Source: a virus (lineage: Duplodnaviria > Caudoviricetes). Taken from it: a stretch of DNA of 64,000 nt. The stretch is from IMG/VR virus record IMGVR_UViG_3300013121_000036, positions 32,001 to 96,000 of that record; one strand, 5' to 3'. The translations under genes were made by a program, and so were the position numbers. Under the pieces are notes generated by a model, which saw only the letters and a program-made list of their open reading frames with translations, did not search any database and was not told where the DNA came from. Below are positions 1 through 64,000 of the stretch, piece after piece; the stretch's first letter is position 1; the number at the start of each line of letters is the position of its first letter.

Positions 1-39
1 CAAGAGGTGCGCCCCGTTTGGGGTTGCTCAGGTGGAAGT

Positions 40-360
40 ATGGTAGATTTCGTCGCCAGGTGCTCTCACCCCAAGTGCACAGCAAGCATCCACACCAAGA
101 GCAGGAGAGCCGCCAAGGAAAACTGCTGGGACGTACCCAAGGACGGCACGGCTAGCTGCCCCAGGCACTCCAAGAGAAGCCTTTACAGCAAGCTCGACAT
201 GTCTCACGCCGAGGTCAAGAAGTTCATCAAGGTCATGGACGAGCTTCGCGTCTACCTCTGCCCAAGGTGCCAGAAGCTGAGGAGCTGGTCAGATGGCGCC
301 GGTGACGACTACCCAGAGCTGTGCGACTCCTGCTACCGCAAGGTCAGCAAGAAGCCATGA
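40..360 (+). CDS. Cys-rich (Zn-ribbon) hypothetical protein
   Basis: CxxC pairs; ATGA overlap with next gene. Confidence 0.6.
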   Translation: MVDFVARCSHPKCTASIHTKSRRAAKENCWDVPKDGTASCPRHSKRSLYSKLDMSHAEVKKFIKVMDELRVYLCPRCQKLRSWSDGAGDDYPELCDSCYRKVSKKP

Positions 361-698
361 GCTACAGGACGGCCGTCGAGAAGGACGAAAAGTTTCGCTT
401 CGAGTGCCCGGAGTGCAAGAGGAGGAACTCCGTTCTTTTCGAGTTCTCGCAGGAAACATGCCCTTACTGCGGAGGACCTTGCGGGCACAGCGCGAGGTCG
501 CTGTACGACTGTAGCAAAGAGAAGTACGTGTCAGTTTCATTGCCCTTCGTAAGGACGTGCAGCGGCGTGACTGGCAAGAGCTTCCTCGACAAATTGTTCC
601 GAGAGCACGAGTGTCGCCTGGATGTTGGAATCCACATCCACAGGGTCTGCCACCATTGCAAGATGGAGTGGCCGTGCAAGCCGGCCGTGGAGAAGTAA
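357..698 (+). CDS. Cys-rich (Zn-finger) hypothetical protein
   Basis: CPEC, CPYC, CHHC motifs; TAA stop abuts next ATG. Confidence 0.6.
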   Translation: MSYRTAVEKDEKFRFECPECKRRNSVLFEFSQETCPYCGGPCGHSARSLYDCSKEKYVSVSLPFVRTCSGVTGKSFLDKLFREHECRLDVGIHIHRVCHHCKMEWPCKPAVEK

Positions 699-923
699 AT
701 GAGGATGTTCAAGAACCAAGAAGGTGACTTCGTCGTTGCCGAGAGCGCCGAAGACGCTCTGACGGCCTACTGCGACAGCATCGGTGAAAGCGCCGACGAC
801 TATCGAGGTCTCGAACTCTTCCAGTTCTCTCCTGTGGACGACGACTACTTCCTGTGTGGCGCGACTGCGGCGCACTGGGCACGGAAGCTGGGGCGAGGGT
901 ACTGGTTCTCAACCAACGAGTGA
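699..923 (+). CDS. hypothetical protein
   Basis: GGAG RBS, operon packing. Confidence 0.6.
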   Translation: MRMFKNQEGDFVVAESAEDALTAYCDSIGESADDYRGLELFQFSPVDDDYFLCGATAAHWARKLGRGYWFSTNE

Positions 924-934
924 GGAGAGAGGTC

Positions 935-1852
935 ATGGCCGAAAACAGCAAGATTGCATGGACAACACACACGTGGAACCCGTGGATCGGCTGCACCAAG
1001 GTGTCAGCAGGGTGCAAGAACTGCTATGCGGAGGGCTTGCAGGGCAGGTTCGGAGGAGGTCTATGGGGGGCCGATGGCAGGCGCAGGATAGCTGCCCCCA
1101 GCTCGTGGAAAGAGCCCCTGTCATGGGACCGCAAGGCGAGAGATGCTGGCGAGAGGCATCGAGTCTTCTGCGCCTCTCTGGCAGATGTCTTCGAGGACAG
1201 GGCGGATCTTGCTGAGCCTAGGAAGCGCGTGTTTGGGGTCATCGAAGCGACCCCAAACCTGGACTGGCTACTGCTCACGAAGCGGCCTCAAGACATGGGA
1301 AGGCTAGCGAAGGACGCCGGATGGTCTGGGATGTGGCCCAGCAACGTGTGGGCGGGAACAACGGTAGAGGACCAGTCAGCGGCTGACTCGCGCATCCACT
1401 ATCTGCTTCGAGTGCCCGCACTCACACGCTTCCTTTCCTGCGAGCCCATGCTCAGCCCCATCCGGCTCACGTACAGGCTCGGATGCCACGCGGGCAAGGA
1501 CGGCGAATGCAACTGGCAGAACTGTCCGCAAATCCGCGACAATGAGCCCTATCGTAGTGGCAGGCACTGCCCGCTAGACTGGTCGTCGCAAGACGACTAC
1601 GAGAGCCCGCCGCGCATCGACTGGGTCATCGTGGGTGGCGAGAGCGGGCCAAATGCGCGACCGTTCGACTTGTTGCACGCAGGGTCGCTCATGCGTCAGT
1701 GCAAGCTGTCCGGCGTGCCAGTGTTCTTCAAGCAACTAGGTGCAAACCCGGTGTTTGGCGACAAGCCGTGGCCACTCGCACACGACAAGCGATCCGGCGC
1801 CGACAAGCGAGACTGGCCCGAGTGGTTGATGGTGCAGGAGTTCCCCACGTAG
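935..1852 (+). CDS. DUF5131 / phage Gp37Gp68 family protein
   Basis: SKIAWTTHTWNPWIGCTKVSAGCKNCYA, FCASLADVF, LLTKRP, FLSCEP, IDWVIVGGESG, FFKQLG motifs; GAGGAG RBS. Confidence 0.92.
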   Translation: MAENSKIAWTTHTWNPWIGCTKVSAGCKNCYAEGLQGRFGGGLWGADGRRRIAAPSSWKEPLSWDRKARDAGERHRVFCASLADVFEDRADLAEPRKRVFGVIEATPNLDWLLLTKRPQDMGRLAKDAGWSGMWPSNVWAGTTVEDQSAADSRIHYLLRVPALTRFLSCEPMLSPIRLTYRLGCHAGKDGECNWQNCPQIRDNEPYRSGRHCPLDWSSQDDYESPPRIDWVIVGGESGPNARPFDLLHAGSLMRQCKLSGVPVFFKQLGANPVFGDKPWPLAHDKRSGADKRDWPEWLMVQEFPT

Positions 1853-1929
1853 GGCACATGTGGGACAAGATGACACATGTTTTCTTCGCGGCGGTTGCAA
1901 CGGCTCCATGTCATGGTCATGCTTTGGAC

Positions 1930-2229
1930 ATGGCAAAGAAGTTGGACTACTCCTCCGCGAAGAAGGCTCAGAAGGTGTCCGAGGAAGCGTCCGCCCAGAG
2001 GGCCGCAAGGGGTGTCGTCAGGTCGTTCGACGACGAGCCCAAGAGGGTCGTTCGGGTGTCGACCAAGACCGTCAACATGAGGATGTTCAACCTCAAGAGG
2101 GTGAGGATGCTCTACGTCTTCGAGCTTGAGTGCGGGCACTCAGTGAATTTCGCGAGGATGCCTCACGAGAAACACGAGTACCTGCTCTGCTCAAGGTGCC
2201 ACTCAGACTCCTTGACACCTGGCATGTGA
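1930..2229 (+). CDS. hypothetical protein, C-terminal Zn ribbon
   Basis: LECGH...CSRC. Confidence 0.6.
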   Translation: MAKKLDYSSAKKAQKVSEEASAQRAARGVVRSFDDEPKRVVRVSTKTVNMRMFNLKRVRMLYVFELECGHSVNFARMPHEKHEYLLCSRCHSDSLTPGM

Positions 2230-2242
2230 GGTCGGATACTAT
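2212..2242 (+). promoter_or_regulatory. sigma70-type promoter
   Basis: TTGACA(2212)-17 nt-GATACT(2235); alternative -10 TACTAT at 2237. Confidence 0.65.
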
Positions 2243-2249
2243 GGCAGCC

Positions 2250-2333
2250 ATGCTCTAGCTGCCAAGAGGCCCGCCCTCCTCGAACAAAGCCAGTCCCGTG
2301 AACAGAAACGCTTGTCCGTGGAGGAAGATATGA
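2250..2333 (+). CDS. putative leader peptide M-L-(amber)-LPRGPP...
   Basis: ATG CTC TAG CTG CCA AGA GGC CCG CCC; read-through frame ends in a TGA overlapping the ATG at 2330. Confidence 0.5.
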
Positions 2334-2698
2334 ACAACCATGTTTTGTTTCGGAACATCTCGCAACTGAAGAAGCGCAGCAGGCTCCAGCACCTCATCTA
2401 CAACTGGATGATCCAGACGCCGCGAGAGAAGGTGGAGCGTAGGGTGAGCGAGCAGAGCCTTGCCTTCATCAAGGGCGAGGCACGTCGCATGAGGAACATC
2501 CTGAGCGTTGACACCGCGCCAGATGGAGCTGAGCCTGGCCACCGAACGCTGACGGCGATGGCGGTACACGAGGTCGTGGACTTCGTCGAGTGGCTCAAGC
2601 TCGACTCGTACGAGGTCAAGGTCTGTGCTCCTGGTTCGGTTGCCGAGAGGAAGCTTAGGGCTGCTGAGCGCAGGGCGGCCAAGAGCGCCGAAGCGTAG
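2330..2698 (+). CDS. hypothetical protein; N-terminal half of an amber read-through fusion with Pth2
   Basis: GGAGG RBS; ends in TAG in frame with the Pth2 domain. Confidence 0.75.
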   Translation: MNNHVLFRNISQLKKRSRLQHLIYNWMIQTPREKVERRVSEQSLAFIKGEARRMRNILSVDTAPDGAEPGHRTLTAMAVHEVVDFVEWLKLDSYEVKVCAPGSVAERKLRAAERRAAKSAEA

Positions 2699-3007
2699 GG
2701 CAAGCTCTACATCGTGGTGAGGGAAGACCTGCCGCAGGGCGCAAGGGTAGCCCAGTCGGTTCACGCCGCCGTCGAGATGGCAGTGGAGCATCCACGCGAA
2801 TTCAGGGCGTGGTGGAAAAGCTCCAACACCGTCGTGGTGTTGCTGACCAAAGACGAGGAGCGCCTCACGTCGATCTTCGACGATGCCATCGAGAAGAACA
2901 TGACGACTGTCCTCTTCAGTGAGCCAGACATGGGCAACCGGCCCACGGCGATGGCCGTCATCGACCAAGGCGCCAAGCGCTTGCTTCGCAAGCTGAAGCT
3001 GGCATAA
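2699..3007 (+). CDS. pth2: peptidyl-tRNA hydrolase 2 (Pth2)-like domain
   Basis: KLYIVVREDL...AQSVHAA...W...TVVVL...FSEPD...TAMA...LRKLKL; the first strand starts right after the TAG with no start codon of its own. Confidence 0.85.
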   Translation, partial: GKLYIVVREDLPQGARVAQSVHAAVEMAVEHPREFRAWWKSSNTVVVLLTKDEERLTSIFDDAIEKNMTTVLFSEPDMGNRPTAMAVIDQGAKRLLRKLKLA

Positions 3008-3045
3008 CATCGACACATGGCCAGGTCCACTTCGGGCCTGGCTTC

Positions 3046-3118
3046 GAGGCCATAGCTCAGCAGGTAGAGCGGCGGGTTCTAAACCTGCAAGTCGCCGGTT
3101 CGAGCCCGGCTGGTCTCA
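3046..3118 (+). tRNA. amber suppressor tRNA (anticodon CUA)
   Basis: acceptor GAGGCCA/TGGTCTC, D arm GCTC/GAGC, anticodon stem GCGGG/CCTGC with loop TT-CTA-AA, T arm GCCGG-TTCGAGC-CCGGC, A73; no encoded CCA. Confidence 0.92.
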
Positions 3119-3133
3119 CGAAGGAGAACGAAG

Positions 3134-3724
3134 ATGGCGAAGTTTGCTTGGTTCATTGAGAGCGACGGGTACCTGAAGAAGGAGTTTGACGACATCTGGG
3201 ATACCGTAGAGGATGCCGTGAAGTTCGGAGTGGAACAAGACATCCTCAAGAAGGTCGTCGTTGGATCGGTCGAGCCGATGATCCCGTGGGACGCGATCAC
3301 CGCTGTCGACGTTGCCATGCTGAGGGAAGACGAAGGACAACTGTCTCCGCAGTCGCTCCTGGGCATGGTCTACGGGATGTTGCCACCTCTCATCAACGAG
3401 ACTTTCGTGTTCCTGAAAGGCGGGGCAGAAGCTGCCTTTCAGGAAATCATGTCACGAGGTGGCAACGACGACGACTTCCTTGCTTGGTGCAAGCAGTACA
3501 TCGAGGCCGACCCAGAGACATGCGTCTTCGGTGTTCACCCACTACCGCTTGGCTTCAGAAACGGTCACTGGTGCATGGCATCGGATGAGGACGTCTGGGT
3601 TGACGTTCACATCGAGGACGACGGCTCGTTCGGAGGTTGGGACTGGTACGCAGGGGCCCCAGCATCGTGGGGCACATGCGACAGCCTACGAGAGGCGATG
3701 AGCCTTGCCAGCGGTCGTAAATGA
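3134..3724 (+). CDS. hypothetical protein
   Basis: AAGGAG RBS, 196 aa. Confidence 0.7.
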   Translation: MAKFAWFIESDGYLKKEFDDIWDTVEDAVKFGVEQDILKKVVVGSVEPMIPWDAITAVDVAMLREDEGQLSPQSLLGMVYGMLPPLINETFVFLKGGAEAAFQEIMSRGGNDDDFLAWCKQYIEADPETCVFGVHPLPLGFRNGHWCMASDEDVWVDVHIEDDGSFGGWDWYAGAPASWGTCDSLREAMSLASGRK

Positions 3725-4257
3725 CGTTCGCGGTGAGCAACGAGAAGGATGTTCTTATCAAGCTCAGGAACCAGCTTCTGGAGCTGGAGTCGAAGTACCG
3801 TGAGCTGGCCAAGAAGGCAGAGGATGCGGAAGACTGGATGACCAAGTACGAAAGGCTGGCATCTTTTCGAGCTTACGAAATCTCAGGCAAGCTGGTGGCC
3901 AGCGCGATTTTGGCCATCGAACAGGTAGGAGCCGAAGTGAAAGCCGAAGTGAACTTCAAGTGGGAATGCCCCACGTGCGGAGCGGTGGCCGGCAAACATG
4001 GGGCTGGCGGAAAATCGAAGTGCATCTCAACCACAGCAGGATGCGATGGGTTGATCTGCGAGTGCGACCCTCGTGATCTTGGAAACGACTACAGTGCGAA
4101 GGACCACGGCGTCTCTCACTCGAATCCATGCCAGAACGCAAGCTGTTACCACTGCGGCTGGGGAGGACGACTGCCTCCAGTGCCGAAGAAGATGCAGCCG
4201 TGGGAGAAGAAGGCTATCAGTGCCGGGTGGACTCCGCCGGCTGGGTGGGGGCAGTGA
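3721..4257 (+). CDS. hypothetical protein with Cys-rich C-terminus
   Basis: ATGA overlap; CPTC, CICEC-like, CYHC. Confidence 0.65.
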   Translation: MTFAVSNEKDVLIKLRNQLLELESKYRELAKKAEDAEDWMTKYERLASFRAYEISGKLVASAILAIEQVGAEVKAEVNFKWECPTCGAVAGKHGAGGKSKCISTTAGCDGLICECDPRDLGNDYSAKDHGVSHSNPCQNASCYHCGWGGRLPPVPKKMQPWEKKAISAGWTPPAGWGQ

Positions 4258-4258
4258 C

Positions 4259-7200
4259 ATGGCACTTGTAGCCGTTCTCGTTTCGATGGCTTTTTCGGTG
4301 ACATGGTCGTATTGCATGTCCGTGGCAAGCAACCTCATCCATCGAGCGGCGCTCTTGATCCTGCTGTTCACCATCATGGGCCTTGGTGTTGCCGGCATGG
4401 TGTGCAAGTGATCTGGGTCGTCGTAAGAGAAGAGGGGATCTACCTCTACTCGCTTGGCAGAGAGAGCGCGCTACACCCTTGGACCACGGTCTGGTCGGCA
4501 AGCGGATTCCACCTGATGTCCGAGGAGGAAGCGCGATCGTCAAGCAAGGTTATCTCGGACGGCGGCATCTCGTGCTCTGCTGTGGAGCTGAGAACGGCGC
4601 CAGACTGGAAGAAGAAAAGTGGTGACAAGCACATGCTTCTCCAGTACCTGGCCAGAAGCGAGGAGGCTGGATGATGGACATCTGGGGACCATGCATGACA
4701 GTCTCGACATGGTCTCTAACCGTTCCGAGGCCGGCTTTGACATCTGCCTCTACGGAAGGGGTCATAACGGTTACGCACGACCAGAGGTCTGTGTCGCACG
4801 CGATGACTGGTGTGCCATTCACTGCGACGAAGTCAGAGCCCAAGAAGCCGGCAAACAGGCACGAGAGGCGAGCTGCGGCGGCGATGGAGAGGAAAAGGAA
4901 GAAACGATGAACTGGACACCCGTGGAGCTGTTTGATCCGAGGGCTTACCCATACAGGGAAGAGCTTGGTTCTCTTGACGAAGAGACGCCAGGAACAGGTC
5001 AAACGCTCATGATAATGAGCGCGTGGGGCAGTGAGCTGTCAAAGGCTGCCGACGATGGCCTGAGGGCAATTCTTGTCTTTCAGGCGGCGCAAAAGTTCGT
5101 CAACGAGGTTGCGTCTCTTGGTGTCGACGTCATCAGCCTGATGAGGTGGATGGTCGATGACCAGCGAGAAGACATCATGTGGCAGGTTTACGGCGACGGA
5201 AAAGGCGTCGTCGCAACGGTCGGCCGATGAAACACATCCTCGTCAGATTCAAAGACGTTGGCAGAAAACGATTCGCCGTCGTACTGTGCGGCCCGGATGT
5301 GCCACTCGGCGAGACCGCGCACAGCTATGCTCGCGTCGACTGTCCAGAGTGTCGCAAGATCAAGCTCGAAGAGCTGCGCGGGAAGACCATGGGACTGGGG
5401 TGTGGCGACAGCGGTTGCGCGTGCAGGAGACCAGGAGGGCAGACCACCAACGGGGGATGTCGATGCGAGCGTTCCCAACTGCGCGAATCATCCGTTGTCT
5501 GGAGAAACTACGCCTTGTTGCTTGAGTCGGAGGTGAAGCGATGACGCTCAAGGAAGCAAAAGCGGCTCTCGCCGCCGCACAGGAAGCCTACAAGGCTGCT
5601 GACGAGGCATACAGTGCCGCCGGGGAGCGCGCTCGTGTCGCGAGGTCAGCGGTGTGGGAGGCAGAACGCTCCGTCGACCGTGCCAAACCGCTTGGCAAGC
5701 GGGCGAAGGACATGCTGACGAGGATGGCGAGCGCGCCTGTGTCGGTTGCCTACGACAGATACCGAACAAGCCAAGAAGAGCGCATCGCGCTGGCGCTTGT
5801 GGAACTGGGGTTTGCAACCAATAGGCGTCTTGGTGCGATGTTCGAGTTCACCATCACCGACGCCGGCCGCGCCAAGCTGGGGGGCAAGCCATGAGCGGCT
5901 GCGACTTTCCCGTGATGACACAGGCAGACGTGGCGGCGCTGGGCGATATCGAGAGGGCGACCGCTCGCGCGGCAAATGGCTGCGATGCGGCGCTGTTGCG
6001 TGCCTTCAGCTACCGATGCTGGCAGCGCTTGCCCGACGGGTCGGGCCGACCGCGATTGCTGACTGGGCACAGCGGCGTGTGCGTCCCTAACCGCGCGCGG
6101 CACATGCCGCGGAAGTTGCTCAATAACCTGAGCATGTTTGCTGACGACTACTGGCGAGAAACTCTTTCACAGGGCCAAACGCATCTGATGTTCGCGGCAC
6201 GCGAGCGTTCGTTTGGTGCCGATCGACGGATATCATCTAGCCTGCGGCCTCGGCGCGTCACGAGCAACGGGCTCGTCATCGTGAGGGGGCGGCGATGAGC
6301 GACGGGGCTCCTGTGCGGTGGAGGGTGACCATCGAGGGCTGCCAGCCAGACCTCTACACATCGCGCCGCGAGGCCGTCGCCGCAGTAAACCGAGCCAGGC
6401 TGCTGGGCGACTCTGCGACACTCACGAGGGTCGAGACGGTCTCGAGGCGCTGGCGAGTCAGGGGCGTGACCTGTCGCGTCTGGCGATGCGTGTGGACCAA
6501 ACGCTGGTTCTGGGCTGCTGGCGAGGTTGACAACGTTTTCGATGACTACGGATCGTCCTCCTACGCCGCGGCCGTCGAGGCCGCAGAGCGATGCGCAAGG
6601 GGGCAGCGATGAAGCGCCTCCCTCGACGTCAATCAGGGTCATCCCCGGCCCGGTACGACTGCCGGGAGCGGTCGGACGGCCTGTGGACGATCGTCGTTTT
6701 CAGGGCCCCTCTGGGCGGCGTGTCGTGGCTGGCTCGGGGCCCGAGGGTCGGCGGGCCGCTGTACGGGACTGAAGCGATGATGGGGCAGGCGATGCGGGAA
6801 GCTCGGGATGCGGTCAGGGGGCAGAAATGACAGACGACGATGCTGCGCGGGCAAGGGAGATGCGCAAGGAGGCTTTGCGAAGGATGCTGTCTAGCATGGA
6901 GGAGCTGCCGACTTCGTGCCTTGGAGTCCCGCGGCTCAGGTTCTTGGGACGAGGCCACAAGAAGCGACTTTATGGCATAGCCAGGATTTGGCAGATGTCG
7001 CAAGACATTGCCCACGAGCTTCGGCGACTGAGCGGTTGGTTTCACGATTGTCGCCTCGACAGGGCGAGGGCTCTACACTGGGCGTCTTACTGCCGAGCCA
7101 CATCCATGGCGAGACATCCTTACGCCATCTCCACGCGCCGATTCACCGCTGACGGCACTGTGGTGGCCCTGTCGAGGGCAGCGAGGGTACGATGAGCGCC

Positions 7201-7437
7201 TCGACTTCGTCATCGAGAAGGATCCTTGGGTGCCCGTGCTGTGGTGGCAGCAAGTACCTGTCGAGCGGCGCCTCATCATGCTCTCAATGCGGCTGGAATG
7301 TCGAGGCGAGGGTGGCCAACAGATGGTCGAAGGATGCGCGAGAGTCATGGTCCGCCATGGCCACGTCCCTTCGTGAAGAGTACGGAGAGATGGCCGAAAG
7401 AGAAGCGTTCGAGAGGATGAGGTCAGAGCATGACTGA
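4259..7437 (+). CDS. run of small coupled hypothetical genes (4259-4411, 4408-4674, 4671-4910, 4907-5230, 5227-5544, 5541-5894, 5891-6298, 6295-6612, 6609-6830, 6827-7195, 7192-7437)
   Basis: consecutive ATGA/GTGA stop-start overlaps typical of phage early genes. Confidence 0.6.
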
Positions 7438-7765
7438 AGAAGAGTTCAAGCACATCGTCGTCGAGATCCTCAGGAGAAAGAGGGGCAACTTTGACCTTGC
7501 GGTTCTCGACAGAAAAGCAAGGTGGAGGCGACAGTTGTGGAGCCTGGCTGGAAGCATTGCCCACAATGCAAGGATGGTAGCGCCCGGATGGTGCTATGAC
7601 ATGGGCTCTACATACAAAGCCATCTGCGACCACGCCGTCTCTGCCGCTCGTCATGGGATGTCCCCTCAAAACACATCGTGGAAGACGGTTGTCGTGAGCG
7701 GGAAGGTCACGACGTTCTCCTTCCGTCGCAAGAGAAAAGAGGTGTACGGTCGAAGCGCAAGTTTA
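7430..7765 (+). CDS. hypothetical protein (ends at TTA)
   Basis: in-frame TTA 7763-7765 followed by AAGGAG RBS and ATG 7799. Confidence 0.55.
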
Positions 7766-7798
7766 CGGTTGTTGTCGCCAAGAAAAGGAGCAAGAAAG

Positions 7799-8269
7799 AT
7801 GAGCAGCAAGAGGCCAACGTACATCAACAGTGAAGAGGTTCGAGAGGCCGTTCTTTCGGAAGCGGTCAAGATCCTGATGGGGTGGGATAACAACCTCGAC
7901 GAGGAAGAGGCCAGGGACGCCATGGAAAGCGCCATCGACGCCGGGCTCAACCTCGACGGCTATCACCTCGCCAGGGAGCTTGAGCACGAATGGATCGACC
8001 CTGACGAGTCGCTCGTCGAGAGTCTGAGCCGACTCAAAGTAGTCTCGCGAAAGGCCGAGGTAGACGCCGTGAGGAAGTGGGTGACCGAGAACGGCATCAA
8101 GCCATCCAAGGCCGTCGGAGATCAGGTCATCAGGAATGGCATGAGTGGAGAGATCATCAGGGTCGACGAGAAGGACGCCGTGTACGTCGTCCACTTCCCT
8201 GATCTGGGCCACAAGAAGAGCAACGGCGTCCTCGGCCTACTCATCCCATTCGAGGAGGCAGGGGGTTGA
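7799..8269 (+). CDS. hypothetical protein, possible C-terminal SH3/KOW-like barrel
   Basis: own AAGGAG RBS; VGDQV...GEIIRVD...YVVHF. Confidence 0.65.
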   Translation: MSSKRPTYINSEEVREAVLSEAVKILMGWDNNLDEEEARDAMESAIDAGLNLDGYHLARELEHEWIDPDESLVESLSRLKVVSRKAEVDAVRKWVTENGIKPSKAVGDQVIRNGMSGEIIRVDEKDAVYVVHFPDLGHKKSNGVLGLLIPFEEAGG

Positions 8270-8271
8270 CA

Positions 8272-8739
8272 ATGAAGCTGGTCTTCACTCACGAGAAACA
8301 CCCTGTCGGAAAGTCTGTGTTCCTCGCAGGACCGACTCCGAGGTCGGCGACGACGCAGAGCTGGAGGGTAGGTGCGATAAACCTGTTCGAGAGGCACGGC
8401 TTCGACGGGTTCTTGTACGTCCCAGAGTTCAGGGACGGAGCGCGAGACAACGTCGCCGACGACGAGTTCGATCGTCAATGCCTGTGGGAAGATCGGGCCC
8501 TTGAGAGAGCCACCGTCATCATGTTCTGGATCCCCAGGAGGATGCCGGACATGCCATCCCTCACCACCAACGACGAATGGGGGCGGTGGAAGGACAGCGG
8601 CAAGGTCACCTTCGGAGCGCCACCGTGGGCCGAGAACGTGAGGTATCAGTGGTGGTGGGCTTCACGCCTCGGCATCGAAACATCCACTGACCTTGAGTCT
8701 CTCGTGGAGAAGACCATCAACAAGGCGAGATTTTGGTGA
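8272..8739 (+). CDS. nucleoside 2-deoxyribosyltransferase-like protein
   Basis: SVFLAGPTPR, SWR, YVPE, QCLWE, IMFWIPR, TTNDEWG motifs. Confidence 0.85.
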   Translation: MKLVFTHEKHPVGKSVFLAGPTPRSATTQSWRVGAINLFERHGFDGFLYVPEFRDGARDNVADDEFDRQCLWEDRALERATVIMFWIPRRMPDMPSLTTNDEWGRWKDSGKVTFGAPPWAENVRYQWWWASRLGIETSTDLESLVEKTINKARFW

Positions 8740-8751
8740 CGCCCCGCTGGC

Positions 8752-9369
8752 TAACCTCAAGCAAGCCAGCTCGCTAAGCTCGGCGAGGGCCTTCTCGTCG
8801 CCGGAGAAGACGTTCAGGTCGCAGGGGCCATCCACGCCGGTGGCCCTTCCCTCGTCTCCCTTGTATTGCCAGAAAGCCCAGCTCTTCCACGGCTTGGGGA
8901 GCATGGGTCGCGAGACACCGTAGTGGGCCACCCAGAGGCTCGCTCCAGATGTGTCGGTGGACTCGTCCCCGAAGGGACCCCACCATCCTGCGCCCGTGTA
9001 GACGATGACGTGGCCGAAGAGTGCCACCGCGCCGAGGATCATGCTGCGGCAGAACGCCCTCGTGTCACGACACCCCTTCTCCGTGAGCTGCTCGAAGTCG
9101 ATGGCGGGAGGAAGCCTCTTCTCGCCGCACAAGTCATGGGCGCAGGCAAGGGCATCGAGCTGCGCGTCCACGCTTTCTCTGCCGAGGGCGAAGACGTACG
9201 GGGCCACGTAGAGGCCAGCCTCGGCAGCCCCAGTGGCGTGCCTGACGAACATGTCGTCGGGAGAGGAGCCCCACCCGCACCTGGCAAAGACAAAGCTCTT
9301 TTCTCTGGCGACCTCTGGCCAGTTGACGCGCCGCTGACAGTAGGAAACGTCGATACCTTGGACTGACAT
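8752..9369 (-). CDS. GH25 lysozyme (endolysin); ends at TTA
   Basis: GIDVSYCQ, AIDFE, LWVAHY, WAFWQY, CDLNVF; in-frame TTA lies 12 nt before the convergent gene's stop. Confidence 0.88.
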
Positions 9370-9413
9370 GTGCGCAATGTCCCACACGATGCCACTCATT
9401 TCAAGGCACAAGG

Positions 9414-9442
9414 TTGACCAGAACAACTACTCGGACTAGGTT
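9414..9442 (+). promoter_or_regulatory. sigma70-type promoter, leaderless start
   Basis: TTGACC-17-TAGGTT, ATG 6 nt downstream. Confidence 0.55.
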
Positions 9443-9448
9443 GCCCAC

Positions 9449-19493: not shown

Positions 19494-19817
19494 ATGGACC
19501 AGTTTCCCGACCTGAGCAGCCTTGCCGCAACAGCAGCCATCGCCCCCCAGGCTCCGGGGCGACCCATGGGGACCACGCTTCGCGTGCAGCCTGGCCAAGC
19601 GCCAGCACGTCTCCCTGGGGCAGAGGCTGCCCCACCACAATCGTCATGGCTCAGCCCCAAGCTCGTCCTCGGCCTCGCCGCGGGGGCCGGGCTTCTCTAC
19701 TGGCTCATGAGTGATGACGACAACATGAAGAAGAACGCCGGCCCGGTCGTCGTGGACATCGAAGAGCCCGACGTCGAGCAAGGGGCGGAGGCGGAAGCGC
19801 CAGACGAGGACGAGTTA
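19494..19817 (+). CDS. membrane protein (ends at TTA overlapping next ATG)
   Basis: single TM, acidic tail, TTATG overlap. Confidence 0.65.
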
Positions 19818-20398
19818 TGCCGATCCTGCCAATCCACGTGAAAGCCCCCGTCGCCCCGAAGCTGCTCCCCAGCGCGAGGCACGTCAACCTTCCGTCGTCG
19901 ATCGCCACGGCAGAGGAACCGCAGGAAACCGACGAAGTGCTCGACGCGCAGTCAGAGGACGACGTCGTTGGCAACGGCATGTTCGACGACATGCCGACCG
20001 TGCACCTCGGCAACGGCATGTTCGAGGACAAGTGGAGTATGCCTGGCTACGCCGCTCGCGAAACGGGTCTCGGCCCGACCGAGGTCGTTGACAGAAACGA
20101 CAACCCCATCGGCGTCGTGACTGACAGGCTCTTCATGTGGCCCGGCAACGAAGAGGACGCACCTCCTCCGCTTCTCGAACCCATCGTGCTCCCGAACGCG
20201 GCTCAAGGGGTTGAGATGCTCGCGTCTCACGCCCCCGCCAGGCGGGGCATCTGGAACAACGACCGCATCCCCCCGACGGCCATCAGTGGCCTCGACGGTG
20301 GGGGATATGACTGGGCCAACCTCGCCATGTGGGCCGCCATCGGCCTCGCGGTCGGAGCTGGCGTGGCCTTCGTGGCCAAGAAGCAGGGGTGGTTCTGA
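19817..20398 (+). CDS. virion membrane protein
   Basis: GNGMF repeats, C-terminal TM. Confidence 0.7.
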   Translation: MPILPIHVKAPVAPKLLPSARHVNLPSSIATAEEPQETDEVLDAQSEDDVVGNGMFDDMPTVHLGNGMFEDKWSMPGYAARETGLGPTEVVDRNDNPIGVVTDRLFMWPGNEEDAPPPLLEPIVLPNAAQGVEMLASHAPARRGIWNNDRIPPTAISGLDGGGYDWANLAMWAAIGLAVGAGVAFVAKKQGWF

Positions 20399-20910
20399 TG
20401 TATACGCAACGAGGGCCGATGGGGTGGGTGAGCCCACCAAGCGCCAATCCTGGCTCTGTTCACTACAACCCTTACCCGCCGAACTTCCTTCCTCCAGTGC
20501 ACGTCGCCCCGACGGGCATGAGCGGCCTGAGTACCGCTGGAAAGGGAGTCGTGTTCGGAGCGGCCCTTGTTGCGTCTCTGGCGAACCCTATCGTCATGGG
20601 CGCGGGAGGCGTGGCTGCCGGCCTGGGGTACGTGTCCTCTTCCGAGGGAAAGGAAGTGCATCACGCCATCAAGTACGGTCTGATCACGTACGGCGTCGCC
20701 GCCTTCGTCCTCGCCGCCGGCATCACGTGGCTGGCCGACACCGTGGTTGACGCTGTCGAGTCGGCGCCAGAACCGGCTCCGGCGATCCCTCCGCCGCCCG
20801 TTCAGGGCGTTTCCCAGGGAGCCCCTGGCATGATCGGGACGCAGCAGACCTACAACGCGCCAGCCCAGTCTGGCATGGTGGGAACGTCTGTTTCGGGGTG
20901 GTGGTTATGA
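20398..20910 (+). CDS. membrane protein
   Basis: hydrophobic segments; ends TTA-TGA. Confidence 0.65.
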   Translation: MYTQRGPMGWVSPPSANPGSVHYNPYPPNFLPPVHVAPTGMSGLSTAGKGVVFGAALVASLANPIVMGAGGVAAGLGYVSSSEGKEVHHAIKYGLITYGVAAFVLAAGITWLADTVVDAVESAPEPAPAIPPPPVQGVSQGAPGMIGTQQTYNAPAQSGMVGTSVSGWWL

Positions 20911-21404
20911 TTCCATACACCATCCTCGCCATGGCAGGTCTCGGCGACGCTCCGCCGACCTGTCCCGACTGGTCGACGTACAGCCCCATGCTGGGCTCTT
21001 GCGTTCCCGACCCGTACTGGAAAGACAGGCAGCAGCCCGGCCTGCCAGGCTCGACTTGTCCTGATGGCAGCATCAAGGATCCGAACTACGGCATCTGCTT
21101 CCCAAGCACGATGCCCATTCCTGTGGCGACGAGCCCGACGCCGGTTGGGACGACGCCAAAGCTGCCAAGCATCGCAGACCCAGACTGGCAGGCCAGGAGG
21201 GTTGAGTGGTGCAAGTCTGACGATGCCAAGAGGCTCAAAGACGACCCTCTGACCAAGTCGCTGTGCTTTGACACGTTGCCCGTCAAGGCGGACACCCCGC
21301 CGGTGAAGCCGACAGAGAAGAGCGCTGGTGTTGGTACTGTCACCATCATCGGAGTGGGTCTTCTGGGAGCCGCCGCCGCCTACTACATCTTCAGCGGAAG
21401 GTGA
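20907..21404 (+). CDS. Cys/Pro-rich virion membrane protein
   Basis: AGLGD motif, CPD repeats, C-terminal TM. Confidence 0.7.
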   Translation: MIPYTILAMAGLGDAPPTCPDWSTYSPMLGSCVPDPYWKDRQQPGLPGSTCPDGSIKDPNYGICFPSTMPIPVATSPTPVGTTPKLPSIADPDWQARRVEWCKSDDAKRLKDDPLTKSLCFDTLPVKADTPPVKPTEKSAGVGTVTIIGVGLLGAAAAYYIFSGR

Positions 21405-21408
21405 CGCC

Positions 21409-21936
21409 ATGCCGGAGAACAAAGTCATCGATCAGGACGTCATCAACCAGGCCCTCATCGGCATAGTCATTGGCGGCGTCCTCATCGGCATCTCCGCGTT
21501 CTTCGGCGGAGCCGCGTACCTGCACAGGAAGGTGAACAAGAAGGTCACCATCATGGTGCATGGCTCGCCACGGCTCGTGACACCCGAAATGGCTTACGAG
21601 CTTGGGATACCGAGCAAGTTCTGGGACCAGACACGTGGCATATGGGACTCAGCCACCACCGCCAGAAACGAGGAATACTGGGAGTCAAGGTGGACCGGAA
21701 AGAAGCCCATGCAAGTGTCAGACAGCGGCGAGTGGCCGGCGACGAACTTGGAAGGGCCGCTGGCGGACAGCGGCGAGTGGCCGGTCAGCGGACAGAACCA
21801 GGAATGGGCCGAGGCCGAGGTCAGGGACTGGGAGTACGGTGCATCTCCGCATAGCCTGGCGGAGTGGTCCACCGAGGCATATCGACTTCCTGCCGACGAC
21901 ACGGACCTTTCGGAGCTGCGTAGAGGAAGGTCCTAA
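21409..21936 (+). CDS. N-anchored membrane protein
   Basis: IDQDVINQALIGIVIGG TM; DSGEWP x2. Confidence 0.65.
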   Translation: MPENKVIDQDVINQALIGIVIGGVLIGISAFFGGAAYLHRKVNKKVTIMVHGSPRLVTPEMAYELGIPSKFWDQTRGIWDSATTARNEEYWESRWTGKKPMQVSDSGEWPATNLEGPLADSGEWPVSGQNQEWAEAEVRDWEYGASPHSLAEWSTEAYRLPADDTDLSELRRGRS

Positions 21937-21937
21937 C

Positions 21938-22369
21938 ATGGAAACGACCCCCATCGCCATTGACCCAGAGATCGCCAGGCAAGCTCTTGTTGGCATCGTC
22001 TTGGGCGGCATCTTCATCGCGGCGGCAGCTTCGTTCGGCGGGGCGATGTATCTGGAACATGAAGCCGCGTCTCAGTGGAAGCGAAGCCGCCCCACTGCGC
22101 CGTCTCGATCTTGGCGCCACGAGCCATACGAAGCGCCTCCCACCACGGAGCGAGACCCTTGGGCTCAGTATCGCGGAGCCATCGTGAGGGCCAAGGAGAA
22201 GGCAGAGCGACGAGCCATGACCAAGCGGGCCCACAGCATCGCCGAGTACGGCGAGCTTGAGAGGCGCAAACGACTTGGGCCTTCTGGCGTCGATCTGCGA
22301 CACTACGAGGAAGAAGCGCCCTCCACAGACGAAGGATGGGCGCCGCCAACCCTCCGCTCACCGAGGTAA
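21938..22369 (+). CDS. N-anchored membrane protein, paralogous N-terminus
   Basis: IDPEIARQALVGIVLGG TM. Confidence 0.65.
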   Translation: METTPIAIDPEIARQALVGIVLGGIFIAAAASFGGAMYLEHEAASQWKRSRPTAPSRSWRHEPYEAPPTTERDPWAQYRGAIVRAKEKAERRAMTKRAHSIAEYGELERRKRLGPSGVDLRHYEEEAPSTDEGWAPPTLRSPR

Positions 22370-22370
22370 C

Positions 22371-22853
22371 ATGTCTCTGGGTATTTTCGACAACGTCGAT
22401 GCAATCGACGCCGGCTCCGATGGCGTCGACACGCCTGACGCCACCGAAGCGGGCAACATCGCGACCGCTGGAGTCCTTCCGCTCATCGCCATCCTTGGTG
22501 GGGCTGCCTACGTCAAGGAACAGTGCGAGACGACTCACGACATGCCAGACTTCGTCTGCGAGCAGATGGGGTGGAGCTTCATAGGGACGCTCCCGAAGGA
22601 CTTCTGCGCCCCCGGCTATCAGGTGTCTCCATCTGGCGGCTGTGTTCCGGCGACGGCACCTTCGACGCCGACCTCGTCGAAGCCCGCATCAACACCGACT
22701 TCGCCGAGGCCGACTTCGCCGAGGCCGATGCCGACCACGACGACGCCCGCCGTTCTTCCGCCACCGCCACAGAAGAGTGGAATCAGCACCCCCGTGATGG
22801 TCGCAGGTGGGCTGCTGCTGCTGGCTGGTGCTATCTATTTCCTGAAGAGGTTA
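22371..22853 (+). CDS. virion membrane protein (ends at TTA)
   Basis: Pro/Thr linker, TM, YFLKR-TTA, next ATG 4 nt later. Confidence 0.7.
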
Positions 22854-22857
22854 CCTC

Positions 22858-23496
22858 ATGTCCATCGGTTCTCTCGCGGGCAAGGGCGGTCTCGGGTCTC
22901 TTGGCTCGGCCGGCGCGCTCGGCATCTTCGACGATTTCGACTTCGGCGACTTCTTCGGCGGGTCGGCTCCCATCGACGCTGGCACCGAGGGTGCCGGCGG
23001 TGGCGACACGAGCGGCGGCGTCGACACGTCACCCCTCACGCCCCAGACGGGCGAGGCTCCCGTCAAGACGTCTCCAGGCGCCGTGCCGAAGTTCGACATC
23101 TGCGCCCCGCCGTACGTCCAAGACCCGCTCAACCCCAACTTCTGCATCCTCGACTCGAAGGTCAACACGACCTGCCCCAAGGGCCAGGTGTATGACCCTG
23201 TCAAGAAGGGGTGCGTCTCGTCGGCCGACTACTACGACTTCCTGGGTGGTCAGGGAACCCATGTGGACCCGACCAAGCAGAACTGCCCCTACGGCCAGAA
23301 GCTGGTCAACGGCAAGTGCGTGAACCTGGCGGCTCCGACTCCGACCGGGACCAGCACCGCGAAGCCCCCCCCGAAGCCAGTCGTCGCCGCCCCCCCGCCT
23401 GCTCCGGCCAAGAAGAGCATGATGGTTCCGCTGGTCGTCGGCGGCCTGGCGCTCCTCGCCGTCGGCGGCCTCGCCTACTACGCCAAGACCCACTGA
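22858..23496 (+). CDS. Cys-rich virion membrane protein
   Basis: GGLGSLG, CPxGQ repeats, C-terminal TM. Confidence 0.7.
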   Translation: MSIGSLAGKGGLGSLGSAGALGIFDDFDFGDFFGGSAPIDAGTEGAGGGDTSGGVDTSPLTPQTGEAPVKTSPGAVPKFDICAPPYVQDPLNPNFCILDSKVNTTCPKGQVYDPVKKGCVSSADYYDFLGGQGTHVDPTKQNCPYGQKLVNGKCVNLAAPTPTGTSTAKPPPKPVVAAPPPAPAKKSMMVPLVVGGLALLAVGGLAYYAKTH

Positions 23497-23503
23497 GGGC
23501 AGC

Positions 23504-24349
23504 ATGGGCCTCGAACAGCTCGTCGGTGACGCCGTCGTGCCGCGCTTCGTCGGCTTCGCCGTTGCCGAGAGGCTTCAGGTCGGCTGGGCAGCGGCAGACG
23601 GCGCCTTGCGCAAATACGTGGACCTGGACGCCGTCGAGGTGGACTTCGACGTCGCCTCGACGACCCTGGATGCCGCTGGCGTGTGGCTCCGCGACAACCG
23701 AGCCACCGTCGAGCAGGCTCTCCAGAGCGGCGACGTGAGCAACGCTCTGCTCGCGATGCCGGCCAACGAGGCAGCCAACATGCTCGTGGCCCAATTCATA
23801 GTGGCGACGAGGGCCGCTGGCGCTCACCTGAGTGGCAGCCTGAGGGTCTCGGAGGCTGAGCAGGCCAAGGACGCCTACCGGCTGCTCCAGTTCTTCGAGG
23901 TGCTGCTCATCCTCGATGAGAAGGGGACTCTCACCTCGATATTCACCGGCGCCACCTCGGCCTCGGCACAGGTCAAAGGCAGCCTGGGGCGGCTCGCCGG
24001 TCTTGGCGGAGGAGCCGCTGCCGCCATCGCACCCATCATCACGGCTGTGCCGCCGTGGCTCATCGTCATCGTCATCGCCATCGCTCTGCTGGCGGTGGTG
24101 TGGGTCATCATGTACGCTCCGCAGATGACGGCTAAAGCCGTCGCGTACAATGATGCCTGCAAGGAAGCGCTTGAGTCGGCCAAGCAGGGGCAACGGAACA
24201 AGCTGGCTGAGGATCTGTGCCGGATGTTCAGTCGACAAGATCCGACGGCGGAGGCGCTCAACAACGCCGTTTGGGTCGTCGGCGGCGTCGCGGCGGCATA
24301 CCTATTCATGGTCTACGGTCTCCCCTCTCTGATCGCGAGGAGAGCATGA
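23504..24349 (+). CDS. membrane protein with two C-terminal TM helices
   Basis: AGLG motif before first TM. Confidence 0.7.
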   Translation: MGLEQLVGDAVVPRFVGFAVAERLQVGWAAADGALRKYVDLDAVEVDFDVASTTLDAAGVWLRDNRATVEQALQSGDVSNALLAMPANEAANMLVAQFIVATRAAGAHLSGSLRVSEAEQAKDAYRLLQFFEVLLILDEKGTLTSIFTGATSASAQVKGSLGRLAGLGGGAAAAIAPIITAVPPWLIVIVIAIALLAVVWVIMYAPQMTAKAVAYNDACKEALESAKQGQRNKLAEDLCRMFSRQDPTAEALNNAVWVVGGVAAAYLFMVYGLPSLIARRA

Positions 24350-24768
24350 TGTTTGCAACGAGGAGCAGGGCTGGAGGTGCAAACCTGCCACCTCCGTCTC
24401 CAACGGAAGGGCAGGTCTACTCCGTCCCGAGACTGTCCGGCGGATACGACTATTTCCGCGGCAAGCCAGGCTCCTCGGTCCCGATCAACGACGACGTCGA
24501 TGTGCCCGTGGTGGCGCATCCCAACCCCATCGGGGTGAGCAGCCTGACCATCGGCTGCTCATTGCCCAACGGTGCCGTCTACATAGGCCGTGGCGATGTA
24601 GCCAGGGGGTGCGTCACTCCGATGCCAGGGGCTGGGTCCACGACGGAACTGCGGACGGGGCTCGGCTTCGTTGACGCAGACTCGGCCAACACCATGGCGG
24701 GCATCACCACGCTGGTCGTCGCAGGCGTCGCTTTCCTTGCCATAGGCTACTTCGTCACGAGGGACTGA
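24346..24768 (+). CDS. virion membrane protein
   Basis: GYDYF...LPNGAVYIGRG..ARG; TGLG then C-terminal TM. Confidence 0.7.
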   Translation: MMFATRSRAGGANLPPPSPTEGQVYSVPRLSGGYDYFRGKPGSSVPINDDVDVPVVAHPNPIGVSSLTIGCSLPNGAVYIGRGDVARGCVTPMPGAGSTTELRTGLGFVDADSANTMAGITTLVVAGVAFLAIGYFVTRD

Positions 24769-25274
24769 TGCCAAGGACAGTGCTCGACACCAAGCCCTAC
24801 GCCGCCAACCTCCGCAAGACCTTCACTGCGAAGCCGCTGCGCCGAGGAGAGTACGACGTGGGTGTCATGTGGCCCACATCCCTGGTGCACGTGGGCACGT
24901 GCGAGTCTGTCATGTACTCCTCGGACAAGTGGTACGAGGATGGAGAGTTCATCGACTACAAACACGTCGCTGAGGGCCCCCAGAAGCTGTACGTCAACAG
25001 CAACCTCGCTGGACACAAGTGGTCCGGCAAGAGGGTCAAGATGTGCGAGCCGCTCCCCAGTCACGTGGCCGAGCTGGCCCCTTGCCTTGGCATCCAAAGC
25101 GTCTTGCACGACGGCAAAGCCGTACAGATCAGCATTCCCAACTGCATCCTGTTCGGCACCAGGACCCCGGTGGGCAAGGTCCCATTTCTCGTCCTGGCTG
25201 TTCCTGGCGACATGGTGTGCGCCATCGTGACGGGCGAAGAGCTTGACGTGACCTCCGACGGCATTGTCGGGTTA
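24768..25274 (+). CDS. hypothetical virion-module protein (ends at TTA)
   Basis: YSSDKW, YKH; ends VTSDGIVG-TTA. Confidence 0.65.
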
Positions 25275-25443
25275 CCTCCCTGGCATGACGTAGCCAAGGA
25301 TCTCCTCAGGCTTGAAAGAGCCGAAGACGACCGACTTCAGGCGCGGCATGACGGGAATGCCTCGCCTGGACAAGAGAACGTTCGTGGCTGACCCGTCGTC
25401 GTCTGGGCAGACGTTCTTCCAGTCCCACGTCGTCTCACCCGCC

Positions 25444-25974
25444 CTATTCTCGTAGACGCCGAGAATACGGACTGCCTCTCCTCGCCTCAGCGCTTTCCTT
25501 GCTCTTGCAAGCGTTGAGGTAGACAAGGGCCTGCGCTTCATCTCGGAGGGAGGCATACGAGCACAGGATACCGCAGTCGACGGCGATACAGAAGGCTTGG
25601 TACGTGGAGAAGGTGGGACACCAGGCGGCCTGTAGGAAAAGGGCCCTCACTTCCCACCCCCTGGCCTGTGACTCCTCGGCCTTGCCTATCATGACCCTGT
25701 TGCGGAAGTGAGCCTCTCCCTGGCCCTCGCACCACCTCTCTGGGACATCTGACCAAGAGCGCTCGACGACACCGCTGCACTGGTACTTGGTCCACTTCAG
25801 CCGTGAGGCCGTCGCGATCTCGATCGCCAGCGCCTCTGGACCGCGAGAACCTCCGGCGAGCAGATGGTCTGGATCGAAGTCCGCCATGACCGACGAGATC
25901 ATGGAGTCAGACCACTTCACGGACCACGCCGCGTCTTCGAGCGCGGAAGAACCGATGACAACGAGGAGCTTCAT
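25444..25974 (-). CDS. SLOG/YspA-like nucleotide-binding protein
   Basis: LLVVIGS, LLAGGSRGPE, HFRNRVM motifs. Confidence 0.55.
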   Translation of the reverse strand: MKLLVVIGSSALEDAAWSVKWSDSMISSVMADFDPDHLLAGGSRGPEALAIEIATASRLKWTKYQCSGVVERSWSDVPERWCEGQGEAHFRNRVMIGKAEESQARGWEVRALFLQAAWCPTFSTYQAFCIAVDCGILCSYASLRDEAQALVYLNACKSKESAEARRGSPYSRRLRE

Positions 25975-25978
25975 GTGT

Positions 25979-26269
25979 TCACCATACTCCAATGCTGAGC
26001 GCTGCGATCTGCGCGTCAGCCTTTTCCTGGTCCGAATAGCCTATCCTGGCTGCCATCATGCGACTGTTCCAGACCCGAACAATCGCCGCCACGGCCTCCT
26101 CATCTTTCATATGCAAGGCAACGATCTCTTTCTTGAGGCCCTTCTTGGGCAGTCTCTTGGCAACGATGCGAGTCCTGCCCGTCAGCTTCTCGACGCTCCT
26201 GGTGAGCTTCCACCACTTTGCGACCATCATCTCCGCCGTGCCGAAGTCAGGATTGGTCCCCGCCAGCAT
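25979..26269 (-). CDS. hypothetical protein
   Basis: GAAGGA RBS, operon packing. Confidence 0.55.
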   Translation of the reverse strand: MLAGTNPDFGTAEMMVAKWWKLTRSVEKLTGRTRIVAKRLPKKGLKKEIVALHMKDEEAVAAIVRVWNSRMMAARIGYSDQEKADAQIAALSIGVW

Positions 26270-26432
26270 CTTTCCTTCTCCTCTCTATCTCCATCTTGCA
26301 CACGTGCCTTATCCAGGCGGAGGCGGGCCTGTCATCCTGCTTCGCAGCGAGGACTATCTGCTCCCTCAGCCCCCTCGTCATGCCCACGTGGACGGTGACG
26401 ACGGCGTTTTCATCGGTCTTCTTCTTGGCCAT
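26247..26432 (-). CDS. ribbon-helix-helix transcription factor
   Basis: VTVHVGM strand, then LREQIVLAAK and ASAWIRH helices. Confidence 0.65.
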   Translation of the reverse strand: MAKKKTDENAVVTVHVGMTRGLREQIVLAAKQDDRPASAWIRHVCKMEIERRRKDAGGDQS

Positions 26433-26585
26433 GTACTACTCGTGTACTTCTTTCTGAGGGGGGCCGCAAGAGAAATTTGTCACTTCGCCATGCCGGCGAG
26501 AACAATGAGTCCCTGAACGGCTTTGGCCCCGCGTGTCGAGCGTGGGAGGCGGTCTGAGCCCTCTTCTCTCAGGAGAGGTGTGTCT

Positions 26586-29036
26586 TTGGCTACCGCCCAC
26601 GTGACCGCTGTGACCATGAAGCAGGTCAAGAGCTACGACAAACCCAAGGGGTTGGCCGCGAACAAGTACGCGGCCAACGGCCTCGGCGTCGTCGCTCTGG
26701 CTGCCGTCAATGGTCGTGGCGCGGCAAAGGCTTGGCGGCCGAAGACGAAGGCCCAGCGCTCTTGGGTCAGCGACAAGATTTCGTACCTCATCAAGCACGA
26801 TGGGATGGGCCAGCGACAGGCCATCGCGGTTGCCCACTCGATGGGCAAGCGTGAGTTCTCCAAGTCGAAGCCCTCCAACAAGAGGAGCAGCCTCACAACC
26901 GGCATCAGCAAGGCGAGGCTGTCAAAGGGCAAGGTACTTGTCGGCGGAAAGAAAGTAGACGCCCACAAGTTCGACAAAGCCTACTCGGTACACGTCTCCC
27001 CAGACGGCAAGAAGACTTCGCTCTACTGGTCGGGCACCAAGGCTGGCGACGGCAAACTGGCTCGGCTGAAGGTCAAAGAGCTGGTTCGGGTGAAGTGGGG
27101 CAAGCCGGCGGAGCTTCGCTTTTGGGGCAAGGGCGGCAAGGACGTCAAGCTCAAGGCGAGCAGCGTTGACGTCAACCCCAAGAAAAAGACCATCAAGGTC
27201 GGCAAGAAGACGTTCAAGTTCAGCGACTTCCAAGGTGGAGCCGGCTTGGAATACTTCGCCGACGACTTCCTTTCTGACTACCACAGCGGGAAGAGAGAAA
27301 AGGGATTCAGCGGCTTCGTCGCCAACTCGAAAGACGCCACGCAGGGTGGCGCGAAGGGACCCATGACCATCTACGAAGCAAACGGTAGCCGCAAGAGCAA
27401 GAAGGGCGGCGGCAAGCTCTCGAAGGCAGAGCGTCGCAAGATCGCTCTGCGCAACCTGGCGAAGGCTCGCAGGGCCCTCGGCAAGAAGGGCGGCGGCAAG
27501 AAGGGCGGCGGCAAGCGCGGCAAGAAGAGCGGCAACAGCCAGTTCGTCACCAAGACGGTGAAGGTGCGCGAGCGCGTCGCGTATGGCCCGTACCGTCTCG
27601 CTCGCGACTCGAAGGGCCGCCCCATCCCGTTCGCCTACCGAGAAGGCAAGGGCAAAGGCAAGTCGCTGAAGCGAGTGCCTCAGTGGGCCCTCTTCGGATT
27701 CAAGTCCGAGGAAGCCTTCGAGAAGGCCAAGCAGGACGAGAAGCAGTCGGCTCGCATCTGGGAGCAAACGGCAAAGGCCGTCGAAGAGCGTGGCAAGGCC
27801 ATCGAGGCTCTTCAGCGCCGCGCCGCCAAGTCGATCGAAGCGGCGAAAGCCAAGGCCGACCGCGCCGCCAAGGCGTTCGAGGCCGAAGAAGAGCGTGTCA
27901 GGAAGGGAGAGTCTTTCTACGTCATGAACTCCAAGAAGAGCAGCAAACGAGGCAAGCGCGGCGGCAAGCTCTCGAAGGCAGAGCGTCGCAAGATCGCTCT
28001 GCGCAACCTGGCGAAGGCTCGCAGGGCCCTCGGCAAGAAGGGCGGCGGCAAGAAGAGCGCTGCCAAGCGTGGCAAGAAGGGCGCTGCCAAGCGCGGCAAG
28101 AAGAACTACGCGAAGTACGGTCCTCGTGACTCGAAGGGCCGTCTCCTGAAGAAGGGCGCTGCCAAGCGCAGCAGCAAGCGCAGCAGCAAGCGCAGCAGCA
28201 AGCGCAGCAGCAAGAGGATGCGCCGCAACGGCGAGGGCGCGGTCGTGCAGACGATGGCCGCGAACCGCCGCCATGGCCGCCGCCGCAAGATGCGCCGCAA
28301 CGACTTCATGGCGATGCTCCGCCCCGCGCTGACGACCGGCGCCTCCGTTCTCGGTGGCTTCCTGGTCCACCGTGCGGCCTCGAACGTGGTCTCCGAGAAG
28401 GTGCTGACCATGGTGGGGTACCTCGCGGACTCGCCCTTCCGCAGCTCGATCGCGGGCGTCCTCGTGGCCCTCGCGGGCGTTCCCCTCGCCCAGAAGTTCA
28501 TGCCCTCGAACGCTCTTGCGGTCGGCGCCGGCATGGTTACGTCTGCGCTGCACACCGCCGTCCTCGCGGTCCTCAAGGCCGCCGGTCAGGACGCCGCCGC
28601 CAACTACCTCGCTGGCGTCGGCGACATCCCCGCGGTCAACACGACCGGCTGGGCTGGCATCGGGGCCTACGAGCTGGCCGGCATGGGCGCTCCGTACGCT
28701 CAGGCCGCCGCTGGCATGGGTGCCTACCCTGTCCAGGCTGCCGCTGGCATGGGCGCCTACGAGCTGGCCGGCATGGGCGCTCCGTACGCTCAGGCCGCCG
28801 CTGGCATGGGTGCCTACCCTGTCCAGGCGGCCGCCGGGTACGGCGCCTACGAGCTGTCGGGCATGGGCGTCATCGCTGACGGGATCCGCCCCGACGGTGC
28901 CAGCATCGAGCAGGCCCTCAACGAGGCCGATCAGATGGCCGGCGGCGATGGCCCCATCCCCTCGCGCGACATCAACGTCCCGACCTACGCTGACCGCGAG
29001 ATGGCGCTCAGCGGCGGGATCTTCCGCGGCTACTGA
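26586..29036 (+). CDS. large Lys/Arg-rich putative core (DNA-condensing) polyprotein with membrane domain and AGMG repeats
   Basis: AGGAGAGG RBS (exact start uncertain); duplicated KLSKAERRKIALRNLAKARRALGKK, (KRSS)4, hydrophobic helices, tandem AGMG repeats. Confidence 0.7.
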   Translation: MATAHVTAVTMKQVKSYDKPKGLAANKYAANGLGVVALAAVNGRGAAKAWRPKTKAQRSWVSDKISYLIKHDGMGQRQAIAVAHSMGKREFSKSKPSNKRSSLTTGISKARLSKGKVLVGGKKVDAHKFDKAYSVHVSPDGKKTSLYWSGTKAGDGKLARLKVKELVRVKWGKPAELRFWGKGGKDVKLKASSVDVNPKKKTIKVGKKTFKFSDFQGGAGLEYFADDFLSDYHSGKREKGFSGFVANSKDATQGGAKGPMTIYEANGSRKSKKGGGKLSKAERRKIALRNLAKARRALGKKGGGKKGGGKRGKKSGNSQFVTKTVKVRERVAYGPYRLARDSKGRPIPFAYREGKGKGKSLKRVPQWALFGFKSEEAFEKAKQDEKQSARIWEQTAKAVEERGKAIEALQRRAAKSIEAAKAKADRAAKAFEAEEERVRKGESFYVMNSKKSSKRGKRGGKLSKAERRKIALRNLAKARRALGKKGGGKKSAAKRGKKGAAKRGKKNYAKYGPRDSKGRLLKKGAAKRSSKRSSKRSSKRSSKRMRRNGEGAVVQTMAANRRHGRRRKMRRNDFMAMLRPALTTGASVLGGFLVHRAASNVVSEKVLTMVGYLADSPFRSSIAGVLVALAGVPLAQKFMPSNALAVGAGMVTSALHTAVLAVLKAAGQDAAANYLAGVGDIPAVNTTGWAGIGAYELAGMGAPYAQAAAGMGAYPVQAAAGMGAYELAGMGAPYAQAAAGMGAYPVQAAAGYGAYELSGMGVIADGIRPDGASIEQALNEADQMAGGDGPIPSRDINVPTYADREMALSGGIFRGY

Positions 29037-29042
29037 CCGAAG

Positions 29043-29070
29043 AGCCCCCCGGTTCGCGCCGGGGGTCTTT
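29043..29070 (+). terminator. GC hairpin with short T run
   Basis: CCCCCGG-TTCGCG-CCGGGGG-TCTTT. Confidence 0.45.
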
Positions 29071-29142
29071 CCCCAAAGACTTCACCCTCTCGGGTGAGCC
29101 GGAGCGACCGGCAAAACAACGCTAACAACCGGAGAGAATACC

Positions 29143-29868
29143 ATGGCCAAGCTGACCAACATCCGTGAGCGCGTTCAACAGCCCTTCCGCGATGCGCTCG
29201 TGCGCACCTCGGGCCTCTATGCCGGCACCCTTCAGGACAGGACCAACCTGTTCTCGAACGGCACCAACAAGGACGTCGGGTCCACCAACTTGCCCTCGGG
29301 CAACCAGCTCCCCAGCGACAACAGCATGATCGTGCTGGCGCTGCGCGTGTTCACGTGGTTCCGCCAGAGCATCCTGCGCGGCGAAGCCAACAACGGCGAC
29401 GTGAGCGACTTCCCCAACGGCGCCGGCGAGATCGGTGAGAACAACGTCCTCGGCGCCACCGAGGACGTGTACCGCCTCTACTGGCAGAGCCAGGAGCAGC
29501 TTTTCTGGACCTTCGGCGCTGGCGGCAAGCCCAGCATCGAGCTGATGCCCTCGGCCTACTTCCCCTACGGCGGCGGCCTCCCCGGCGACCTGGGTGGGGC
29601 GTCGGACATCATCAACCTCTACAACGGCGACGCCGGGCACGATCACGTGCTGAAGCTCGCTCGCGCCATCCTCCTGGTGCCGCGCCAGTCGATCAAGTGC
29701 GAGGCCGTCATCCAGGCGCTCCCCGACGGTGGTCAGGCGACCACGTTCGGCACCACCCAGGGCAGCCGCAACATGCTGTCGCTGACCGCCAACCTCAACG
29801 CGGTCGACGCCATCCAGAAGGTGATCACGTTCACCTTCGACGGCCTCTTCTCGCGCGACGTGCAGTTA
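29143..29868 (+). CDS. putative major capsid protein (single jelly-roll type); ends at TTA
   Basis: strong codon bias; QPFRD...LFSN...TNL..GNQLP...FTFDGLFSRDVQ beta-rich pattern; hairpin-rich sequence follows the TTA. Confidence 0.65.
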
Positions 29869-30011
29869 CCTGCACTCACCCCGCTTCGGCGGGAGCCCTC
29901 GACCAGCTCGGGGGCCCACTCAGCTCCGCCCTTTGACCGAGGGCTGGCGGCGCCGAGTGGGTCTTCGAGCTGGTCTCGTTTCTGGGACCCCAGCTCAGGA
30001 GTACGAGCACC

Positions 30012-31187
30012 ATGATGCAAGATCCGAACATCCAAGCCCTGATCAACAACGTCAACCGTCAGAACGCATTCCTGCGGCAGCTCAGCGACAAGACCGTGGC
30101 CAGCGAGGAGGCCGCGAAGCGAGCACTGAACCAGCTCGAAGGCATGAAGAGCGTCATGTCGCGACTGAGCATCGGTGGCGGCGGTGGCGTGAGCCGGTTC
30201 GGCTCGAACGCCCCCATGGGCAAGGGACCGAGCGGCAAGTGGGTGTCGCTCGACGAGATCCCCGGCCGCCGCATCCCCTACGACTTCCACGTCAGCATCC
30301 TCATCCGAAACGGTGAGGCGAGCGAGACGAGCGGAACGCTGTACGTCACCCCCGACGGCCCGTTCGTGGCGACGGCGCGGTACGCCATCTTCCAGTCGGC
30401 GCACCAGTTCCGCTACTCGTCGGAGAGCGGCGTGTCGACCTTCAGCGGTCGCTCGTATGGCCGTTTCCGCCCCATCCACTCTGCCAACGACATCATGGAC
30501 GCGCAGAGGGCCTTCGAGCAGCTCTCGATGTACCAGCCCTCGTACGTCGGAGCCACGCTCAATCCGGCCGGCAACGCAATCGTCCCCGTCCCCAACCCCG
30601 CTGCCGTTCATGTCGGCAACGGTGGCGGCGCCGGCACCGCGACGTCGGACCAGTCGAACCTGCTCCCCAACTTCCCCGGCAACGGCGCTCCGATCTACAC
30701 GTCGCCGCTGTCCATGGCAGCTTTCCGCACGATGCAGTTCGACGGCCGGTTCGTCGTCGCGGTGAAAGGGTCGCAGTTCCAACGTGCGGAGGACCCGAGC
30801 GGCGTCCCTTCGACGTTCTGGGCAACCAGGGGCAGCGATCCGTTCCCCCTGGCGTGCGAGGACATCTTCGACCCGGGCGAGACCATCGAGATCAAGGTTC
30901 GCCCGAACCATCCGAACAACCCCCAGTTCGGCAACATCTCTGGCCTGATGTATCAGGGCAACGACTTCACGTTCACTCCCGCCACGGCATCGTCTGCCAA
31001 CAACCCCGCCCCCGTCGGCCCGTTCCCCTTCCTGTCGGGCCAGTTTGACGGGCACGAGGGCATCAACGACCGATCTGTTCAGGGGGACTCGACCAGCACG
31101 ACGGATCGGGTGAGCCGCGCCGAAGACGGAATCCTGATCATCGGGTTCCTCGGCTACCGCATCCTGCCCCCGCCTGGCGTCTACTGA
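30012..31187 (+). CDS. putative second jelly-roll capsid protein with N-terminal coiled coil
   Basis: AGGAG RBS; DGPFVA...FDPGETIEIKV...IIGFLGYRI. Confidence 0.55.
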   Translation: MMQDPNIQALINNVNRQNAFLRQLSDKTVASEEAAKRALNQLEGMKSVMSRLSIGGGGGVSRFGSNAPMGKGPSGKWVSLDEIPGRRIPYDFHVSILIRNGEASETSGTLYVTPDGPFVATARYAIFQSAHQFRYSSESGVSTFSGRSYGRFRPIHSANDIMDAQRAFEQLSMYQPSYVGATLNPAGNAIVPVPNPAAVHVGNGGGAGTATSDQSNLLPNFPGNGAPIYTSPLSMAAFRTMQFDGRFVVAVKGSQFQRAEDPSGVPSTFWATRGSDPFPLACEDIFDPGETIEIKVRPNHPNNPQFGNISGLMYQGNDFTFTPATASSANNPAPVGPFPFLSGQFDGHEGINDRSVQGDSTSTTDRVSRAEDGILIIGFLGYRILPPPGVY

Positions 31188-31231
31188 GCCAGAAGTTTAC
31201 CGCTCTTCGCGGTGGCAAGGTAGAGTAAGGC

Positions 31232-31966
31232 ATGACGCAGAGTGCAGCGTGGCCTCCGAACCGAACCCCACCTCAGGTGGCTGGCGCTGGCGGAAGCGTC
31301 GCCGGGAAGGTTGTCCTCCCCGGCGGCGCTCTGTATCAGATATCACAGCACCCTGCCGTGGAGACGTTCGAGCGCCAGTACAGGGTGCTCGCCGAGGACT
31401 CCATGTTCTCGCCAGAGCTGAGCCCGCAGAGGCCGTTCACGTTTGAAATAGGATCGTACAGAGTGCCCAACAGCATGGCGCTCGCTCTGTACGATTACGA
31501 GTTCACGGCTGGGGCTTTCAGCGGCGTTTCGGCTGGCAACACCGTGCCGCTCGAAGAGGGCTCGTTCTCGACGGTGTGGGGATTTGATATCACCATCAAC
31601 GAGTCTCGCAACGTGAACGCCACGTACGAGCTGGATCCTGTTCCCATCGTTGGGGGCAAGCGAGCCTACCAGGAGCCGACCGTCACGACGACGAGGTCTC
31701 CTGTCCAGCAGTTCGACATCGACGCTTCGAACTCTTTCGCGGCTGCTGGTGCTTCGGCAAGGGCAACTCTGCCGTTTCGAACGAACAGGTCTGGGCCTCG
31801 GCAAGGGCCGTGGACGCAGGTCGCCCCGCAGGGGTCTTCAGTCAGCGTCAAGTGCATCATCTTCCAGCCTCTCCCGCAGCCCATCCCGTATGTCCAGGCG
31901 TGCATCAGGGGCTACCTGATGCCGGTGACTGTTCTGGACATCTTCATGAAGAACATCCAGCCCTGA
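31232..31966 (+). CDS. putative minor jelly-roll/vertex protein
   Basis: SYRVPNSMALALYDYEF...ACIRGYLMP. Confidence 0.5.
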   Translation: MTQSAAWPPNRTPPQVAGAGGSVAGKVVLPGGALYQISQHPAVETFERQYRVLAEDSMFSPELSPQRPFTFEIGSYRVPNSMALALYDYEFTAGAFSGVSAGNTVPLEEGSFSTVWGFDITINESRNVNATYELDPVPIVGGKRAYQEPTVTTTRSPVQQFDIDASNSFAAAGASARATLPFRTNRSGPRQGPWTQVAPQGSSVSVKCIIFQPLPQPIPYVQACIRGYLMPVTVLDIFMKNIQP

Positions 31967-32072
31967 AGCGAACTCCCGTGGCCAAGACGCCTCACGACTC
32001 TCCTCGACACGCCCGGCGAACCCAAAAATTGCCGGTGTCCCACAACCTGCCGCGACAGGGAGGGTGGTCGTG

Positions 32073-32795
32073 ATGCGCCTCGGCTACGGGAGCCCATGCT
32101 TGGGTTACGAAGGTGTAGGGGCAGTGGCCCCGCAGCGGTTCGTGGACGGTCTGTGGAGCACATACAGCCCACCAGGAGGGATGTTCTCGTCAAAAGACCT
32201 GAACATGCTCCAGATAGCCTTGCCGGCCGGCACGGTCGGGACGCCGTCGAGACTGATGGCTATCGCGAAGCTGGTCGGTCAGTGGACGGCTACTCCCGCA
32301 GGAATGCCGTGGCAGATAGTGGCCGCATACCTGCAAGAACAGGGTGGTCAGGACATTGTCCAGATAGTGGTCTCCTGGTACGAGACCAAGATGTTTGGGC
32401 GAGATGCCGCCTGGGGAGAGATTGTTGACTCTATCCAGAAGCACATCAAGGAAAACACGGGTGTTGAGGCGTTGGCCATCGAGTGGTTTCGCATCACACC
32501 ACCAGACTCGTCTTTCTGGATCGCAAGCGACGGCAGCCTGAACTTCATCCCGCTGTGGTACCAGACGAAGGACGGTTCCATTCCGGGCCCGACACAGGCA
32601 ACTGTTTCACCAAGCCAGTTCCAACTGCGGCGAGGCACTGACGCTTCCGACCCGAGGGGTGGCGAAGCGTTCTTGCCATCGTCAACGGACGCAGCAGAAG
32701 CAGGGATAGACGTTTCTTGGGTCCTCGTGGCAGTGGTTGCTACGATAGGAGTGGCTGCCATCGCCTACGCCGGCAGCGGAGGCTTCGGAAGATGA
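32073..32795 (+). CDS. virion membrane protein
   Basis: GVG motif, C-terminal TM. Confidence 0.65.
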   Translation: MRLGYGSPCLGYEGVGAVAPQRFVDGLWSTYSPPGGMFSSKDLNMLQIALPAGTVGTPSRLMAIAKLVGQWTATPAGMPWQIVAAYLQEQGGQDIVQIVVSWYETKMFGRDAAWGEIVDSIQKHIKENTGVEALAIEWFRITPPDSSFWIASDGSLNFIPLWYQTKDGSIPGPTQATVSPSQFQLRRGTDASDPRGGEAFLPSSTDAAEAGIDVSWVLVAVVATIGVAAIAYAGSGGFGR

Positions 32796-33406
32796 GCTAC
32801 ATCACCATATCCAACGCCATCGGCGCTCTCGGCGCGCTCCCCAGCTTGAAGCTGGGCGATAGCTGGCAGTGCGGCTTCAGCGTTGACCCCAACAACAACG
32901 CTCAGGTCTCCGCCGCCACTTCGGTGCTGCGACAGGCGGCCAGGGACGTCGGCATCTCGGTCGCGTCCGGCGGCAACTGGACCACGGCCGAAAAGGCTGC
33001 CATCAACTCGTGGGCTCAGGGCCAGGGAGCCACGGTCAACTACCCCAACGCCTTCCTCATCAGGGGCGGCCCGTGCGCAGCTCTACGAGCAGCACTCGAT
33101 GCCGCGAACGCGCCTCCTCCTCCGGTGGTCGTCGACAGCCCCCCTCCCCCCACAGGCACGGTCGTCATCGGTCAGCCCACGCAGACCTACCAGCCTTCCC
33201 CGCAGAACGTCACCACGGGCTACCCTGCACCTCCGACCATCCCGCCGGCTCCCCCGCCGCAGGACAAGGGCTTCGTTGACATGATGATGGATCTTCCCCT
33301 CGCGGCGAAGATCGGCATCGGTGCCGGCGTCCTCCTCCTCGTCGGCCTGGGGGTCTACGCGGCCACTTCGGAACCAGAGGCTGCTGCCGCGCCAGCAAAG
33401 GCGTGA
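32792..33406 (+). CDS. Pro-rich virion membrane protein
   Basis: IGALGA, Pro linker, C-terminal TM. Confidence 0.65.
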   Translation: MSYITISNAIGALGALPSLKLGDSWQCGFSVDPNNNAQVSAATSVLRQAARDVGISVASGGNWTTAEKAAINSWAQGQGATVNYPNAFLIRGGPCAALRAALDAANAPPPPVVVDSPPPPTGTVVIGQPTQTYQPSPQNVTTGYPAPPTIPPAPPPQDKGFVDMMMDLPLAAKIGIGAGVLLLVGLGVYAATSEPEAAAAPAKA

Positions 33407-33409
33407 CCC

Positions 33410-33655
33410 ATGCTGCCTGAGCTTCTCGCCGGAGCCGCCATCTACGCCGTACAGAACCCCAAGGACGCCTACGACAAGACGTACGAGACGGCCGCCAGGG
33501 TCTTCGGCGTGTCTGCCGACGACCTGTCGGCCGTGCGCCAGGCAGGCGGATACCCCGCTTGGATCTGGATAGCGGTTGGCGCGATGCTAGGTGTCGGCGC
33601 ATACGTCAGGCTGCGACAAGAACACGGCGACAAGTTGCCAGACTGGATGAAGTGA
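33410..33655 (+). CDS. small membrane protein
   Basis: one TM helix. Confidence 0.6.
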   Translation: MLPELLAGAAIYAVQNPKDAYDKTYETAARVFGVSADDLSAVRQAGGYPAWIWIAVGAMLGVGAYVRLRQEHGDKLPDWMK

Positions 33656-33657
33656 AC

Positions 33658-34536
33658 ATGAGCTACCACCTCGCATCGGGCCAGCCCGCCATCCCCAAGT
33701 ACGTCGACCTCAACTGGTCGGGGTATCGCCCCCTCGACGGCTTGTCGGGGACCAACCCGAGCTGCGGGTGCCCCTTCGACGGCCTCGGGACGGACGGTTC
33801 TGCTGGGCCGAAGTACATGTTCGTTCCACAAGGCGTCCAGATCATCCCGCCGAACGACCCCAGGCTGGTCGGGCGTGGTCTCATCACGAGGACGTACAAG
33901 TACCCGGAAGTGCCTGTCATCACCGACTTCTGCGCCGCGATGGGCGTTTCGGTCGACGACGGCAAGGGGGCCTTCCCGAACAACCTCTCCGGGCTCGTCA
34001 AGGCCATCGTCGACTCGGGCCGCTTCGTCGTCGTCACGTTCGACGATCCGATCTGTCCGCTGACTCCTCAGTCGGTCTCGGGGCTTGGTGCGATTCAAGC
34101 GCAAATCACCATGACCACGCCCAAGTACACCAGCGTCATGCAGGGCTCGATGCCGCAGGTGTCATACAAGCCTCCCGTGCTCCAGACCAAGATCGCCTCG
34201 GTCGTGTCTTCGGCGGGCGTCAAGACCACGCAACTGTCCTTGCCAACGGCGCAGATCAAGCCCGTTGTCGGGGCGAACGTCATCATGAGGGAAGGTGGTC
34301 CGGCGGCGAACAAGACCGTCCGCTACATGGGCCTCACGCCCGACGAGTTCAGAAAGACCGTCGGCAACAAGACCTTCTTCACCCTCTACCTGCCGTTCGG
34401 CGTGCCTTCGACCGTCGGGTTCTGGTCGCAGCTCGGCCTCGGGCCAGGGCAGACCGCCTCGGCATCGAGTGATGGTCTGATGTGGGCAGCCCTCGCGGCC
34501 CTTGTGGTCGGCGGCGCCTACATGGCGATGCGGTGA
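33658..34536 (+). CDS. virion membrane protein
   Basis: GLSG/GLG motifs, C-terminal TM. Confidence 0.65.
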   Translation: MSYHLASGQPAIPKYVDLNWSGYRPLDGLSGTNPSCGCPFDGLGTDGSAGPKYMFVPQGVQIIPPNDPRLVGRGLITRTYKYPEVPVITDFCAAMGVSVDDGKGAFPNNLSGLVKAIVDSGRFVVVTFDDPICPLTPQSVSGLGAIQAQITMTTPKYTSVMQGSMPQVSYKPPVLQTKIASVVSSAGVKTTQLSLPTAQIKPVVGANVIMREGGPAANKTVRYMGLTPDEFRKTVGNKTFFTLYLPFGVPSTVGFWSQLGLGPGQTASASSDGLMWAALAALVVGGAYMAMR

Positions 34537-34661
34537 CCGAGCAACAGAGCAGGATCGTCCTCCTGGCCATCTGCGCGATCGGGGTGGCCGGAGTCATTTA
34601 CGCGGCAACGAATAGCCGTGGCCTTGCGGTCCTGAGCCTGGTACCTCTGATCCCACCGTGA
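34533..34661 (+). CDS. 42-aa membrane peptide (below ORF-track cutoff)
   Basis: GTGA overlaps at both ends; hydrophobic. Confidence 0.55.
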   Translation: MTEQQSRIVLLAICAIGVAGVIYAATNSRGLAVLSLVPLIPP

Positions 34662-35224
34662 GCATCCTCGACGACTTTCTCGGTGCCGTGAAGTCGCAGA
34701 CGGCCGGCATCGGGTCCGTACTAGGCGATGTCGTCATTCCATGGGCCCAGCGCTTCGCCACGCAGGCCCCTCCTGCTCTCAGCGCTGTCTACTCGCTGCG
34801 AAGGCAATGCGAGGCGGCAAACGTCAGGGGAGGGGTGGCTGGCCCATGCTCCGCTGTTGCGAGCTGCCAATGCGCCTGCTGCGGGAGGCTCACCTGCATG
34901 GGGCACGCCTTCGTGTCCTATCGAGGCGACGCGGTGTGCTGGCACTGCGTCTCGGAGATAGGCCGAAGGGCGAGGCAGGAAACGCCACGGGAGCCACCAA
35001 GGCCACCTCCCAGGCCGCCTCCGGTCGACCTCTCGGAGCACTACGCCGTGTTGGGTCTTTCCCCAGGAGCATCCTGGGAAGATGTCGAGGCGGCGTACAA
35101 GAAGCTGCTGCGCAAGAATCACCCGGACAGGTTCCGCACCAAGGAAGCGAAGGACAAGGCGGAGACCAGATTCAAGGCCGTGCGCGTTGCCTACGACGCG
35201 CTCAAGGCGGGCCTCGGCAAGTGA
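34658..35224 (+). CDS. Zn-finger plus C-terminal DnaJ-domain protein
   Basis: YAVLGL...AYKKLLRKNHPD...FKAVRVAYDAL. Confidence 0.85.
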   Translation: MSILDDFLGAVKSQTAGIGSVLGDVVIPWAQRFATQAPPALSAVYSLRRQCEAANVRGGVAGPCSAVASCQCACCGRLTCMGHAFVSYRGDAVCWHCVSEIGRRARQETPREPPRPPPRPPPVDLSEHYAVLGLSPGASWEDVEAAYKKLLRKNHPDRFRTKEAKDKAETRFKAVRVAYDALKAGLGK

Positions 35225-35249
35225 CGATGGACGGTGCTAGAATCTGCAC

Positions 35250-35480
35250 ATGCGCAGGTTGCACAGTGTTGCTCTTCTCGTCCTTGCTCTCTCCGGGTGC
35301 TCCGCCCTCAGCCGCGTCCCCACGAAGGAAGGGTGCCAGGTTGTCGATGCCGTCCACAAGGCGTGCGTCCTCCTGCGCTTCATCGACCCCGAGACGGGCC
35401 GTGAGACAGAGGTCTCGCTGACGCCAGAGGAAGCGTCCAGGTTCGGCGCCAGCATCGCCGCTGCGAAGCGCGGGAAGTGA
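35250..35480 (+). CDS. putative lipoprotein
   Basis: signal peptide with lipobox LALSGC. Confidence 0.6.
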   Translation: MRRLHSVALLVLALSGCSALSRVPTKEGCQVVDAVHKACVLLRFIDPETGRETEVSLTPEEASRFGASIAAAKRGK

Positions 35481-36367
35481 GCCGGAGAATGCCCGCCATG
35501 GATCAAAATCTGAAACGAAGGGACTGGCCATACTCCAGAGCGAAGCCGTATTACGCGACCGCTGAGTGGATTCTGTTCGAAATACCGACTGGTCTTGAAA
35601 CAGATTTTGTGCCCACGGTATCCCTCGTCGAGGGGATGAGCGTTGATTCGTCTGACATGTCAAGTGTCGAGGCGGAGCTGCGGTTGAATGGTCTCATGTT
35701 TGATCCGGGCTATATGGTCCGCCCGTTTCATGAGATAGGTGAGACGAAGGCACCGTATACGTCCGAAATCGTCGGCTTCACCGTCGGTACCGTTTACCGC
35801 GGCAAGTTGGAGCGGCTCGAAGCGCATCCAAACAACATGTTCTTCACCGAGCGAGACAACGTCTTCCTGGCCATCGTGTACGCCTCTGCCAAGCCCACAT
35901 GGTACTGGGAGAGGAACTCGAAGTACGGGTACGAAGAGGGCAAGTTGCCTGGCCCAGACGAGTTCGTTGTTGTTGCCGACGTTGTGGAGTTCAAGTGGAA
36001 GTCGTACCCGCTGCTGCTGGAAAGGGTGAACAATTTCTTTCCGGCATCGCCACTCCTTGCCGGCGGCGTGTTCGACAGCAGGGCCGAGGCGAAAAGCTGG
36101 AGTGACAGGGTAGCAAGGGCGTTTGCCGCCAGAGCGAATGACATTGCTAGAACATCTAGGATTGGATCGGCAAATCCCAAAACGTGGGACTATTTCGCGT
36201 CTGAAGTTTTGCCAACCGCCGAAAGGTACGTGCTGCACACCAAGAAGGGGGCCTTCGAGCAAGACGTGCCTTTGAAGTACAGCAGGCATATCAAGGTCGA
36301 CCCGAAGAACCTGATGAGGTACCTGATGGAGCACGAGGAACAAAGTCTCATCCCTCGGGACGGGTGA
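35477..36367 (+). CDS. hypothetical protein (paralogue A)
   Basis: DWPYSR.KPY, YEEGKLP, FDS..EA..WS, ERYVLHT shared with next gene. Confidence 0.75.
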   Translation: MSRRMPAMDQNLKRRDWPYSRAKPYYATAEWILFEIPTGLETDFVPTVSLVEGMSVDSSDMSSVEAELRLNGLMFDPGYMVRPFHEIGETKAPYTSEIVGFTVGTVYRGKLERLEAHPNNMFFTERDNVFLAIVYASAKPTWYWERNSKYGYEEGKLPGPDEFVVVADVVEFKWKSYPLLLERVNNFFPASPLLAGGVFDSRAEAKSWSDRVARAFAARANDIARTSRIGSANPKTWDYFASEVLPTAERYVLHTKKGAFEQDVPLKYSRHIKVDPKNLMRYLMEHEEQSLIPRDG

Positions 36368-36374
36368 CGTTGCC

Positions 36375-37238
36375 ATGGCCAAGAAGCAGCCAACAAGGGC
36401 CAGGTCGATCACGTTCGATGACTGGCCGTATTCGAGGCACAAGCCGTACGCTGCCGTCGTCGAGTGGCCTTGCTTCAGCCGTGACCTGTGGCTTGGCAAG
36501 AGCATCGGCGACATTCCCAACGCCTTTCTCTTCGACTGCTTCAAGTTGGACGCTTCGGCGACGTCGGCCAGCGAACGCATGGCGCAAGAGCTTGGTGGAA
36601 AGTACAGCCCCGCCGCACTCGTCTTCGCCGGACTGTCACTGCCGATGCCAGATGGCGAATCCAAGAGTTCTCGCATGGTCGTCGGAGCCCCAAAGGGGCA
36701 CCTGATAGACGACTTTTTCATGAACGTGACCGATCTCGACGAGATCATGTTCACGGAGAAGGACAACCTGTTCATTTCCTTCTCGTACTACTCAAGGAAG
36801 CAGTCGTGGTACCACGAGAGGAACAGCTCCTCCAGGTGGTCGTACGAAGAAGGAAAGTTGCCAGACGCTCCAACTCCGGTGGTGGCATCCAGCGTTATAA
36901 ACCTCAGCTTCGCATCACTCTCTTCGCTCGCCGGGGACATCGGCGAGCGACCAGCTTTCTCTCACGCTGTTGCGAGCGGCATCTTCGACAGCAAGAGAGA
37001 AGCAGAGGCTTGGTCGAAGAGGGTGAGTGTGGCCTTCGCCAAGGAGGCCGAGGACGCCCCGAAAGGAGACGACCTTGACGCCTGGGATAACTTCTGCTCA
37101 GGCGTGATGCCGGACCATGAGAGGTACGTGCTGCACACCATGAAAGCGGACCTCCGTGGTTCGAGAAGGATTCACTTCGACAGAACCGTCAAGGTGGACC
37201 CCATGAAGCTGATGAGGCTGGTTGGAGATGTGATGTTA
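36375..37238 (+). CDS. hypothetical protein (paralogue B); ends at TTA
   Basis: aligns with paralogue A up to KVDP..LMR; TTA then ATG 2 nt later. Confidence 0.75.
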
Positions 37239-37240
37239 CC

Positions 37241-37964
37241 ATGGCCAAACTTCTTGCCATCGCTGGGTTCGGGGACGAAACGCTGCCGCCAGGGACCCCG
37301 TCTGGGGTGCGAGACCTCACTCTGGAGCAGAAGCGAGCCATTTTCGACGGCTGGGGGACTGTGCTTGTCCTGAGCCTTCTTGCGGGCGCCTCCCTGTACT
37401 GGTGGTATTCTGGCGAGAAAGAGGACAGGGGACGATGACCAGCTCGCACTGGGCCGACAGGTTCGAGGCTTCAGCTTCTGCCATGGACGAGGCACAAGTG
37501 GATCCGCGCGTGCACCCGCTCTTGAGGAAGGCTTGTATCGAGGCGATGCTCGCCGTCGCCAAAGAGCTGCGGGAAGAGGCGAGAGCGGAAGGAGACGATT
37601 CATGACACCCCAGCAAGCCCTTTCAACTGCGCTCCAGCTCCCCTACTTCGGCGTGCGGCAGCACCTGCGGTCACACGGCATCGGCGACATCGTCGATGAC
37701 CAGATCCAAGACCTCAGCGCCAGAGTGGTCGACAACGCCTGGCCCGTGGCGCGAGATCGCATCATCTCCGACATACCAGCCCTCGTTGAGACGGCGGCCT
37801 ACCACCTGAAGCCGAGGCTGAAAGAAGCGGCCGTGGAGGTTGCCCAAGACCTCTCCGTGCAGCAGGCAATTGGCGCCGCGAAGCAGCAGGCCCTGCTCGT
37901 CGCCGCCGGAGCTTGTCTGGGCACGGCCGTCCTGACGTGGGCCCTTGTCAAGTACGTCGGTTGA
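37241..37964 (+). CDS. three small genes (37241-37438, 37435-37605, 37602-37964), two with C-terminal TM
   Basis: ATGA overlaps; GFGD and GIGD motifs. Confidence 0.6.
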
Positions 37965-37997
37965 CACGCCCCTGTGTCGGCGGTAGCCTCGGCATCC

Positions 37998-38597
37998 ATG
38001 AGCGATGATGGATCCGGCAAGGTCAAGCCGTTCGAGCCTGGGGACAAGATCGTAGGATTCGTGGCTGGGGGAGGGGCGGCTCCATCGACGTCAGAGGAAC
38101 GCGAGATCGCCTTCTGGAAGGCGGACGCTGAGCGACGCCGAGCGGAACAAGACAGGGAGAGGGAGCTTGCTCAAAGGGGCGGAGCCAGGCGCCAGACCCT
38201 CGACCTCGGGTCGCCGACGATGCACCCAGTCGTTGTGATGAAGATCACGATCGCGGGTCACGATGAGTACGCCCAGTGCGACGTGGTCAACATGTCCACG
38301 GACGGCAAGATGGACCTCGCTCTCGTCGTGCCGTGCCCCGGATGCCTCCGACGAGGGTACTCGACCGATCAGGCGCAGATCCACATCAAGCAGAGCCACC
38401 GCAAGTGGAGTCTCGACCGACGACACGAAGGCAAGCTGTGGGTGGACCCGGAGACGGGGCAGGCGTACCGACTGGCCGGCAAGCCTGTGGGCGAAGAAAC
38501 ATACATTTGCTCGCGGTGCAGGTTCGCCTTCGTCATCGACGACCGAGCGGACACGGGCCACGAGGGTGTCTCTTGGATGCGTCCGGTGAGGGCATTA
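37998..38597 (+). CDS. Zn-ribbon hypothetical protein (ends at TTA)
   Basis: promoter TTGACA-17-TAGCCT at 37961; CPGC...CSRC; TTA-C-ATG junction. Confidence 0.65.
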
Positions 38598-38598
38598 C

Positions 38599-39849
38599 AT
38601 GGCGACGACAAAGGATCTTGAACGCTTCGTCGCGACTGGCTCTGAGAAGGACGTGTCGAGGCCAGAGTTCGCGGAGGCCGCCGCGGATCAGAAAATGGCT
38701 CCTGATGGGTACGTGTGGCGAGGTCACTGGGAGGCTCCATACGACGGCACCAGCGAGGCGACGAGGCGCCTTGCTCTGGCCCTCTCTGCCCACAAGCCAG
38801 TGTGGCTCATGAGTCAGTCTGGCCCCATGGTGGACACGCCTGAGCGTATCAGGGCCATGGTCGCCCCACTCAGAGACAGGGGTCTCAAGCGCACCCTGCT
38901 GACCATCGACCACTTCGTCCCGACCCTCAACGACGTGCTTGCCAGGGTGAGGCCGAGGGTGTCAGGCAACGAAGACCTTGTCGAGCGGGTCAACAGGGCC
39001 AAGATTTTCCTCACCGTGTGGGAGCGAGAGGGCGTCTCGAAGCCGCTCGGAGCACTCCTGTCGAAGGTCGGGATGAACTGGGTTCCGTGCGAACGTAACA
39101 AGGAGGCTCTCCTCGCGGCTGGCGTCAACAACGTTCGAATCGTGCCACACGTCTACAGGGCTCCCGTCGCCAGGGCTGAGAAGAAGCTCCAGCCGTCAAC
39201 GCACCCGTACTACTTCTACTCAATAGGGAAGTGGGAGCCTCGCAAGAACAACGTTGCCATCATCGAGGCGTTCCTCCGGCGTTTCTCCCCGAAGGACCGC
39301 GCCTTCCTGTGGATGAAGACGAGCAAGTTCGGGACGTTCTCTGGGTACCCAGATACGCCAGCCAAGGCCCTGTCACAACTGCTGTCGAAGCCAGAGGTGA
39401 GGGATAAAGGTTGGGACATGACCAACGTCCAGCACAAGATAGCCATCGTGACGTCAGCGCTGTCCGACGCCGACATCGAGCGGGCTCACGAGACTGGGGA
39501 CTGCTACGTTTCTGCATCTCATGGTGAGGCTTGGGACATGCCAGCGTTCGACGCCGTAGCTGCCAGGGCGAGGCTTGTTCACGTCGGCTTCGGAGGCTCT
39601 GAGGACTATGCTCCCAGCAACGCTGTCTGCGCCTGGAGCGGCGAGAGGGAGTCGTGTCACGTGGACTACAGGTGGGAGAAGGACTCGCGGTGGGCCAAGG
39701 TAGACGTTGACCTTCTTGCCAGATCGATGGGGGAAGCATACGAAGATCGGCAGCTCGGTGGTGAGATCGATCTCTCTCGCTACAGCGCTGCGTCGGTCGG
39801 GAAGTTGATGGCAGACCTCTGCCAGGAAGTGCTTGACGCAGCCAAATGA
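38599..39849 (+). CDS. GT-B (GT4-like) glycosyltransferase
   Basis: FYSIGKWEPRKN, DCYVSASHGEAWDMPAFDA. Confidence 0.85.
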   Translation: MATTKDLERFVATGSEKDVSRPEFAEAAADQKMAPDGYVWRGHWEAPYDGTSEATRRLALALSAHKPVWLMSQSGPMVDTPERIRAMVAPLRDRGLKRTLLTIDHFVPTLNDVLARVRPRVSGNEDLVERVNRAKIFLTVWEREGVSKPLGALLSKVGMNWVPCERNKEALLAAGVNNVRIVPHVYRAPVARAEKKLQPSTHPYYFYSIGKWEPRKNNVAIIEAFLRRFSPKDRAFLWMKTSKFGTFSGYPDTPAKALSQLLSKPEVRDKGWDMTNVQHKIAIVTSALSDADIERAHETGDCYVSASHGEAWDMPAFDAVAARARLVHVGFGGSEDYAPSNAVCAWSGERESCHVDYRWEKDSRWAKVDVDLLARSMGEAYEDRQLGGEIDLSRYSAASVGKLMADLCQEVLDAAK

Positions 39850-40190
39850 ACTCAGCGAAGCGAATTCTCATGGCTTCAGCGTGGGCCATCGGAGCGGCCC
39901 TTGCTTGGCATGACAAGAGATCGGCGTCCGAAGCCATCTCGAACAGGTGCAAGTTCTGGCCATCCGAATGGAGCGGTGTCGTGACGCCTGGGATGCTGAA
40001 GGACGTTCTCTCCGCCTATGTCGAAGCCAACAAGGAAGGCAAGGACCAGTTCGCGGGGTACCTCGCAGAAACCTTCTTGCGACCAATGGGGATGATGGAG
40101 ATCGCTGCTCAGGCCACGGCGGTTTCTTTCCTCTCCGAGAGCGGCTCGTACTGGTCGTCCTTCAAGCGAAGCGACTGGGGGTCGGCGTGA
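39846..40190 (+). CDS. hypothetical protein
   Basis: coupled overlaps. Confidence 0.55.
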   Translation: MNSAKRILMASAWAIGAALAWHDKRSASEAISNRCKFWPSEWSGVVTPGMLKDVLSAYVEANKEGKDQFAGYLAETFLRPMGMMEIAAQATAVSFLSESGSYWSSFKRSDWGSA

Positions 40191-41245
40191 ACTTCACGAT
40201 CTATGGCCCCAGCAAGGGCTACGGGTCGTTTCGAAGCATCACCTTGGGGTGCATCGAGGGCATCGAGGACGCTGGCTTCGAGTGCCACTACATCCCGACA
40301 GACACGTTCGATGACGAGGCAGAGCCGCCCACGATAGCAGCTCTGTCGGGTGATGTCGCCATCCACTTCGGCCACCCTGCCTCTGCCCCCATCATGTCGA
40401 GGGGGAGGCATGAGCGTCGATTCATGATGGTCGCTCCAAACAGTGACATGGTGCCGGAGTTCGTCCGCGACATCGCGGAACGATACGACATCGGCATCAT
40501 GTCTCCATCCGTGTACGGACTGAAGTCGATGCGCAACCAGCTCGGCGTGCAGTGCACGCTGTTCCCTCACGGAGTGCGCCGAGAGTTCCTCAAAACAAGC
40601 TCCGTAGACAGGGCGGGAAAGTCTCGATTCCGAGTTCTACACGTGACATCCTCTGCGTCGCAGAGGAAAGGCACCATCGAGCTGGCAGAGGCGTGGCGAT
40701 CGAGCATCAAGTCGCTGGGCATCGAAGCGGAGCTTCATGTCTTTTGCGACAGGACGTGCTTCTTCAACAACGCGAGGCTTCACAGCCCCTCAGACCACAT
40801 CCACGTGATGGAGTCCGCCCTCACGGACTTCGGGAACATGGCAGGCTTCTATGACGAGTACGACCTCGTCGTGCAACCTTCTCGCGCCGAGGGGTTTGGT
40901 CTCGTTCCTCTGGAGGCCCTGTGCATGGGCATCCCCGTTGTTGCTAGCGACATCGGTGGACACGGTCAGTGGATGCGGAAGATCATCGAATTCTTCGTCC
41001 CGTGGGAAACGATGCCGCTGCCGTTCGTCTTCGCCAAGACCGGCGAGTATGGCCCCATCGACGATGTGCCATTTGGGGCGAATGCCCCCACCATCAGCGC
41101 AGTCGCTGTGGGCTCTGCTCTAGCCGAGGCGTTCGAATCCTGGGACAGCCTCGTCGCATCTGCGGTCTACTTTTCTCGCGCTCACGCAAGGTCGTTTTCA
41201 TGGGAAAACGTAGTCAAACGATACCTGCTGGAGGCTCTCAAGTGA
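40187..41245 (+). CDS. GT4 glycosyltransferase
   Basis: QRKG, DLVVQPSRAEGFGLVPLEALCMGIPVVAS, FSWENV. Confidence 0.9.
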   Translation: MNFTIYGPSKGYGSFRSITLGCIEGIEDAGFECHYIPTDTFDDEAEPPTIAALSGDVAIHFGHPASAPIMSRGRHERRFMMVAPNSDMVPEFVRDIAERYDIGIMSPSVYGLKSMRNQLGVQCTLFPHGVRREFLKTSSVDRAGKSRFRVLHVTSSASQRKGTIELAEAWRSSIKSLGIEAELHVFCDRTCFFNNARLHSPSDHIHVMESALTDFGNMAGFYDEYDLVVQPSRAEGFGLVPLEALCMGIPVVASDIGGHGQWMRKIIEFFVPWETMPLPFVFAKTGEYGPIDDVPFGANAPTISAVAVGSALAEAFESWDSLVASAVYFSRAHARSFSWENVVKRYLLEALK

Positions 41246-41253
41246 TAACCGAC

Positions 41254-42126
41254 ATGTCCAAGATGAGGCGGGCTGATTTTGAGAAGCTCTGCCGCGCCAC
41301 GGCGAGGGGCAAGTTTGCCTCGTACAAAGACGGCGAGCCATGCCCCATCCTCGGTGGCAATGCGAACCTTCACGTGAGGGCCGGAGAGCCACACTTCTCG
41401 AAGTACATCGTCGAGGACGGCTTCTGGGAGTCGTGGGTCACGTTGGCCTTTCTGAAGCTCCTGAAGCCCGGTCAGGTGGTCATCAACATCGGCGCGAACC
41501 TCGGATACTTTTCCGCCATCGCGGCGGAGGCCGTGGGGCCCAGTGGGTACGTGCTGGCCGTGGAGGCCAACCCGGAGCTGATGCCGTACCTGAAGAGGAC
41601 CATGAGCGCCTTCCCGCACAGCAGCGTGGAGAACGTGGCTCTCGTGGGGCCGGATTTTCGAGGCGACACCGTTGTCCTGTCCATGCCTGGAGAGGAGTTC
41701 ATGGTGGCCAGCACGTCTCCTGGGTTCGGTACCGGAAAGAGCTTTTCCGTGCAGGCGGCAACGATGTCCCAGATCGCCACGGCTGCCGTCGGAAGGCATA
41801 CTGGGAGCCCCAAGGGCAAGGTCGACGTCATATTCGCCGACGCAGAGGGCGCGGAAGAGCACGTCATCGGAGAGCACCTGGAGGAGATGGAATTCCCGAC
41901 GCTCATCCTTGAGTGGGCACCTGCAAGGTACAAGTACCCGTCATCCAAGATCGGGATGCTGCGCGACATGGGGTACACCGATCATTGGTGCAACTTTGAC
42001 GGAGGCTTCTCGACCATCGACGCCGACAAGCTGGGTGCTCAGTGGACCATGATGGCGTTCTCGAAGGGGCGCCCTTCGTGGTCAGACGCCTCCAAGTCTC
42101 TCAAGCAGGGCCACTTCGGCGGCTGA
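41254..42126 (+). CDS. FkbM-family methyltransferase
   Basis: VINIGANLGYFS, VLAVEANP, DAEGAE. Confidence 0.88.
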   Translation: MSKMRRADFEKLCRATARGKFASYKDGEPCPILGGNANLHVRAGEPHFSKYIVEDGFWESWVTLAFLKLLKPGQVVINIGANLGYFSAIAAEAVGPSGYVLAVEANPELMPYLKRTMSAFPHSSVENVALVGPDFRGDTVVLSMPGEEFMVASTSPGFGTGKSFSVQAATMSQIATAAVGRHTGSPKGKVDVIFADAEGAEEHVIGEHLEEMEFPTLILEWAPARYKYPSSKIGMLRDMGYTDHWCNFDGGFSTIDADKLGAQWTMMAFSKGRPSWSDASKSLKQGHFGG

Positions 42127-42243
42127 ATTGAGCCGGTTGACACGAGCCGTCTGCGTTTTCTTCTGGCTCGTGTCGCTGTTCGACAAGATTTATCAGGAAC
42201 AGATCAGGGTAGAAAGAGCGGTCAAGATCCGCGAAAGGCAAAC

Positions 42244-42528
42244 ATGACAGAGAAGTCCTCGTGCGTCCTACTCAAGACCCCCATCATGATGATCTCCGTT
42301 GACAGGGACGGTCGGTACGGACCAGTCCATGGTCGAAACGAAAGGAATGAGGTCGTGCCTCAGGCTCTCAACCTCATCATCGGCCGCGTTGTGTCGATGA
42401 GGAACGCCTCTGGCCTCACCGAGATCGAGTACGAAGCTGCTGGGGCCATCATGACCGTCATGGTGGACCCAGACCTCGTGCTGGCAGTGTACGACGTCAA
42501 GAAGGCGCCCAGCCTCATCGCTCAGTGA
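42244..42528 (+). CDS. small beta-rich hypothetical protein
   Basis: GAAAGG RBS. Confidence 0.55.
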   Translation: MTEKSSCVLLKTPIMMISVDRDGRYGPVHGRNERNEVVPQALNLIIGRVVSMRNASGLTEIEYEAAGAIMTVMVDPDLVLAVYDVKKAPSLIAQ

Positions 42529-43238
42529 GCCGTCCAGACGCACACCCCATCAGGGCCAAGATCAGGCGCATCGTCTACGCGAGCGCCTGGTCGAAGCTCA
42601 TCCTCACCGAGGGCGAGGAGGCATCTGCCGCCCGATCCCTCGGCGTCTCCGTTGAGCTGTTCCGAGAGGCGAGAGCCATGTACCACAGCGCTCTCCCGAG
42701 GCTCGCCGTGCCGCACGAGGCCAGGTCCTCCTGGGCCTTCTACGTGTCACCGAAGGTCAAGGAAGCAGTCGTGGAATACTGCCAAGAGAGACGATGGACC
42801 GTGAGCGCGTTCATCATGACTTTGGCCCACAACTTCCTCATCTCGAACAGGCGCCTCAAGGTGATGAGACGCTCGCAGGAAGCTCGCCGTTTCGGCCGAA
42901 AGATGACCGCATCCATCACGTTCCAGCCCCAGTCGAGGGGCATCGTGACCGCGCTTTCGGCCACGGCAACGAAGATGGGCATCTCGATGTCTCATCTGCT
43001 CAGGTGCCTCGTTTTCGAGGTCTTTGGGGGCCTCCAGCCGATGCCGAGTCGCACGGTTCTCGGGCTTGAGATCATCGAGCACGAGCTTCTGTACCGAGTC
43101 CCTGAGGATCCGAAGATCGAAGAAGTCGAAGATCCGACTCTCGAAGAGCGACAAGGTGCTGACGAGCTTCCCGAAGACTGCACGGAAGAAGTTGTATCTC
43201 GTCAAGCCTCTCTCCACGAAGGCATCGAGCGACGGTGA
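42525..43238 (+). CDS. putative DNA-binding protein (HTH/RHH-like)
   Basis: AARSLGVSVELF; WTVSAFI and ISMSHLLR segments. Confidence 0.5.
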   Translation: MSRPDAHPIRAKIRRIVYASAWSKLILTEGEEASAARSLGVSVELFREARAMYHSALPRLAVPHEARSSWAFYVSPKVKEAVVEYCQERRWTVSAFIMTLAHNFLISNRRLKVMRRSQEARRFGRKMTASITFQPQSRGIVTALSATATKMGISMSHLLRCLVFEVFGGLQPMPSRTVLGLEIIEHELLYRVPEDPKIEEVEDPTLEERQGADELPEDCTEEVVSRQASLHEGIERR

Positions 43239-43476
43239 TGTAGACGGTCCCCTTCGAGCCTCCACACGACAGGATGGCGCATCCTCCGTACGTGCCCATG
43301 GCCACCCTTCTGGCTATGGCGCTTGCCTCTACACGACGGATGTAGGTTGAGCTTGGGTTGGCGAACGAAGACGCCTTCTTTCCCATGAAGCTCGCGTTTG
43401 GCATGTACGCCTCGGGCACTGAGCGTATGAAGCCGTCCTCGTTCCACTTGACGACTTTGATGTACCTCGGTGGCAT
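43072..43476 (-). CDS. hypothetical protein
   Basis: GAGG RBS after recombinase gene. Confidence 0.5.
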   Translation of the reverse strand: MPPRYIKVVKWNEDGFIRSVPEAYMPNASFMGKKASSFANPSSTYIRRVEASAIARRVAMGTYGGCAILSCGGSKGTVYITVARCLRGERLDEIQLLPCSLREARQHLVALRESDLRLLRSSDPQGLGTEARAR

Positions 43477-43485
43477 GTTTGGTCC

Positions 43486-46400
43486 TCACGTGAACAGGAC
43501 AAAAGCCTCTGCGATGGGGTTGGTGGGCGCCGAGTCGGTCGGCTTTGGTGGCAGCGTGATCGATGTGTTTGGTCTGAACCCGCTCATCGGCACGACGATG
43601 TGCCCAGCGTGTAGGACACGGCGAGCGTTCTTCTTCATGACAGCCTCGTTCCTGTATCGTTCGAGCCTGCCCAGGTCGTCGTCATAGTTCCTCGTCGACA
43701 GGATTCCAAGCGTGGCGTCTTTGAAGGACTCCCACTCGTCGTCCGAGAAAGACTTCACAAGCTCCCTCTCCATCGCCCTGACCTCTTTCACCGTCTTGCC
43801 AGCCGTCTGCTTCTCGAACTCCTCGTACGTCCTGGCTTTCTTTCCCAGGGAGGCAGCAGGCGTGGCAGGTAGAGCAGGCGCGGGAGGCTCAGGCGCGGCC
43901 TCCCCGGCCTTCTTTGGTCTCACGACTGGTCGCTGCCTTGCGGCAGTCTCCTCCTTCTTCGTCTCTTCCGCCGGAGCCTCCCTGGCGGCCCTCTGTGCCC
44001 TCTCTCTTGGCCCCTCGCCGTACCTTCCCTTCGACACTACCTCCCTGGCAGACACGCGCCTTGGTTTCTCCCCCGAGGCAACCTCGGCGAACTGCGGGGT
44101 CACGTCCTGGCCAGAAGCCACGAAAGAGAACTGTCCGATCTGCTCTTGCCGCTCCCTCTCAATCATGAAGTCCCTGAATTCTTCCTGCTCCTGCTTGCTC
44201 ATGCGAGACATCTCTTCGGCGAATTCCAGGCTGTCCTCATCCATCTCCGAGAGCCTGAGGAACCGCGCCAGCTTCGGCACTTCCACGTCCGTGTCGAAGT
44301 CGATGCCGATCAGAACGGACTTCATCTCTTCGATGGTCATCTTCTTGCCGGCTCTGCGCTGAACTTGCCCGATGGCGAACTCGATGTTCGACGGTGCCGG
44401 GAACTTCCATGCGAGTGCCAGGTCGAAGTCCGACTCGAACTTGTCCATGCCGACATCTGGAAGAGGGCGCCCGAGCTTCCTCGGCTCCGTACTCCTCGGC
44501 ATAGGTGCTTTCTGCCTCTTCAGGTCCTCGCCAGACAAGAGGACAGCAGCCCTCCTCTCCCACAGGAGTCGGACGATGCGCCTCGCGACGAGCTGAGGGT
44601 CGACGCCATGCTTCTCGGCGAACTCGATCCTCTCTTGCTCTGTGAACTCGATGGTGCACCTGAGCTGGTTGAACCTGTTCGCTCCCCTCTTGACGTATGT
44701 CACGATGCCGGTCTTGGGGTCCTTTCGCTCCTCCTTGTAGATGCTCTGTAGCATCGAGAAAACCTTGTAGGCCGTGCTGTTCATGACCTCGTCGTCCTCC
44801 TCGTTCGCTCCGATGAAAAGGAACACGGGGACGCCTGCTTCGTACTTGTCGATCTCGCCAGCTATCGTAAAAGCTGCGGACCTCCAGTTGCTCGGCGAGA
44901 TGGCGTACGGGTCGAACCTCTTGTGGCTCCGACCGCTCACGTCAACGAACGGAATGCCGCCTTCGAGCTTGAAGCAAAGATTCCTGATCTGGTCCCTCGT
45001 TGCCTCACTCATCCAGTCGTCGCTTTTCTTGCGGTGCTTCGGAGCGTTGGCGGCGCCGACCCAAGGAGACAGCGACTTGAGGACCTCTTTGAGGGTGTCG
45101 TGGTTGATATCGTACTCGTCGCTGGGCATCCACACCGGAGCCCGCGTGTGAGTGACGGAGAACAGCCACTCGGAAAAAGCCTTCCTGTCGGACTGCTTGA
45201 CGCCGTGCTCAGCGTCTCCCAGTGGGTCCTCCACGTACATCCAGTCTGGTATGTTGTAACTGATGTATCCGAGTCCGGCGTACTCACGGCTCCGCTTTGC
45301 GCTTCTCCCAGAGGTCGCTTCCTTCCTCTTGCCGGCCACGGTGTAACCCTTCCTGGTTCCCTGCACGTACCTTTCCTCTCCCCTCTCGACAGCGTACTCG
45401 TACGGGTCCCTTGATGGGTCGAACGAGCCCGTCAGCCGGTCGCCGTACGTGTCTATCCACCAAGCTATGCCGTCCGCCGAGTGAGACCTCACGAGCTTGT
45501 TCTTGGCGTCCTCCCAAGAGCTTTCCTTGGTCACGGCCTGACCGAAGCCCATCCACGACATGCCCGTCGAGGACATGGCGGCGCCAAGAGCGCGACCAGC
45601 GATGAGCATGATCTTGACCCACTCCACCATGGTCGCGGCGGCAGTTGGCCGCAGCGCGACGTTCGGGTCCTTCTGGTCTACGGCCTTGTAGCCGAGCATC
45701 TGCTCGTGCAGGTCGACCAGCTTCAGCGCCAGCTCGTCGAGGAAGCCGTCCCCGCTGTTCCTGTCAACGCGAGGCACTGGCAAGATGTACTTCGTGTCCC
45801 CCTTGCCTGGAAGACCTCCCCTGTAGACCCTGTAGGGTAGAAGAGTCATGTCTCCCGTCATGAAGCGGGCGTTCTGCACAACCAGAGGGAGCCCCTTGGC
45901 AGAGACCGACAGCCTTTCAGCTCGGCCACCTTTGCCTGGCACGAACAAGTCTCTGGTGTACGCCCACGAAGGATTTGGCTCGAAAAGCGTGTTGATCTTT
46001 GGTTTCGCATCGCCTGGGAGAGCTTCTCCGATTGCTCGGATCGTGCGCTCCGGCTCTGCTGGAGGCTTGATATCCGTGACAGCGTCCATGCTCTGGAGCG
46101 GGATGTGCTCTGCTGACGCTATCGGAGACTCAATGATGTCAGCAGAGGCTGGCTCTTTCCTTGCCGTCACAGGCTGAGGAGGCGGTATATTCACCGGCTC
46201 CTTGATCTCGACGGCCGGTGGAGCTTGCCTCATGACAGACAAGAGTGCGTCTTCGCCAAGAACGCGGGTCGTGTCGACCTGAGGTGCGTAGATGCCAGTG
46301 GTCGTTGGGCTGCTGTGCCCCATGTACTTCTGAACGACCTGGATGGGGGCAACCGTGAGAGCTTGAGCGGCAAACAGGTGCCGAAGGCCGTGTGGGTGGA

Positions 46401-47730
46401 TTCGCTCCATCAGGGCGGCCTGCTGGGCTGGATCGTCCGGCGCGTGAGCTTGTATGTATCGCCGGAAGATTTCCCTGATCCCATCCTGCGTCATCGGGAC
46501 GAGGGCAGCCATCGTGCCATCACCGTGAGAGGCTGCTCCCCACCTTTTCAGCCCCGAAACGAGCGGCGCTTCTGGCAGCTTCGCCATCTCGATGTAGCCA
46601 GGCTCAAGCCCGCTCTTGGAGAGCGCCTCTCGGAACGTGCGCAGAGCCATCATGACGGTGGCTGGAACGCCAAGGCTCTGTACCTTGGAACGCTTCCTTC
46701 GCACCTTGAGCACAGGACCAGACGGGTGCTTCTCGTCGAGGTCGGCGTTCGTGGCGCCGCAAAGCTCGCTCACACGAAGGCCCATCATGTACAACATCTT
46801 GATGACGAGAAGGTCGCGCATCTTTCTGGTCGGATGCACGTCGACCTTGTCTACGATCTCAAGCAGGAGGCGAAGGTCTTCTGGCCTCGTCTTCCTCGCC
46901 TGAGTCCTTTCTTCAGCGTTCTCTCGTCGCTTCGCGTGCCACTTTGCAAGCTCCCACGACACCGGGTTGCCCTTCACCGGGCTTTCGCCAAGAGCCGGGT
47001 TCGGGCGGCACATGGCGCCGAAGAAAGACGACAAGGCGCTCAGCCTCTGAGCCACCGTGGAAGGTTGGGCAGGTGGCCTCTCTGTCACGGGAGCGAAGGA
47101 GAAGATGTAAGGGTCAAGCGGCTCGAAAGGGTCATAGCGCACGATTGAGCCGGTCTTTGACTGCCTGCTGATCTCTGGGTCTCGGATCTTTGGCAGCCGG
47201 TGGACGTAGCCCATCTTGGCAGCCTTGCCGAGGTATGAGAGCAGAGCCTGTTGCGGAGTCGTCTCCCTGTAGTCGTACGGAGACATCAGGGCGACTCCCT
47301 CGGACTCAAGCTCTCGGAACGGGATGGGACCAAGCCGTTCTTTCCCCTTGGCCCTGACAAGGTTCACCAGGGACCGGATGAGGCCCTCGCCGAGCAGGTC
47401 GGGGTAAGCATCCGTGCTGGTCCCAGCGATGGCCCTGGCGTAAGCCGTGATGTCACCCAGGGTGACCTCGTGTGGAGCGATCAGTCGACCTTGGCCTCGG
47501 TGCCACGACAGCCACTCGAAGAAATGCCTGACGGTCCTGGCGTAAGACCTTCTGGTGTGGTCGCTCTGGGAGGTGGCCAGCCACTGAACGAGGGCGTCTT
47601 CGTACCACTGACGCGCGTTGCCAGGCCCCGTTCTCGACCATGCGTCAGCCACGACAGCGAGGCCACGACGATCCTCGTCGATGGGGGCCCTGATCAGCGC
47701 GGTTTCGGTGGGGTTTCTCCTGAGGCTCAC
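43486..47730 (-). CDS. giant tyrosine recombinase (XerC/D-like core plus ~900-aa extension)
   Basis: SDHTRRSY, TVAQRLSALSSFF, RDLLV, GLRVSEL, HPHGLRHLFA, MGHSSPTTTGIY. Confidence 0.88.
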   Translation of the reverse strand: MSLRRNPTETALIRAPIDEDRRGLAVVADAWSRTGPGNARQWYEDALVQWLATSQSDHTRRSYARTVRHFFEWLSWHRGQGRLIAPHEVTLGDITAYARAIAGTSTDAYPDLLGEGLIRSLVNLVRAKGKERLGPIPFRELESEGVALMSPYDYRETTPQQALLSYLGKAAKMGYVHRLPKIRDPEISRQSKTGSIVRYDPFEPLDPYIFSFAPVTERPPAQPSTVAQRLSALSSFFGAMCRPNPALGESPVKGNPVSWELAKWHAKRRENAEERTQARKTRPEDLRLLLEIVDKVDVHPTRKMRDLLVIKMLYMMGLRVSELCGATNADLDEKHPSGPVLKVRRKRSKVQSLGVPATVMMALRTFREALSKSGLEPGYIEMAKLPEAPLVSGLKRWGAASHGDGTMAALVPMTQDGIREIFRRYIQAHAPDDPAQQAALMERIHPHGLRHLFAAQALTVAPIQVVQKYMGHSSPTTTGIYAPQVDTTRVLGEDALLSVMRQAPPAVEIKEPVNIPPPQPVTARKEPASADIIESPIASAEHIPLQSMDAVTDIKPPAEPERTIRAIGEALPGDAKPKINTLFEPNPSWAYTRDLFVPGKGGRAERLSVSAKGLPLVVQNARFMTGDMTLLPYRVYRGGLPGKGDTKYILPVPRVDRNSGDGFLDELALKLVDLHEQMLGYKAVDQKDPNVALRPTAAATMVEWVKIMLIAGRALGAAMSSTGMSWMGFGQAVTKESSWEDAKNKLVRSHSADGIAWWIDTYGDRLTGSFDPSRDPYEYAVERGEERYVQGTRKGYTVAGKRKEATSGRSAKRSREYAGLGYISYNIPDWMYVEDPLGDAEHGVKQSDRKAFSEWLFSVTHTRAPVWMPSDEYDINHDTLKEVLKSLSPWVGAANAPKHRKKSDDWMSEATRDQIRNLCFKLEGGIPFVDVSGRSHKRFDPYAISPSNWRSAAFTIAGEIDKYEAGVPVFLFIGANEEDDEVMNSTAYKVFSMLQSIYKEERKDPKTGIVTYVKRGANRFNQLRCTIEFTEQERIEFAEKHGVDPQLVARRIVRLLWERRAAVLLSGEDLKRQKAPMPRSTEPRKLGRPLPDVGMDKFESDFDLALAWKFPAPSNIEFAIGQVQRRAGKKMTIEEMKSVLIGIDFDTDVEVPKLARFLRLSEMDEDSLEFAEEMSRMSKQEQEEFRDFMIERERQEQIGQFSFVASGQDVTPQFAEVASGEKPRRVSAREVVSKGRYGEGPRERAQRAAREAPAEETKKEETAARQRPVVRPKKAGEAAPEPPAPALPATPAASLGKKARTYEEFEKQTAGKTVKEVRAMERELVKSFSDDEWESFKDATLGILSTRNYDDDLGRLERYRNEAVMKKNARRVLHAGHIVVPMSGFRPNTSITLPPKPTDSAPTNPIAEAFVLFT

Positions 47731-48104
47731 ACGGCGGATTGTAGCCCACCGTCACGATAACTACCAGGCCGACGAAGCGACCTCATGGCGCTCGACAGCG
47801 CCCGCGACGTGTCGACGTTGGCAAGTTGAACTCGCCTCTCGTCATCGGTGCCTAGGATTTCCCTGGCGATGGCGTTGGCCAGGTCGATGTTCGTCGAGAC
47901 CACGAAGATGTGGTTGCCGCTCGCGCAAGACCTCGTGTGCTTCTTGCACTTGCCGCACAGTAGGTGCCCCAGCTTCGCCCTCGTGTGCTGAAGTGCGAGC
48001 CTTGCCCCGGCCCTGCCATACGTTGGATCTATCCAGGCGAACACTCCAGCCGGCCTCCCGGTGGTGAACTCGTATCGAAAGAACACAGCCTCTATGTAGC
48101 TCAT
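47727..48104 (-). CDS. hypothetical protein
   Basis: AGGAG RBS. Confidence 0.55.
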   Translation of the reverse strand: MSYIEAVFFRYEFTTGRPAGVFAWIDPTYGRAGARLALQHTRAKLGHLLCGKCKKHTRSCASGNHIFVVSTNIDLANAIAREILGTDDERRVQLANVDTSRALSSAMRSLRRPGSYRDGGLQSAV

Positions 48105-48658
48105 CGTTTTCTCCTGTGTATCGTTGTCTCGTCGTACAGAGCGCCCCACGTCGGGTTCATGAGCCGCTCGACCTCATCGAAGGCCGACGCCAAAAGCTGG
48201 TGGAACTGGTCGTCAGCGGTGCAGCCGCCGGCTCCCTCTCCACAGTAAGCAACGTACTCTCCGCCAAGCGAAAGGTGCTTGACGGTAGCGTTGTAAGCCA
48301 TGGGGCTTTCATATGGTGGCCATACGAGCAGCAGTGTCCTTGCTGGCGGCATGTCGTTCAGGTCGTCCGTCACCCCGATGGGGTAGTACCTTGTTCTCCA
48401 CTTTTCGGCGTCGAAGGCCGATATCTTGCCGCCGGCCTCAGCTATCATGGAGGCCCAGTATCCGCTGCCAGCTCCCCACTCAACGATGGGCGAATACTTC
48501 GCTATGGCCCTGATGGTCTTCTCGTCTGGGATACCCCACGAGTATTTCCTCACCAGTTCCCATCGCTCTTTCGGCATGATGCGAGGGAGCCTGCCTTCGT
48601 CCCCCATGAACGGCTCAAGCTCTTCGAGGTACGGGTTGGCGATGGTCTTGTTCTTCAT
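48101..48658 (-). CDS. SAM-dependent methyltransferase-like protein
   Basis: IVEWGAGSGYWA, LLLVWPPY, YCGE..GGCTA. Confidence 0.75.
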   Translation of the reverse strand: MKNKTIANPYLEELEPFMGDEGRLPRIMPKERWELVRKYSWGIPDEKTIRAIAKYSPIVEWGAGSGYWASMIAEAGGKISAFDAEKWRTRYYPIGVTDDLNDMPPARTLLLVWPPYESPMAYNATVKHLSLGGEYVAYCGEGAGGCTADDQFHQLLASAFDEVERLMNPTWGALYDETTIHRRKR

Positions 48659-48691
48659 GTTGCCATTATACCTCGAAGAGCTTGGCAAGGT

Positions 48692-49078
48692 CTACTTGAA
48701 CCTACGCCTCGGGTAACACTTGAAGAACAGGTTGGACAGCTCCAGCCTCGTCTTCATGGTCGCCTTTCGCAGCTTCTTTGCAACTTCGCTGTCGCCACAC
48801 TCTTTGGCGGCCTCCAGGCAGGCATCCTTCAGCTCCTCGTCTGTCAAGGCAGCCATGATTCTGTTCTTCAGGCTGATGTACCTGGACCTGCGCATGGTCT
48901 CCAGCATGAAGTAGTTCACGTACGAGAGAACGTAGTCCGGCGACACGAAGCCGATGTCCTCCAGGCTGCAAGCCGCCGCCATCACCTGGACTGAAGCGAT
49001 GCGATGACCGAACAGCAAGAGCGCGTCGGAAGCGCCCTGCTCTGCCGCTATCTTCATGATTTCCATGGCGCGCCTCAT
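48692..49078 (-). CDS. hypothetical protein
   Basis: ends in TAG, in frame with next gene. Confidence 0.55.
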   Translation of the reverse strand: MRRAMEIMKIAAEQGASDALLLFGHRIASVQVMAAACSLEDIGFVSPDYVLSYVNYFMLETMRRSRYISLKNRIMAALTDEELKDACLEAAKECGDSEVAKKLRKATMKTRLELSNLFFKCYPRRRFK

Positions 49079-49314
49079 CAGAAGAAGGTGAACGTTTGTT
49101 CGAAACGAAGTTCGTTTTCAAGGCACAGTTGAAACACACCGGAGTCGAGCAAGACCCTGTAGTACGGTGGTCTTGTGTTGTCTCCCATGACAACGTGAGT
49201 GCCGACAACCTCTCCAAGCTCTCCATAGCAAGCGAGGTCAGGTTCGGCGACCACGACTCTCGTGCCTTTTGGATGGGCACTTGATACCCACGCGCGCTTG
49301 TCATCGTCAGTCAT
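49078..49314 (-). CDS. small SH3/KOW-like protein
   Basis: GTRVVV...GELGEVV...YRVLLD...ENEL. Confidence 0.55.
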   Translation of the reverse strand: MTDDDKRAWVSSAHPKGTRVVVAEPDLACYGELGEVVGTHVVMGDNTRPPYYRVLLDSGVFQLCLENELRFEQTFTFF

Positions 49315-49885
49315 TTGACACCTCCTCGTACATGTCCTTGAGCAGCTCGTCGCCGTAGTTGGTGCCGACGATGGCCTCTACGATCTTGCGCAGGTTTCTG
49401 TCTTGCTTGGCCAACTTGCTCACAAGAATCCTGGCCATCTCGATGTCGATGCCGCGATCTTTGAACCAGAGTCGGGCGCTTGCCTCATCCCCGTCGACAT
49501 AGAACATGCTTCTGAGCACGGGACCGTACTCAGAACGAAGTGTGTTCAGCGACCCCATCAGCTTGCTCGGCGACGAGCTGCCGGACAGCCTGTATCTCCA
49601 GGCTTTGATGCTCTTCAGAACGTCCTCGTCCTCGTCTTCGCAGCCGTCGACAAACTCAGGCGCAAGTCGAATGGCATACCCGCCACTGCTGTATCCATCA
49701 ATAGACAACTTCAGTGCAAAGCCGTCTCCCGAGTACACGTAGATCCTGCCAATCTTGGCGATGTGGCTATGATCTATCCTGGCGATGCGGAGCATGGTCT
49801 TCACCATCTCGACTGGGTCGCTGAGGCGGTTCTCCTTGGCCTGTCCGAGGTACACGCTGAGCTTTTCTTTTTCGTTTTCCATCAT
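49307..49885 (-). CDS. hypothetical protein
   Basis: start follows the repeat-borne RBS. Confidence 0.65.
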   Translation of the reverse strand: MMENEKEKLSVYLGQAKENRLSDPVEMVKTMLRIARIDHSHIAKIGRIYVYSGDGFALKLSIDGYSSGGYAIRLAPEFVDGCEDEDEDVLKSIKAWRYRLSGSSSPSKLMGSLNTLRSEYGPVLRSMFYVDGDEASARLWFKDRGIDIEMARILVSKLAKQDRNLRKIVEAIVGTNYGDELLKDMYEEVSND

Positions 49886-49964
49886 CGTTTTCCTTGCTAG
49901 CTGCCGAATGGCAGCGGGCCCCGCCCGAGGGAACGATCCTCGGTGCGCCAGCGCGGGGCTTCGT

Positions 49965-50867
49965 TCACACCTTGACGAACTTGCCCTTGTTGTCGAGGCG
50001 GTACGCCACGTTCGCCTCGATTCCGTCTTTGCCGACGTATCCGACGGCAAGGAGAGGGCGCTCCCCGTCATGCCACCAGATCGAGATGGTGCCGCCATCT
50101 CCAGCGCGAGCCGAACCGCCAAGCAAAGATTCTGCGTGTCCACGGTAGCCCGCCATGGCATTCCCGCAGTGACCCGCTCTGGCCTTGCCGAGGTCTCCCG
50201 CTGTTGCCGTACCGTAGTCGCCCGCCGAGGCCATGCCGCGGTATCCGGCCGAGGCCGTGCCGTTGTACCCAGCATATGCTTTGCCTCGGTATCCAGCCTC
50301 TGCTCTGCCGTGTTCTCCTGCGGTGGAGACGCCTCCTGAGGCCACCAAGGCTGTGCCTCGGTCTCCCGCAATGGCTCTGCCGTTGATGGCCGAGATGGCC
50401 GTGCCCTCATCTCCCGCGATGGCCGTGCCCTCATCTCCCGCCGTGGCCTCGCCCTTGTAGCCAGCGATGGCCGTGCCGCAATGGCCCGCCTTGGCCGTTC
50501 CGAAGGCGCCCGCCGTCACGGTGGTGAAGTTGACAACGACGTCCTTGGGCGCCCTGTCTGCGATGTACTTGGCAGCGTCGTGGCGACAACCGCAGAACAC
50601 CACGGCGCCTCGGGGAAACTTCACCTTGTCGCCGAGGTCGACGATGCAGTCCTCGTCAACCTCAACCACCAGCCACTTCGCGTCGTCGCTGATGCTGTAG
50701 TAGACGATCGCCCCAGCACCCCAGAGGCAGCCGTGCAGGCCGCCTCCGCACCGAGGTCTTGGATTCCAGTCAGGCGCCTCCACAGGGCCCTCTGTGGGCC
50801 ACACGAAGCCATCGCGGGATGTCATGTCAGAGTTGCACGTTCTCAACACGAGCACCTTGCTCATCAT
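49965..50867 (-). CDS. ice-nucleation-protein-like repeat protein (18 octapeptides)
   Basis: VLVLRTC...WP..G.V...LWGAG...KW.V.EV...VKFPR N-domain, AGxxGxAT repeats, GI..N..Y C-cap. Confidence 0.8.
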   Translation of the reverse strand: MMSKVLVLRTCNSDMTSRDGFVWPTEGPVEAPDWNPRPRCGGGLHGCLWGAGAIVYYSISDDAKWLVVEVDEDCIVDLGDKVKFPRGAVVFCGCRHDAAKYIADRAPKDVVVNFTTVTAGAFGTAKAGHCGTAIAGYKGEATAGDEGTAIAGDEGTAISAINGRAIAGDRGTALVASGGVSTAGEHGRAEAGYRGKAYAGYNGTASAGYRGMASAGDYGTATAGDLGKARAGHCGNAMAGYRGHAESLLGGSARAGDGGTISIWWHDGERPLLAVGYVGKDGIEANVAYRLDNKGKFVKV

Positions 50868-50956
50868 CGTTCTCCTTTCGAGCATTCTCGCCCGCCAGTG
50901 GCCACGATAAAGGCTCATGGTCACTGGTGGGCGCCCCTCCTAAGAGGGGCTTGCCT

Positions 50957-51586
50957 TCACTCATCTTCGTCTTCGATCCTGGCAGTCACCAGAGCGACGG
51001 ATTCAATGTACCCGTCTTCTCCGATGGGCACGATGGCGTCCTTGTAGACGTAGTAGTCCTCGCGGTCTCCATCTCCTTCGCACCTCGCCGCCCAGTCTCT
51101 CAGCCCATCAGCGTCATAGGTCGTCGAGCCGGTGGCGAACAGCTTTGCGCCACTGGCCTCGATCAGCTCCTCAACCGCATCGACGAGGCCGAGTCTGTCG
51201 TCATCGTCCTCCTCCCTCAGGATGTCCTCGTAGACCTCGTCCCAGTGGTCTACCCAGACGTAGTTGGCTGTCTTTATCGCCCTCTCCACGAAGCCCTCTG
51301 GATTGCCTGCCTGGGAGGCGAGCCAGTTGAGCGCGTCGATGTCGCCGTCTGCTGGCTCGAAGCCTCGCATGTAGTTGATGACCTCAGACCTCGTTGGGTG
51401 TGGATCCAACCTGATCCAACCCATGGCTATCCATGCGCCGGCCATGTCGGCCGCGCTGGTCCACGACGGAGCGTGACCCTGTCCTCTCGCAAAGGACGCG
51501 AAAGACTGCCCGTCTCCAGGTATGCCGGCGACCTTGTCGGCCAGCTCGAACGCATTCTCGATGGTGCTCATGGTTTCCTCGCTCAC
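50957..51586 (-). CDS. acidic hypothetical protein
   Basis: Asp/Glu-rich ORF. Confidence 0.65.
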   Translation of the reverse strand: MSEETMSTIENAFELADKVAGIPGDGQSFASFARGQGHAPSWTSAADMAGAWIAMGWIRLDPHPTRSEVINYMRGFEPADGDIDALNWLASQAGNPEGFVERAIKTANYVWVDHWDEVYEDILREEDDDDRLGLVDAVEELIEASGAKLFATGSTTYDADGLRDWAARCEGDGDREDYYVYKDAIVPIGEDGYIESVALVTARIEDEDE

Positions 51587-52023
51587 TCGAAGACGTCTTT
51601 GGCCATGTCAAGGTAGTTGAAGTCAGGAACATCAGCTTCTTCGCCTTCTTCTGGCATGTCCCAGTCAGCGACGTCCTGGGTCGCACAGCTCGCGACCTCT
51701 TCGACCATGGACATCCTGTCCTGGTACTCAGAACCCTTGTCGCTCTCCTGCCACCGCTCGGAGCGTGACTCGAACACCTCCGTCATCTCGTCGAGCAGGT
51801 TCTGAGCTTCTGATTCGAGTTCGGCCAAGGCGTTCTCGGCGGACTCTTTCTCCGCCTTCATGCTCTCGAACGCATCTTTCAGGTCCTTCTCGCTCGGCCT
51901 GTCCGACTCGTCTTCGTTCTGCCTGTCAACCACGATCTGGTTGTAGTCTTCCACCGCCTGAGCGAATGCGTTGCATTCAGACTCGGCGTTCTTGATAGCA
52001 ACCATGAAGTCTTTCTTGCTCAT
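51583..52023 (-). CDS. very acidic helical protein
   Basis: RBS in repeat; Asp/Glu-rich. Confidence 0.7.
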   Translation of the reverse strand: MSKKDFMVAIKNAESECNAFAQAVEDYNQIVVDRQNEDESDRPSEKDLKDAFESMKAEKESAENALAELESEAQNLLDEMTEVFESRSERWQESDKGSEYQDRMSMVEEVASCATQDVADWDMPEEGEEADVPDFNYLDMAKDVFE

Positions 52024-52106
52024 CGTTGTTCTCCTTGCTAGCTGCCGAATGGCAGCGGGCCCCGCCCGAGGGAACGATCCTCGGTGCGCCAGCACGGGGC
52101 TTCTTG

Positions 52107-52598
52107 TCAAACGTACTTCCAGTCGCCGGACGACACGTACCCGGCAACGAACCCTTGCTCGTCGTAAGCCTTCAGTGACGGGCCGTCGTAACCCCTGAGC
52201 GTCAGCTCGTCAGAGATGACTTCGAGCGAGACTGCTGTGATGTCCTCGGTGACGCCTGTGTCGTCAACGAGGTTGACCGTGAAGGTTTTCATTCCCATCT
52301 CCTTTCAGAACGAGTCCTCTCCGTCCATGCTGCCGTAGACGTCTTCGTAGTAGTAACCGTCATCGTCGTCGTTGCGGTCCTCGTAGTGAGGCGTCGGGTC
52401 AGAGTACGACATGGCCTCTTCGTACGTAGGTGCTCCGCTGTCGACATACTTGCCGACGGAGGCGCTGAAGAGCCTCCCCCTGGAGTGCTCTCTCTCGCAG
52501 ATGAAGCACACGTCTGGAGCATCCGAGTCGCCGTTCAAGTCTCTCCCAACGGACCTCACGCTCTTTCTGTTCTTCTTGCACAGGTCGCACTGTGGCAT
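52107..52598 (-). CDS. two small hypothetical genes (52107-52298, 52305-52598)
   Basis: AAGGAG RBS each. Confidence 0.6.
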
Positions 52599-52671
52599 CT
52601 TCGTCTCCTTGTCTGGGCTCGTGGTCCCATTCGGGGGATCGGGTGTCCGATCCCCCTGACGGGATCCCGAG

Positions 52672-53142
52672 TCAGCCTGGCTCTGGGAACGTTCCGCCGT
52701 ACACGTCGGCGTAGAACTCCTGTATGTCGGAAGTGTAGCCGTGGCTATCCAGCTCTTCGTCGTCCGCCCAGTCTTCGCTCTCCCTGACGGCTTGACCGAG
52801 GTCGGAGTAGCCAGTGAAGCTGACTCGCTCGCCTGGGAAGAAGACCTTCGCGTTGGTCTTGGTGCCGAAGTACAGCACGCAGCCCGTCCGCTCGACGATG
52901 GCGCAGGTGTCGGTGTTCCTTCGAGCGAAGGCCCTCGTCTTCTTCGTGGAATCGACAGACCAGACGAGCAGTCTCTGGGCCTTGGCCCTGTTCTCTCGCT
53001 CCTTGGCCGTCACGGTCTTGGCCGACGGTTGCACCTCAGCAGCGGTCTTGGTGGCGGTCTTGGTGGCGGTCTTGGTGGCGGTCTTGGTGGCGGTCTTGGT
53101 GGCGGTCTTGGTGGCGGTCTTGGTGGTCTTGGCAGCGGTCAT
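52672..53142 (-). CDS. hypothetical protein with (TKTA)n N-terminus
   Basis: 12-nt tandem repeat at about 53042-53137. Confidence 0.65.
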   Translation of the reverse strand: MTAAKTTKTATKTATKTATKTATKTATKTATKTAAEVQPSAKTVTAKERENRAKAQRLLVWSVDSTKKTRAFARRNTDTCAIVERTGCVLYFGTKTNAKVFFPGERVSFTGYSDLGQAVRESEDWADDEELDSHGYTSDIQEFYADVYGGTFPEPG

Positions 53143-54288
53143 TCGTTGGCCTCCTCGGGTGGCGTCTGGTCGTAACCTGTAAGCTCAAAGAGCTTTGTCT
53201 CGGTGTCGTACGAAGATGCCTCGTACCCGTGCATCTCCTTGACTTTCACGTTCACGGCTCGCATCGGCCGGTGGTTCGGGCCAGACCTGACCTCGACGAC
53301 CTCGATCTCGACGGAGACGCCGAGGTCGAGCGACTCGACGAGTGCCCTCATCTCGCCGACGGGTGTTCCAGAGTCAAACGTGATGACGTTCTTGTACCCT
53401 GACTGGTGCATGTCTTCCTCACTTCTCATCGAAGGAGAGCTTGCTCTTACCAGCCTGCTCTCGGTGCACGTTCGCCTCTTCGACGATCTCGTCGAAGGCA
53501 AGATCGTCGTCCTCTTGTCCGGCAAGACGGATGGCCAGCCAGAACATGACTGTCATCATCTCGCTCTTGGACATGTTCCTCATGATGTATTCAAACTTCT
53601 TCTCGGAGTTCATCATCGTTCCCTTTCAGACCCTTGAGCTGCACCAGCGCCCACCGATCGGTAGTTCTCGGAGGGACAACTTCGACAAGAACGGCGTGGT
53701 TGAGAAGCCAGGCTCCGGCGAGTAGGCCCCCATGTTCATCTTGCTCTCGTGCCGGAGCCAGATGGACAGTACGCTCTCTTCCAGCTTCTTCATTGCCGCT
53801 GGGAAGCTGTCGGTGCGGTGCGCGTTCTTGTTGGCTCCCCTGGCTGTGAGGAGCGCGCGAATGGCGAAAACTCTCACGTCGTGCCACTCATCAACGTTGG
53901 CGTCTCGATGGATGCCTGGGAAGCTATGCTTCGCGACGAGGGAGTACAGGGCGTCGGCGAGCATGTTCTTGCCCGGCTCGATGTTCCCTATCGCGCTGTC
54001 CCACGACTTGAGGATTTGGTTGGCGAAGTACACGAGGCTCATGATCTCGTGCACCCTGCGGTAGACGGGATCTTCATGGTCATCCCTGCCGTCGAGGATG
54101 ACCATGTTCTTCGAGAGAGGAATGTCGCCGTCTCTCAGCCTCGTGTCGACGCGCTTGATGACGCCCTTCCTCTCAAGGGAAGCCAAGACGTTCTTCGGCT
54201 TGAGGCTCCCGTCGAAGTAACCGACGCCAACCGACTCCCTCCTCGCGTCGACCAAAAGCTCGGCTTGGGCAAATGAAAGCTCCTTCAT
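53139..54288 (-). CDS. three hypothetical genes (53139-53411, 53419-53616, 53626-54288)
   Basis: RBS and packing. Confidence 0.6.
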
Positions 54289-54370
54289 CAACGTTCTCCT
54301 TGTTGGCTGCCGAATGGCAGCGGGCCCCGCCCGAGGGGACGATCCTCGGTGCGCCAGCGCGGGGCTGCGT

Positions 54371-55222
54371 TCACGCCTTGACGAACTTGCCCTTGTCGTT
54401 TACGCGGTACGCCACGTTCGGCTTGATGCCGTCCTCGCCGACATATCCGATGGCAAGGCGAAGGCGGGATCCGTCATACAACCAGATCGAGATGGTTCCG
54501 CCATCTCCCGCCGTGGCCTTGCCGCCCTCTCCCGCCGTGGCCTTGCCGCCCTCTCCCGCCGTGGCCGTGCCGAAGTCGCCAGCCGTGGCCGTGCCGTGTT
54601 TGCCAGCCGTGGCCGAGCCGCAGTTGCCCGCCGTGGCCGTGCCTCGGTCGCCCACCGTGGCCGTGCCGTTGTAGCCCGCCGTGGCCATGCCGCGGTTTCC
54701 CGCCATGGCCATGCCGCCATCTCCCGCCGTGGCCATGCCGTCGTTGCCAGCCGTGGCCGTGCCGCCCTCTCCCGCGATGGCCGTGCCGCCCTCTCCCGCC
54801 GTGGCCTCGCCCTTGTAGCCAGCGATGGCCGTGCCGCAATGGCCCGCCTTGGCCGTTCCGAAGGCGCCCGCCGTCACGGTGGTGAAGTTGACGACGACGT
54901 CCTTGGGCGCCCTGTCTGCGATGTACTTGGCAGCGTCATGGCGACAGCCGCAGAACACCACGACGCCTCGGGGAAACTTCACCTTGCTGCCAAGGTCGAC
55001 GATGCAGTCCTCGTCAACCTCCACCACCAGCCACTTCGCGTCGTCGCTGCTGCTGTAGTAGACGATCGCCCCAGCACCCCATAGGCAGCCGTGCAGGCCG
55101 CCTCCACACTGAGGCTTCGGATTCCAGTCAGGCGCCTTCACAGGGCCTTCCGTGGGCCACACGAAGCCCCCGTAAGCCTTCATGTTTTCGCGACATGTTC
55201 TCAACACGAGCACCTTGCTCAT
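54371..55222 (-). CDS. ice-nucleation-protein-like repeat protein (16 octapeptides)
   Basis: paralogue of 49965-50867. Confidence 0.8.
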   Translation of the reverse strand: MSKVLVLRTCRENMKAYGGFVWPTEGPVKAPDWNPKPQCGGGLHGCLWGAGAIVYYSSSDDAKWLVVEVDEDCIVDLGSKVKFPRGVVVFCGCRHDAAKYIADRAPKDVVVNFTTVTAGAFGTAKAGHCGTAIAGYKGEATAGEGGTAIAGEGGTATAGNDGMATAGDGGMAMAGNRGMATAGYNGTATVGDRGTATAGNCGSATAGKHGTATAGDFGTATAGEGGKATAGEGGKATAGDGGTISIWLYDGSRLRLAIGYVGEDGIKPNVAYRVNDKGKFVKA

Positions 55223-55308
55223 CAACGTTCTCCTTGCTGGCTGCCGAATGGCAGCGGGCCCTCCCGAGGCGCGTCACGCCTCGTTCGCAGACTGCGGAGG
55301 GCTGTGTG

Positions 55309-57498
55309 TCAGGCCGCCTCGCCTGGCAGCTTCCCCACTTGACGATGGTGGTGCCGCGCGAGGCCAACAGCCTCGCGCCACTCTTCGTCTGTCAGTTTGC
55401 TTCCGCAAACCTCGTACCTGGCGAGGATCTGCCTCCCTATCGGGCCCGTGGACTTGCTGAAACCGATCCCGTTCAGCTCTTTGGCCTCGTCGACATCGTC
55501 GCCGAGGAGTTGGTAGAGCGCTCCGATGGCGAACTCCTCTGCGGGGCTGGCGGCCTCTCGCCTCCCCTCCAGCGTGACCCTCACAACCTCCCTTGCCAGC
55601 TTGACGTGCTTCGGCTTCGTGTTGGAAGTCGTGGCTTGGTCCGAAGGCGTCGGAGCCAGGGAGATCATCGGTACGTACACCTCGCCGGCCCTCTGTGGAA
55701 GAGAAGCCTCGCCCTCCTTGATGGTGGCGTTCCCGACGCTCGCGGCGATCTTTTCCATCTTGTCGCCGATGACCTGAGCCACCCTCTCCTCAACGAGGTG
55801 GTCGCCGACGAGCACCGTCACCGTCACAGGCTTCGTTTGACCGATGCGGTGGACACGCGCCGCCGCCTGCTCATTGAGAGCAGGGGTCCAAGCCTCGTCG
55901 AGAAAGACGACGTTGCTGGCCCTTGTCAGCGTGATGGCCACACCTGCTGCCGTGATGGTGCAAGCCACGCCCCTCAGGTCACCACGCTGGAAGGCTTCCT
56001 CCACAGCCGACTTTTGCTCGGCTGACTCCTCCCCCGTGATCTTGCCCCACCCCTCCATGGCAGCCAGGGAGTCGATGGGCTCGCGATGCATCGACATCAC
56101 GACGAGCGGCTCGCCAGCCTCTTGGTACTCCTGCACGATCTCGGAGAGCGCAGGAACCTTGCTTCGAGCTATCGCCGCTCGGATGGCGCTCAGCTTCTCG
56201 AAAGAAGCCGTCGCCTTCAGCAGTTCCTCGTCGGAGAGGCCCTCCATGGCCCTTGCCAGCTCGTCACAGGCGGCCCTGCCCTCGGGCGTAAGCTCCACCG
56301 TTCGAAGAACCCTTGTGAGGGACGGGATGTCCCTCGCGACGTCAGCCTTGATGCGGCGAAGGATCCCCTTCTTCAGGTGGTCGCCCGTCTCCTTCTTGGG
56401 GACGCCGAATTCATATCCTCCCCATGGCCCCTTGTACCCCTCGAACAAGTACAGGAACTGAGCCCAGGGCCTGTCGCCGAACACCTCCCGCTCGACACCG
56501 GCCACAGAGCAGAGCCCCCACAGTTCGAAGGGGCGGTTGAGCATCGGCGTGGCCGTCAGAAGCCACGAACGGCCACCGCTGTCTCGACAGGCTTTGGCCA
56601 TCGCAGCGAACGACTGCGTTCGCTTCGCGTCACGCTCTTTCAGCGCGTGAGCCTCGTCGGCAATGACGACGGTGCCCATCGGTGGAGACGACACGCTGTC
56701 GGGCGGCGGCAGGATGTCGTAGTTGGTGATGATGATCTCGCCGTGCTTGGGCCACCGGAAAGACCCGCGACCCTTGAGCACAACCGGCTTGAACTCCGGC
56801 CTCCACTTGCCGATCTCTCGCTTCCACACGCCCTTGGCGACGGCGGGGCAGACGACGACAGCACCAACGCTGTCAGCCTCGGGGAGCGAGCAGAGCGTCT
56901 GCGCCGTTTTCCCCAGGCCCATCTCGTCGCCCATGATCGCGCCCTTGCGTGGCGCGAGCCACAGGACGCCCTCCTCCTGGTATCGGCGAAGTCGCTGTCC
57001 CCGCTCTGCGAGCTTCTTCTGGATGCCAGCCAGTCGCGCCTCGACAGCCTCGATGGCGCCGTTGTGAGCTTCCGCCTCGTGCTTCAGCACATCGGCTCCC
57101 TTGGCGATGAGAGCGCCGACGCCCTCATCGCTGGCCTTCACCTCCCAACCTGCCTCTTGCAGAGCGAGGACGATCTTGATCGCGTCCTTCGCAGACGCGA
57201 TGTCCCTCGAACCGGGCCCTGTGACCCGGTTCCACCTGCCGCCACCGCCAGAGATGATTCGCTTCGCCCTGTCCCAAGCGTCCCTGTCGGAACGCCCGCC
57301 AGCGAAGTAGAAAGCAACCTCGCCAGACTGCGTCGATGCTGTCGCGACGTACGGATGCTCCTGAGCCTTCTGCGCAGGGGCACATGACTCGTGGAAGGTG
57401 ACCCACCAGCCACCAACATTCGAGGCGATTCCGGCGCCCGCCTCGACGGGGCGGGCGCACTTGCCGCACCGACCCTTGTACTTGTTCTTCACAACCAT
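55309..57498 (-). CDS. SNF2-family helicase
   Basis: YQEEGV, GDEMGLGKT, IADEAH, LTATPMLN, LRRIKADV, QAAARVHRIGQ. Confidence 0.92.
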   Translation of the reverse strand: MVVKNKYKGRCGKCARPVEAGAGIASNVGGWWVTFHESCAPAQKAQEHPYVATASTQSGEVAFYFAGGRSDRDAWDRAKRIISGGGGRWNRVTGPGSRDIASAKDAIKIVLALQEAGWEVKASDEGVGALIAKGADVLKHEAEAHNGAIEAVEARLAGIQKKLAERGQRLRRYQEEGVLWLAPRKGAIMGDEMGLGKTAQTLCSLPEADSVGAVVVCPAVAKGVWKREIGKWRPEFKPVVLKGRGSFRWPKHGEIIITNYDILPPPDSVSSPPMGTVVIADEAHALKERDAKRTQSFAAMAKACRDSGGRSWLLTATPMLNRPFELWGLCSVAGVEREVFGDRPWAQFLYLFEGYKGPWGGYEFGVPKKETGDHLKKGILRRIKADVARDIPSLTRVLRTVELTPEGRAACDELARAMEGLSDEELLKATASFEKLSAIRAAIARSKVPALSEIVQEYQEAGEPLVVMSMHREPIDSLAAMEGWGKITGEESAEQKSAVEEAFQRGDLRGVACTITAAGVAITLTRASNVVFLDEAWTPALNEQAAARVHRIGQTKPVTVTVLVGDHLVEERVAQVIGDKMEKIAASVGNATIKEGEASLPQRAGEVYVPMISLAPTPSDQATTSNTKPKHVKLAREVVRVTLEGRREAASPAEEFAIGALYQLLGDDVDEAKELNGIGFSKSTGPIGRQILARYEVCGSKLTDEEWREAVGLARHHHRQVGKLPGEAA

Positions 57499-57581
57499 CA
57501 CCGTTCTCCTTGCTGGCTGCCCGAAGGCAGCGGGCCCCGCCCGAGGGGACGATCCTCGGTGCGCCAGCGCGGGGCTTCTTG

Positions 57582-58505
57582 TCAAACGTACTTTCGCAAG
57601 CTCTCCGCGAGATCCCGCCAGTCGCCGCCGGCCACCTTGGTTGGTACCTTGGCGTCAGGGAACTTGCTCCTCAGAGCTTCACCCCACATCGAGAGTCTGT
57701 GTTCGTTGAACACACCCGTCTTGAGGGCGAGCGTGTAGACGGCGTCATGCCCGCCGTGACATGCGTCCAGGCAGGCAACAGCAGCCGCTGCGAACTTGTC
57801 GAGCTTCATCTTGGCGATCTCGAACGGGAACGAGGCGGCTTCTCGTCTCCTTTCCACGACGCCATCTTCCACCATGAACCCATCGGTCTTCGGCGGGGTG
57901 TCGTCGTTGCTGCCGCGGAACGCCTCCAGGTCAGCAGCGATGGCATCGTAGACCTTGTCGAGAGAACGACGAGTGTGGCTCGTGATGCTCCCTTCGAGCT
58001 TTGCAAGATGCGGCCTGACGATCTCCTCGACTGCACCGATGGTCTTGTCGTCGCACCAGCCGACAGAGAACACGTTGCCGAACCTGTGCAGGTGACTGAG
58101 CCCAACAGACAGGGCGCCGTCGTTGCACCACAGCTCTGCGCTAACGCCTGATGTTGCGCCTCGAAAAGACGACCCAAACCTGAGGCGTCCTTTGTACTTC
58201 TCGCAGATGGAGCGAACGATGACGCTGCTCGCCTGCCACGGTATCGGTGCCAGACCAGTTGGGTTCCAGTGGCCGGTGGCGTGGATGGCCCACGCGAGCC
58301 TGGACGCATCTCGCGGGCACAGAGACCTGACTCTCTCGACCAGCGACTCATCGTCGGGGTACGGGCACAAGAGGTTGTGCGGCTCTTGTGACATCCCCCT
58401 GCAAGCCTCGCCCAACTCAAACGCGAGCCTCTTGTGTTCCTCTGGAAGACCCATGAAGAACGGGAGAGCAGCCTCCCAGAAGGCCGTTTCGTAATCGAAC
58501 TGCAT
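57582..58505 (-). CDS. hypothetical protein
   Basis: RBS in repeat. Confidence 0.65.
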   Translation of the reverse strand: MQFDYETAFWEAALPFFMGLPEEHKRLAFELGEACRGMSQEPHNLLCPYPDDESLVERVRSLCPRDASRLAWAIHATGHWNPTGLAPIPWQASSVIVRSICEKYKGRLRFGSSFRGATSGVSAELWCNDGALSVGLSHLHRFGNVFSVGWCDDKTIGAVEEIVRPHLAKLEGSITSHTRRSLDKVYDAIAADLEAFRGSNDDTPPKTDGFMVEDGVVERRREAASFPFEIAKMKLDKFAAAAVACLDACHGGHDAVYTLALKTGVFNEHRLSMWGEALRSKFPDAKVPTKVAGGDWRDLAESLRKYV

Positions 58506-58595
58506 CTTTCTTCTCCTTGTTGGCTGCCGTGTGGCAGCGGGCCCTCCCGAGGCGCGTCACGCCTCGTTCGCAGACTGCGGAGGGCTTGGTGGTTG

Positions 58596-59906
58596 CTACT
58601 TGGTGACGGCGGCGTAGATGGATTGCCACGTGCGCTCCATGGCGCTCACGTGCTCTTTGCTGCCGTCCGCAGCACCATCCATGTGGCAGCACTCGTGAAC
58701 CAGGACACCAAGCATCTTCGGCTCGTCGTCGAGCAGGGCGGCCTTGATCGTGATCAGGCCCTGCTTGTCGTCACACGTCCCGAGGAGGTTCGGGTCTCGG
58801 AACGTGGAGAACTTCAGGTTGGCCAGGTGAACGTCGTGACCGGCTTGCTGTACGAGATGCAGACACTTTCGCACACGGGCCCTCTGCTCTGGAGACACGT
58901 CTGCCCACTGTACCGTTGACGTGACCTCCTGCTTGAGCTTGATCTTCCGGTCGCCAAGGGCGCCCGTGACCTTCTCGGCGACGGCCTGGAGCGCCTCGTT
59001 CACGACGACACCCTTCAGGCCGAAGTGCTCGACCTCTTGAGCGTCGGCCATGTTGCTGACCGGAACCGCGTCGGTCCCGAACTCAGCCGTGAACTCAGCC
59101 AGGATGGCCTTCGCCTGGTCATCGGAGAACCGATGAGCGTCGTACTTGCTGAAGTTGACGCCGTTCTCGTCTGGGCTGCGGAGCTTCTTGTATAGCTCCG
59201 CGTTGGCGATCTTGCCGTTCCGGTTCGCCTCCAGCCAGATGGCCTCCATGGCCGCCTCGGCCGTCCACCTGTCGACCATCTTGCGCTCGATGTCGGTTTC
59301 CACGCCATCGAGGTCGTACCCCTCAGGTATTCGCCATGACGCCACGTAGATGCCCTTGACGAAGACCATGCCGACCCTGTCGTGGTCTTTGATGAGGCGA
59401 CCACGGGTCGTCTCGATCGCGTTCCTCGGCGGCGAGAGGAACAGGAACTTCCCCTTGTACTCCTCCCACGCGGCCGATGAGATGCCCTCGATCTCGACGG
59501 TGACGTCGCTCGTCTTCAGGCGTGCCTGCCTGAAGTTTATCACAAGCACCCTCCGGTTGAACTCATTATCGAACTCGATCGCAGGGGCCCAAAGCTCGTC
59601 GCCGTTCCTGATGCGGACCTTGTGCCCGGCGCGTGCGAGCGCGAGAAGACCGAGGGTCAAGCCCTCTCCGTACTTGCCGATCGTATCAGACCGGAGACGC
59701 TTCGACGACTCTCCGATCAAGAGCGCGGCGCGGGGGATGGTGATCCCCTTGTTCGAGATGGTGAGAACGTCCCCTTTGTGAGAGACGCTCATCTCTGCTC
59801 CGTGCTCCGTTTCTGCGTCGCGGGCGTTCTGGATCAGTTCTCGAACGCCCTCCCACGTGCCCCACCAGTTGCGGTAGTCGACCGTGAGGCCGATGCTCAT
59901 CTTCAT
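58596..59906 (-). CDS. GHKL ATPase fused to a zincin-like HExxH domain
   Basis: VRELIQNARD, GESSKR, IGKYGEGL; LVHECCH. Confidence 0.8.
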   Translation of the reverse strand: MKMSIGLTVDYRNWWGTWEGVRELIQNARDAETEHGAEMSVSHKGDVLTISNKGITIPRAALLIGESSKRLRSDTIGKYGEGLTLGLLALARAGHKVRIRNGDELWAPAIEFDNEFNRRVLVINFRQARLKTSDVTVEIEGISSAAWEEYKGKFLFLSPPRNAIETTRGRLIKDHDRVGMVFVKGIYVASWRIPEGYDLDGVETDIERKMVDRWTAEAAMEAIWLEANRNGKIANAELYKKLRSPDENGVNFSKYDAHRFSDDQAKAILAEFTAEFGTDAVPVSNMADAQEVEHFGLKGVVVNEALQAVAEKVTGALGDRKIKLKQEVTSTVQWADVSPEQRARVRKCLHLVQQAGHDVHLANLKFSTFRDPNLLGTCDDKQGLITIKAALLDDEPKMLGVLVHECCHMDGAADGSKEHVSAMERTWQSIYAAVTK

Positions 59907-59984
59907 TTCCGTTCTCCTTGCTGGCTGCCCGAAGGCAGCGGGCCCCGCCCGAGGGAACGATCCTCGGTGCGCCAGCGCGGGGCT

Positions 59985-60302
59985 TCACAGTTCGATGATG
60001 GTCTCTCGTTGACCACCTGTCGCTGCCAAGAGGCAGGCGGCCTTGTCGGCCTTCCTATGCCCCCTCGGTACGAATTGGAACAGGGCGCCCGTCCTCGACG
60101 TGTGGCGAGGGATCACGCGCCCCTCTATCGAGTTGGCGAAGTCTTCGAGACCTCGCGAGCGGGCGGCGGAGGCCGCCGCCTCAGCGAACACCCTGTAAGC
60201 CTGCCGAAGAGCCTCGAAAGGCTGTTCTTCGCTGGGCTTTCCGTTTGGCGTCAGCACTTGCATCCTGACGCCCTCGGGCTCAAGGCTGACGCGGACCTTC
60301 AC
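59985..60302 (-). CDS. hypothetical protein
   Basis: GTGA overlap. Confidence 0.55.
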   Translation of the reverse strand: MKVRVSLEPEGVRMQVLTPNGKPSEEQPFEALRQAYRVFAEAAASAARSRGLEDFANSIEGRVIPRHTSRTGALFQFVPRGHRKADKAACLLAATGGQRETIIEL

Positions 60303-60631
60303 GGCTCCACCTCTGCGAGCAGACGCCTTAGCTCCGAGAGCCTCCCGGCGAGGTTCGCGACGGCCTCGTCCACCATGTCGTCGTAGGAGTCGGACGACTT
60401 GAAGTCAGCCTCGGACTCGTACGAACAGCCGCCGAGATACACAGGTTCGCCTGAAACGCCCCCGTACGTGGCCCAGACCTTCGCGCAGAACCACGCGAAG
60501 ATGTTGCCGTCGTTTGACTCTTTCAGGATCTCTAGGACAACTTCGTTGTCCTCTATGCACCCGCCAGGGTGCATGTCCTCGTCCAGGGGTACGAAATGAA
60601 TCGCGACCCCCTTGGTGTCTTTCGTGATCAT
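60299..60631 (-). CDS. acidic phage hypothetical protein
   Basis: own AAGGAG RBS; WFCAKV...YLGGCSY. Confidence 0.7.
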   Translation of the reverse strand: MITKDTKGVAIHFVPLDEDMHPGGCIEDNEVVLEILKESNDGNIFAWFCAKVWATYGGVSGEPVYLGGCSYESEADFKSSDSYDDMVDEAVANLAGRLSELRRLLAEVEP

Positions 60632-60694
60632 GTTCTCTCCTTCTGGGCACGCTTGCCCCATGGGGGAGACGACCGTTGTCGGCTCCCCGAGCGG

Positions 60695-61180
60695 TAAGCG
60701 TTTGGTCTTCTTCTTGAAGACGGCCGGCGTGGCGCTCCATGGGAGATGGTGCGTCACATCGCCCTTCTCCCTCGCCTCATCGAGGCTCCTGTTGACGCCC
60801 TCCCAGAAGGCGTCGAATTTGTACTTCGCGAGCGGGGAGGGCTTGCACACGTTCGTCGCGACGGAAGCGACTTCGTTCTCCTCCCGCTCGTACTCGATCG
60901 CAACGTGCCCGCTGCCGTCGCAGTCGTACTCTGGGGATTTGATCCCCAAGAACAACGAGAAGAGGCTGGCGTTCACCTTGTGCCGGTCAACGACGCAGCC
61001 GTGGGCGATGATGAAGCGACGACAGCACGGGCATCGGGCCCACACGCCGACGCCAGCCCACCTGCCGAGGCGAGAGTGGTACCCGTAGCAACATGGGTCT
61101 CCATCTTCGTCTTGCGTGACTTCGCGCGCCTCGCACTCAGCTTCGCGAATGCGGGAGCACATCGTGATGCACTTCTTCAT
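60695..61180 (-). CDS. Cys-rich hypothetical protein (ends at TTA)
   Basis: KKKTKR-TTA followed by two hairpins and the next RBS. Confidence 0.6.
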
Positions 61181-61566
61181 GATCCCTCCACAACGATGTA
61201 GAGGTATCCGAACGAGCGCCGCGGGGACGCTCTCACGGTGAAGCCGCCGCCGAGATCCTTTCGGATCTCGGTCTCATCCTCCGGGGACAGGTTCTGGGCC
61301 TCTTTTCTGACCCATTTCATCCCCTGTTCGACCTTCTTCTTGAGGGCTTTGGGGAATTCCGCTGGCATCACGGAAGTCCTGTTCCAGACCAGATCGACGA
61401 CCATTGCGCTTTTGCGCACCGTCGTGAGCCTGGTGACCATCTGTCCGCTCACAGAGCGGACTCTCCTCTTCTGCTGGATGGTCCGTGTCTCTCGCGCGAA
61501 GATGGCGCGGGCTCCCCACGCCATCTTCGCGTCAGGGCTAGGCTGTAGCCCGAACTGAAGACTCAT
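61177..61566 (-). CDS. hypothetical protein
   Basis: RBS in repeat; AWGARAI...SFGYLYI. Confidence 0.65.
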   Translation of the reverse strand: MSLQFGLQPSPDAKMAWGARAIFARETRTIQQKRRVRSVSGQMVTRLTTVRKSAMVVDLVWNRTSVMPAEFPKALKKKVEQGMKWVRKEAQNLSPEDETEIRKDLGGGFTVRASPRRSFGYLYIVVEGS

Positions 61567-61648
61567 CGTCGTTCTCCTTGCTAGCTGCCCGAAGGCAGCG
61601 GGCCCCGCCCGAGTGGACGATCCTCGGTGCGCCAGCGCGGGGCTTCGT

Positions 61649-62836
61649 TCACGCCTTGACGAACTTGCCCTTGTCAAGGCGGTACGCCACGTTCGGCTCG
61701 ATGCCGTCCTCGCCGACGTATCCGACAGCGAGTCGGCGTCGCTCCCCGTCATGCCACCAGATCGAGATGGTGCCACCATCGCCCGCCGTGGCCTTGCCGC
61801 CATCTCCCGCCGTGGCCTTGCCGTCCTCTCCCGCCGTGGCCGTGCCGAAGTCGCCAGCCGTGGCCGTGCCGTGTTTGCCAGCCGTGGCCTTGCCGTAGTC
61901 GCCAGCCATGGCCATGCCACGGTGGCCCGCCGTGGCCGTGCCGTGTTTGCCAGCCGTGGCCTTGCCGTAGTCGCCAGCCATGGCCATGCCACGGTGGCCC
62001 GCCGTGGCCTTGCCGTCGTATCCCGCCGTGGCCATGCCGCGGTCGCCCGCCGTGGCCTTGCCGTAGTCGCCAGCCATGGCCTTTCCGCGGTGACCCGCTG
62101 TGGCCGTGCCGCGGTGACCCGCCGTGGCCTTGCCGTCGTGACCCGCCGTGGCCGTGCCGTCGTTGCCCGCCGTGGCCGTGCCGTCGTTGCCCGCCGTTGC
62201 CATGCCATGGTTACCAGCCGTGGCCTTGCCGCCGTTACCCGCCGTGGCCTTGCCGTCGTGACCCGCCGTGGCCTTGCCGCCGTTACCCGCCGTGGCCTTG
62301 CCGTCGTGACCCGCCGTGGCCGTGCCGAAGGCGCCCGCCGTGGCCTTGCCGTCGTGACCCGCCGTGGCCGTGCCATGGTTACCAGCCGTGGCCTTGCCGC
62401 CGTTACCCGCCGTTGCCATGCCATGGTTACCAGCCGTGGCCGCGCCGCCGTGGCCGACCAGAGCGGAACAGTTATCTCCCGCCGTCACGATGGCGAAGTT
62501 GACGACGACGCTCTTGGGCGCCCTGTCTGCGATGTACTTGGCAGCGTCGTGGCCGCCGCCGCAGAACACCACGACGCCGCGCGGAAACTTCACCTTGTCG
62601 CCAAGGTCGACGATGCAGTCCTCGTCAACCTCCACCACCAGCCACTTCGCGTCGTCGCTGTTATCGTAGTAGCCGATCGTCCCAGCGCCCCAGAGGCAGC
62701 CGTGCAGGCCGCCTCCACACCGAGGCTTCGGATTCCAGTCAGGCGCCTCCACCGGGCCCTCCGTGGGCCACACGAAGCCTCCGTGGGCCGTCATGTCAGA
62801 GTTGCACGTTCTCAACACGAGCACCTTGCTCATCAT
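61649..62836 (-). CDS. ice-nucleation-protein-like repeat protein (30 octapeptides)
   Basis: third paralogue, longest repeat tract. Confidence 0.8.
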   Translation of the reverse strand: MMSKVLVLRTCNSDMTAHGGFVWPTEGPVEAPDWNPKPRCGGGLHGCLWGAGTIGYYDNSDDAKWLVVEVDEDCIVDLGDKVKFPRGVVVFCGGGHDAAKYIADRAPKSVVVNFAIVTAGDNCSALVGHGGAATAGNHGMATAGNGGKATAGNHGTATAGHDGKATAGAFGTATAGHDGKATAGNGGKATAGHDGKATAGNGGKATAGNHGMATAGNDGTATAGNDGTATAGHDGKATAGHRGTATAGHRGKAMAGDYGKATAGDRGMATAGYDGKATAGHRGMAMAGDYGKATAGKHGTATAGHRGMAMAGDYGKATAGKHGTATAGDFGTATAGEDGKATAGDGGKATAGDGGTISIWWHDGERRRLAVGYVGEDGIEPNVAYRLDKGKFVKA

Positions 62837-62865
62837 CGTTCTCCTTGTTGGCTGCCCGAAGGCAG

Positions 62866-62968
62866 CGGTGGCTGTAGCCGGAATCGAACCGGCTCGCGAC
62901 ACGATGACCAACGTGCGGCAACGACACCATGTCGCCACCGCAAGCGTCGCTATCACCAGAACCAGCCA
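62866..62968 (-). ncRNA. tRNA-like element (tmRNA-TLD-like)
   Basis: perfect T arm GCCGG-TTCGATT-CCGGC, partial acceptor GGCTG/CAGCC, A-CC end, no D stem or anticodon loop. Confidence 0.55.
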
Positions 62969-62994
62969 TGTGCGCGGCATGTGCCGCGCTTGCA

Positions 62995-63886
62995 TCAGAA
63001 GAACATCTCTCTGTTCAAATCACCATCCTTCACCTCGATCCAGAAGCAGGCTCCCCTGGGGTCCCTTCCGAACACGGCTCGACAGATACCGCGCCCCTTG
63101 TCGATCTGCTCCACCATGTGGAGCGCTCTCCGCTCGTAGGAGAGTACGCGCTTGTCGTCGTCCTCTCCCCACATGGGATCGTTGCAGGCTCTCACCGCAA
63201 GCCGGTGGAGTCGAACGGAGAGAGCCCGCATCTCGTTTGCGGCGACTGCCGCCGAGTACGGCGGGAGGCCAAGCCTCACCGCCAGGGTCGCCACCAAGGT
63301 GGCGAAGTCTACCATGTCCTTCGTGTTCATGTATGCCTCATCTCGTCGATCTCTTCATCGACGAAGCCGATCGCGGTACGCACCGCATGTTCCGCTGCGA
63401 GGGCGTGGCGAAGGAGCATGTCGTCCCGCAAGCTCCTCGCCTGGCTCTCCAGCTTGTTGTACCTCGAAAGCTCGCCGTGAAGCCTGCGCTTCACGCGATG
63501 CATCCTGTCCATGGGAGTCACTGGTCCTCCTCTCCGTCGATGGGCTCATCGACGTCCTGCTGTCCGTACCCTTCGAGAATTTCTTCTCGATACACGGACA
63601 GTTTCTTCTCCCTGCATGAAGGGCACACGCGGCACAATGGGATGCCCTGCGCGTCGTAAGCCCATTCTGACTCGCGCTTGCTGCCGCACGGGCACAACAT
63701 GTGCAGGTGCGCCACTCGAAAGAGGCGCTCCTCGAAAGAAGTGCGCTCTTCCCAGCCAAGAGCGTCCGCTGCCGCGAACGCTTCGTTGTGACCTGAGAAT
63801 GTTTTCCCAAGCCACGACTCGATCAGCATCTTCATCGTGTCCAGGCTGATGTTCAAGCCAGAACACAGCTCAACACAGCTACTCAT
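62995..63886 (-). CDS. three small hypothetical genes (62995-63330, 63327-63521, 63518-63886)
   Basis: ATGA overlaps, RBSs. Confidence 0.6.
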
Positions 63887-64000
63887 GACGCTCCTTTCCG
63901 GCCTCATGGGCCGTGGTCCCCATGTGCCGATTCGCACGGCACAAGATGCCTGTCGCATCATGGGGCAGGTGACCTGTCATCGGGTCACCTGAGTCGTTGT

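What the first reader, a model, noticed from the sequence alone, without database searches (positions are those of the whole stretch)
2212..2333. Amber-interrupted leader peptide with an RGPP arrest-like motif ahead of the Pth2 operon
Seen: a promoter is followed by a near-leaderless ATG-CTC-TAG-CTG-CCA-AGA-GGC-CCG-CCC (M-L-*-L-P-R-G-P-P). Only if the TAG is read through does the ribosome reach RGPP and a TGA overlapping the next ATG (2330). The ATG-CTC-TA lies in the loop of a GGCAGC/GCTGCC hairpin (2243-2263). Established: RAPP/RGPP motifs stall bacterial ribosomes (ApdA/ApdP class), and minigenes cause peptidyl-tRNA drop-off. Inference: a sensor of amber suppression, RF1 activity or peptidyl-tRNA load that gates downstream translation.
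Basis: partly seen in the sequence, partly recalled or inferred. Interest (0 to 1): 0.8.

Follow-up and report, generated by a model that had tools for sequence, protein, structure and literature searches.

The report
Stop-codon-gated ribosome-stalling leader in phage
A 110-kb virus starts a small operon with a tiny leader whose ribosome-stalling Arg-Gly-Pro-Pro motif is reached only if the virus's own UAG-reading tRNA overrides a stop codon; about twenty unrelated phage loci keep this design, so it looks like a natural, apparently undescribed switch that reports whether stop-codon read-through is working.

Summary
The leader ATG(2250)-CTC-TAG-CTG-CCA-AGA-GGC-CCG-CCC follows a TTGACA/GATACT promoter. 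Its ATG has the same spacing from the -10 box as three likely leaderless genes of this genome.

The close relatives were nearly identical and told me nothing. I therefore fetched 80 phage loci through the neighbouring Pth2-like gene. A leader of the form Met, 1-5 codons, stop, 1-11 codons, Arg-(Gly/Ala)-Pro-(Pro/stop) occurs 22 times on the gene strand and never on the other strand. GC content ranges from 27 to 60%, and the codons vary synonymously.

The gate stop always matches the locus's suppressor tRNA: 16 TAG with CUA, 2 TAA with UUA, no mismatch. The leader always precedes one helical protein family of unknown function (ORF X, the window's 122-aa ORF). The bases a stalled ribosome would cover are complementary to that gene's ribosome-binding site (combined p about 2e-22).

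In the window the read-through frame ends in an ATGA overlap with ORF X. ORF X ends in a second TAG, in frame with the Pth2 domain, and tRNA(CUA) follows.

I found no paper describing this. This scan has already noted the same switch in at least 46 other genomes. The stalling itself, and what ORF X and Pth2 do, are untested.

The parts
2212..2242 (+). Sigma-70-type promoter. TTGACA 2212-2217, then GATACT 2235-2240 (17-nt spacer) or TACTAT 2237-2242 (19-nt spacer). The -35 lies inside the end of the upstream gene, whose TGA is at 2227-2229.
   Evidence: L061 has the same hexamers: TTGACA-17-GATACT, then 7 nt, then ATG. The transcription start is inferred, not measured.
2243..2263 (.). Inverted repeat GGCAGC / GCTGCC with a 9-nt loop that holds ATG-CTC-TA. 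Its role is unresolved. It could be a DNA operator over the transcription start, or an RNA hairpin present only in transcripts that read through from upstream.
   Evidence: It is not shared with the related leaders. The 5' arm lies upstream of the predicted transcription start.
2250..2333 (+). Leader ORF. Met-Leu, the UAG gate, then L-P-R-G-P-P-S-S-N-K-A-S-P-V-N-R-N-A-C-P-W-R-K-I, then UGA. ATG 2241 is an alternative in-frame start with a possible GAGG Shine-Dalgarno at 2229-2232.
   Evidence: The pattern is unique in the 110-kb genome. The ATG lies 8 nt after TACTAT, the same spacing as three likely leaderless genes of this genome.
2256..2258 (+). Gate 1: in-frame TAG at codon 3 of the leader.
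   Evidence: The gate stop matches the local suppressor anticodon in 18 of 18 loci.
2265..2276 (+). Arrest core Arg-Gly-Pro-Pro (AGA GGC CCG CCC). The expected stall has CCG 2271-2273 in the P site and CCC 2274-2276 in the A site.
   Evidence: Searches show the conserved peptide with varying codons. PMC12992588 and PMC10951233 give the stalling mechanism.
2275..2282 (+). Anti-Shine-Dalgarno stretch CCUCCUCG, directly after and overlapping the second Pro codon. It is predicted to pair with GGAGG 2320-2324 and lies inside the footprint of a ribosome stalled at RGPP.
   Evidence: The duplex is -15.5 kcal/mol, at the 8th percentile of control windows in this locus. The same relation is much stronger in most related loci.
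2320..2333 (+). Shine-Dalgarno GGAGGAAG (2320-2327) and start ATG 2330 of ORF X. The leader's stop TGA 2331-2333 overlaps the start as ATGA.
   Evidence: ATGA overlaps are also found in L031, L052 and L088. L061 has TGATG, L029 and L068 have 2-3-nt gaps, and L021, L033, L054 and L062 are in-frame fusions.
2330..2698 (+). ORF X, 122 aa, all-helical, function unknown. It carries the family motif region (LQHLIYNWMIQTPREKVERR) and ends in TAG.
   Evidence: hhalign E 3e-4 over the motif; pLDDT 76. There is no Pfam, PHROG, PDB or fold match.
2696..2698 (+). Gate 2: TAG that ends ORF X, one codon before the first strand of the Pth2 domain and in the same frame.
   Evidence: TAG is the first in-frame stop upstream of Pth2 in 57 of 67 distinct loci.
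2699..3007 (+). Pth2-like domain (PF01981), G-KLYIVVREDL... to TAA 3005-3007. The only internal start candidate, GTG 2714, would cut the first strand. The domain is probably made as a 225-aa read-through fusion with ORF X.
   Evidence: One search gives 32 bits from GTG 2714. One search gives 38.7 bits, with the profile matched from position 2, when read through. It is 46% identical to the cluster C mycobacteriophage PTH from the first residue after the TAG.
3020..3042 (+). Hairpin GCCAGG / CCTGGC with an 11-nt loop, between Pth2 and the tRNA.
   Evidence: Read. No T-run follows, so it is not an obvious terminator.
3046..3119 (+). Amber suppressor tRNA with anticodon CUA, a regular cloverleaf and A73. 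The amino acid it inserts is unknown.
   Evidence: ARAGORN and Rfam tRNA at 64.2 bits, E 5.7e-13.

Best explanation
The stretch 2212-2333 is the control region of a small operon: leader, ORF X, Pth2-like domain, tRNA(CUA). I read it as a translational switch that reports whether the virus's suppressor tRNA is working.

Transcription from the TTGACA/GATACT promoter probably gives an mRNA that begins at or next to AUG 2250.

- Without suppression, ribosomes make Met-Leu, meet UAG 2256 and are released. The ribosome-binding site of ORF X stays paired with the CCUCC stretch at 2275-2279.
- With charged tRNA(CUA), ribosomes read through UAG and reach Arg-Gly-Pro-Pro. [quoted passage not shown]
- The stalled ribosome covers about 2259-2287, including the anti-Shine-Dalgarno stretch. 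That frees GGAGG 2320-2324 for new initiation at AUG 2330.
- Ribosomes that escape the stall run on to UGA 2331-2333, which overlaps AUG 2330 as AUGA, and can restart there.
- ORF X then ends at a second UAG (2696). Reading through it adds the Pth2-like domain.

Shown here: the sequence anatomy; conservation of the gated R(G/A)PP leader at peptide level; the match between gate stop and tRNA anticodon; complementarity between the stall footprint and the ribosome-binding site; recurrent coupling of the leader's end to the ORF X start; and the family-wide amber codon ahead of Pth2.

Inferred: the transcription start, the stall on such a short peptide, the direction of the effect (activation), and the purpose of ORF X and Pth2.
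For: 1. Anatomy.
2. Leaderless spacing: three other TTGAC(A/C)-N16-19-TANNNT sites in this genome are followed 7-9 nt later by the ATG of a long ORF. Two are at window 9449 and 37998, the third is outside the window at genome position 26481. ATG 2250 lies 8 nt after TACTAT.
3. Conservation: in 80 Pth2 loci from IMG/VR, the strict pattern Met, 0-5 codons, stop, 0-11 codons, R[GA]P[P/stop] occurs 22 times on the gene strand and 0 times on the reverse strand. The looser pattern gives 28 hits against a shuffle mean of 0.64. Examples: L068 MMF-TAA-LPRGPP; L057 MRPFW-TAG-LGCRGPP-TGA; L061 MYH-TAG-LHLGRGPP. Arg is AGA, CGT, CGC or CGA; Gly is GGC, GGT, GGA or GGG; Pro is CCN.
4. L057 (60% GC) repeats the whole architecture: leader, a 164-aa ORF X ending in TAG in frame with Pth2, then tRNA(CUA).
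5. Covariation: 16 TAG gates go with CUA tRNAs and 2 TAA gates with UUA tRNAs, with no mismatch. The chance that both TAA gates fall on the two UUA loci is 1 in 153.
6. Footprint and ribosome-binding site: duplex energy is in the top 5% of control windows in 15 of 22 loci, with a median percentile of 0.2% and Fisher p of 2e-22. The window itself is at 8%. Constrained folds raise the accessibility of the ribosome-binding site when a ribosome sits at the arrest site, but not when it sits at the gate stop. In the window the Shine-Dalgarno rises from 0.03-0.19 to 0.25-0.30.
7. The leader frame ends at or within 3 nt of the ORF X start, or is fused in frame to it, in 11 of 15 leaders that continue past the Pro-Pro.
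8. Published work: RAPP and RGPP are the strongest arrest cores, are not relieved by EF-P, tolerate varied N-terminal contexts, and RGPP is the tetrapeptide most excluded from bacterial proteomes (PMC12992588). The structural mechanism is in PMC10951233.
9. There is no genome-wide TAG recoding: coding density is 87% under the standard code, only 10 of 151 crude gene calls end in TAG, and only one TAG has a coding signal on both sides.
Against: - No experiment and no transcript data support the model. The transcription start is only predicted.
- For this lineage the comparison is weak. Four Logan contigs are about 99% identical in the leader, with a single non-synonymous change at 2294. The one 87% relative has the same gene spacing but no DNA could be fetched.
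- In the window the evidence for unmasking the ribosome-binding site is modest. The duplex is only at the 8th percentile. The AUG stays in a local hairpin in the constrained folds. The overall fold z-score is -1.4.
- The nascent chain at the stall would be only 8 residues. Published work says the RAPP core needs an adjacent N-terminal region (PMC12992588), and 6-9 ordered residues were seen in the structures. Stalling of so short a peptide is therefore untested.
- The base after the gate is C (TAG-C). Most low-GC family members have a purine there.
- The window's ORF X matches the family only weakly (hhalign probability 39%).
Confidence: 0.75

Rival explanations
1. The same conserved gated leader acts negatively or as a homeostat. 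The read-through-dependent stall would block or reduce ORF X expression, or trigger mRNA cleavage or ribosome rescue. Alternatively it deliberately produces short peptidyl-tRNA that drops off, so the element measures peptidyl-tRNA hydrolase or rescue capacity rather than switching ORF X on.
For: - Pth2-like genes are the constant neighbours of the leader.
- In the window the AUG of ORF X stays paired even with a ribosome at the stall site.
- Low-GC family members stall at a stop codon (R-G/A/S-P-stop), which could invite rescue factors.
Against: - The stall footprint is complementary to the ribosome-binding site of the next gene in most loci. That is the classic layout of activating arrest leaders.
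- The leader frames end in ATGA-type overlaps with ORF X or are fused in frame to it, which argues for delivering ribosomes to ORF X.
Confidence: 0.12
2. In this window the M-L-TAG...RGPP reading is a chance product of GC-rich intergenic DNA. The functional elements are only the promoter, the Shine-Dalgarno sequence, and perhaps the GGCAGC/GCTGCC palindrome acting as an operator or 5' stem.
For: - RGPP occurs 11 times in the six-frame translation of this genome, about the expected number.
- The DNA pattern stop-CTG-CCN-(A/C)GN-GGC-CCN-CC occurs in at least 119 metagenome stretches, and none of the 80 fetched has the cassette.
- RNA fold z-scores are unremarkable.
- The close relatives are too similar to show selection.
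Against: - The full pattern occurs once in 110 kb, exactly where about 20 other phages have it: directly upstream of ORF X, beside an amber-gated Pth2 and a matching suppressor tRNA.
- L068 has the same LPRGPP after its gate, encoded by different codons.
- The ATG lies at the leaderless distance from the -10 box.
Confidence: 0.05
3. The R(G/A)PP part is translated without any read-through. Translation would restart after termination at the gate, or begin at the near-cognate codon just after it (CTG, ATT, GTT and so on). The short Met-x-stop would then be only an upstream mini-ORF, and the suppressor tRNA would be irrelevant to the leader.
For: The codon after the gate is often CTG, ATT, ATC, ATA or GTT, which can act as weak starts.
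Against: - In several loci the codon after the gate is AAC, ACG, GCA or CTC, which are not start codons.
- This reading does not explain why the gate is TAG with CUA tRNAs and TAA with UUA tRNAs.
- It does not explain why the gate is never TGA among the strict hits.
Confidence: 0.05

Closest known systems
RAPP/RGPP-type regulatory arrest peptides: ApdA, ApdP, ApcA, SecM with RAG-P, and the seven Streptomyces lividans RAPP/RGPP leaders (PMC7897499, PMC10951233, PMC12992588)
   Same: - The same C-terminal core, R-(A/G)-P-P, encoded just upstream of the regulated gene.
[quoted passage not shown]
- The stalled ribosome is placed so that it opens an mRNA pairing that hides the downstream ribosome-binding site.
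   Different: - Known members are 50-150-residue secreted or membrane proteins, or small proteins, whose stall is released by pulling force or other inputs.
- Here the peptide is 8-16 residues at the stall, is encoded by a phage, and is often on a leaderless mRNA.
- The input is upstream of the stall: an in-frame UAG or UAA that must be decoded by the phage's own suppressor tRNA.
- Some relatives end R-(G/A/S)-P-stop, so they would stall at termination.
PepNL of E. coli (PMC11890864)
   Same: A very short leader peptide (14 aa) whose arrest is tied to decoding of a stop codon and which regulates a downstream gene.
   Different: - PepNL stalls at its own UGA by blocking RF2, and read-through by Trp-tRNA cancels the arrest.
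- Here the logic is the reverse: read-through is needed to reach the arrest motif.
- The reading tRNA is a dedicated suppressor encoded in the same cassette.
AMD1 stop-codon read-through followed by a stalling C-terminal tail, in mammals (PMC13025110)
   Same: Ribosomes that read through a stop codon meet a conserved arrest sequence downstream, so read-through is converted into a stall.
   Different: It is eukaryotic and lies at the 3' end of a long coding sequence. It depends on near-cognate decoding, and the stall limits expression of its own mRNA rather than opening a downstream gene.
Stop-codon recoding in phages with suppressor tRNAs (bioRxiv 10.1101/2021.08.26.457843; PMC10879173)
   Same: A phage-encoded tRNA(CUA) changes the meaning of UAG during infection. 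In-frame UAGs make the expression of some genes depend on it.
   Different: - Those phages carry in-frame TAGs across many late genes.
- This virus reads well under the standard code (87% coding; 10 of 151 crude genes end in TAG). It has only two candidate client TAGs, both in the tRNA's own operon.
- I found no report of an arrest leader in that literature.
Phage Pth2-like hydrolases beside tRNA genes: cluster C mycobacteriophages Bxz1 gp154 and Cane17 gp148, and jumbo phages (PMC7824862)
   Same: - The window's Pth2 domain is 46% identical to the cluster C protein.
- In Cane17, Bxz1, Catera and Myrna the gene is also followed by a tRNA(CUA).
   Different: - Cluster C phages show no RGPP leader within 1.5 kb.
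- Instead they have a promoter-like site followed by (A/G)TG-TAG-GTG directly ahead of the annotated start.
- I found no published mention of the amber codon.

Membership tests
RAPP/RGPP-type arrest peptides | C-terminal core Arg-(Ala/Gly)-Pro-Pro, or a close variant, in the translated frame | tested here: met
   AGA GGC CCG CCC at 2265-2276, in the frame of ATG 2250 once the TAG is read through. The same core is present in about 20 related leaders, encoded by different codons.
RAPP/RGPP-type arrest peptides | [quoted passage not shown] | not testable with these tools
   This needs toeprinting, peptidyl-tRNA detection or cryo-EM. It is inferred from PMC10951233 and PMC12992588.
RAPP/RGPP-type arrest peptides | An adjacent N-terminal region that supports the arrest; the core alone is reported to be insufficient | tested here: inconclusive
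   Only 5 residues precede the Arg in the window (M-L-X-L-P), and 4-12 in relatives. No sequence is shared apart from frequent Leu, Ile or Val after the gate. Published structures order 6-9 residues. Whether 8 residues are enough is unknown.
RAPP/RGPP-type arrest peptides | Encoded directly upstream of the regulated gene, with the stall site able to open a structure that hides the gene's ribosome-binding site | tested here: met
   ORF X starts 53 nt after the Pro-Pro codons. CCUCC 2275-2279 pairs with GGAGG 2320-2324 in the predicted folds. Across the family, complementarity between the footprint and the ribosome-binding site gives p of 2e-22; the window itself is at the 8th percentile.
Stop-gated R(G/A)PP leader cassette of phages (the group defined here and in earlier notes of this scan) | Met, 0-5 codons, an in-frame stop, 0-11 codons, then R-(G/A)-P-(P/stop) | tested here: met
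   M-L-TAG-L-P-R-G-P-P. This is the only hit in the 110-kb genome.
Stop-gated R(G/A)PP leader cassette of phages (the group defined here and in earlier notes of this scan) | The gate stop matches the anticodon of a suppressor tRNA in the same locus | tested here: met
   TAG at 2256 and tRNA(CUA) at 3046-3119. Across the family there are 16 TAG/CUA and 2 TAA/UUA pairs and no mismatch.
Stop-gated R(G/A)PP leader cassette of phages (the group defined here and in earlier notes of this scan) | The leader is followed by an ORF X family member (motif R..LLAYA(F/Y).RG.PY...E and a later W-L) | tested here: met
   hhalign of the 122-aa ORF against 19 family members gives E 3e-4 over the motif, probability 39%. 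The nearly invariant Arg and Glu, and the EWL, align. The sequence signal is weak and is supported by the shared gene order.
Stop-gated R(G/A)PP leader cassette of phages (the group defined here and in earlier notes of this scan) | A neighbouring Pth2-like gene with an in-frame TAG a few codons before its first strand | tested here: met
   TAG 2696 lies one codon before KLYIVVRED. In 57 of 67 distinct loci TAG is the first upstream in-frame stop, against a background of 22% (p 2e-28).
Genome-wide TAG recoding (code 15-like phages) | Many genes, typically late ones, interrupted by in-frame TAG; poor coding density under the standard code | tested here: not met
   Coding density is 87% under the standard code, with 151 crude genes. 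Only TAG 2696 has a coding signal on both sides. The other candidate, at 48694, is a gene boundary.

The most novel reading that the evidence does not exclude
The leader is the read-out of a self-contained 'genetic-code state' checkpoint carried by many unrelated phages. The phage's suppressor tRNA would be sensed directly on the ribosome by a stop-gated R(G/A)PP arrest peptide. Only when read-through works would the phage make ORF X, a new translation factor or regulator, and a Pth2-like enzyme. This would give 'orphan' phage suppressor tRNAs in standard-code phages, including cluster C mycobacteriophages, a dedicated natural target. It would also define a new input class for arrest peptides.
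Probability: 0.55. Interest if true: 0.9.

Novelty: new variant of a known kind. Interest (0 to 1): 0.85.

Why it matters
- **A new input for arrest peptides.** Known arrest peptides sense secretion, membrane insertion, small molecules or antibiotics. A natural one whose input is the decoding of a stop codon by a specific tRNA would be new.
- **A role for orphan suppressor tRNAs.** Many phages that otherwise use the standard code carry one suppressor tRNA beside a Pth2-like gene. This switch would explain what that tRNA is for.
- **Testable hypotheses.** It gives concrete tests for ORF X, a widespread unknown protein family, and for phage Pth2.
- **A possible tool.** It offers a compact, portable read-out of amber suppression, of about 80 nt, that could be useful in genetic-code-expansion work.
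- **Annotation.** Pth2 genes in dozens of phages, including well-studied cluster C mycobacteriophages, may start upstream of an in-frame TAG rather than at the annotated codon.

Tried and rejected
1. Nucleotide search of the region against GenBank phages found nothing.
2. Searches with the 122-aa ORF:
   - The IMG/VR search found nothing.
   - The JGI metagenome search found nothing.
   - The scan of 1.8 billion representative proteins found only its own cluster plus two spurious hits.
   - The 5.8-billion-protein set gave only relatives of 87-98% identity.
3. The read-through fusion used as a query found no uninterrupted fused form.
4. The Logan contigs L004-L007 are about 99% identical in the leader, so they are uninformative. 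The 87% relative has no DNA available.
5. The nearest virus by the DUF5131 gene (L002, 79% identity) lacks the cassette in the part that is held.
6. An exact tRNA pattern found nothing in IMG/VR.
7. A degenerate DNA pattern for stop-L-P-R/S-G-P-P in metagenomes returned only chance hits without ORF X, Pth2 or a suppressor tRNA.
8. A second 'in-frame TAG' candidate at 48694 on the minus strand turned out to be a gene boundary.
9. ORF X function could not be assigned. Pfam, PHROGs, the PDB sequence profile, AlphaFold plus Foldseek, and the ESM Atlas gave nothing usable.
10. Rfam found only the tRNA in 1500-4500.
11. A sigma-54 reading of TGGCAGC was considered by eye and rejected, because the GG-to-GC spacing is wrong.
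12. The GGCAGC/GCTGCC hairpin as a shared RNA element was rejected, because it is not present in the related leaders.
Full report
**Setting.** The window is bases 32001-96000 of a 110,758-bp IMG/VR virus record with direct terminal repeats and 61.5% GC. Few of its genes have recognisable relatives. A crude gene call under the standard code gives 151 genes and 87% coding density. Stops are TGA 132, TAG 10 and TAA 9. Only one TAG in the genome has a coding signal on both sides. The virus therefore does not recode TAG genome-wide.

**The observation.**
- The upstream gene is a 99-aa Cys/His protein, ATG 1930 to TGA 2229, and it ends inside a promoter-like site.
- That site is TTGACA 2212-2217, 17 nt, GATACT 2235-2240. 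TACTAT 2237-2242 is an alternative -10. It is the best such site in the first 8 kb.
- Then come ATG 2250, CTC and TAG 2256-2258, followed in frame by CTG CCA AGA GGC CCG CCC (L-P-R-G-P-P) and 18 more codons.
- The frame ends at TGA 2331-2333, which overlaps ATG 2330 as ATGA. GGAGGAAG lies at 2320-2327.
- The inverted repeat GGCAGC/GCTGCC (2243-2263) is real.

Taken alone this is not beyond chance. RGPP occurs 11 times in the six-frame translation, against 15.8 expected. The RNA fold is unremarkable, with z of -1.4 to -1.8.

**The neighbourhood.**
- ATG 2330 opens a 122-aa ORF that ends in TAG 2696-2698.
- The same frame continues as G-KLYIVVREDL..., a Pth2-like domain (PF01981), to TAA 3007.
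- Read through, the Pfam match starts at profile position 2 and scores 38.7 bits. From the only internal start, GTG 2714, it scores 32 bits and loses part of the first strand.
- A regular tRNA with anticodon CUA lies at 3046-3119 (ARAGORN; Rfam 64 bits).

**Leaderless spacing.** Scanning the genome for TTGAC(N)-N16-19-TANNNT gave seven sites. Three of them are followed 7-9 nt after the -10 by the ATG of a long ORF: one outside the window at genome position 26481, and two at window 9449 and 37998. ATG 2250 lies 8 nt after TACTAT. The leader's ATG is therefore placed like the start codons of likely leaderless genes of this virus. This is inference from spacing, not a mapped 5' end. It also means the 5' arm of the hairpin would not be in that transcript. 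A transcript reading through from upstream could instead use ATG 2241, with GAGG at 2229-2232, in the same frame.

**Relatives of this lineage.**
- The 122-aa protein is nearly an orphan.
- Four Logan contigs carry the cassette at about 99% identity, with one substitution in the leader region (T2294G, non-synonymous in the leader frame). They are uninformative.
- A relative at 87% identity keeps the same layout: a 100-nt gap, a 122-aa gene, a 15-nt in-frame gap, a Pth2 gene, and a 126-nt gap. Its DNA could not be fetched.
- The nearest virus by the DUF5131 gene (79% identity) lacks the cassette in the part that is held.

**Reaching further through Pth2.**
- The Pth2 domain is 46% identical to the peptidyl-tRNA hydrolase of cluster C mycobacteriophages, from the first residue after the TAG.
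- In Cane17, Bxz1, Catera and Myrna that gene is also followed by a tRNA(CUA).
- It is preceded by TTGACA-18-TAC(C/T/A)GT, 6-7 nt, then (A/G)TG-TAG-GTG. The TAG is in frame with the annotated GTG start.
- A profile of these proteins then retrieved 80 loci from IMG/VR with GC from 23 to 67%.
- In 57 of 67 distinct loci the first in-frame stop upstream of the conserved first strand is TAG, against a background TAG share of 22% (p 2e-28). In 56 it lies within 13 codons, and in 52 a start codon lies at most 7 codons before it.
- Most loci have a tRNA(CUA) within 1.5 kb.
- An amber codon just inside the 5' end of phage Pth2 genes is therefore a family trait. The window's TAG 2696 is that codon, here preceded by a whole ORF, as also in L057, L061 and L085.

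**The leader is conserved.**
- L057 (60% GC) has, after a Shine-Dalgarno sequence, ATG CGT CCA TTC TGG TAG CTC GGT TGC CGC GGT CCT CCG TGA, which reads M-R-P-F-W-stop-L-G-C-R-G-P-P-stop.
- It is followed by a 164-aa ORF ending in TAG in frame with Pth2, and then tRNA(CUA). That is the window's architecture with different codons.
- Across all loci, the strict pattern Met, 0-5 codons, stop, 0-11 codons, R[GA]P[P/stop] gave 22 hits on the gene strand and none on the reverse strand.
- A looser pattern that also allows Ser gave 28 forward and 4 reverse hits, against a mean of 0.64 in shuffles.
- The leaders are encoded with AGA, CGT, CGC or CGA for Arg; GGN or GCN for Gly/Ala; and CCN for Pro, in genomes of 27-60% GC. 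Selection is therefore on the peptide.
- L068 reads M-M-F-stop-L-P-R-G-P-P, the same six residues after the gate as in the window.
- A low-GC subgroup places the leader after Pth2 and ends it R-(G/A/S)-P-stop.

**Gate and tRNA covary.** Among loci holding both a leader and a suppressor tRNA, 16 have a TAG gate with a CUA anticodon. The two with a TAA gate (L068, L085) have a UUA anticodon. There is no mismatch. In L068 the stop ahead of Pth2 is also TAA. This is the strongest argument that the gate is read by the cassette's own tRNA.

**What the leader controls.**
- In 19 loci the next ORF, 0-120 nt downstream, belongs to one family of 105-190 aa. It has the motif R..LLAYA(F/Y).RG.PY...E and a later W-L.
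- The window's 122-aa ORF aligns over this motif (LQHLIYNWMIQTPREKVERR; hhalign E 3e-4, probability 39%) and shares the Ala/Arg-rich tail of the higher-GC subgroup. I call it ORF X.
- It has no Pfam, PHROG or PDB relative. Its AlphaFold model is helical (pLDDT 76) and has no fold match.
- Two loci (L058, L066) have a different ORF after the leader. One (L062) fuses the leader to a Cys/His-rich ORF.

**Mechanistic evidence.**
- The Pro-Pro codons are very often CCU CC(N). With the following bases they are complementary to the Shine-Dalgarno or start region of ORF X.
- I took the 21 nt that would lie in the P/A sites and downstream channel of a ribosome stalled at the first Pro. Their duplex energy with the ribosome-binding site is within the best 5% of all windows of the same locus in 15 of 22 loci. 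The median percentile is 0.2% and Fisher p is 2e-22.
- Folding with that stretch held single-stranded raises the accessibility of the ribosome-binding site in most loci. Holding a ribosome at the gate stop does not.
- In the window the pairing is CCUCC 2275-2279 with GGAGG 2320-2324. The duplex is -15.5 kcal/mol, at the 8th percentile. Shine-Dalgarno accessibility rises from 0.03-0.19 to 0.25-0.30, but the AUG stays in a local hairpin. For the window the support is therefore modest.
- Here the second route may matter more. The leader frame ends in an ATGA overlap with ORF X. L031, L052 and L088 also have ATGA, L061 has TGATG, L029 and L068 have 2-3-nt gaps, and L021, L033, L054 and L062 are in-frame fusions. 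That is the layout of translational coupling.

**Published background.**
- RAPP and RGPP are the arrest cores that work in the widest range of contexts. EF-P does not relieve them, and RGPP is the tetrapeptide most excluded from bacterial proteomes. The core alone is reported to be insufficient without an adjacent N-terminal region (PMC12992588).
- PepNL couples arrest to stop-codon read-through in the opposite sense (PMC11890864). AMD1 is a eukaryotic case of read-through followed by a stall (PMC13025110).
- Pth2 in jumbo phages is known (PMC7824862).
- Six full-text searches found no description of a stop-gated arrest leader, of the amber codon in phage Pth2, or of ORF X. The library covers open-access papers and bioRxiv only.

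**Earlier notes of this scan.** After I had reached these results, I looked up the scan's notebook. It shows that the same switch has been noted in at least 46 other genomes. Follow-up reports there reached the same reading: gate matched to tRNA, RGPP codons masking the next start, and no paper found. Notes on this genome describe the ORF-amber-Pth2-tRNA cassette. These are unchecked AI notes. The scores here rest.

1. The gene directly gated is ORF X, and Pth2 has its own amber gate.
2. The hairpin is not part of the conserved design.
3. What is sensed is most simply suppressor-tRNA decoding of UAG.

This window is a high-GC member with a single gate, a probably leaderless start, an ATGA-coupled leader, and ORF X fused to Pth2 through the second amber codon. 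Stalling, the direction of control, and the function of ORF X and Pth2 remain to be shown.

Noticed in passing
L008 1438-1482 (Cane17); L011 and L012 (Bxz1, Catera) about 1435-1482; L009 about 1435-1479 (Myrna): In cluster C mycobacteriophages the annotated GTG start of the peptidyl-tRNA hydrolase is directly preceded by (A/G)TG-TAG in frame. This lies 6-7 nt after a TTGACA-18-TAC(N)GT promoter-like site, and a tRNA(CUA) follows the gene. The gene may really start at a leaderless, amber-gated codon. No RGPP leader lies within 1.5 kb.
   Followed up: partly
window 2330-2698 and L021-L088 (coordinates): ORF X is a widespread phage protein family of 105-190 aa. It is helical, carries the motif R..LLAYA(F/Y).RG.PY...E, and always lies downstream of the gated leader. 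It matches nothing in Pfam, PHROGs, PDB or fold libraries.
   Followed up: partly
window 9414-9451 and 37961-38000; one further site upstream of the window at genome position 26447-26483: Three TTGAC(A/C)-N16-17-TANNNT sites are each followed 7-9 nt later by the ATG of a long ORF with no Shine-Dalgarno sequence. The virus appears to use leaderless mRNAs for several genes.
   Followed up: partly
window 48654-48704, minus strand: TATAAT followed 6 nt later by ATG 48654 looks like another leaderless start. The nearby TAG at 48694-48692 is not an in-frame read-through site.
   Followed up: partly
L058 1845-2384 and L066 2184-2741: In two low-GC loci the gated leader (MKNT-TAG-VYTRGP-stop; MK-TAG-IIRAPP-stop) precedes a different, mutually similar ORF (motif Y(V/L)NKTS(K/E)H(L/V)F) instead of ORF X.
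   Followed up: no
L062 684-1043: In an actinophage-like contig rich in tRNAs, the leader M-A-Y-TAG-TPTRE-RGPP runs straight, in frame, into a 106-aa Cys/His-rich ORF rather than ORF X.
   Followed up: no
L045, L066, L081, L083 between the leader and the next ORF: The low-GC leaders are followed by a recurring hairpin of the type (T/A)(T/A)GGACA-N3-TGTCC(A/T)(A/T). Its role is unknown.
   Followed up: no
L029 1825-1898: ARAGORN reports a tRNA-like gene with an irregular anticodon loop (two-base 'ct') where other loci have tRNA(CUA). It may be an unusual suppressor.
   Followed up: no
L002 (IMGVR_UViG_3300033073_001493): The closest virus found (DUF5131 protein 79% identical) shows no ORF X, no Pth2 and no homologue of the upstream Zn-finger gene in its 68.9-kb record. 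The cassette therefore looks like an accessory module.
   Followed up: partly
window 26523-29036, 30012-31187, 16421-18847, 36375-37373: Large ORFs of the presumed structural region have no PHROG or Pfam match. No terminase, portal or tail protein turned up among the ORFs I scanned.
   Followed up: no

What the first reader, a model, noticed from the sequence alone, without database searches (positions are those of the whole stretch)
2330..3007. Pth2 domain reachable only by amber read-through
Seen: ...AKSAEA-TAG-GKLYIVVREDL. The conserved first strand of Pth2 begins before any usable start codon (GTG 2714 would truncate it and lacks a clear RBS). Inference: the hydrolase is made as a ~225-aa read-through fusion, so its level depends on suppression. 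It might also help recycle peptidyl-tRNA from ribosomes stalled at UUA (speculative).
Basis: partly seen in the sequence, partly recalled or inferred. Interest (0 to 1): 0.8.

Follow-up and report, generated by a model that had tools for sequence, protein, structure and literature searches.

The report
Amber-gated two-domain Pth2-like phage gene
In this 111-kb uncultured phage one UAG stop separates a small helical-domain gene from a peptidyl-tRNA-hydrolase-like domain that has no start codon of its own, and a UAG-reading tRNA gene lies 38 bases downstream, so the full two-domain protein is probably made only when that tRNA overrides the stop.

Summary
ATG 2330 opens a 122-codon ORF that ends at TAG 2696-2698. 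GKLYIVVREDL follows in frame and starts a complete Pth2-fold domain, ending at TAA 3005-3007. No ATG, GTG or TTG lies between the TAG and the conserved K-L-Y. GTG 2714 lies inside the first strand and has a weak ribosome site. A canonical tRNA(CUA) sits at 3046-3119.

Other phages encode the upstream domain ("Ndom") and the Pth2-like domain as one uninterrupted protein, or as adjacent genes. Two metagenomic loci (L088, L039) also have a TAG in the linker.

Of 109 distinct related loci, 33 have a TAG 2-8 codons before K-L-Y with no start between; 25 show a tRNA(CUA) in the fetched DNA. The phage is not TAG-recoded: this is its only interrupted gene.

Caveats: the usual Pth2 catalytic lysine aligns to alanine, so hydrolase activity is unproven, and I found no evidence for the UUA idea.

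This scan had already noted suppressor-gated Pth2-like genes in many other genomes, and I found no paper describing them. New here are the gate at a domain junction and a possible second amber gate in a leader (2250-2258).

The parts
2212..2240 (+). Promoter-like site (TTGACA, 17 nt, GATACT). It would start the transcript 2-3 nt before ATG 2250.
   Evidence: 10 of 12 consensus matches; 3 sites found in the region against 0.2 expected. This is a consensus match only.
2250..2333 (+). Possible leader mini-ORF: ATG CTC TAG (TAG 2256-2258), then 24 more open codons to TGA 2331-2333, which overlaps ATG 2330. It would be a second amber gate.
Evidence: Read from the sequence. The same M-x-TAG pattern opens cassette genes in other loci. 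Not tested by comparison, because no close relative's DNA was available.
2275..2324 (+). Hairpin pairing CCUCC (2275-2279, inside the leader ORF after its TAG) with the ribosome site GGAGG (2320-2324) of the Ndom ORF.
   Evidence: minimum-energy and centroid folds both show the pairing; z = -1.8, and 10 of 200 shuffles fold as well. Its role is inferred.
2330..2695 (+). Upstream ORF of 122 codons (P0003): a probable divergent member of the helical 'Ndom' that accompanies or is fused to Pth2-like domains. It has a strong ribosome site (GGAGGA, -9.3 kcal/mol).
   Evidence: An Ndom HMM built without this sequence gives E 0.001 (18.5 bits) among 9,071 ORFs, with the next noise hit at 0.18. hhalign alone is weak (E 0.011). 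There is no Pfam or PHROG hit.
2696..2698 (+). In-frame amber codon, in the context GCG TAG G, at the linker between the two domains.
   Evidence: It is the only TAG in the 110.8-kb genome that interrupts a coding sequence with no nearby start after it.
2699..3007 (+). Pth2-fold domain (102 codons plus TAA) with no start codon of its own before the conserved K-L-Y.
   Evidence: PF01981 at 39.9 bits. Family HMM at 125.8 bits, full length. AlphaFold pLDDT 93-98. Foldseek matches to 2zv3, 3erj, 1wn2, 1q7s and 1xty with target TM 0.73-0.77.
2714..2719 (+). GTG GTG (V129, V130): the only canonical start codons after the TAG, and the start that gene callers choose (97-aa ORF).
   Evidence: (P0008). 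A start here removes K125-L126-Y127-I128 of strand beta-1. The ribosome site is weak (-3.1 kcal/mol).
3020..3042 (+). GCCAGG/CCTGGC hairpin between the TAA and the tRNA. No T-run follows, so it is not terminator-like.
   Evidence: Read from the sequence; no + strand terminator was found. Co-transcription of the tRNA with the ORFs is inferred.
3046..3119 (+). tRNA with anticodon CUA (amber suppressor): canonical cloverleaf, U33, A37, G1:C72, A73, short variable loop, no encoded CCA.
   Evidence: ARAGORN. Rfam tRNA at 64.2 bits, E 1e-11. Its nearest relative among the tRNAs I collected is the tRNA(CUA) downstream of the Pth gene of mycobacteriophage I3, at 76% identity.

Best explanation
The stretch from about 2212 to 3119 is one small cassette: [possible amber-containing leader] - Ndom ORF - UAG - Pth2-like domain - tRNA(CUA).

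Ribosomes start at ATG 2330. When release factor 1 wins at UAG 2696, they release the 122-aa Ndom protein. When the phage's own tRNA(CUA) decodes the UAG, they continue and make a 225-aa Ndom-X-Pth2-like fusion. This is the same two-domain architecture that other phages encode without a stop. The Pth2-like domain is therefore produced only in proportion to amber suppression.

Shown:
- the anatomy
- the Pth2 fold
- the lack of an own start before the conserved K-L-Y
- the natural fusions
- the recurrence of matching stop and suppressor tRNA pairs
- the absence of genome-wide recoding

Inferred:
- that the tRNA is expressed and charged, and with which amino acid
- that the fusion is made
- that the leader UAG (2256) also controls access to the Ndom ribosome site

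My guess, not shown, is that the Pth2-like domain acts on tRNA esters linked to suppression, either peptidyl- or aminoacyl-tRNA(CUA) or drop-off products. That would scale its supply to the activity that creates its substrate.
For: 1. Anatomy.

2. The codons after the TAG are under protein-level selection. K-L-Y-I matches the family's most conserved motif and lies before any start.

3. An exhaustive HMMER search found single-ORF proteins with an N-terminal ~100-aa domain joined to the Pth2-like domain (P0013, P0017, P0022, P0032, P0057, P0080, P0113, P0147, P0129, P0131). Loci L061 and L062 encode such fusions too. The AlphaFold model of P0057 shows two confident domains joined by a disordered linker, residues 103-120.

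4. The same Ndom is a separate gene directly upstream of the Pth2-like gene in about 24 of 55 viral loci.

5. P0003 matches the Ndom HMM at E 0.001, standing clear of noise.

6. L088 and L039 have a TAG in the same linker, after a similar Ala-rich tail, with tRNA(CUA) just downstream.

7. Across 109 distinct loci, 33 have a TAG 2-8 codons before K-L-Y with no start between. Of these, 25 have tRNA(CUA) in the fetched DNA, and 6 of the other 8 have under 1.2 kb of downstream sequence. Five more have a TAG inside the domain. TAA and TGA gates occur with tRNA(UUA) (L047) and tRNA(UCA) (L043). No gate has only a non-matching suppressor. Fisher p = 3e-5, uncorrected for phylogeny. The base after the gate TAG is a purine in 31 of 33.

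8. In L010 and L029 the ATG before the TAG overlaps the stop of the preceding Ndom gene (TAATG, ATGA), which marks it as the real start.

9. The cultured phage pT24 has ATG AAA TAG before its Pth2-like domain and a tRNA(CUA) 2.6 kb upstream.

10. In this phage's own genome, 123 of 141 called genes end in TGA, and no other gene is interrupted by TAG.

11. Strain variants from independent assemblies keep the split, and the domain's only two changes are conservative.
Against: - Nothing is experimental. Expression, charging and amino-acid identity of the tRNA are unknown.
- Seven other genes of this phage end in TAG. An efficient suppressor would extend them by 2-196 codons.
- The link of P0003 to Ndom is weak on sequence alone (hhalign probability 4%).
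- L088 and L039 have a GTG or ATG between the TAG and K-L-Y, so the junction TAG there could be an ordinary stop.
- In Bixzunavirus, the closest annotated relatives, the Pth gene has its own GTG with a well-placed ribosome site.
- The 22 loci with a TAG six codons before K-L-Y form one clade, so the counts are not independent.
- The lysine of the Pth2 G-K motif is not conserved, so the benefit of making the domain is unclear.
Confidence: 0.6

Rival explanations
1. TAG 2696 is an ordinary stop. The Pth2-like protein is made separately, by termination and re-initiation or by weak independent initiation at GTG 2714 or 2717, as a 96-97-aa protein lacking most of strand beta-1.
For: GTG 2714 lies only 15 nt after the stop, within reach of re-initiation. 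About 10% of this phage's genes have ribosome sites as weak. Gene callers chose this start in four independent assemblies. Bixzunavirus relatives start their Pth gene with a GTG right after a TAG.
Against: It would remove K125-L126-Y127-I128, the most conserved motif of the family and the central strand of a confidently modelled fold. It also leaves unexplained why K-L-Y-I is kept in frame directly after the stop. Dozens of relatives have no start at all before K-L-Y.
Confidence: 0.15
2. The gene is an ancestral Ndom-Pth2 fusion recently broken by a nonsense mutation. Only the 122-aa Ndom is made, and the Pth2-like part is a decaying remnant.
For: Natural uninterrupted fusions exist, so a single nonsense change could produce this layout. 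No experiment shows the downstream part is translated.
Against: The domain scores full length against the family HMM (125.8 bits) and keeps the conserved residues of the fusion alignment. Its third-position GC is 0.83. Strain variants differ only by two conservative changes. The stop is exactly the codon read by the tRNA 38 nt downstream, and matching stop and tRNA pairs recur widely.
Confidence: 0.12
3. Read-through does occur, but through host factors (near-cognate decoding, a host suppressor or weak release factor 1 activity). The neighbouring tRNA(CUA) would serve another purpose, such as replacing or decoying host tRNAs attacked by defence nucleases.
For: Phage tRNAs are known to counter tRNA-targeting defences (my own background knowledge, not checked here). 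22 of 63 ungated Pth2-like loci also carry a tRNA(CUA), so that tRNA is not tied to gating alone.
Against: A CUA anticodon matches no sense codon. The type of gate stop follows the type of suppressor (TAG with CUA, TAA with UUA, TGA with UCA). No read-through-promoting RNA structure follows the TAG (z = 0.14).
Confidence: 0.06
4. The stop is an assembly or sequencing error, or the tRNA(CUA) acts as an initiator tRNA that starts translation at the TAG itself.
For: The contig comes from a metagenome. Engineered amber initiator tRNAs can start translation at UAG (PMC6393288, seen as a search hit, describes such tRNAs).
Against: Independent assemblies show the same split. The tRNA has a paired G1:C72 and only two G:C pairs plus one G.U in the lower anticodon stem, so it looks like an elongator. 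There is no ribosome site before the TAG.
Confidence: 0.03

Closest known systems
Stop-codon-recoded phages with their own suppressor tRNAs (TAG read as Gln, 'code 15'; crAss-like, Lak and others; bioRxiv 10.1101/2021.08.26.457843; PMC9523058)
   Same: A phage-encoded tRNA(CUA) decodes an in-frame UAG, so a phage protein is made only when that tRNA is active.
   Different: In those phages hundreds of in-frame TAGs are spread over many, mostly late, genes. Here the genome uses the standard code and the only interrupted gene is the one next to the tRNA. That preprint does not mention Pth or hydrolase genes.
Programmed read-through fusions, such as the Q-beta coat/A1 protein and retroviral Gag-Pol (my own knowledge of these systems)
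   Same: One start codon and one leaky stop give a short product plus a C-terminally extended fusion in a fixed ratio.
   Different: Those rely on host near-cognate tRNAs and on sequence context. Here a dedicated cognate suppressor tRNA is encoded 38 nt downstream.
Bixzunavirus (mycobacteriophages Bxz1, I3, Cane17) 'peptidyl tRNA hydrolase' gene followed by tRNA(CUA)
   Same: This is the closest annotated relative: 46% protein identity, 76% tRNA identity, and the same order of Pth2-like gene then tRNA(CUA). A TAG directly precedes the coding sequence (ATG TAG GTG).
   Different: There a GTG with a well-placed ribosome site follows the TAG, so the 124-aa protein need not depend on suppression. 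No Ndom ORF is fused in frame.
Archaeal and eukaryotic peptidyl-tRNA hydrolase 2 (PF01981; PDB 1wn2, 2zv3, 3erj, 1q7s, 1xty)
   Same: The same fold (target TM 0.73-0.77; Z 14.7 and rmsd 1.9 over 104 residues for the homologue P0057). The Pfam score is above the cut-off.
   Different: Sequence identity is only 19-30%. The G-K-G-K loop is two residues shorter, and the lysine before (V/A)AQ aligns to Ala138. The D-A-G-x-T motif reads E-P-D-M-G...T-A. No activity has been tested.
prfB (RF2) autoregulation through an in-frame UGA (my own knowledge)
   Same: An in-frame stop early in a translation-factor gene makes its synthesis report on how efficiently that stop is decoded.
   Different: prfB uses a +1 frameshift and senses release-factor level. 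Here a suppressor tRNA reads the stop in frame.

Membership tests
PTH2 (Pfam PF01981) | Sequence match above the curated Pfam cut-off | tested here: met
   39.9 bits against a cut-off of 23, profile positions 2-82 of 115.
PTH2 (Pfam PF01981) | Pth2 alpha/beta fold, including the N-terminal central strand | tested here: met
   AlphaFold pLDDT 93-98. Foldseek matches 2zv3, 3erj, 1wn2, 1q7s and 1xty at E 1e-6 to 1e-4, target TM 0.73-0.77. The homologue P0057 matches 1wn2 at Z 14.7.
PTH2 (Pfam PF01981) | Catalytic residues: the Lys of the G-K motif and the Asp and Thr of the D-A-G-x-T motif. I recall these residues from the S. solfataricus Pth2 literature and did not re-read it here. | tested here: inconclusive
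   In the HMMER alignments to 2zv3, 1wn2 and 1q7s the lysine position is Ala138 (QGARVAQ against GKGKMVAQ). The acidic motif is E198-P-D200...T206. These rest on alignment only, at low identity.
PTH2 (Pfam PF01981) | Hydrolysis of peptidyl-tRNA | not testable with these tools
   Needs an enzyme assay or complementation of a pth(ts) strain.
Genome-wide stop-codon-recoded phage (code 15 type) | Phage-encoded suppressor tRNA matching the reassigned stop | tested here: met
   tRNA(CUA) at 3046-3119.
Genome-wide stop-codon-recoded phage (code 15 type) | Many genes interrupted by the reassigned stop; coding density collapses under the standard code | tested here: not met
   Only two TAGs have coding signal on both sides. 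One of them (48692) has its own ATG 12 codons downstream. 123 of 141 called genes end in TGA.
Suppressor-tRNA-gated Pth2-like cassette (a recurring layout seen in this scan; I found no published description) | Pth2-like gene with an in-frame stop before or inside the conserved domain and no canonical start between the stop and the K-L-Y motif | tested here: met
   TAG lies two codons before K125 with no start between. 33 of 109 distinct loci share this layout.
Suppressor-tRNA-gated Pth2-like cassette (a recurring layout seen in this scan; I found no published description) | Suppressor tRNA matching that stop encoded nearby on the same strand | tested here: met
   The tRNA(CUA) lies 38 nt after the TAA. 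25 of the 33 upstream-TAG loci have one in the fetched DNA.
Ndom + Pth2-like two-domain proteins | The upstream part is homologous to the helical Ndom of the natural fusions | tested here: inconclusive
   HMM E 0.001 (18.5 bits) among 9,071 ORFs, with the next noise hit at 0.18. hhalign gives E 0.011 and probability 4%. The motif RLQHLIYNWMIQTPREKVERRV aligns with R-h-l-l-L-A-y-a-f-l-R-G-x-P-Y-x-x-v-E, and the position matches. This is supportive but not conclusive.

The most novel reading that the evidence does not exclude
The cassette would be a self-contained translational circuit. The phage amber-suppressor tRNA has no clients in the genome other than its own cassette: a leader UAG that unmasks the Ndom ribosome site, and the junction UAG. 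The ratio of Ndom alone to Ndom-Pth2 fusion would then report suppression strength. The Pth2-like domain would act back on the suppressor tRNA's ester (aminoacyl or peptidyl) and so hold read-through at a tolerable level. That would make it a built-in regulator for a stop-codon-reading tRNA, and it would give the puzzling suppressor tRNAs of non-recoded phages a first defined target.
Probability: 0.2. Interest if true: 0.85.

Novelty: new variant of a known kind. Interest (0 to 1): 0.7.

Why it matters
Many phages that use the standard code carry suppressor tRNAs with no known target. The authors of the XacN1 genome paper read through that phage's amber stops in silico and found none (PMC5852040). 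A conserved neighbouring gene that can only be read through the matching stop gives these tRNAs a concrete and testable client.

It also shows a regulatory design in which a tRNA, not a protein or a small RNA, licenses translation of a single gene. The junction version seen here adds a two-product switch: one domain alone, or both domains fused.

There is a practical consequence as well. Standard gene callers truncate or miss these genes, as with the 97-aa call here and the shortened CDS of phage pT24. The family is therefore mis-annotated in databases.

Tried and rejected
- **Genome-wide TAG recoding:** rejected for this phage. My count of internal stops in the related loci could only be read for low-GC loci, where TAG counts were 0-3. 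In high-GC loci spurious ORFs swamp it.
- **P0003 as a degenerate duplicate of the Pth2-like domain:** suggested by a BLASTP hit to the C-terminal half of P0149 (E 3e-4). Rejected, because the family HMM gives no hit even at E 100 and P0003 against P0002 is not significant.
- **An RNA structure promoting read-through after the TAG:** none found (z = 0.14).
- **Pyrrolysine:** ARAGORN's 'tRNA-Pyl' label only reflects the CUA anticodon. The tRNA is a canonical cloverleaf. I did not specifically search the genome for pyl genes.
- **Close relatives of this exact locus:** none by megablast against phages, exact peptide scans of viral and metagenome contigs, a junction DNA pattern or the word-indexed protein search.
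- **Genome-contig scan with the fusion alignment:** found nothing.
- **The look-up of encoding contigs:** I could not fetch the DNA of the strain variants or of the natural fusion proteins.
- **Function of Ndom:** the only Pfam hits on Ndom parts were below cut-off (DUF5739 on the L026 ORF, 21.8 bits against 25; COMP on L039, 15.4 against 23.9). The protein atlas gave nothing. Fold matches were generic helical hairpins at Z about 6.
- **Literature:** four searches found no paper that links Pth2-like genes to suppressor tRNAs or to in-frame stops.

Full report
**What is in the window**

The window is bases 32001-96000 of a single 110,758-bp IMG/VR virus record with direct terminal repeats and 61.5% G+C.

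- ATG 2330, with a strong GGAGGA ribosome site, opens a 122-codon ORF (P0003) that ends AKSAEA-TAG at 2696-2698.
- The same frame continues GGC AAG CTC TAC ATC GTG GTG AGG (G K L Y I V V R) for 102 codons to TAA 3005-3007 (P0002).
- Thirty-eight bases later lies a canonical tRNA with anticodon CUA, at 3046-3119 (ARAGORN; Rfam 64 bits). It is the only convincing tRNA in the genome.

**The downstream part is a complete Pth2-fold domain without its own start**

- PF01981 matches from profile position 2 at K125 (39.9 bits against a cut-off of 23). phrog_1866 matches at E 5e-18.
- An AlphaFold model of the read-through product gives pLDDT 93-98 for the domain, with strand beta-1 at residues 126-131.
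- Foldseek finds archaeal and human Pth2 structures at target TM 0.73-0.77 over their full length.
- No ATG, GTG or TTG lies between the TAG and K-L-Y. The first starts, GTG 2714 and 2717, are V129 and V130 inside beta-1. The ribosome-site energy there is -3.1 kcal/mol, about the weakest tenth of my 141 gene calls.
- K-L-Y-I is the family's most conserved motif. Its presence in frame directly after the stop means these codons are translated.

**The upstream part belongs with it**

An exhaustive HMMER search with the read-through protein returned 1,030 relatives of the Pth2-like half. Among the best 150 were about a dozen single-ORF proteins with a ~100-aa N-terminal domain ("Ndom") joined to the Pth2-like domain.

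An Ndom HMM built without the window's sequence finds a separate Ndom gene directly upstream of the Pth2-like gene in about 24 of 55 viral loci. With 65 sequences, the HMM scores P0003 at E 0.001 among 9,071 ORFs. That is the first hit after the known members, with the next noise hit at 0.18. hhalign alone is weak, so I call P0003 a probable, divergent Ndom.

A natural fusion (P0057) models as a confident helical Ndom, a disordered linker at residues 103-120 and the Pth2 domain. The window's TAG sits in that linker.

Two metagenomic loci, which are related to each other, have the same layout. L088 reads ...NAAKRSAA-TAG-six codons-KLY. L039 reads ...EAATTAA-TAG-six codons-KLY. Both have tRNA(CUA) just downstream, but each also has a GTG or ATG after the TAG.

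**The wider pattern**

I pooled 55 viral and 80 metagenomic loci, which gave 109 distinct sequences.

| Class of locus | Count | Suppressor tRNA in the fetched DNA |
|---|---|---|
| TAG 2-8 codons before K-L-Y, no start between | 33 | tRNA(CUA) in 25; 6 of the other 8 have under 1.2 kb downstream |
| TAG inside the domain | 5 | tRNA(CUA) in 4 |
| TAA gate before K-L-Y (L047) | 1 | tRNA(UUA) |
| TGA gate inside the domain (L043) | 1 | tRNA(UCA) |
| Ungated | 63 | tRNA(CUA) in 22 |

Six further loci with TAA or TGA gates showed no suppressor tRNA in the fetched DNA. No gated locus carries only a non-matching suppressor.

- The association between a TAG gate and tRNA(CUA) gives Fisher p = 3e-5. 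It is not corrected for phylogeny, and 22 of the loci form one clade with M-x-L-TAG-(I/V)-K-E-G-D-K-L-Y.
- Within that clade the flanking codons vary while the TAG is kept.
- In L010 and L029 the ATG before the TAG overlaps the stop of the preceding Ndom gene, which marks it as the true start.
- The base after the gate TAG is a purine in 31 of 33 loci.
- The cultured Tenacibaculum phage pT24 has ATG AAA TAG before its Pth2-like domain, its annotated CDS starts too late, and a tRNA(CUA) lies 2.6 kb upstream.
- The closest annotated relatives, Bixzunavirus mycobacteriophages, have the Pth gene followed by tRNA(CUA). An ATG-TAG-GTG sits at the gene start, though the GTG there has a good ribosome site.

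**This is not a recoded phage**

Of 141 called genes, 123 end in TGA, 10 in TAA and 8 in TAG. Only two TAGs have coding signal on both sides: 2696, and 48692, which has its own ATG 12 codons downstream. No other substantial gene begins with M-x-TAG.

**The stop is real**

Near-identical variants from independent assemblies keep an upstream ORF ending AEA and a 97-aa downstream call. They show only two conservative changes in the domain.

**A possible second gate**

- A promoter-like site at 2212-2240 would give a nearly leaderless ATG CTC TAG at 2250-2258.
- If that TAG is read, the frame runs 24 more codons to TGA 2331-2333, which overlaps ATG 2330.
- CCUCC at 2275-2279, inside this leader, pairs with the GGAGG ribosome site at 2320-2324 (z = -1.8).
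- Read-through of the leader would therefore unmask or couple translation of the Ndom ORF. This is inference only.

**Mechanism and limits**

The best reading (confidence 0.6) is as follows. Termination at UAG 2696 gives Ndom alone. Decoding by the cassette's own tRNA gives the 225-aa fusion. The Pth2-like domain is thus made in proportion to suppression.

The function of the domain is open. The fold and the Pfam score are met, but the lysine of the G-K motif aligns to Ala138.

The rival explanations are initiation at GTG 2714, a recent nonsense break, host-driven read-through, and an assembly error or initiator-tRNA role. No experiment exists for any of them.

**Novelty**

Four literature searches found no description of the pairing. 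The XacN1 paper explicitly found no targets for that phage's CUA tRNAs.

This scan had already noted suppressor-gated Pth2-like genes in many other genomes, and I reached the pattern independently. New here are the gate at an Ndom/Pth2 domain junction and the Ndom family itself.

Noticed in passing
window 2250-2333: A mini-ORF reads ATG CTC TAG, then 24 open codons ending in a TGA that overlaps ATG 2330. A CCUCC inside it pairs with the ribosome site of the next ORF. This may be a second amber gate controlling the whole cassette.
   Followed up: partly
window 48101-49117 (- strand): TAG 48692-48694 ends a 124-aa ORF and is in frame with the next gene, which looks like a SAM methyltransferase (motif GAGSGYW). 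That gene has its own ATG 12 codons later. It is probably an ordinary junction, but an active suppressor would fuse the two.
   Followed up: partly
whole genome (G000), including window 7763, 11846, 20905: In-frame TTA is very rare (19 of 31,285 codons in my crude gene calls), and several lie at or near the last codon. Another report of this scan reads TTA as a stop signal; I did not test that.
   Followed up: partly
L005, L018, L022, L025, L035, L046, L048, L055 (about 20-270 nt upstream of the Pth2-like gene): Ungated Pth2-like genes are often preceded by unusual tRNAs whose anticodons start with A (AAA, AAU, also AAG and AAC). Where I read the loops (two tRNAs), position 31 does not pair with 39. 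Pth2-like genes therefore seem to travel with non-standard tRNAs in general, not only with suppressors.
   Followed up: no
L036 about 3403-3990; L041; P0139; L059 261-1100 (XacN1 ORF364); L060 882-1700 (pT24): A third cassette gene, HD-like with the motif HDCGKP, also begins ATG-NNN-TAG in L036 and L041. It is fused to the Pth2-like domain in P0139, XacN1 ORF364 and pT24 gp293.
   Followed up: partly
L001 and L002, 1474-1482 (mycobacteriophages Cane17 and I3): The annotated GTG start of the Bixzunavirus 'peptidyl tRNA hydrolase' gene is directly preceded by an in-frame ATG TAG, and a tRNA(CUA) follows the gene. These are cultured phages in which amber dependence could be tested.
   Followed up: partly
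L060 747-755 (Tenacibaculum phage pT24, NC_049383.1): ATG AAA TAG precedes the Pth2-like domain, and the deposited CDS starts 127 nt further on, inside the domain. The gene is probably mis-annotated because of the amber codon. A tRNA(CUA) lies at record position 191520-191594.
   Followed up: partly
P0029, P0083, P0109, P0119 (protein database entries): Some long 'Pth2' protein calls have N-terminal extensions containing (E)VAGS-x-P-x-x-R. This looks like a tRNA T-arm translated in frame, so those ORF calls run through an upstream tRNA gene.
   Followed up: no

Follow-up and report, generated by a model that had tools for sequence, protein, structure and literature searches.

In the genome of this phage (110,758 bp, high-GC) the codon TTA marks the ends of proteins; statistics show this, as do the gene junctions, the homologues and the conservation of the sites, without protein- or ribosome-level evidence. 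Since TTA is absent inside genes and closes ~25 of the 174 genes (~1 in 7), UUA is most likely a fourth stop codon; we consider it probable that it serves the phage as such and not as Leu, with termination through the host machinery by a mechanism that is inferred. The genes closed by TTA belong to every module, including replication, partition, lysis and virion, and the canonical stops, which a preliminary description of this DNA had stated to be still in use, all continue to end genes (UGA ~127 genes, UAG 12 and UAA 9). The central proposal of that description, that UUA terminates translation, is upheld by the collapse of coding signal after TTA, the gain in the gene model, the junctions, the ends of homologues, the conserved TTAs and the loss of a backup TGA in a relative.

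Credible genes contain ~25 in-frame TTAs genome-wide, 13 of which lie in the window, i.e. the whole stretch of 64,000 nucleotides analysed here. All 13 coordinates listed earlier carry TTA in the frame given for them, no credible gene of the window has any other in-frame TTA, and each one, as had been claimed, is a gene end under a gene model that permits TTA as a stop:

7763..7765, + strand: TTA ending the gene 7430..7765 (111 aa)
8752..8754, - strand: TTA ending the GH25 endolysin gene 8752..9399 (215 aa), convergent with 8272..8739 (+)
11846..11848, + strand: TTA at the end of 10601..11848 (415 aa); TTATGA overlaps the ATG of 11848..12294
17414..17416, + strand: TTA ending 16421..17416 (331 aa); next ATG at 17421, gap of 4 nt
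17892..17894, + strand: TTA ending 17421..17894 (157 aa); next ATG at 17909, gap of 14 nt
19815..19817, + strand: TTA ending 19494..19817 (107 aa); TTATG overlap with 19817..20398
20905..20907, + strand: TTA ending 20419..20907 (162 aa); TTATG overlap with 20907..21404
22851..22853, + strand: TTA ending 22371..22853 (160 aa, with a hydrophobic, basic C-terminus); next ATG at 22858, gap of 4 nt
25272..25274, + strand: TTA ending 24768..25274 (168 aa), convergent gene end
29866..29868, + strand: TTA ending 29143..29868 (241 aa); 143-nt spacer, then ATG at 30012
37236..37238, + strand: TTA ending 36375..37238 (287 aa); next ATG at 37241, gap of 2 nt
38595..38597, + strand: TTA ending 37998..38597 (199 aa); TTA-C-ATG with 38599..39849
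60695..60697, - strand: TTA ending 60695..61180 (161 aa)

Further in-frame TTAs of the window, at 42190, 52167, 52191 and 53175, occur in stop-to-stop frames and are placed outside genes because all of them lie upstream of start codons.

The coding signal was followed by scoring the 30 codons downstream of an in-frame codon by their codon-usage log-odds, which could be done for 17 TTA sites genome-wide. The score was negative after TTA at 14 of these (82 %, median -0.29), and the same test gave 78 % negative (median -0.32) after TGA and 7-41 % for the other 60 sense codons. The three TTA sites with coding downstream lead into a new gene in the same frame with its own start, for which a Shine-Dalgarno motif and ATG are clear in two. 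TTA is the only one of the 61 codons that improves the gene model when taken as an extra stop, raising the total score by 512 bits (next best codon, -131 bits), and in standard-code gene calls all 20 of 20 in-frame TTAs are located where coding potential or homology stops. Amongst the 33,248 internal codons of the TTA-stop model, CTA is found 60 times, TTG 231 times and TTA not once; this zero is partly by construction, and the lowest NNA/NNG ratio of the genome predicts at least 17 internal TTAs. The 1414-aa integrase-domain protein and the helicase, cited earlier as gene bodies free of TTA, indeed contain none in frame. A conserved internal Leu encoded by TTA would have refuted the proposal, and none was seen within a Pfam match, a PHROG match or an alignment of homologues.

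Several other accounts of this signal were rejected. A generic artefact of the coding test in GC-rich DNA was ruled out by six other phage loci of 64-70 % GC (L004-L007, L009 and L010), in which the same test gave no TTA-stop signal. UUG and UCA are both common as internal codons and are thus excluded as co-terminators, and genome-wide recoding of TAG was rejected too. A frameshift at TTA was likewise discarded: at 23 of 25 sites the +1 frame reads TAC or TAT (Tyr), and the -1 frame reads NTT.

With TTA as a stop, the junctions are of the normal phage type: the gap measures -1 to 14 nt, and a ribosome-binding site and ATG come next. The TTA-C-ATG layout at 38595 parallels the TAA-C-ATG layout, whose reported presence at 21934 and 22367 holds, as do the convergent gene ends described for 8752 and 25272. 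Reading through TTA yields tails with negative scores at 8752 (29 codons, -4.8), 17414 (42 codons, -22.3), 25272 (38 codons, -6.3) and 29866 (48 codons, -20.3), and at 22851 a standard-code tail of 113 codons that overlaps the next gene. For 38595, a relative contig (SRR1027651) has the same 207-aa read-through call, with a 23-nt overlap with the next gene. A gene in the same frame follows the TTA at 7763 (7799..8269, after a 33-nt spacer with AAGGAG-N8-ATG) and that at 60695 (60299..60631, after a 63-nt spacer with AAGGAG-N5-ATG). There is also counter-evidence: three or four sites have TTA-TGA or TTA with a near stop, where Leu followed by a stop fits too. The site at 11846, where TTA might encode a final Leu ahead of TGA, is ambiguous when taken alone, and for 29866 a canonical ATGA overlap at 30012-30015 would close the standard-code ORF.

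The C- or N-termini of homologues support the TTA ends at five or six sites. A fused ORF of 671 aa, in which codons 167 and 503 are TTA, is in reality three genes: ~1,950 stand-alone ParB-like proteins (260-330 aa) align over residues 1-311 to its residues 200-500, the matches cover only the segment between ATG and TTA, marking both ends, and the best of these homologues has TGA at the same C-terminus. VapE homologues stop before the TTA, beyond which lies a junk-like tail of 112 aa; the C-terminus at TTA is ~26 aa past the end of distant homologues, so the columns match only approximately. At 8752, the Pfam GH25 and PHROG endolysin matches run to about residues 190-221 in the 254-aa frame (start TTG 9426), equivalent to about residues 181-212 of the 215-aa protein (start ATG 9399), and the Atlas clusters closest to this endolysin consist of GH25 proteins with 175-219 aa. 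At 7763, the stand-alone protein P0191 (156 aa, 88 % identity) covers residues 124-279 of the fused ORF with its residues 1-156, and phrog_17597 matches only the part downstream of TTA. At 60695, P0188 (162 aa, 86 % identity over 161 aa) has a canonical stop one codon from the column of the TTA at 60697. The adjacent paralogue invoked for 37236 does exist and ends near the TTA column: the product of 35477..36367 aligns over residues 1-283 to residues 1-283 of the 36375..37238 product (33 % identity, E-value 5e-39) and ends soon after, with no counterpart to the 44-aa tail beyond TTA. Conserved extensions would have spoken against the proposal; post-TTA extensions have no homologues, and the homologues are never fused. 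The remaining TTA sites are without homologues, and none was found for a fused ORF of 1124 aa.

In relatives at 93-99.8 % nucleotide identity the TTAs are retained and out-of-frame TTAs vary. Relatives keep TTA at 7763 (L019), 25272 (L020 and L021) and 37236 (L014, 97 % identity, and L015, 95 %), at 11846 in spite of a different preceding codon (L022), at 19815 with changes in nearby out-of-frame TTAs (L016 and L017), and at 22851 despite 109 substitutions and several indels in the gene, all multiples of 3 nt (L018). At 20905 the window has TTA-TGA, which alone is ambiguous, whereas L016 (95 % nucleotide identity) has TTA-TGG and then stays open for at least 43 codons, as far as its contig reaches; this leaves TTA as the sole terminator there, and the canonical stop next to it, lost in L016, is dispensable. 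Conservation is, however, only moderately informative, because the available relatives are close (mostly at least 95 %). Positions 10000-32000 of the window had no megablast match among GenBank phages, searches of viral contigs with the 837-aa and PTH2 proteins gave no match, a search of viral contigs with the helicase gave one relative (31 % identity), and a metagenome search for more distant relatives with long contigs found none. The 837-aa protein has only three matches, at ~34 % identity, and their contigs use standard stops.

No class-I release factor (RF-1 or PCRF domain), no bacterial Pth domain and no tRNA-Leu(UAA) was found in the phage, whose only Rfam-supported tRNA has the anticodon CUA; termination at UUA must therefore depend on the host machinery. 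Searches of genome contigs for the host with the endolysin and with VapE gave no match. In the proposed mechanism UUA would terminate beside UGA, UAG and UAA without being decoded as Leu, and in the most likely arrangement the host would have no tRNA that decodes UUA, while the specificity of its release factor would be broadened. By organelle precedent this factor is most likely an RF2 variant, an inference made with the host unidentified. We know of no release factor from a free-living bacterium that reads UUA. That the host itself has a four-stop code, with tRNA-Leu(UAA) lost, an RF2-type factor reading UUA and the phage mirroring the code, is possible but at present rather doubtful. A PTH2 domain (PF01981, 38.7 bits) adjoins the suppressor tRNA of the phage. 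The clearest candidate for amber read-through is the TAG before this domain at 2696, and the TAG at 48694 is unresolved; the appearance of amber read-through is limited to a leader and the PTH2 cassette, and TAG still ends ~12 genes.

Instead of being recognised by a release factor, UUA might be unassigned, with neither a cognate tRNA nor a release factor, so that the ribosome stalls and the chain is released independently of the codon, whether by ArfB-like rescue, by peptidyl-tRNA drop-off and hydrolysis, or by ribosome splitting and a Pth-type hydrolase, and the phage's own PTH2-domain protein might assist. We regard this as improbable, although it fits all the evidence for TTA protein ends equally well and agrees with a phage that has a PTH2 domain beside its suppressor tRNA and no release factor. 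Stalling is usually a slow process when the mRNA is intact, and its outcome in bacteria is tagging by tmRNA and degradation, which is poorly suited to 25 genes that include those for replication, lysis and virion. In addition, all organellar cases of UUA as a stop are tied to release-factor changes (PMC12574857). Recognition by a release factor and stalling followed by rescue cannot yet be separated, since no release factor is encoded by the phage and its host is unidentified.

Conditional gating of the bldA kind, in which decoding of UUA as Leu depends on the availability of a rare tRNA-Leu(UAA) and the TTAs are regulatory pause or read-through sites giving extended or fused proteins at some stage, draws support from the regulatory role of rare UUA in Streptomyces, from the UUA-dependent bypassing proposed for Streptomyces phages (PMC10732093) and from the same-frame gene that comes next at 6 of 25 TTA sites. 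That proportion is, however, about what chance would give (one third), and most tails have the codon usage of non-coding DNA and run into the next gene in a different frame. The spacers contain a Shine-Dalgarno motif (with a promoter-like -35/-10 pair at one site), homologues are never fused and no TTA was found at a conserved internal Leu position, so we hold such gating to be very unlikely. Even less credence, close to none, can be given to an artefact or chance, that is, to consensus errors for TAA or TGA, from each of which TTA differs by one base, or to ordinary rare Leu codons in real C-terminal tails. Six other runs or assemblies (Logan DRR235449, DRR235450, SRR13225479, SRR34317625 and SRR34317595; NCBI GCA_054404015.1) read TTA, not TAA or TGA, at 8 of the 13 sites at contig level, and chance is excluded by the codon-by-codon controls and the negative controls on GC-rich phage loci.

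Sense-to-stop reassignment has so far been described only in organelles (some mitochondria and plastids), and a phage with a working TTA terminator would bring it into the bacterial and phage world, implying either that there are bacterial hosts whose code has gone unrecognised or that termination works by an unknown mechanism, and providing a natural test case for the broadening of release-factor specificity. A four-stop code in the host, if true, would be a sense-to-stop code without precedent in a free-living organism and would be invisible to amino-acid-based screens such as Codetta. In practical terms, table-11 callers fuse or over-extend ~14 % of the phage genes (for example into fusions of 671, 279 and 293 aa), and such read-through artefacts are already present in the public protein collections searched. 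There is also a bearing on host prediction, gene-transfer barriers and the design of recoded organisms.

Nothing of this kind was found described in the literature for a phage or a free-living prokaryote. UUA is a stop in labyrinthulean (Thraustochytrium) mitochondria (NCBI table 23) and, with UCA, in peDinoflagellate plastids, both of which have a bacterial-type RF2 substituted at Ser204 (PMC12574857). The phage shares with them the same Leu-to-stop codon, absent inside genes and located at homologue ends, the lack of a genome-encoded tRNA(UAA), the retention of standard stops and bacterial-type translation (PMC12574857); however, those are tiny genomes with a dedicated Ser204-substituted RF2 and this is a 111-kb high-GC phage on a bacterial host. 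UUA has also changed from Leu to stop in the mitochondria of Marsupiomonadales and Pseudoscourfieldia marina, with a modified mtRF1a (PMC12574857), but there UUG is a stop as well, whereas TTG is an ordinary internal codon of the phage (n=231). Phages with recoded stop codons (TAG to Gln, TGA to Trp) and suppressor tRNAs resemble it in that table 11 mis-calls genes and a tRNA(CUA) is carried, although the direction is opposite, here from sense codon to stop, and the code 15/4 signature, an abundance of TAG or TGA in frame within conserved genes, is absent from the phage. With Streptomyces bldA and the bypassing in Streptomyces phages (PMC10732093) it has in common high GC and a very rare UUA whose decoding is limiting; UUA there lies inside coding sequences and is read as Leu or bypassed, while the TTAs of the phage are found only at gene ends with nothing conserved after them. 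The bacterial reassignments of AGG, CGA and CGG reported with Codetta are likewise sense-codon changes in prokaryotic-type translation, but they are amino-acid-to-amino-acid changes in low-GC genomes, and no phages were run (PMC8629427). As Codetta infers amino-acid meanings only, a sense-to-stop change would appear in its output as an uninferred codon.

The phage, which has few relatives, is a single IMG/VR virus record of 110,758 bp (the window being its bases 32001-96000); its GC content is 61.6%, and it carries direct terminal repeats. Recognisable genes encode a GH25 endolysin, a VapE-type primase-helicase, a ParB-like protein, a helicase, a Sak4-like protein and glycosyltransferases, and a 1414-aa protein carries a tyrosine-integrase domain. 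The preliminary description had placed 13 in-frame TTA codons at gene boundaries and proposed that UUA ends translation, a reading supported by codon statistics, gene junctions, homologues and conservation in relatives, and we consider it quite likely that TTA is a stop in this phage. TTA was found at all 13 positions (sites are named here by window position), each in frame of a credible gene, and window genes contain no further in-frame TTA; four others in stop-to-stop frames sit upstream of start codons. Both TTA and TAA trinucleotides are scarce in the window, with about 60 per strand. Genome-wide, the standard-code gene model contains 20 in-frame TTAs, and 25 genes end in TTA when the model permits it as a stop; these genes are spread over either strand and over the replication, partition, lysis and virion regions.

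Using a codon-usage log-odds model trained on the phage's own long ORFs, we determined for each codon the share of cases in which a coding-like run of 30 codons before it gives way, in the same frame, to 30 codons that look non-coding. Such a drop was observed at 14 of 17 TTA codons (82%, median -0.29 bits per codon), the corresponding figures being 78% and -0.32 for TGA and 7-41% for the other 60 sense codons. A simple gene caller was also rerun 61 times, each time with one codon as a fourth stop; the total score rose only for TTA (+512 bits), with genes increasing from 160 to 174 and higher coverage, while the next best codon, CTA, gave -131 bits. The 33,248 internal codons of the four-stop model include 60 CTA, 231 TTG and no TTA, where about 17 TTA would be expected even by the lowest NNA/NNG ratio of the genome. 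As this zero is partly true by construction, it is the two preceding tests that bear the weight. Applied to six other phage loci of 64-70% GC, the drop test met TTA only as a rare internal codon past which coding goes on, and the signal is therefore no generic property of GC-rich phages.

With TTA as stop, the junctions are of the ordinary phage type: some genes overlap as TTATG, others are separated by 1, 2, 4, 4, 12 and 14 nt, and a Shine-Dalgarno motif and ATG mostly come next. Read with table 11, these genes would gain up to 504 codons and either overlap the next gene in another frame or merge with a neighbour in their own. Where the neighbour shares the frame, the intervening spacer is clearly intergenic, as these examples of its signals illustrate:

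Spacer after 7763: AAGGAG-N8-ATG
Spacer after 60697: AAGGAG-N5-ATG
Spacer after genome position 26979: TTGACA-N17-CATACT plus a Shine-Dalgarno motif

The ParB-like gene lies in a table-11 ORF of 671 aa (L002:11481-13493, in the stretch left of the window), in which TTA occurs twice, at codons 167 and 503. Searched exhaustively with HMMER, this ORF gave about 1,950 matches. The best 150 of them are ParB-like proteins that stand alone, and almost all are 260-330 aa long; their residues 1 to about 311 align with query positions 200 to about 500, a stretch that opens at the ATG past the spacer and closes at the second TTA. The flanking segments are covered by none of these 150. The best match (49% identity, on a 68% GC contig) has TGA at the same C-terminus. 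Among proteins of relatives, P0188, encoded on a contig of run SRR1027651, shares 86% identity with the 161-aa product ending at 60697; it has 162 aa, and its canonical stop lies one codon away from the TTA column. P0191 (88% identity) has 156 aa, stands alone and starts at the ATG 11 codons past the TTA of 7763. At 37236, the neighbouring paralogue aligns over 1-283 with 1-283 and ends soon after, with no counterpart of the 44-aa read-through tail. Distant homologues of VapE stop about 26 residues short of its TTA, and the 112-codon tail past it is junk translation of repeated DNA words.

These repeats, which read WQAWQVWQ and LPHLPHL in translation, are contained in the 340 nt past the VapE TTA, to the left of the window (L002:10340-10680, genome 25340-25680). 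A gap of 511 nt without genes comes next, and the region could represent iterons or a replication origin beside the primase-helicase gene.

Exact-protein look-ups led to short contigs from close relatives in other data sets (nucleotide identity: L014 97%, L015 95%, L016 95%, L017 97%, L018 93%, L019 to L022 98-99.8%). They keep TTA at 7763, 11846, 19815, 20905, 22851, 25272 and 37236, whereas nearby out-of-frame TTAs are altered (19242 to GTA, 19293 to CTA). At 20905 the window reads TTA-TGA and L016 reads TTA-TGG, without a stop for at least 43 codons, so that the TGA is dispensable and the TTA is not. The TTA of 22851 survives in L018, although its gene carries 109 substitutions there, along with several indels whose lengths are always multiples of 3 nt. 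The retention of the same TTAs in independent contigs excludes a consensus error, as far as contigs rather than raw reads can do so.

The gene 22371-22850 (+) is itself hypervariable relative to L018, and its product has a hydrophobic/basic C-terminus with a weak LPXTG-anchor-like match; the next gene, 22858..23496, has just 5 differing positions. Separately, the 135 nt at 37239-37373 show no difference in L014 and L015, flanks on both sides differing by 3-5%; the beginning of a small ORF (37241..37438) falls within this segment, and a conserved RNA or DNA element may lie here.

How UUA would be read is less direct. No RF-1, PCRF or bacterial Pth domain was found in the phage, nor any tRNA(UAA), so termination at UUA would depend on host components or on an unrecognised phage factor. 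Published UUA-stop systems all lack the cognate tRNA and carry a specific change in a bacterial-type release factor, at RF2 Ser204 in labyrinthulean mitochondria and peDinoflagellate plastids, and in mtRF1a in two green-algal lineages (PMC12574857). Because of this precedent we regard as most likely, by inference, a host without tRNA-Leu(UAA) in which a release factor would end translation at UUA; attempts to identify the host were unsuccessful. The main rival is stalling at an unassigned UUA followed by codon-independent release, on which the phage's own PTH2-domain gene (PF01981, 38.7 bits) could bear. Other readings that were considered and did not fit are frameshifting at TTA, co-termination by UUG or UCA, recoding of TAG across the genome, and gating of the bldA type.

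The PTH2 gene belongs to the first of these features:

Window 2212-3119, + strand: translation cassette of promoter, leader, ORF, PTH2 and tRNA
Window 3046-3118: tRNA with anticodon CUA, beside the PTH2-domain gene
Genome 528-602, - strand (in L001, another stretch of the genome): tRNA-Asp(GTC) called by ARAGORN, with a poor cloverleaf

The cassette is headed by a sigma-70-like promoter, TTGACA-N17-TACTAT, and has a tiny leader (ATG-CTC-TAG...RGPP...TGA, its Leu codon being CTC) overlapping the ATG at 2330. Its 122-codon ORF stops at the TAG of 2696, with the PTH2 domain in frame behind, and the whole resembles a PTH2 gene that is gated by an amber codon and accompanied by a suppressor tRNA of its own. 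The CUA tRNA is the sole robust one of the phage; the tRNA-Asp call is probably spurious, the Rfam tRNA model being below threshold there. Another TAG, at 48692-48694 (-), lies between the same-frame 48692..49078 and 48101..48688 with coding signal on both sides; either these are separate genes side by side, or the amber suppressor has a second client here.

Codon usage over the whole genome is odd for 61.6% GC, AGG being the commonest Arg codon (877 vs 212 CGG) and ATA (129) exceeding ATT (92). Thermophiles and a few lineages of anaerobes typically show such AGG-rich and ATA-rich usage, which may be a clue to the host. Palindromes are strongly avoided genome-wide: TTAA is absent (8.4 expected), as are GAGCTC (54), CAGCTG (37), AGGCCT (36.5), AGATCT (30), CTGCAG (16), ACGCGT (15), ACCGGT (14) and AGTACT (13.5), which suggests pressure by many host restriction systems.

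A full-text literature search found UUA as a stop for organelles only and, for phages, only UUA-dependent bypassing in Streptomyces phages. The largest prokaryotic code screen infers no meanings of codons other than amino acids, and phages lay outside its coverage (PMC8629427). A change of UUA from sense to stop is thus already known from those organelles, and on the reading supported here this phage shares it; what would be new is its biological setting, a phage.

Follow-up and report, generated by a model that had tools for sequence, protein, structure and literature searches.

Polycistronic mRNA of phage T7 is cut into stable units at RNase III sites located between the early genes; hairpins at new ends protect RNA, and the ompA leader is a 5'-terminal stabilising hairpin. 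RNase P and RNase Z cleave the t-elements of plant mitochondria (Forner et al. 2007, PMC1920247). Cluster K mycobacteriophages carry repeated motifs of one orientation right before the start codons of unrelated genes: SAS, whose 13-bp consensus includes the ribosome site, and ESAS, 17-bp inverted repeats with a variable spacer placed just upstream; a post-transcriptional or translational role has been suggested for them (Pope et al. 2011, PMC3203893). In T4-type phages, PeSL cassettes composed of a sigma-70 promoter and a terminator stem-loop are located between accessory genes (Arbiol et al. 2010, PMC2839356). The function of such repeated gene-start motifs of phages (SAS/ESAS, PeSL) is mostly unknown, and none of them is known to have a demonstrated conserved RNA fold.

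Here we describe a folded RNA repeat that separates many leftward genes of an uncultured phage genome (110.8 kb), with a covariation-supported fold and exact placement. The window is the whole analysed stretch of 64,000 nucleotides of this genome, and coordinates refer to it unless stated otherwise. Compared with SAS/ESAS, only the layout is analogous (placement, orientation, ribosome site, inverted repeat): the elements have no similarity to the 13-bp SAS consensus or the ESAS inverted repeats, the unit is larger, contains a covarying three-way junction and spans the entire stop-to-start gap. With PeSLs they have in common that small repeated cassettes lie between accessory genes and that recombination reshuffles the flanking genes, which is also found here, but they are devoid of promoter and terminator. 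As in T7 and the ompA leader, there are structured intercistronic signals and, as we propose, hairpins at RNA ends; however, the fold is Y-shaped and its stems of 6-7 bp fall short of the ~20 bp of a classical RNase III substrate. The t-elements and organellar tRNA punctuation resemble the phage elements in non-canonical tRNA-like folds at mRNA borders; one phage member has a T-arm motif, the phage genome also contains a true tRNA right beside a ribosome site, and cuts by RNase P and RNase Z are proposed, though only proposed, for the phage. Unlike them, the elements come from a phage instead of an organelle, T-loop sequence, D arm and anticodon arm are missing in eight or nine of the ten, and the unit includes a fixed extra hairpin and a Shine-Dalgarno sequence (SD).

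Members of the family and their common plan

A covariance model (CM, R1) was trained on six type A copies and used to search the complete 110.8 kb genome. The preliminary description, which had named such a model as the appropriate check, listed eight minus-strand copies, six of type A and two of type B. All are present, and the family is larger, as the one model found ten members with covarying base pairs, among them a tRNA-like ninth member and a new sequence variant, D:

49883-49962, minus strand: type A copy 1, from the stop codon of a DUF7666 paralogue to ATG 49882; CM 110.9 bits, RNAfold, repeat family D4
52024-52103, minus strand: type A copy 2, with a U-G wobble in the outer stem; CM 108 bits, ATG 52023
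54289-54368, minus strand: type A copy 3; CM 107.9 bits, ATG 54288
55223-55305, minus strand: type B copy 1; CM 62.4 bits, E 4e-15, RNAfold, ATG 55222 (DUF7666 paralogue)
57499-57578, minus strand: type A copy 4; CM 109.5 bits, ATG 57498 of the SNF2 helicase gene
58506-58588, minus strand: type B copy 2; CM 54.2 bits, RNAfold, ATG 58505
59907-59986, minus strand: type A copy 5; CM 108.8 bits, ATG 59906
61567-61646, minus strand: type A copy 6, with the top pair of the inner stem broken; CM 106.4 bits, ATG 61566
62834-62967, minus strand: ninth member, degenerate tRNA-like; CM 40.4 bits, E 7e-9, ATG 62833
genome positions 97088-97172, just outside the window: tenth member, variant D, found with the covariance model

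All ten fill the space that separates a stop codon from the next SD, read along the minus (sense) strand. The Y-shaped part starts 1-11 nt past the preceding stop codon and is built of an outer stem of 7 bp with a G-C first pair (5 bp in the ninth member), a weak 5' mini-hairpin of 2-3 bp whose alignment is ambiguous, and an inner stem of 6 bp with a 7-nt loop, flush with the 3' strand of the outer stem. Next come a CC linker, which is ACC in the tRNA-like member, and a 6-bp hairpin with fixed stem and variable tetraloop, 2-4 nt downstream of which the SD is located. The 16-nt hairpin motif occurs exactly nine times, 0.58 occurrences being expected. Half of the small hairpins (5/10) are capped by C(UUCG)G, a tetraloop of extra stability in RNA. 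RNAfold reproduced the stems described earlier, and the elements, strong GC-rich stem-loops right behind stop codons, fold with -36 to -41 kcal/mol.

Types A and B are diverged homologues rather than unrelated sequences, because both share a 5-bp core of the inner stem; their outer stems differ by two double compensatory changes. The earlier wording, different sequence with the same fold, was somewhat overstated for this pair, but with variant D and the tRNA-like copy added it is valid.

No element matched any Rfam 15 family at the gathering threshold. The best hit was 'hya' (18.7 bits; threshold 56.8), a model that, with E up to 10 allowed, also gave matches in 8 of 14 control genomes, none above the cut-off. 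No homologue of the element was found outside. The borders of the ten copies were also inspected for the R''/R' core sites of integron attC (RYYYAAC ... GTTRRRY), which are absent, and this identity was rejected.

Selection on the RNA fold

In the alignment, which was fitted to the model and holds only four or five independent sequence lineages, 99.1% of cells are paired and both sides change in 10 of 21 pairs. None of 500 shuffles matched this pairing and covariation, and slid controls paired at only 33-51%. The alignment contains four G-U cells and no A-C cell, therefore the minus (sense) strand is the folded one. Among relatives of 94-100% nucleotide identity, 20 of the 22 differences within elements fall at unpaired positions, and one of the two stem changes converts U-G to C-G; the outer-stem wobble of copy 2 is C-G in the relative L054, and in the orthologue of copy 5 in L010 the differences are confined to linker, loop and unpaired bases. 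Covariation, G-U without A-C and substitutions that avoid stems together make selection on the RNA fold in the sense strand, as claimed in the preliminary description, well supported. The function named there, mRNA processing, stabilisation or protein binding, is putative.

The tRNA link

A real tRNA fills the same slot as the elements in this phage:

3046-3133, plus strand: true tRNA(CUA) without encoded CCA; ARAGORN and Rfam tRNA (64 bits), ATG 3134

It belongs to a different operon, where 2 nt separate its 3' end from an SD identical in form to those of the elements. As this tRNA without CCA ends 2 nt before an SD, tRNA-processing cuts must already take place beside a ribosome site here. 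The array itself holds no tRNA detectable by ARAGORN at default settings or by Rfam at gathering scores. The ninth member (62834-62967) consists of a 5-bp acceptor, a long extra hairpin, a canonical T arm fitting the GGTTCRANYCC motif, and ACC, followed by the common hairpin and SD; it scores 19.1 bits (E 0.12) with the Rfam tRNA-Sec model, which is below threshold, and ARAGORN reports it only under relaxed scoring. The T-arm motif is absent from types A, B and D, and their loop sequences are unrelated. In every variant, a stem resembling an acceptor stacks on a hairpin that has a 7-nt loop and resembles a T arm. The stacked helices of types A, B and D amount to 13 bp versus 12 bp in tRNA, and the outer stem is followed by only two bases (CC), not by NCCA.

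Cassette borders

Several copies adjoin DUF7666 paralogues:

49965-50864, minus strand: DUF7666 paralogue with 8-aa repeats (PHROG 18079, E 5e-76; repeat families D1-D5), type A copy following
54371-55222, minus strand: DUF7666 paralogue, type B copy before and type A copy after
61649-62833, minus strand: DUF7666 paralogue, tRNA-like member before and type A copy after

In L054, which is 94% identical, a different gene is located upstream of an orthologous copy, therefore a rearrangement breakpoint lies at the element. Unrelated upstream genes have their last 16-18 nt, stop codon included, in common next to the repeat, the element was duplicated along with three paralogues (repeat family D5), and the tetraloop varies between otherwise identical genomes. 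The near-identical copies of ~80-100 bp are homologous recombination seams, an evolutionary by-product, and therefore genes are shuffled as cassettes; the portability suggested earlier is directly supported by the breakpoint at one copy, in addition to the terminal codons common to unrelated genes.

Proposed function and alternative explanations

We estimate at about 0.5 the probability that the elements are intercistronic modules for RNA processing, stabilisation and insulation, which enzymes of tRNA processing possibly recognise. The fold, its conservation, strand and exact placement and a rearrangement at one copy are shown by the sequences; that the RNA is cleaved, by which enzymes, and how this affects stability and translation is what we infer. 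The elements would act in cis within a long leftward polycistronic transcript as two-part modules, with a Y-shaped tRNA-like structure and, past the CC, a hairpin before the SD. A host endoribonuclease would cut at the borders of the tRNA-like part, the most economical guess being RNase P for the 5' border and/or, for a cut at the CC linker, RNase Z or RNase E. The upstream cistron would be left with a very stable 3' structure blocking 3' exonucleases, and the downstream one with a 5'-terminal hairpin, which would block 5'-end-dependent decay and, as an insulator, keep the SD clear of upstream sequence, so that every gene would become an autonomous expression unit. A bolder version, which we regard as doubtful, is genuine 'tRNA punctuation' in a phage: minimal tRNA mimics would be recognised by host RNase P and/or RNase Z, which would cut the early transcript there into monocistronic mRNAs, each with a protective 5' hairpin before its ribosome site, the real tRNA, the decayed tRNA and the Y-shaped mimics would form a continuum, and the units would double as plug-and-play cassette seams. 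With a real and a decayed tRNA in the same slot, punctuation of phage mRNAs by tRNA-processing enzymes is a directly testable hypothesis. If it is true, punctuation as known from organelles would also operate in phages; the finding would tie the modular evolution of their accessory genes to signals for RNA processing and provide compact natural 'insulator' parts for synthetic operons.

It is unlikely that the elements are mainly DNA-level recombination modules like the T4-type PeSL cassettes, persisting through gain, loss and exchange of accessory genes, with an incidental or secondary RNA fold. The exchanged upstream gene in L054, the common terminal 16-18 nt, the co-duplication of paralogues with the element (D5) and tetraloop differences as expected from gene conversion among copies agree with it, as does the PeSL precedent (PMC2839356). 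Yet homologous recombination needs identity and not base pairing, and for this reason the compensatory changes, the G-U-only pattern, the stem-avoiding substitutions and the recurrence of the fold in B, D and the tRNA-like copy are left unexplained; moreover, PeSLs are defined by promoter and terminator, and the elements have neither. Similarly improbable are sites for a regulator, with the hairpin RNA as translational operator, or its 16-bp palindrome (6-N4-6) as transcription-blocking DNA operator like the stoperators of Cluster A mycobacteriophages, and the Y-shaped part as a separate stabiliser. The half-sites of the hairpin are invariant in the ten copies and their relatives around a hypervariable central 4 nt, the pattern of a dimeric DNA-binding protein, while the remaining stems covary freely; this hints at sequence-specific protein recognition and equally at a palindromic DNA operator. 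A tyrosine-recombinase domain within a 1414-aa protein encoded near the elements makes a temperate lifestyle with a repressor conceivable. However, the palindrome is confined to the SD slot, none of its copies is close to a promoter, loops of the C(UUCG)G kind are common, the two hairpin-stem variants keep RNA pairing (U-G in variant D) or touch only the loop-closing pair, and the equivalent hairpin of a distant relative has a compensatory change that a protein half-site would not tolerate.

Control of transcription elongation, either by terminators or attenuators that work without a U tract or with the help of a factor and grade expression along the array, or by antitermination RNAs like the put sites of phage HK022, seems very unlikely to us. 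Strong GC-rich stem-loops right after stop codons would suit it, and put RNAs are likewise two-stem elements of ~70 nt. As the preliminary description had noted, U tract and -10 box are missing: no U-tract terminator was found at the elements, and such sites are as numerous in the array as in shuffled sequence, the bases behind both structures being the CC linker or the purine-rich SD; no element contains a sigma-70-like promoter, and the two promoter-like sites in 18 kb correspond to the shuffled mean. There is no room for a promoter between element and SD, therefore full termination would silence all downstream genes. The genome has a canonical U-tract terminator elsewhere, and ten antitermination sites in 15 kb would be unprecedented. 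Least probable by far is mimicry of a type I-F CRISPR repeat, by which the hairpin would serve as a Cas6f decoy, in the manner of RNA anti-CRISPRs, or as a Cas6f-dependent processing site. What speaks for it is a 5-bp stem that we take to be identical to the I-F repeat stem, as are presumably the next three bases in four copies, and this is a lead only. A precedent for RNA anti-CRISPRs (Racr) exists (PMC10651486). Nevertheless, the loop has 4 nt instead of 5, the cleavage site is closed by an additional G-C pair, the flanks are unlike the I-F repeat, of whose 28 nt only the 5-bp stem appears to match, no Rfam CRISPR-DR match was obtained even at E up to 10, and the phage has no Csy4 gene.

Other structured spacers

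The preliminary description had also pointed to three unrelated hairpin-rich spacers in the same position. They are real, the third on the sole condition that the upstream gene stops at the in-frame TTA at 60697:

50865-50956, minus strand: unrelated structured spacer with two hairpins, then SD; fold -47.2 kcal/mol, z = -5.3
52599-52671, minus strand: unrelated structured spacer with one long hairpin, then SD; fold -42 kcal/mol
60632-60696, minus strand: structured spacer behind the in-frame TTA 60697, with a small hairpin 3-4 nt before the SD; ATG near 60631

The first of them is kept in the relatives L054-L056. Throughout the ~111 kb genome, 37 hairpins are located directly before an SD versus ~10 in shuffles, and they are clustered in this arm. 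The array of a distant relative, in which one array protein shows 39% identity, contains repeated spacers of its own, 67-89 nt long, each of which ends in a small hairpin right before the SD, with the compensatory stem change present in one copy.

Members of the element family and their fold

All six type A and both type B copies of the preliminary description were recovered by a repeat search, which found nine copies of the hairpin-plus-ribosome-site module common to the elements; the 16-nt hairpin motif occurs exactly 9 times against 0.58 expected. All copies lie on the sense strand of the flanking genes and extend to the start codon, and in the nine members other than variant D the element starts 1–10 nt after the standard stop codon. 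RNAfold folded types A and B alike, as a 7-bp outer stem around a weak 2–3-bp mini-hairpin and a strong inner hairpin, after which come two C left unpaired, a tetraloop hairpin with a 6-bp stem and a Shine-Dalgarno sequence (SD) that stays free, with folding energies of −36 to −41 kcal/mol per ~83 nt.

A covariance model of the element, the check proposed in the preliminary description, was trained on the six A copies with the RNAfold-type structure and used to search the whole genome and the contigs of relatives. The six A copies scored 106–111 bits, both B copies 54–62 bits and the tRNA-like copy upstream of 62833 40 bits, and a new member, variant D, was found immediately beyond the right end of the window (36 bits, E ~1e-7), in which the inner stem sequence differs and one outer pair is changed at identical geometry. 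A partial copy was detected in one relative, and contigs of five distant relatives gave no significant match. Independently of the model-fitted alignment, all variants possess a 6-bp stem without mismatches, capped by a 7-nt loop and directly abutting the outer stem on its 3' strand; the type B inner hairpin can alternatively be drawn with 8 bp and a 3-nt loop.

Members beyond types A and B (window positions unless genome is stated)
62834–62967, minus strand, tRNA-like copy
Genome 97088–97172, minus strand, variant D

In-frame TTA is present in 2 of 21 array genes, namely at 60697 (minus), where a structured spacer, SD and ATG follow, and in gene 48702–49304. It also stands 11 nt ahead of variant D (genome 97183, L052:2183 in the numbering of the genome right of the window, minus), and under the standard code this ORF would run through the whole of variant D into the next gene. 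The placement of TTA before the spacer at 60697 and before variant D gives independent, structural support to its use as a stop codon in this phage.

Covariation and selection on the fold

Standard pairs fill 99.1% of the cells and both sides have changed in 10 of 21 pairs (three of the seven outer-stem pairs and five of the six inner-stem pairs), in an alignment that was fitted to the model and holds only four or five independent lineages. None of the shuffles attained the observed values, and slid partners pair at 33–51%. Four alignment cells are G-U and none is A-C, so the folded strand is the minus strand, in the mRNA sense.

Near relatives are represented by five short contigs from four sequencing runs (SRR1027651, DRR235450, SRR29708229, SRR30892202), with orthologous genes at 94–100% nucleotide identity. 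Within the element columns 22 differences from the window were counted, 20 of them in unpaired positions; the two stem differences are a U-G wobble of copy 52024–52103 which is C-G in the relative, and the loop-closing pair of the hairpin. Since about half of the element columns are paired, this distribution shows clear avoidance of the stems by substitutions. The earlier claim that different sequence with the same fold reflects selection on the RNA is thus upheld by covariation, by the presence of G-U but not A-C cells and by stem-avoiding substitutions in relatives. The "different sequence" of A and B stands for the outer stems, where two double compensatory changes were found, and needs correction for the inner stem, the 5-bp core of which is common to both types, making them diverged homologues. 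These observations establish the fold, strand and placement of the elements and the selection acting on them.

The tetraloop of the hairpin is AUUC, UUCG, ACAC, UCAG, UUGG or GUGA across copies and relatives, on an invariant stem. The 1,230-nt relative contig L055 differs from the window solely in five consecutive bases, the tetraloop and one adjacent base (window 52041–52056 vs L055:22–37). Orthologous hairpin copies of other relatives likewise vary mainly at the tetraloop. This variation is most simply explained by gene conversion among the ten copies, with a loop-targeted mutational process as a possible alternative. The first 7 nt of the relative contig L053 prolong the hairpin into the SD, and were set aside as a possible fold-back assembly artefact. 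The SD form of the elements is also used outside the repeat family, because a small gene starting near 53616 has it, with the stop codon of the upstream gene overlapping the SD; the window has one base fewer in this SD than a 98%-identical relative (53590–53625 vs L053:700–725).

Genome setting and gene neighbours

Nearly all high-GC3 ORFs from window ~43.5 kb to the right genome end are on the minus strand, which places the element array in a long leftward arm. Function could be assigned to only a minority of the genes of this arm.

Assigned genes of the leftward arm
49965–50864, 54371–55222 and 61649–62833, minus strand, three DUF7666 paralogues, DUF7666 N-terminal domain with DUF4774-type 8-aa repeats (24-nt periodicity)
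Minus strand, SNF2 helicase
PHROG-6077 protein
Distal end of the arm, 1414-aa protein with tyrosine-recombinase domain

The window covers bases 32001–96000 of a 110,758-bp IMG/VR virus record, and the identical repeat at both ends of this record measures 141 bp only. Among GenBank phages no close relative was found, and the array had no megablast match in phage GenBank records; weak protein similarities hint at phages of Proteobacteria. Approximately 2.2 kb at genome 99.3–101.5 kb (L052:4323–6497) appear non-coding on the minus strand and hold tandem 14–16-nt GC-rich repeats, AT-richer segments and a strong, bidirectional-looking terminator (L052:6131–6165); this stretch may be a regulatory or replication region heading the leftward arm. 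The 156-aa gene 52672–53142 (minus) contains perfect 12-nt tandem repeats, ~7–8 units at 53030–53138, encoding a 4-aa repeat.

Two unrelated genes upstream of the repeat have identical final 16–18 nt including the stop codon, the three DUF7666 paralogues have their 3' end and the adjoining element in common, and at the orthologous copy in the relative contig L054 the upstream gene is a DUF7666 paralogue in the place of a small gene of the window. The elements are therefore seams of mosaicism, and the portable cassette proposed in the preliminary description agrees with both the gene exchange in L054 and the terminal codons common to unrelated genes. The three paralogues resemble Bbp36 of Bordetella phage BPP-1, and the corresponding stretch of phage BIP-1 carries the annotation "variable region 2".

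Absent signals and database searches

Sigma-70-like promoter sites and U-tract terminators are no commoner in the array than in shuffled sequence and none lies in the elements, in agreement with the earlier statement that these lack a U tract or −10 box. Another part of the genome has a canonical terminator, in which a T tract follows a 16-bp stem, and this makes hairpins lacking a U tract unlikely as terminators of this system. The Rfam search suggested earlier, relaxed thresholds included, returned only noise and no family, the weak "hya" similarity being rejected as such. Exact-pattern scans of IMG/VR gave zero matches, and those in JGI metagenomes (17) and GTDB genomes (10) were isolated, devoid of the upstream module and judged to be chance. 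A protein-based search for related loci yielded one distant helicase locus, and none for the putative capsid-region protein 30012–31187.

Ro60/TROVE, Csy4 and RNase III were not matched in the phage genome, nor was a reverse transcriptase, whose presence would have suggested that hairpins beside the Bbp36-like genes are of the DGR type. T7-type RNA polymerase was not matched either, in a search the control of which was uninformative; the 1124-aa or the 903-aa protein, both with no Pfam match, might conceivably be a novel polymerase.

Relation to tRNA and proposed mechanism

The upstream half of the copy at 62834–62967 is distinct, with a 5-bp acceptor-like stem, a long hairpin, a canonical T arm and ACC, followed by the family hairpin and ribosome site. 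Its T arm fits the plant t-element motif; ARAGORN reported a degenerate cloverleaf at relaxed thresholds only, and the Rfam tRNA-Sec model gave 19 bits, below threshold. The same phage has a bona fide suppressor tRNA.

3046–3119, plus strand, suppressor tRNA(CUA), CCA not encoded

Its 3' end is followed after 2 bases by an SD of the same form as in the elements, the next gene starting at 3134, and a hairpin precedes it (3020–3134, plus). Embedded in mRNA in this manner, the tRNA must be cut out right beside the ribosome site, and since a tRNA lacking CCA adjoins the SD, such tRNA-processing cuts must already happen in this phage. The same slot thus holds a graded series of real tRNA, decayed tRNA-like RNA and Y-shaped elements which keep stacked acceptor/T-arm-like helices and CC. 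Mainly because of this series RNase P or RNase Z are favoured as readers, against which count the lack of T-loop sequence in A, B and D, the stack of 13 bp and the presence of only two bases after the stem. T-arm-like hairpins of the relative contig L047 were rejected as intergenic tRNA mimics, being part of real tandem suppressor tRNA genes; at L047:8715–8819 (plus) the 3' half of a tRNA, made up of T arm, 3' acceptor strand and ACCA, comes after a suppressor tRNA, and its end abuts the ATG of the next called gene. ARAGORN also reported a "tRNA-Asp" at genome 528–602, which is inside an ORF, has no T loop and was ignored.

We give a probability of about one half to the elements being intercistronic RNA modules at which an endonuclease separates the cistrons, and which stabilise the ends and insulate ribosome sites. 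An endonuclease cut at the element would separate the cistrons of the message, leaving the upstream one with a stable 3' structure and the downstream one with a 5' hairpin, and each ribosome site would be insulated by its element. Recombination modules devoid of an RNA role are an unlikely reading of these seams, as they cannot explain the covariation, and identity as a MITE was rejected, there being no target-site duplications and the ribosome site being part of the unit. A protein operator at the invariant palindrome, acting in DNA or RNA, best explains the invariant hairpin stem with its free centre, and overall is given the same low probability as the recombination modules. Control of transcription elongation by the elements seems rather less probable still, and mimicry of CRISPR repeats very improbable.

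Among known systems the elements come closest to organellar t-elements (PMC1920247), T7 RNase III sites, the SAS/ESAS of Cluster K mycobacteriophages (PMC3203893) and PeSLs (PMC2839356), the last of which resemble them as repeated cassettes at seams of mosaicism. The sequences or signals that define each of these four systems were sought in the elements and not found, so the elements are members of none of them. They belong with repeated regulatory cassettes at phage gene borders, a known kind, for which the evidence of an RNA fold is here unusually clear and the link to tRNA processing testable.

Other structured spacers

Where neighbouring genes of the arm do not overlap, strong structure fills the spacer from stop codon to ribosome site, and its last part is usually a small GC hairpin lying 2–6 nt ahead of the SD. 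The three other hairpin-rich spacers noticed earlier fit this design, as does that after the TTA at 60697. Hairpins directly before an SD number 37 in the genome against ~10 in shuffles and cluster in the leftward arm. Small genes right of the window (genome 96.4–98.3 kb) are preceded by a second family of structured leaders, in three copies, which also has this spacer design.

Second leader family, each copy a long perfect hairpin, a small 5-bp hairpin and SD
L052:1425–1539, minus strand
L052:~2620–2760, minus strand
L052:~3100–3260, minus strand

Spacer design is conserved, and sequence is not, between the arm and the distant relative L011, a 64.9-kb ENA contig (39% identity in one array protein) with an array having its own repeated spacers. 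Six consecutive spacers of 67–89 nt (L011:968–4588, plus) there have a CAG-rich linker between a first hairpin and a small second one that immediately precedes the SD, with a compensatory change in one copy.
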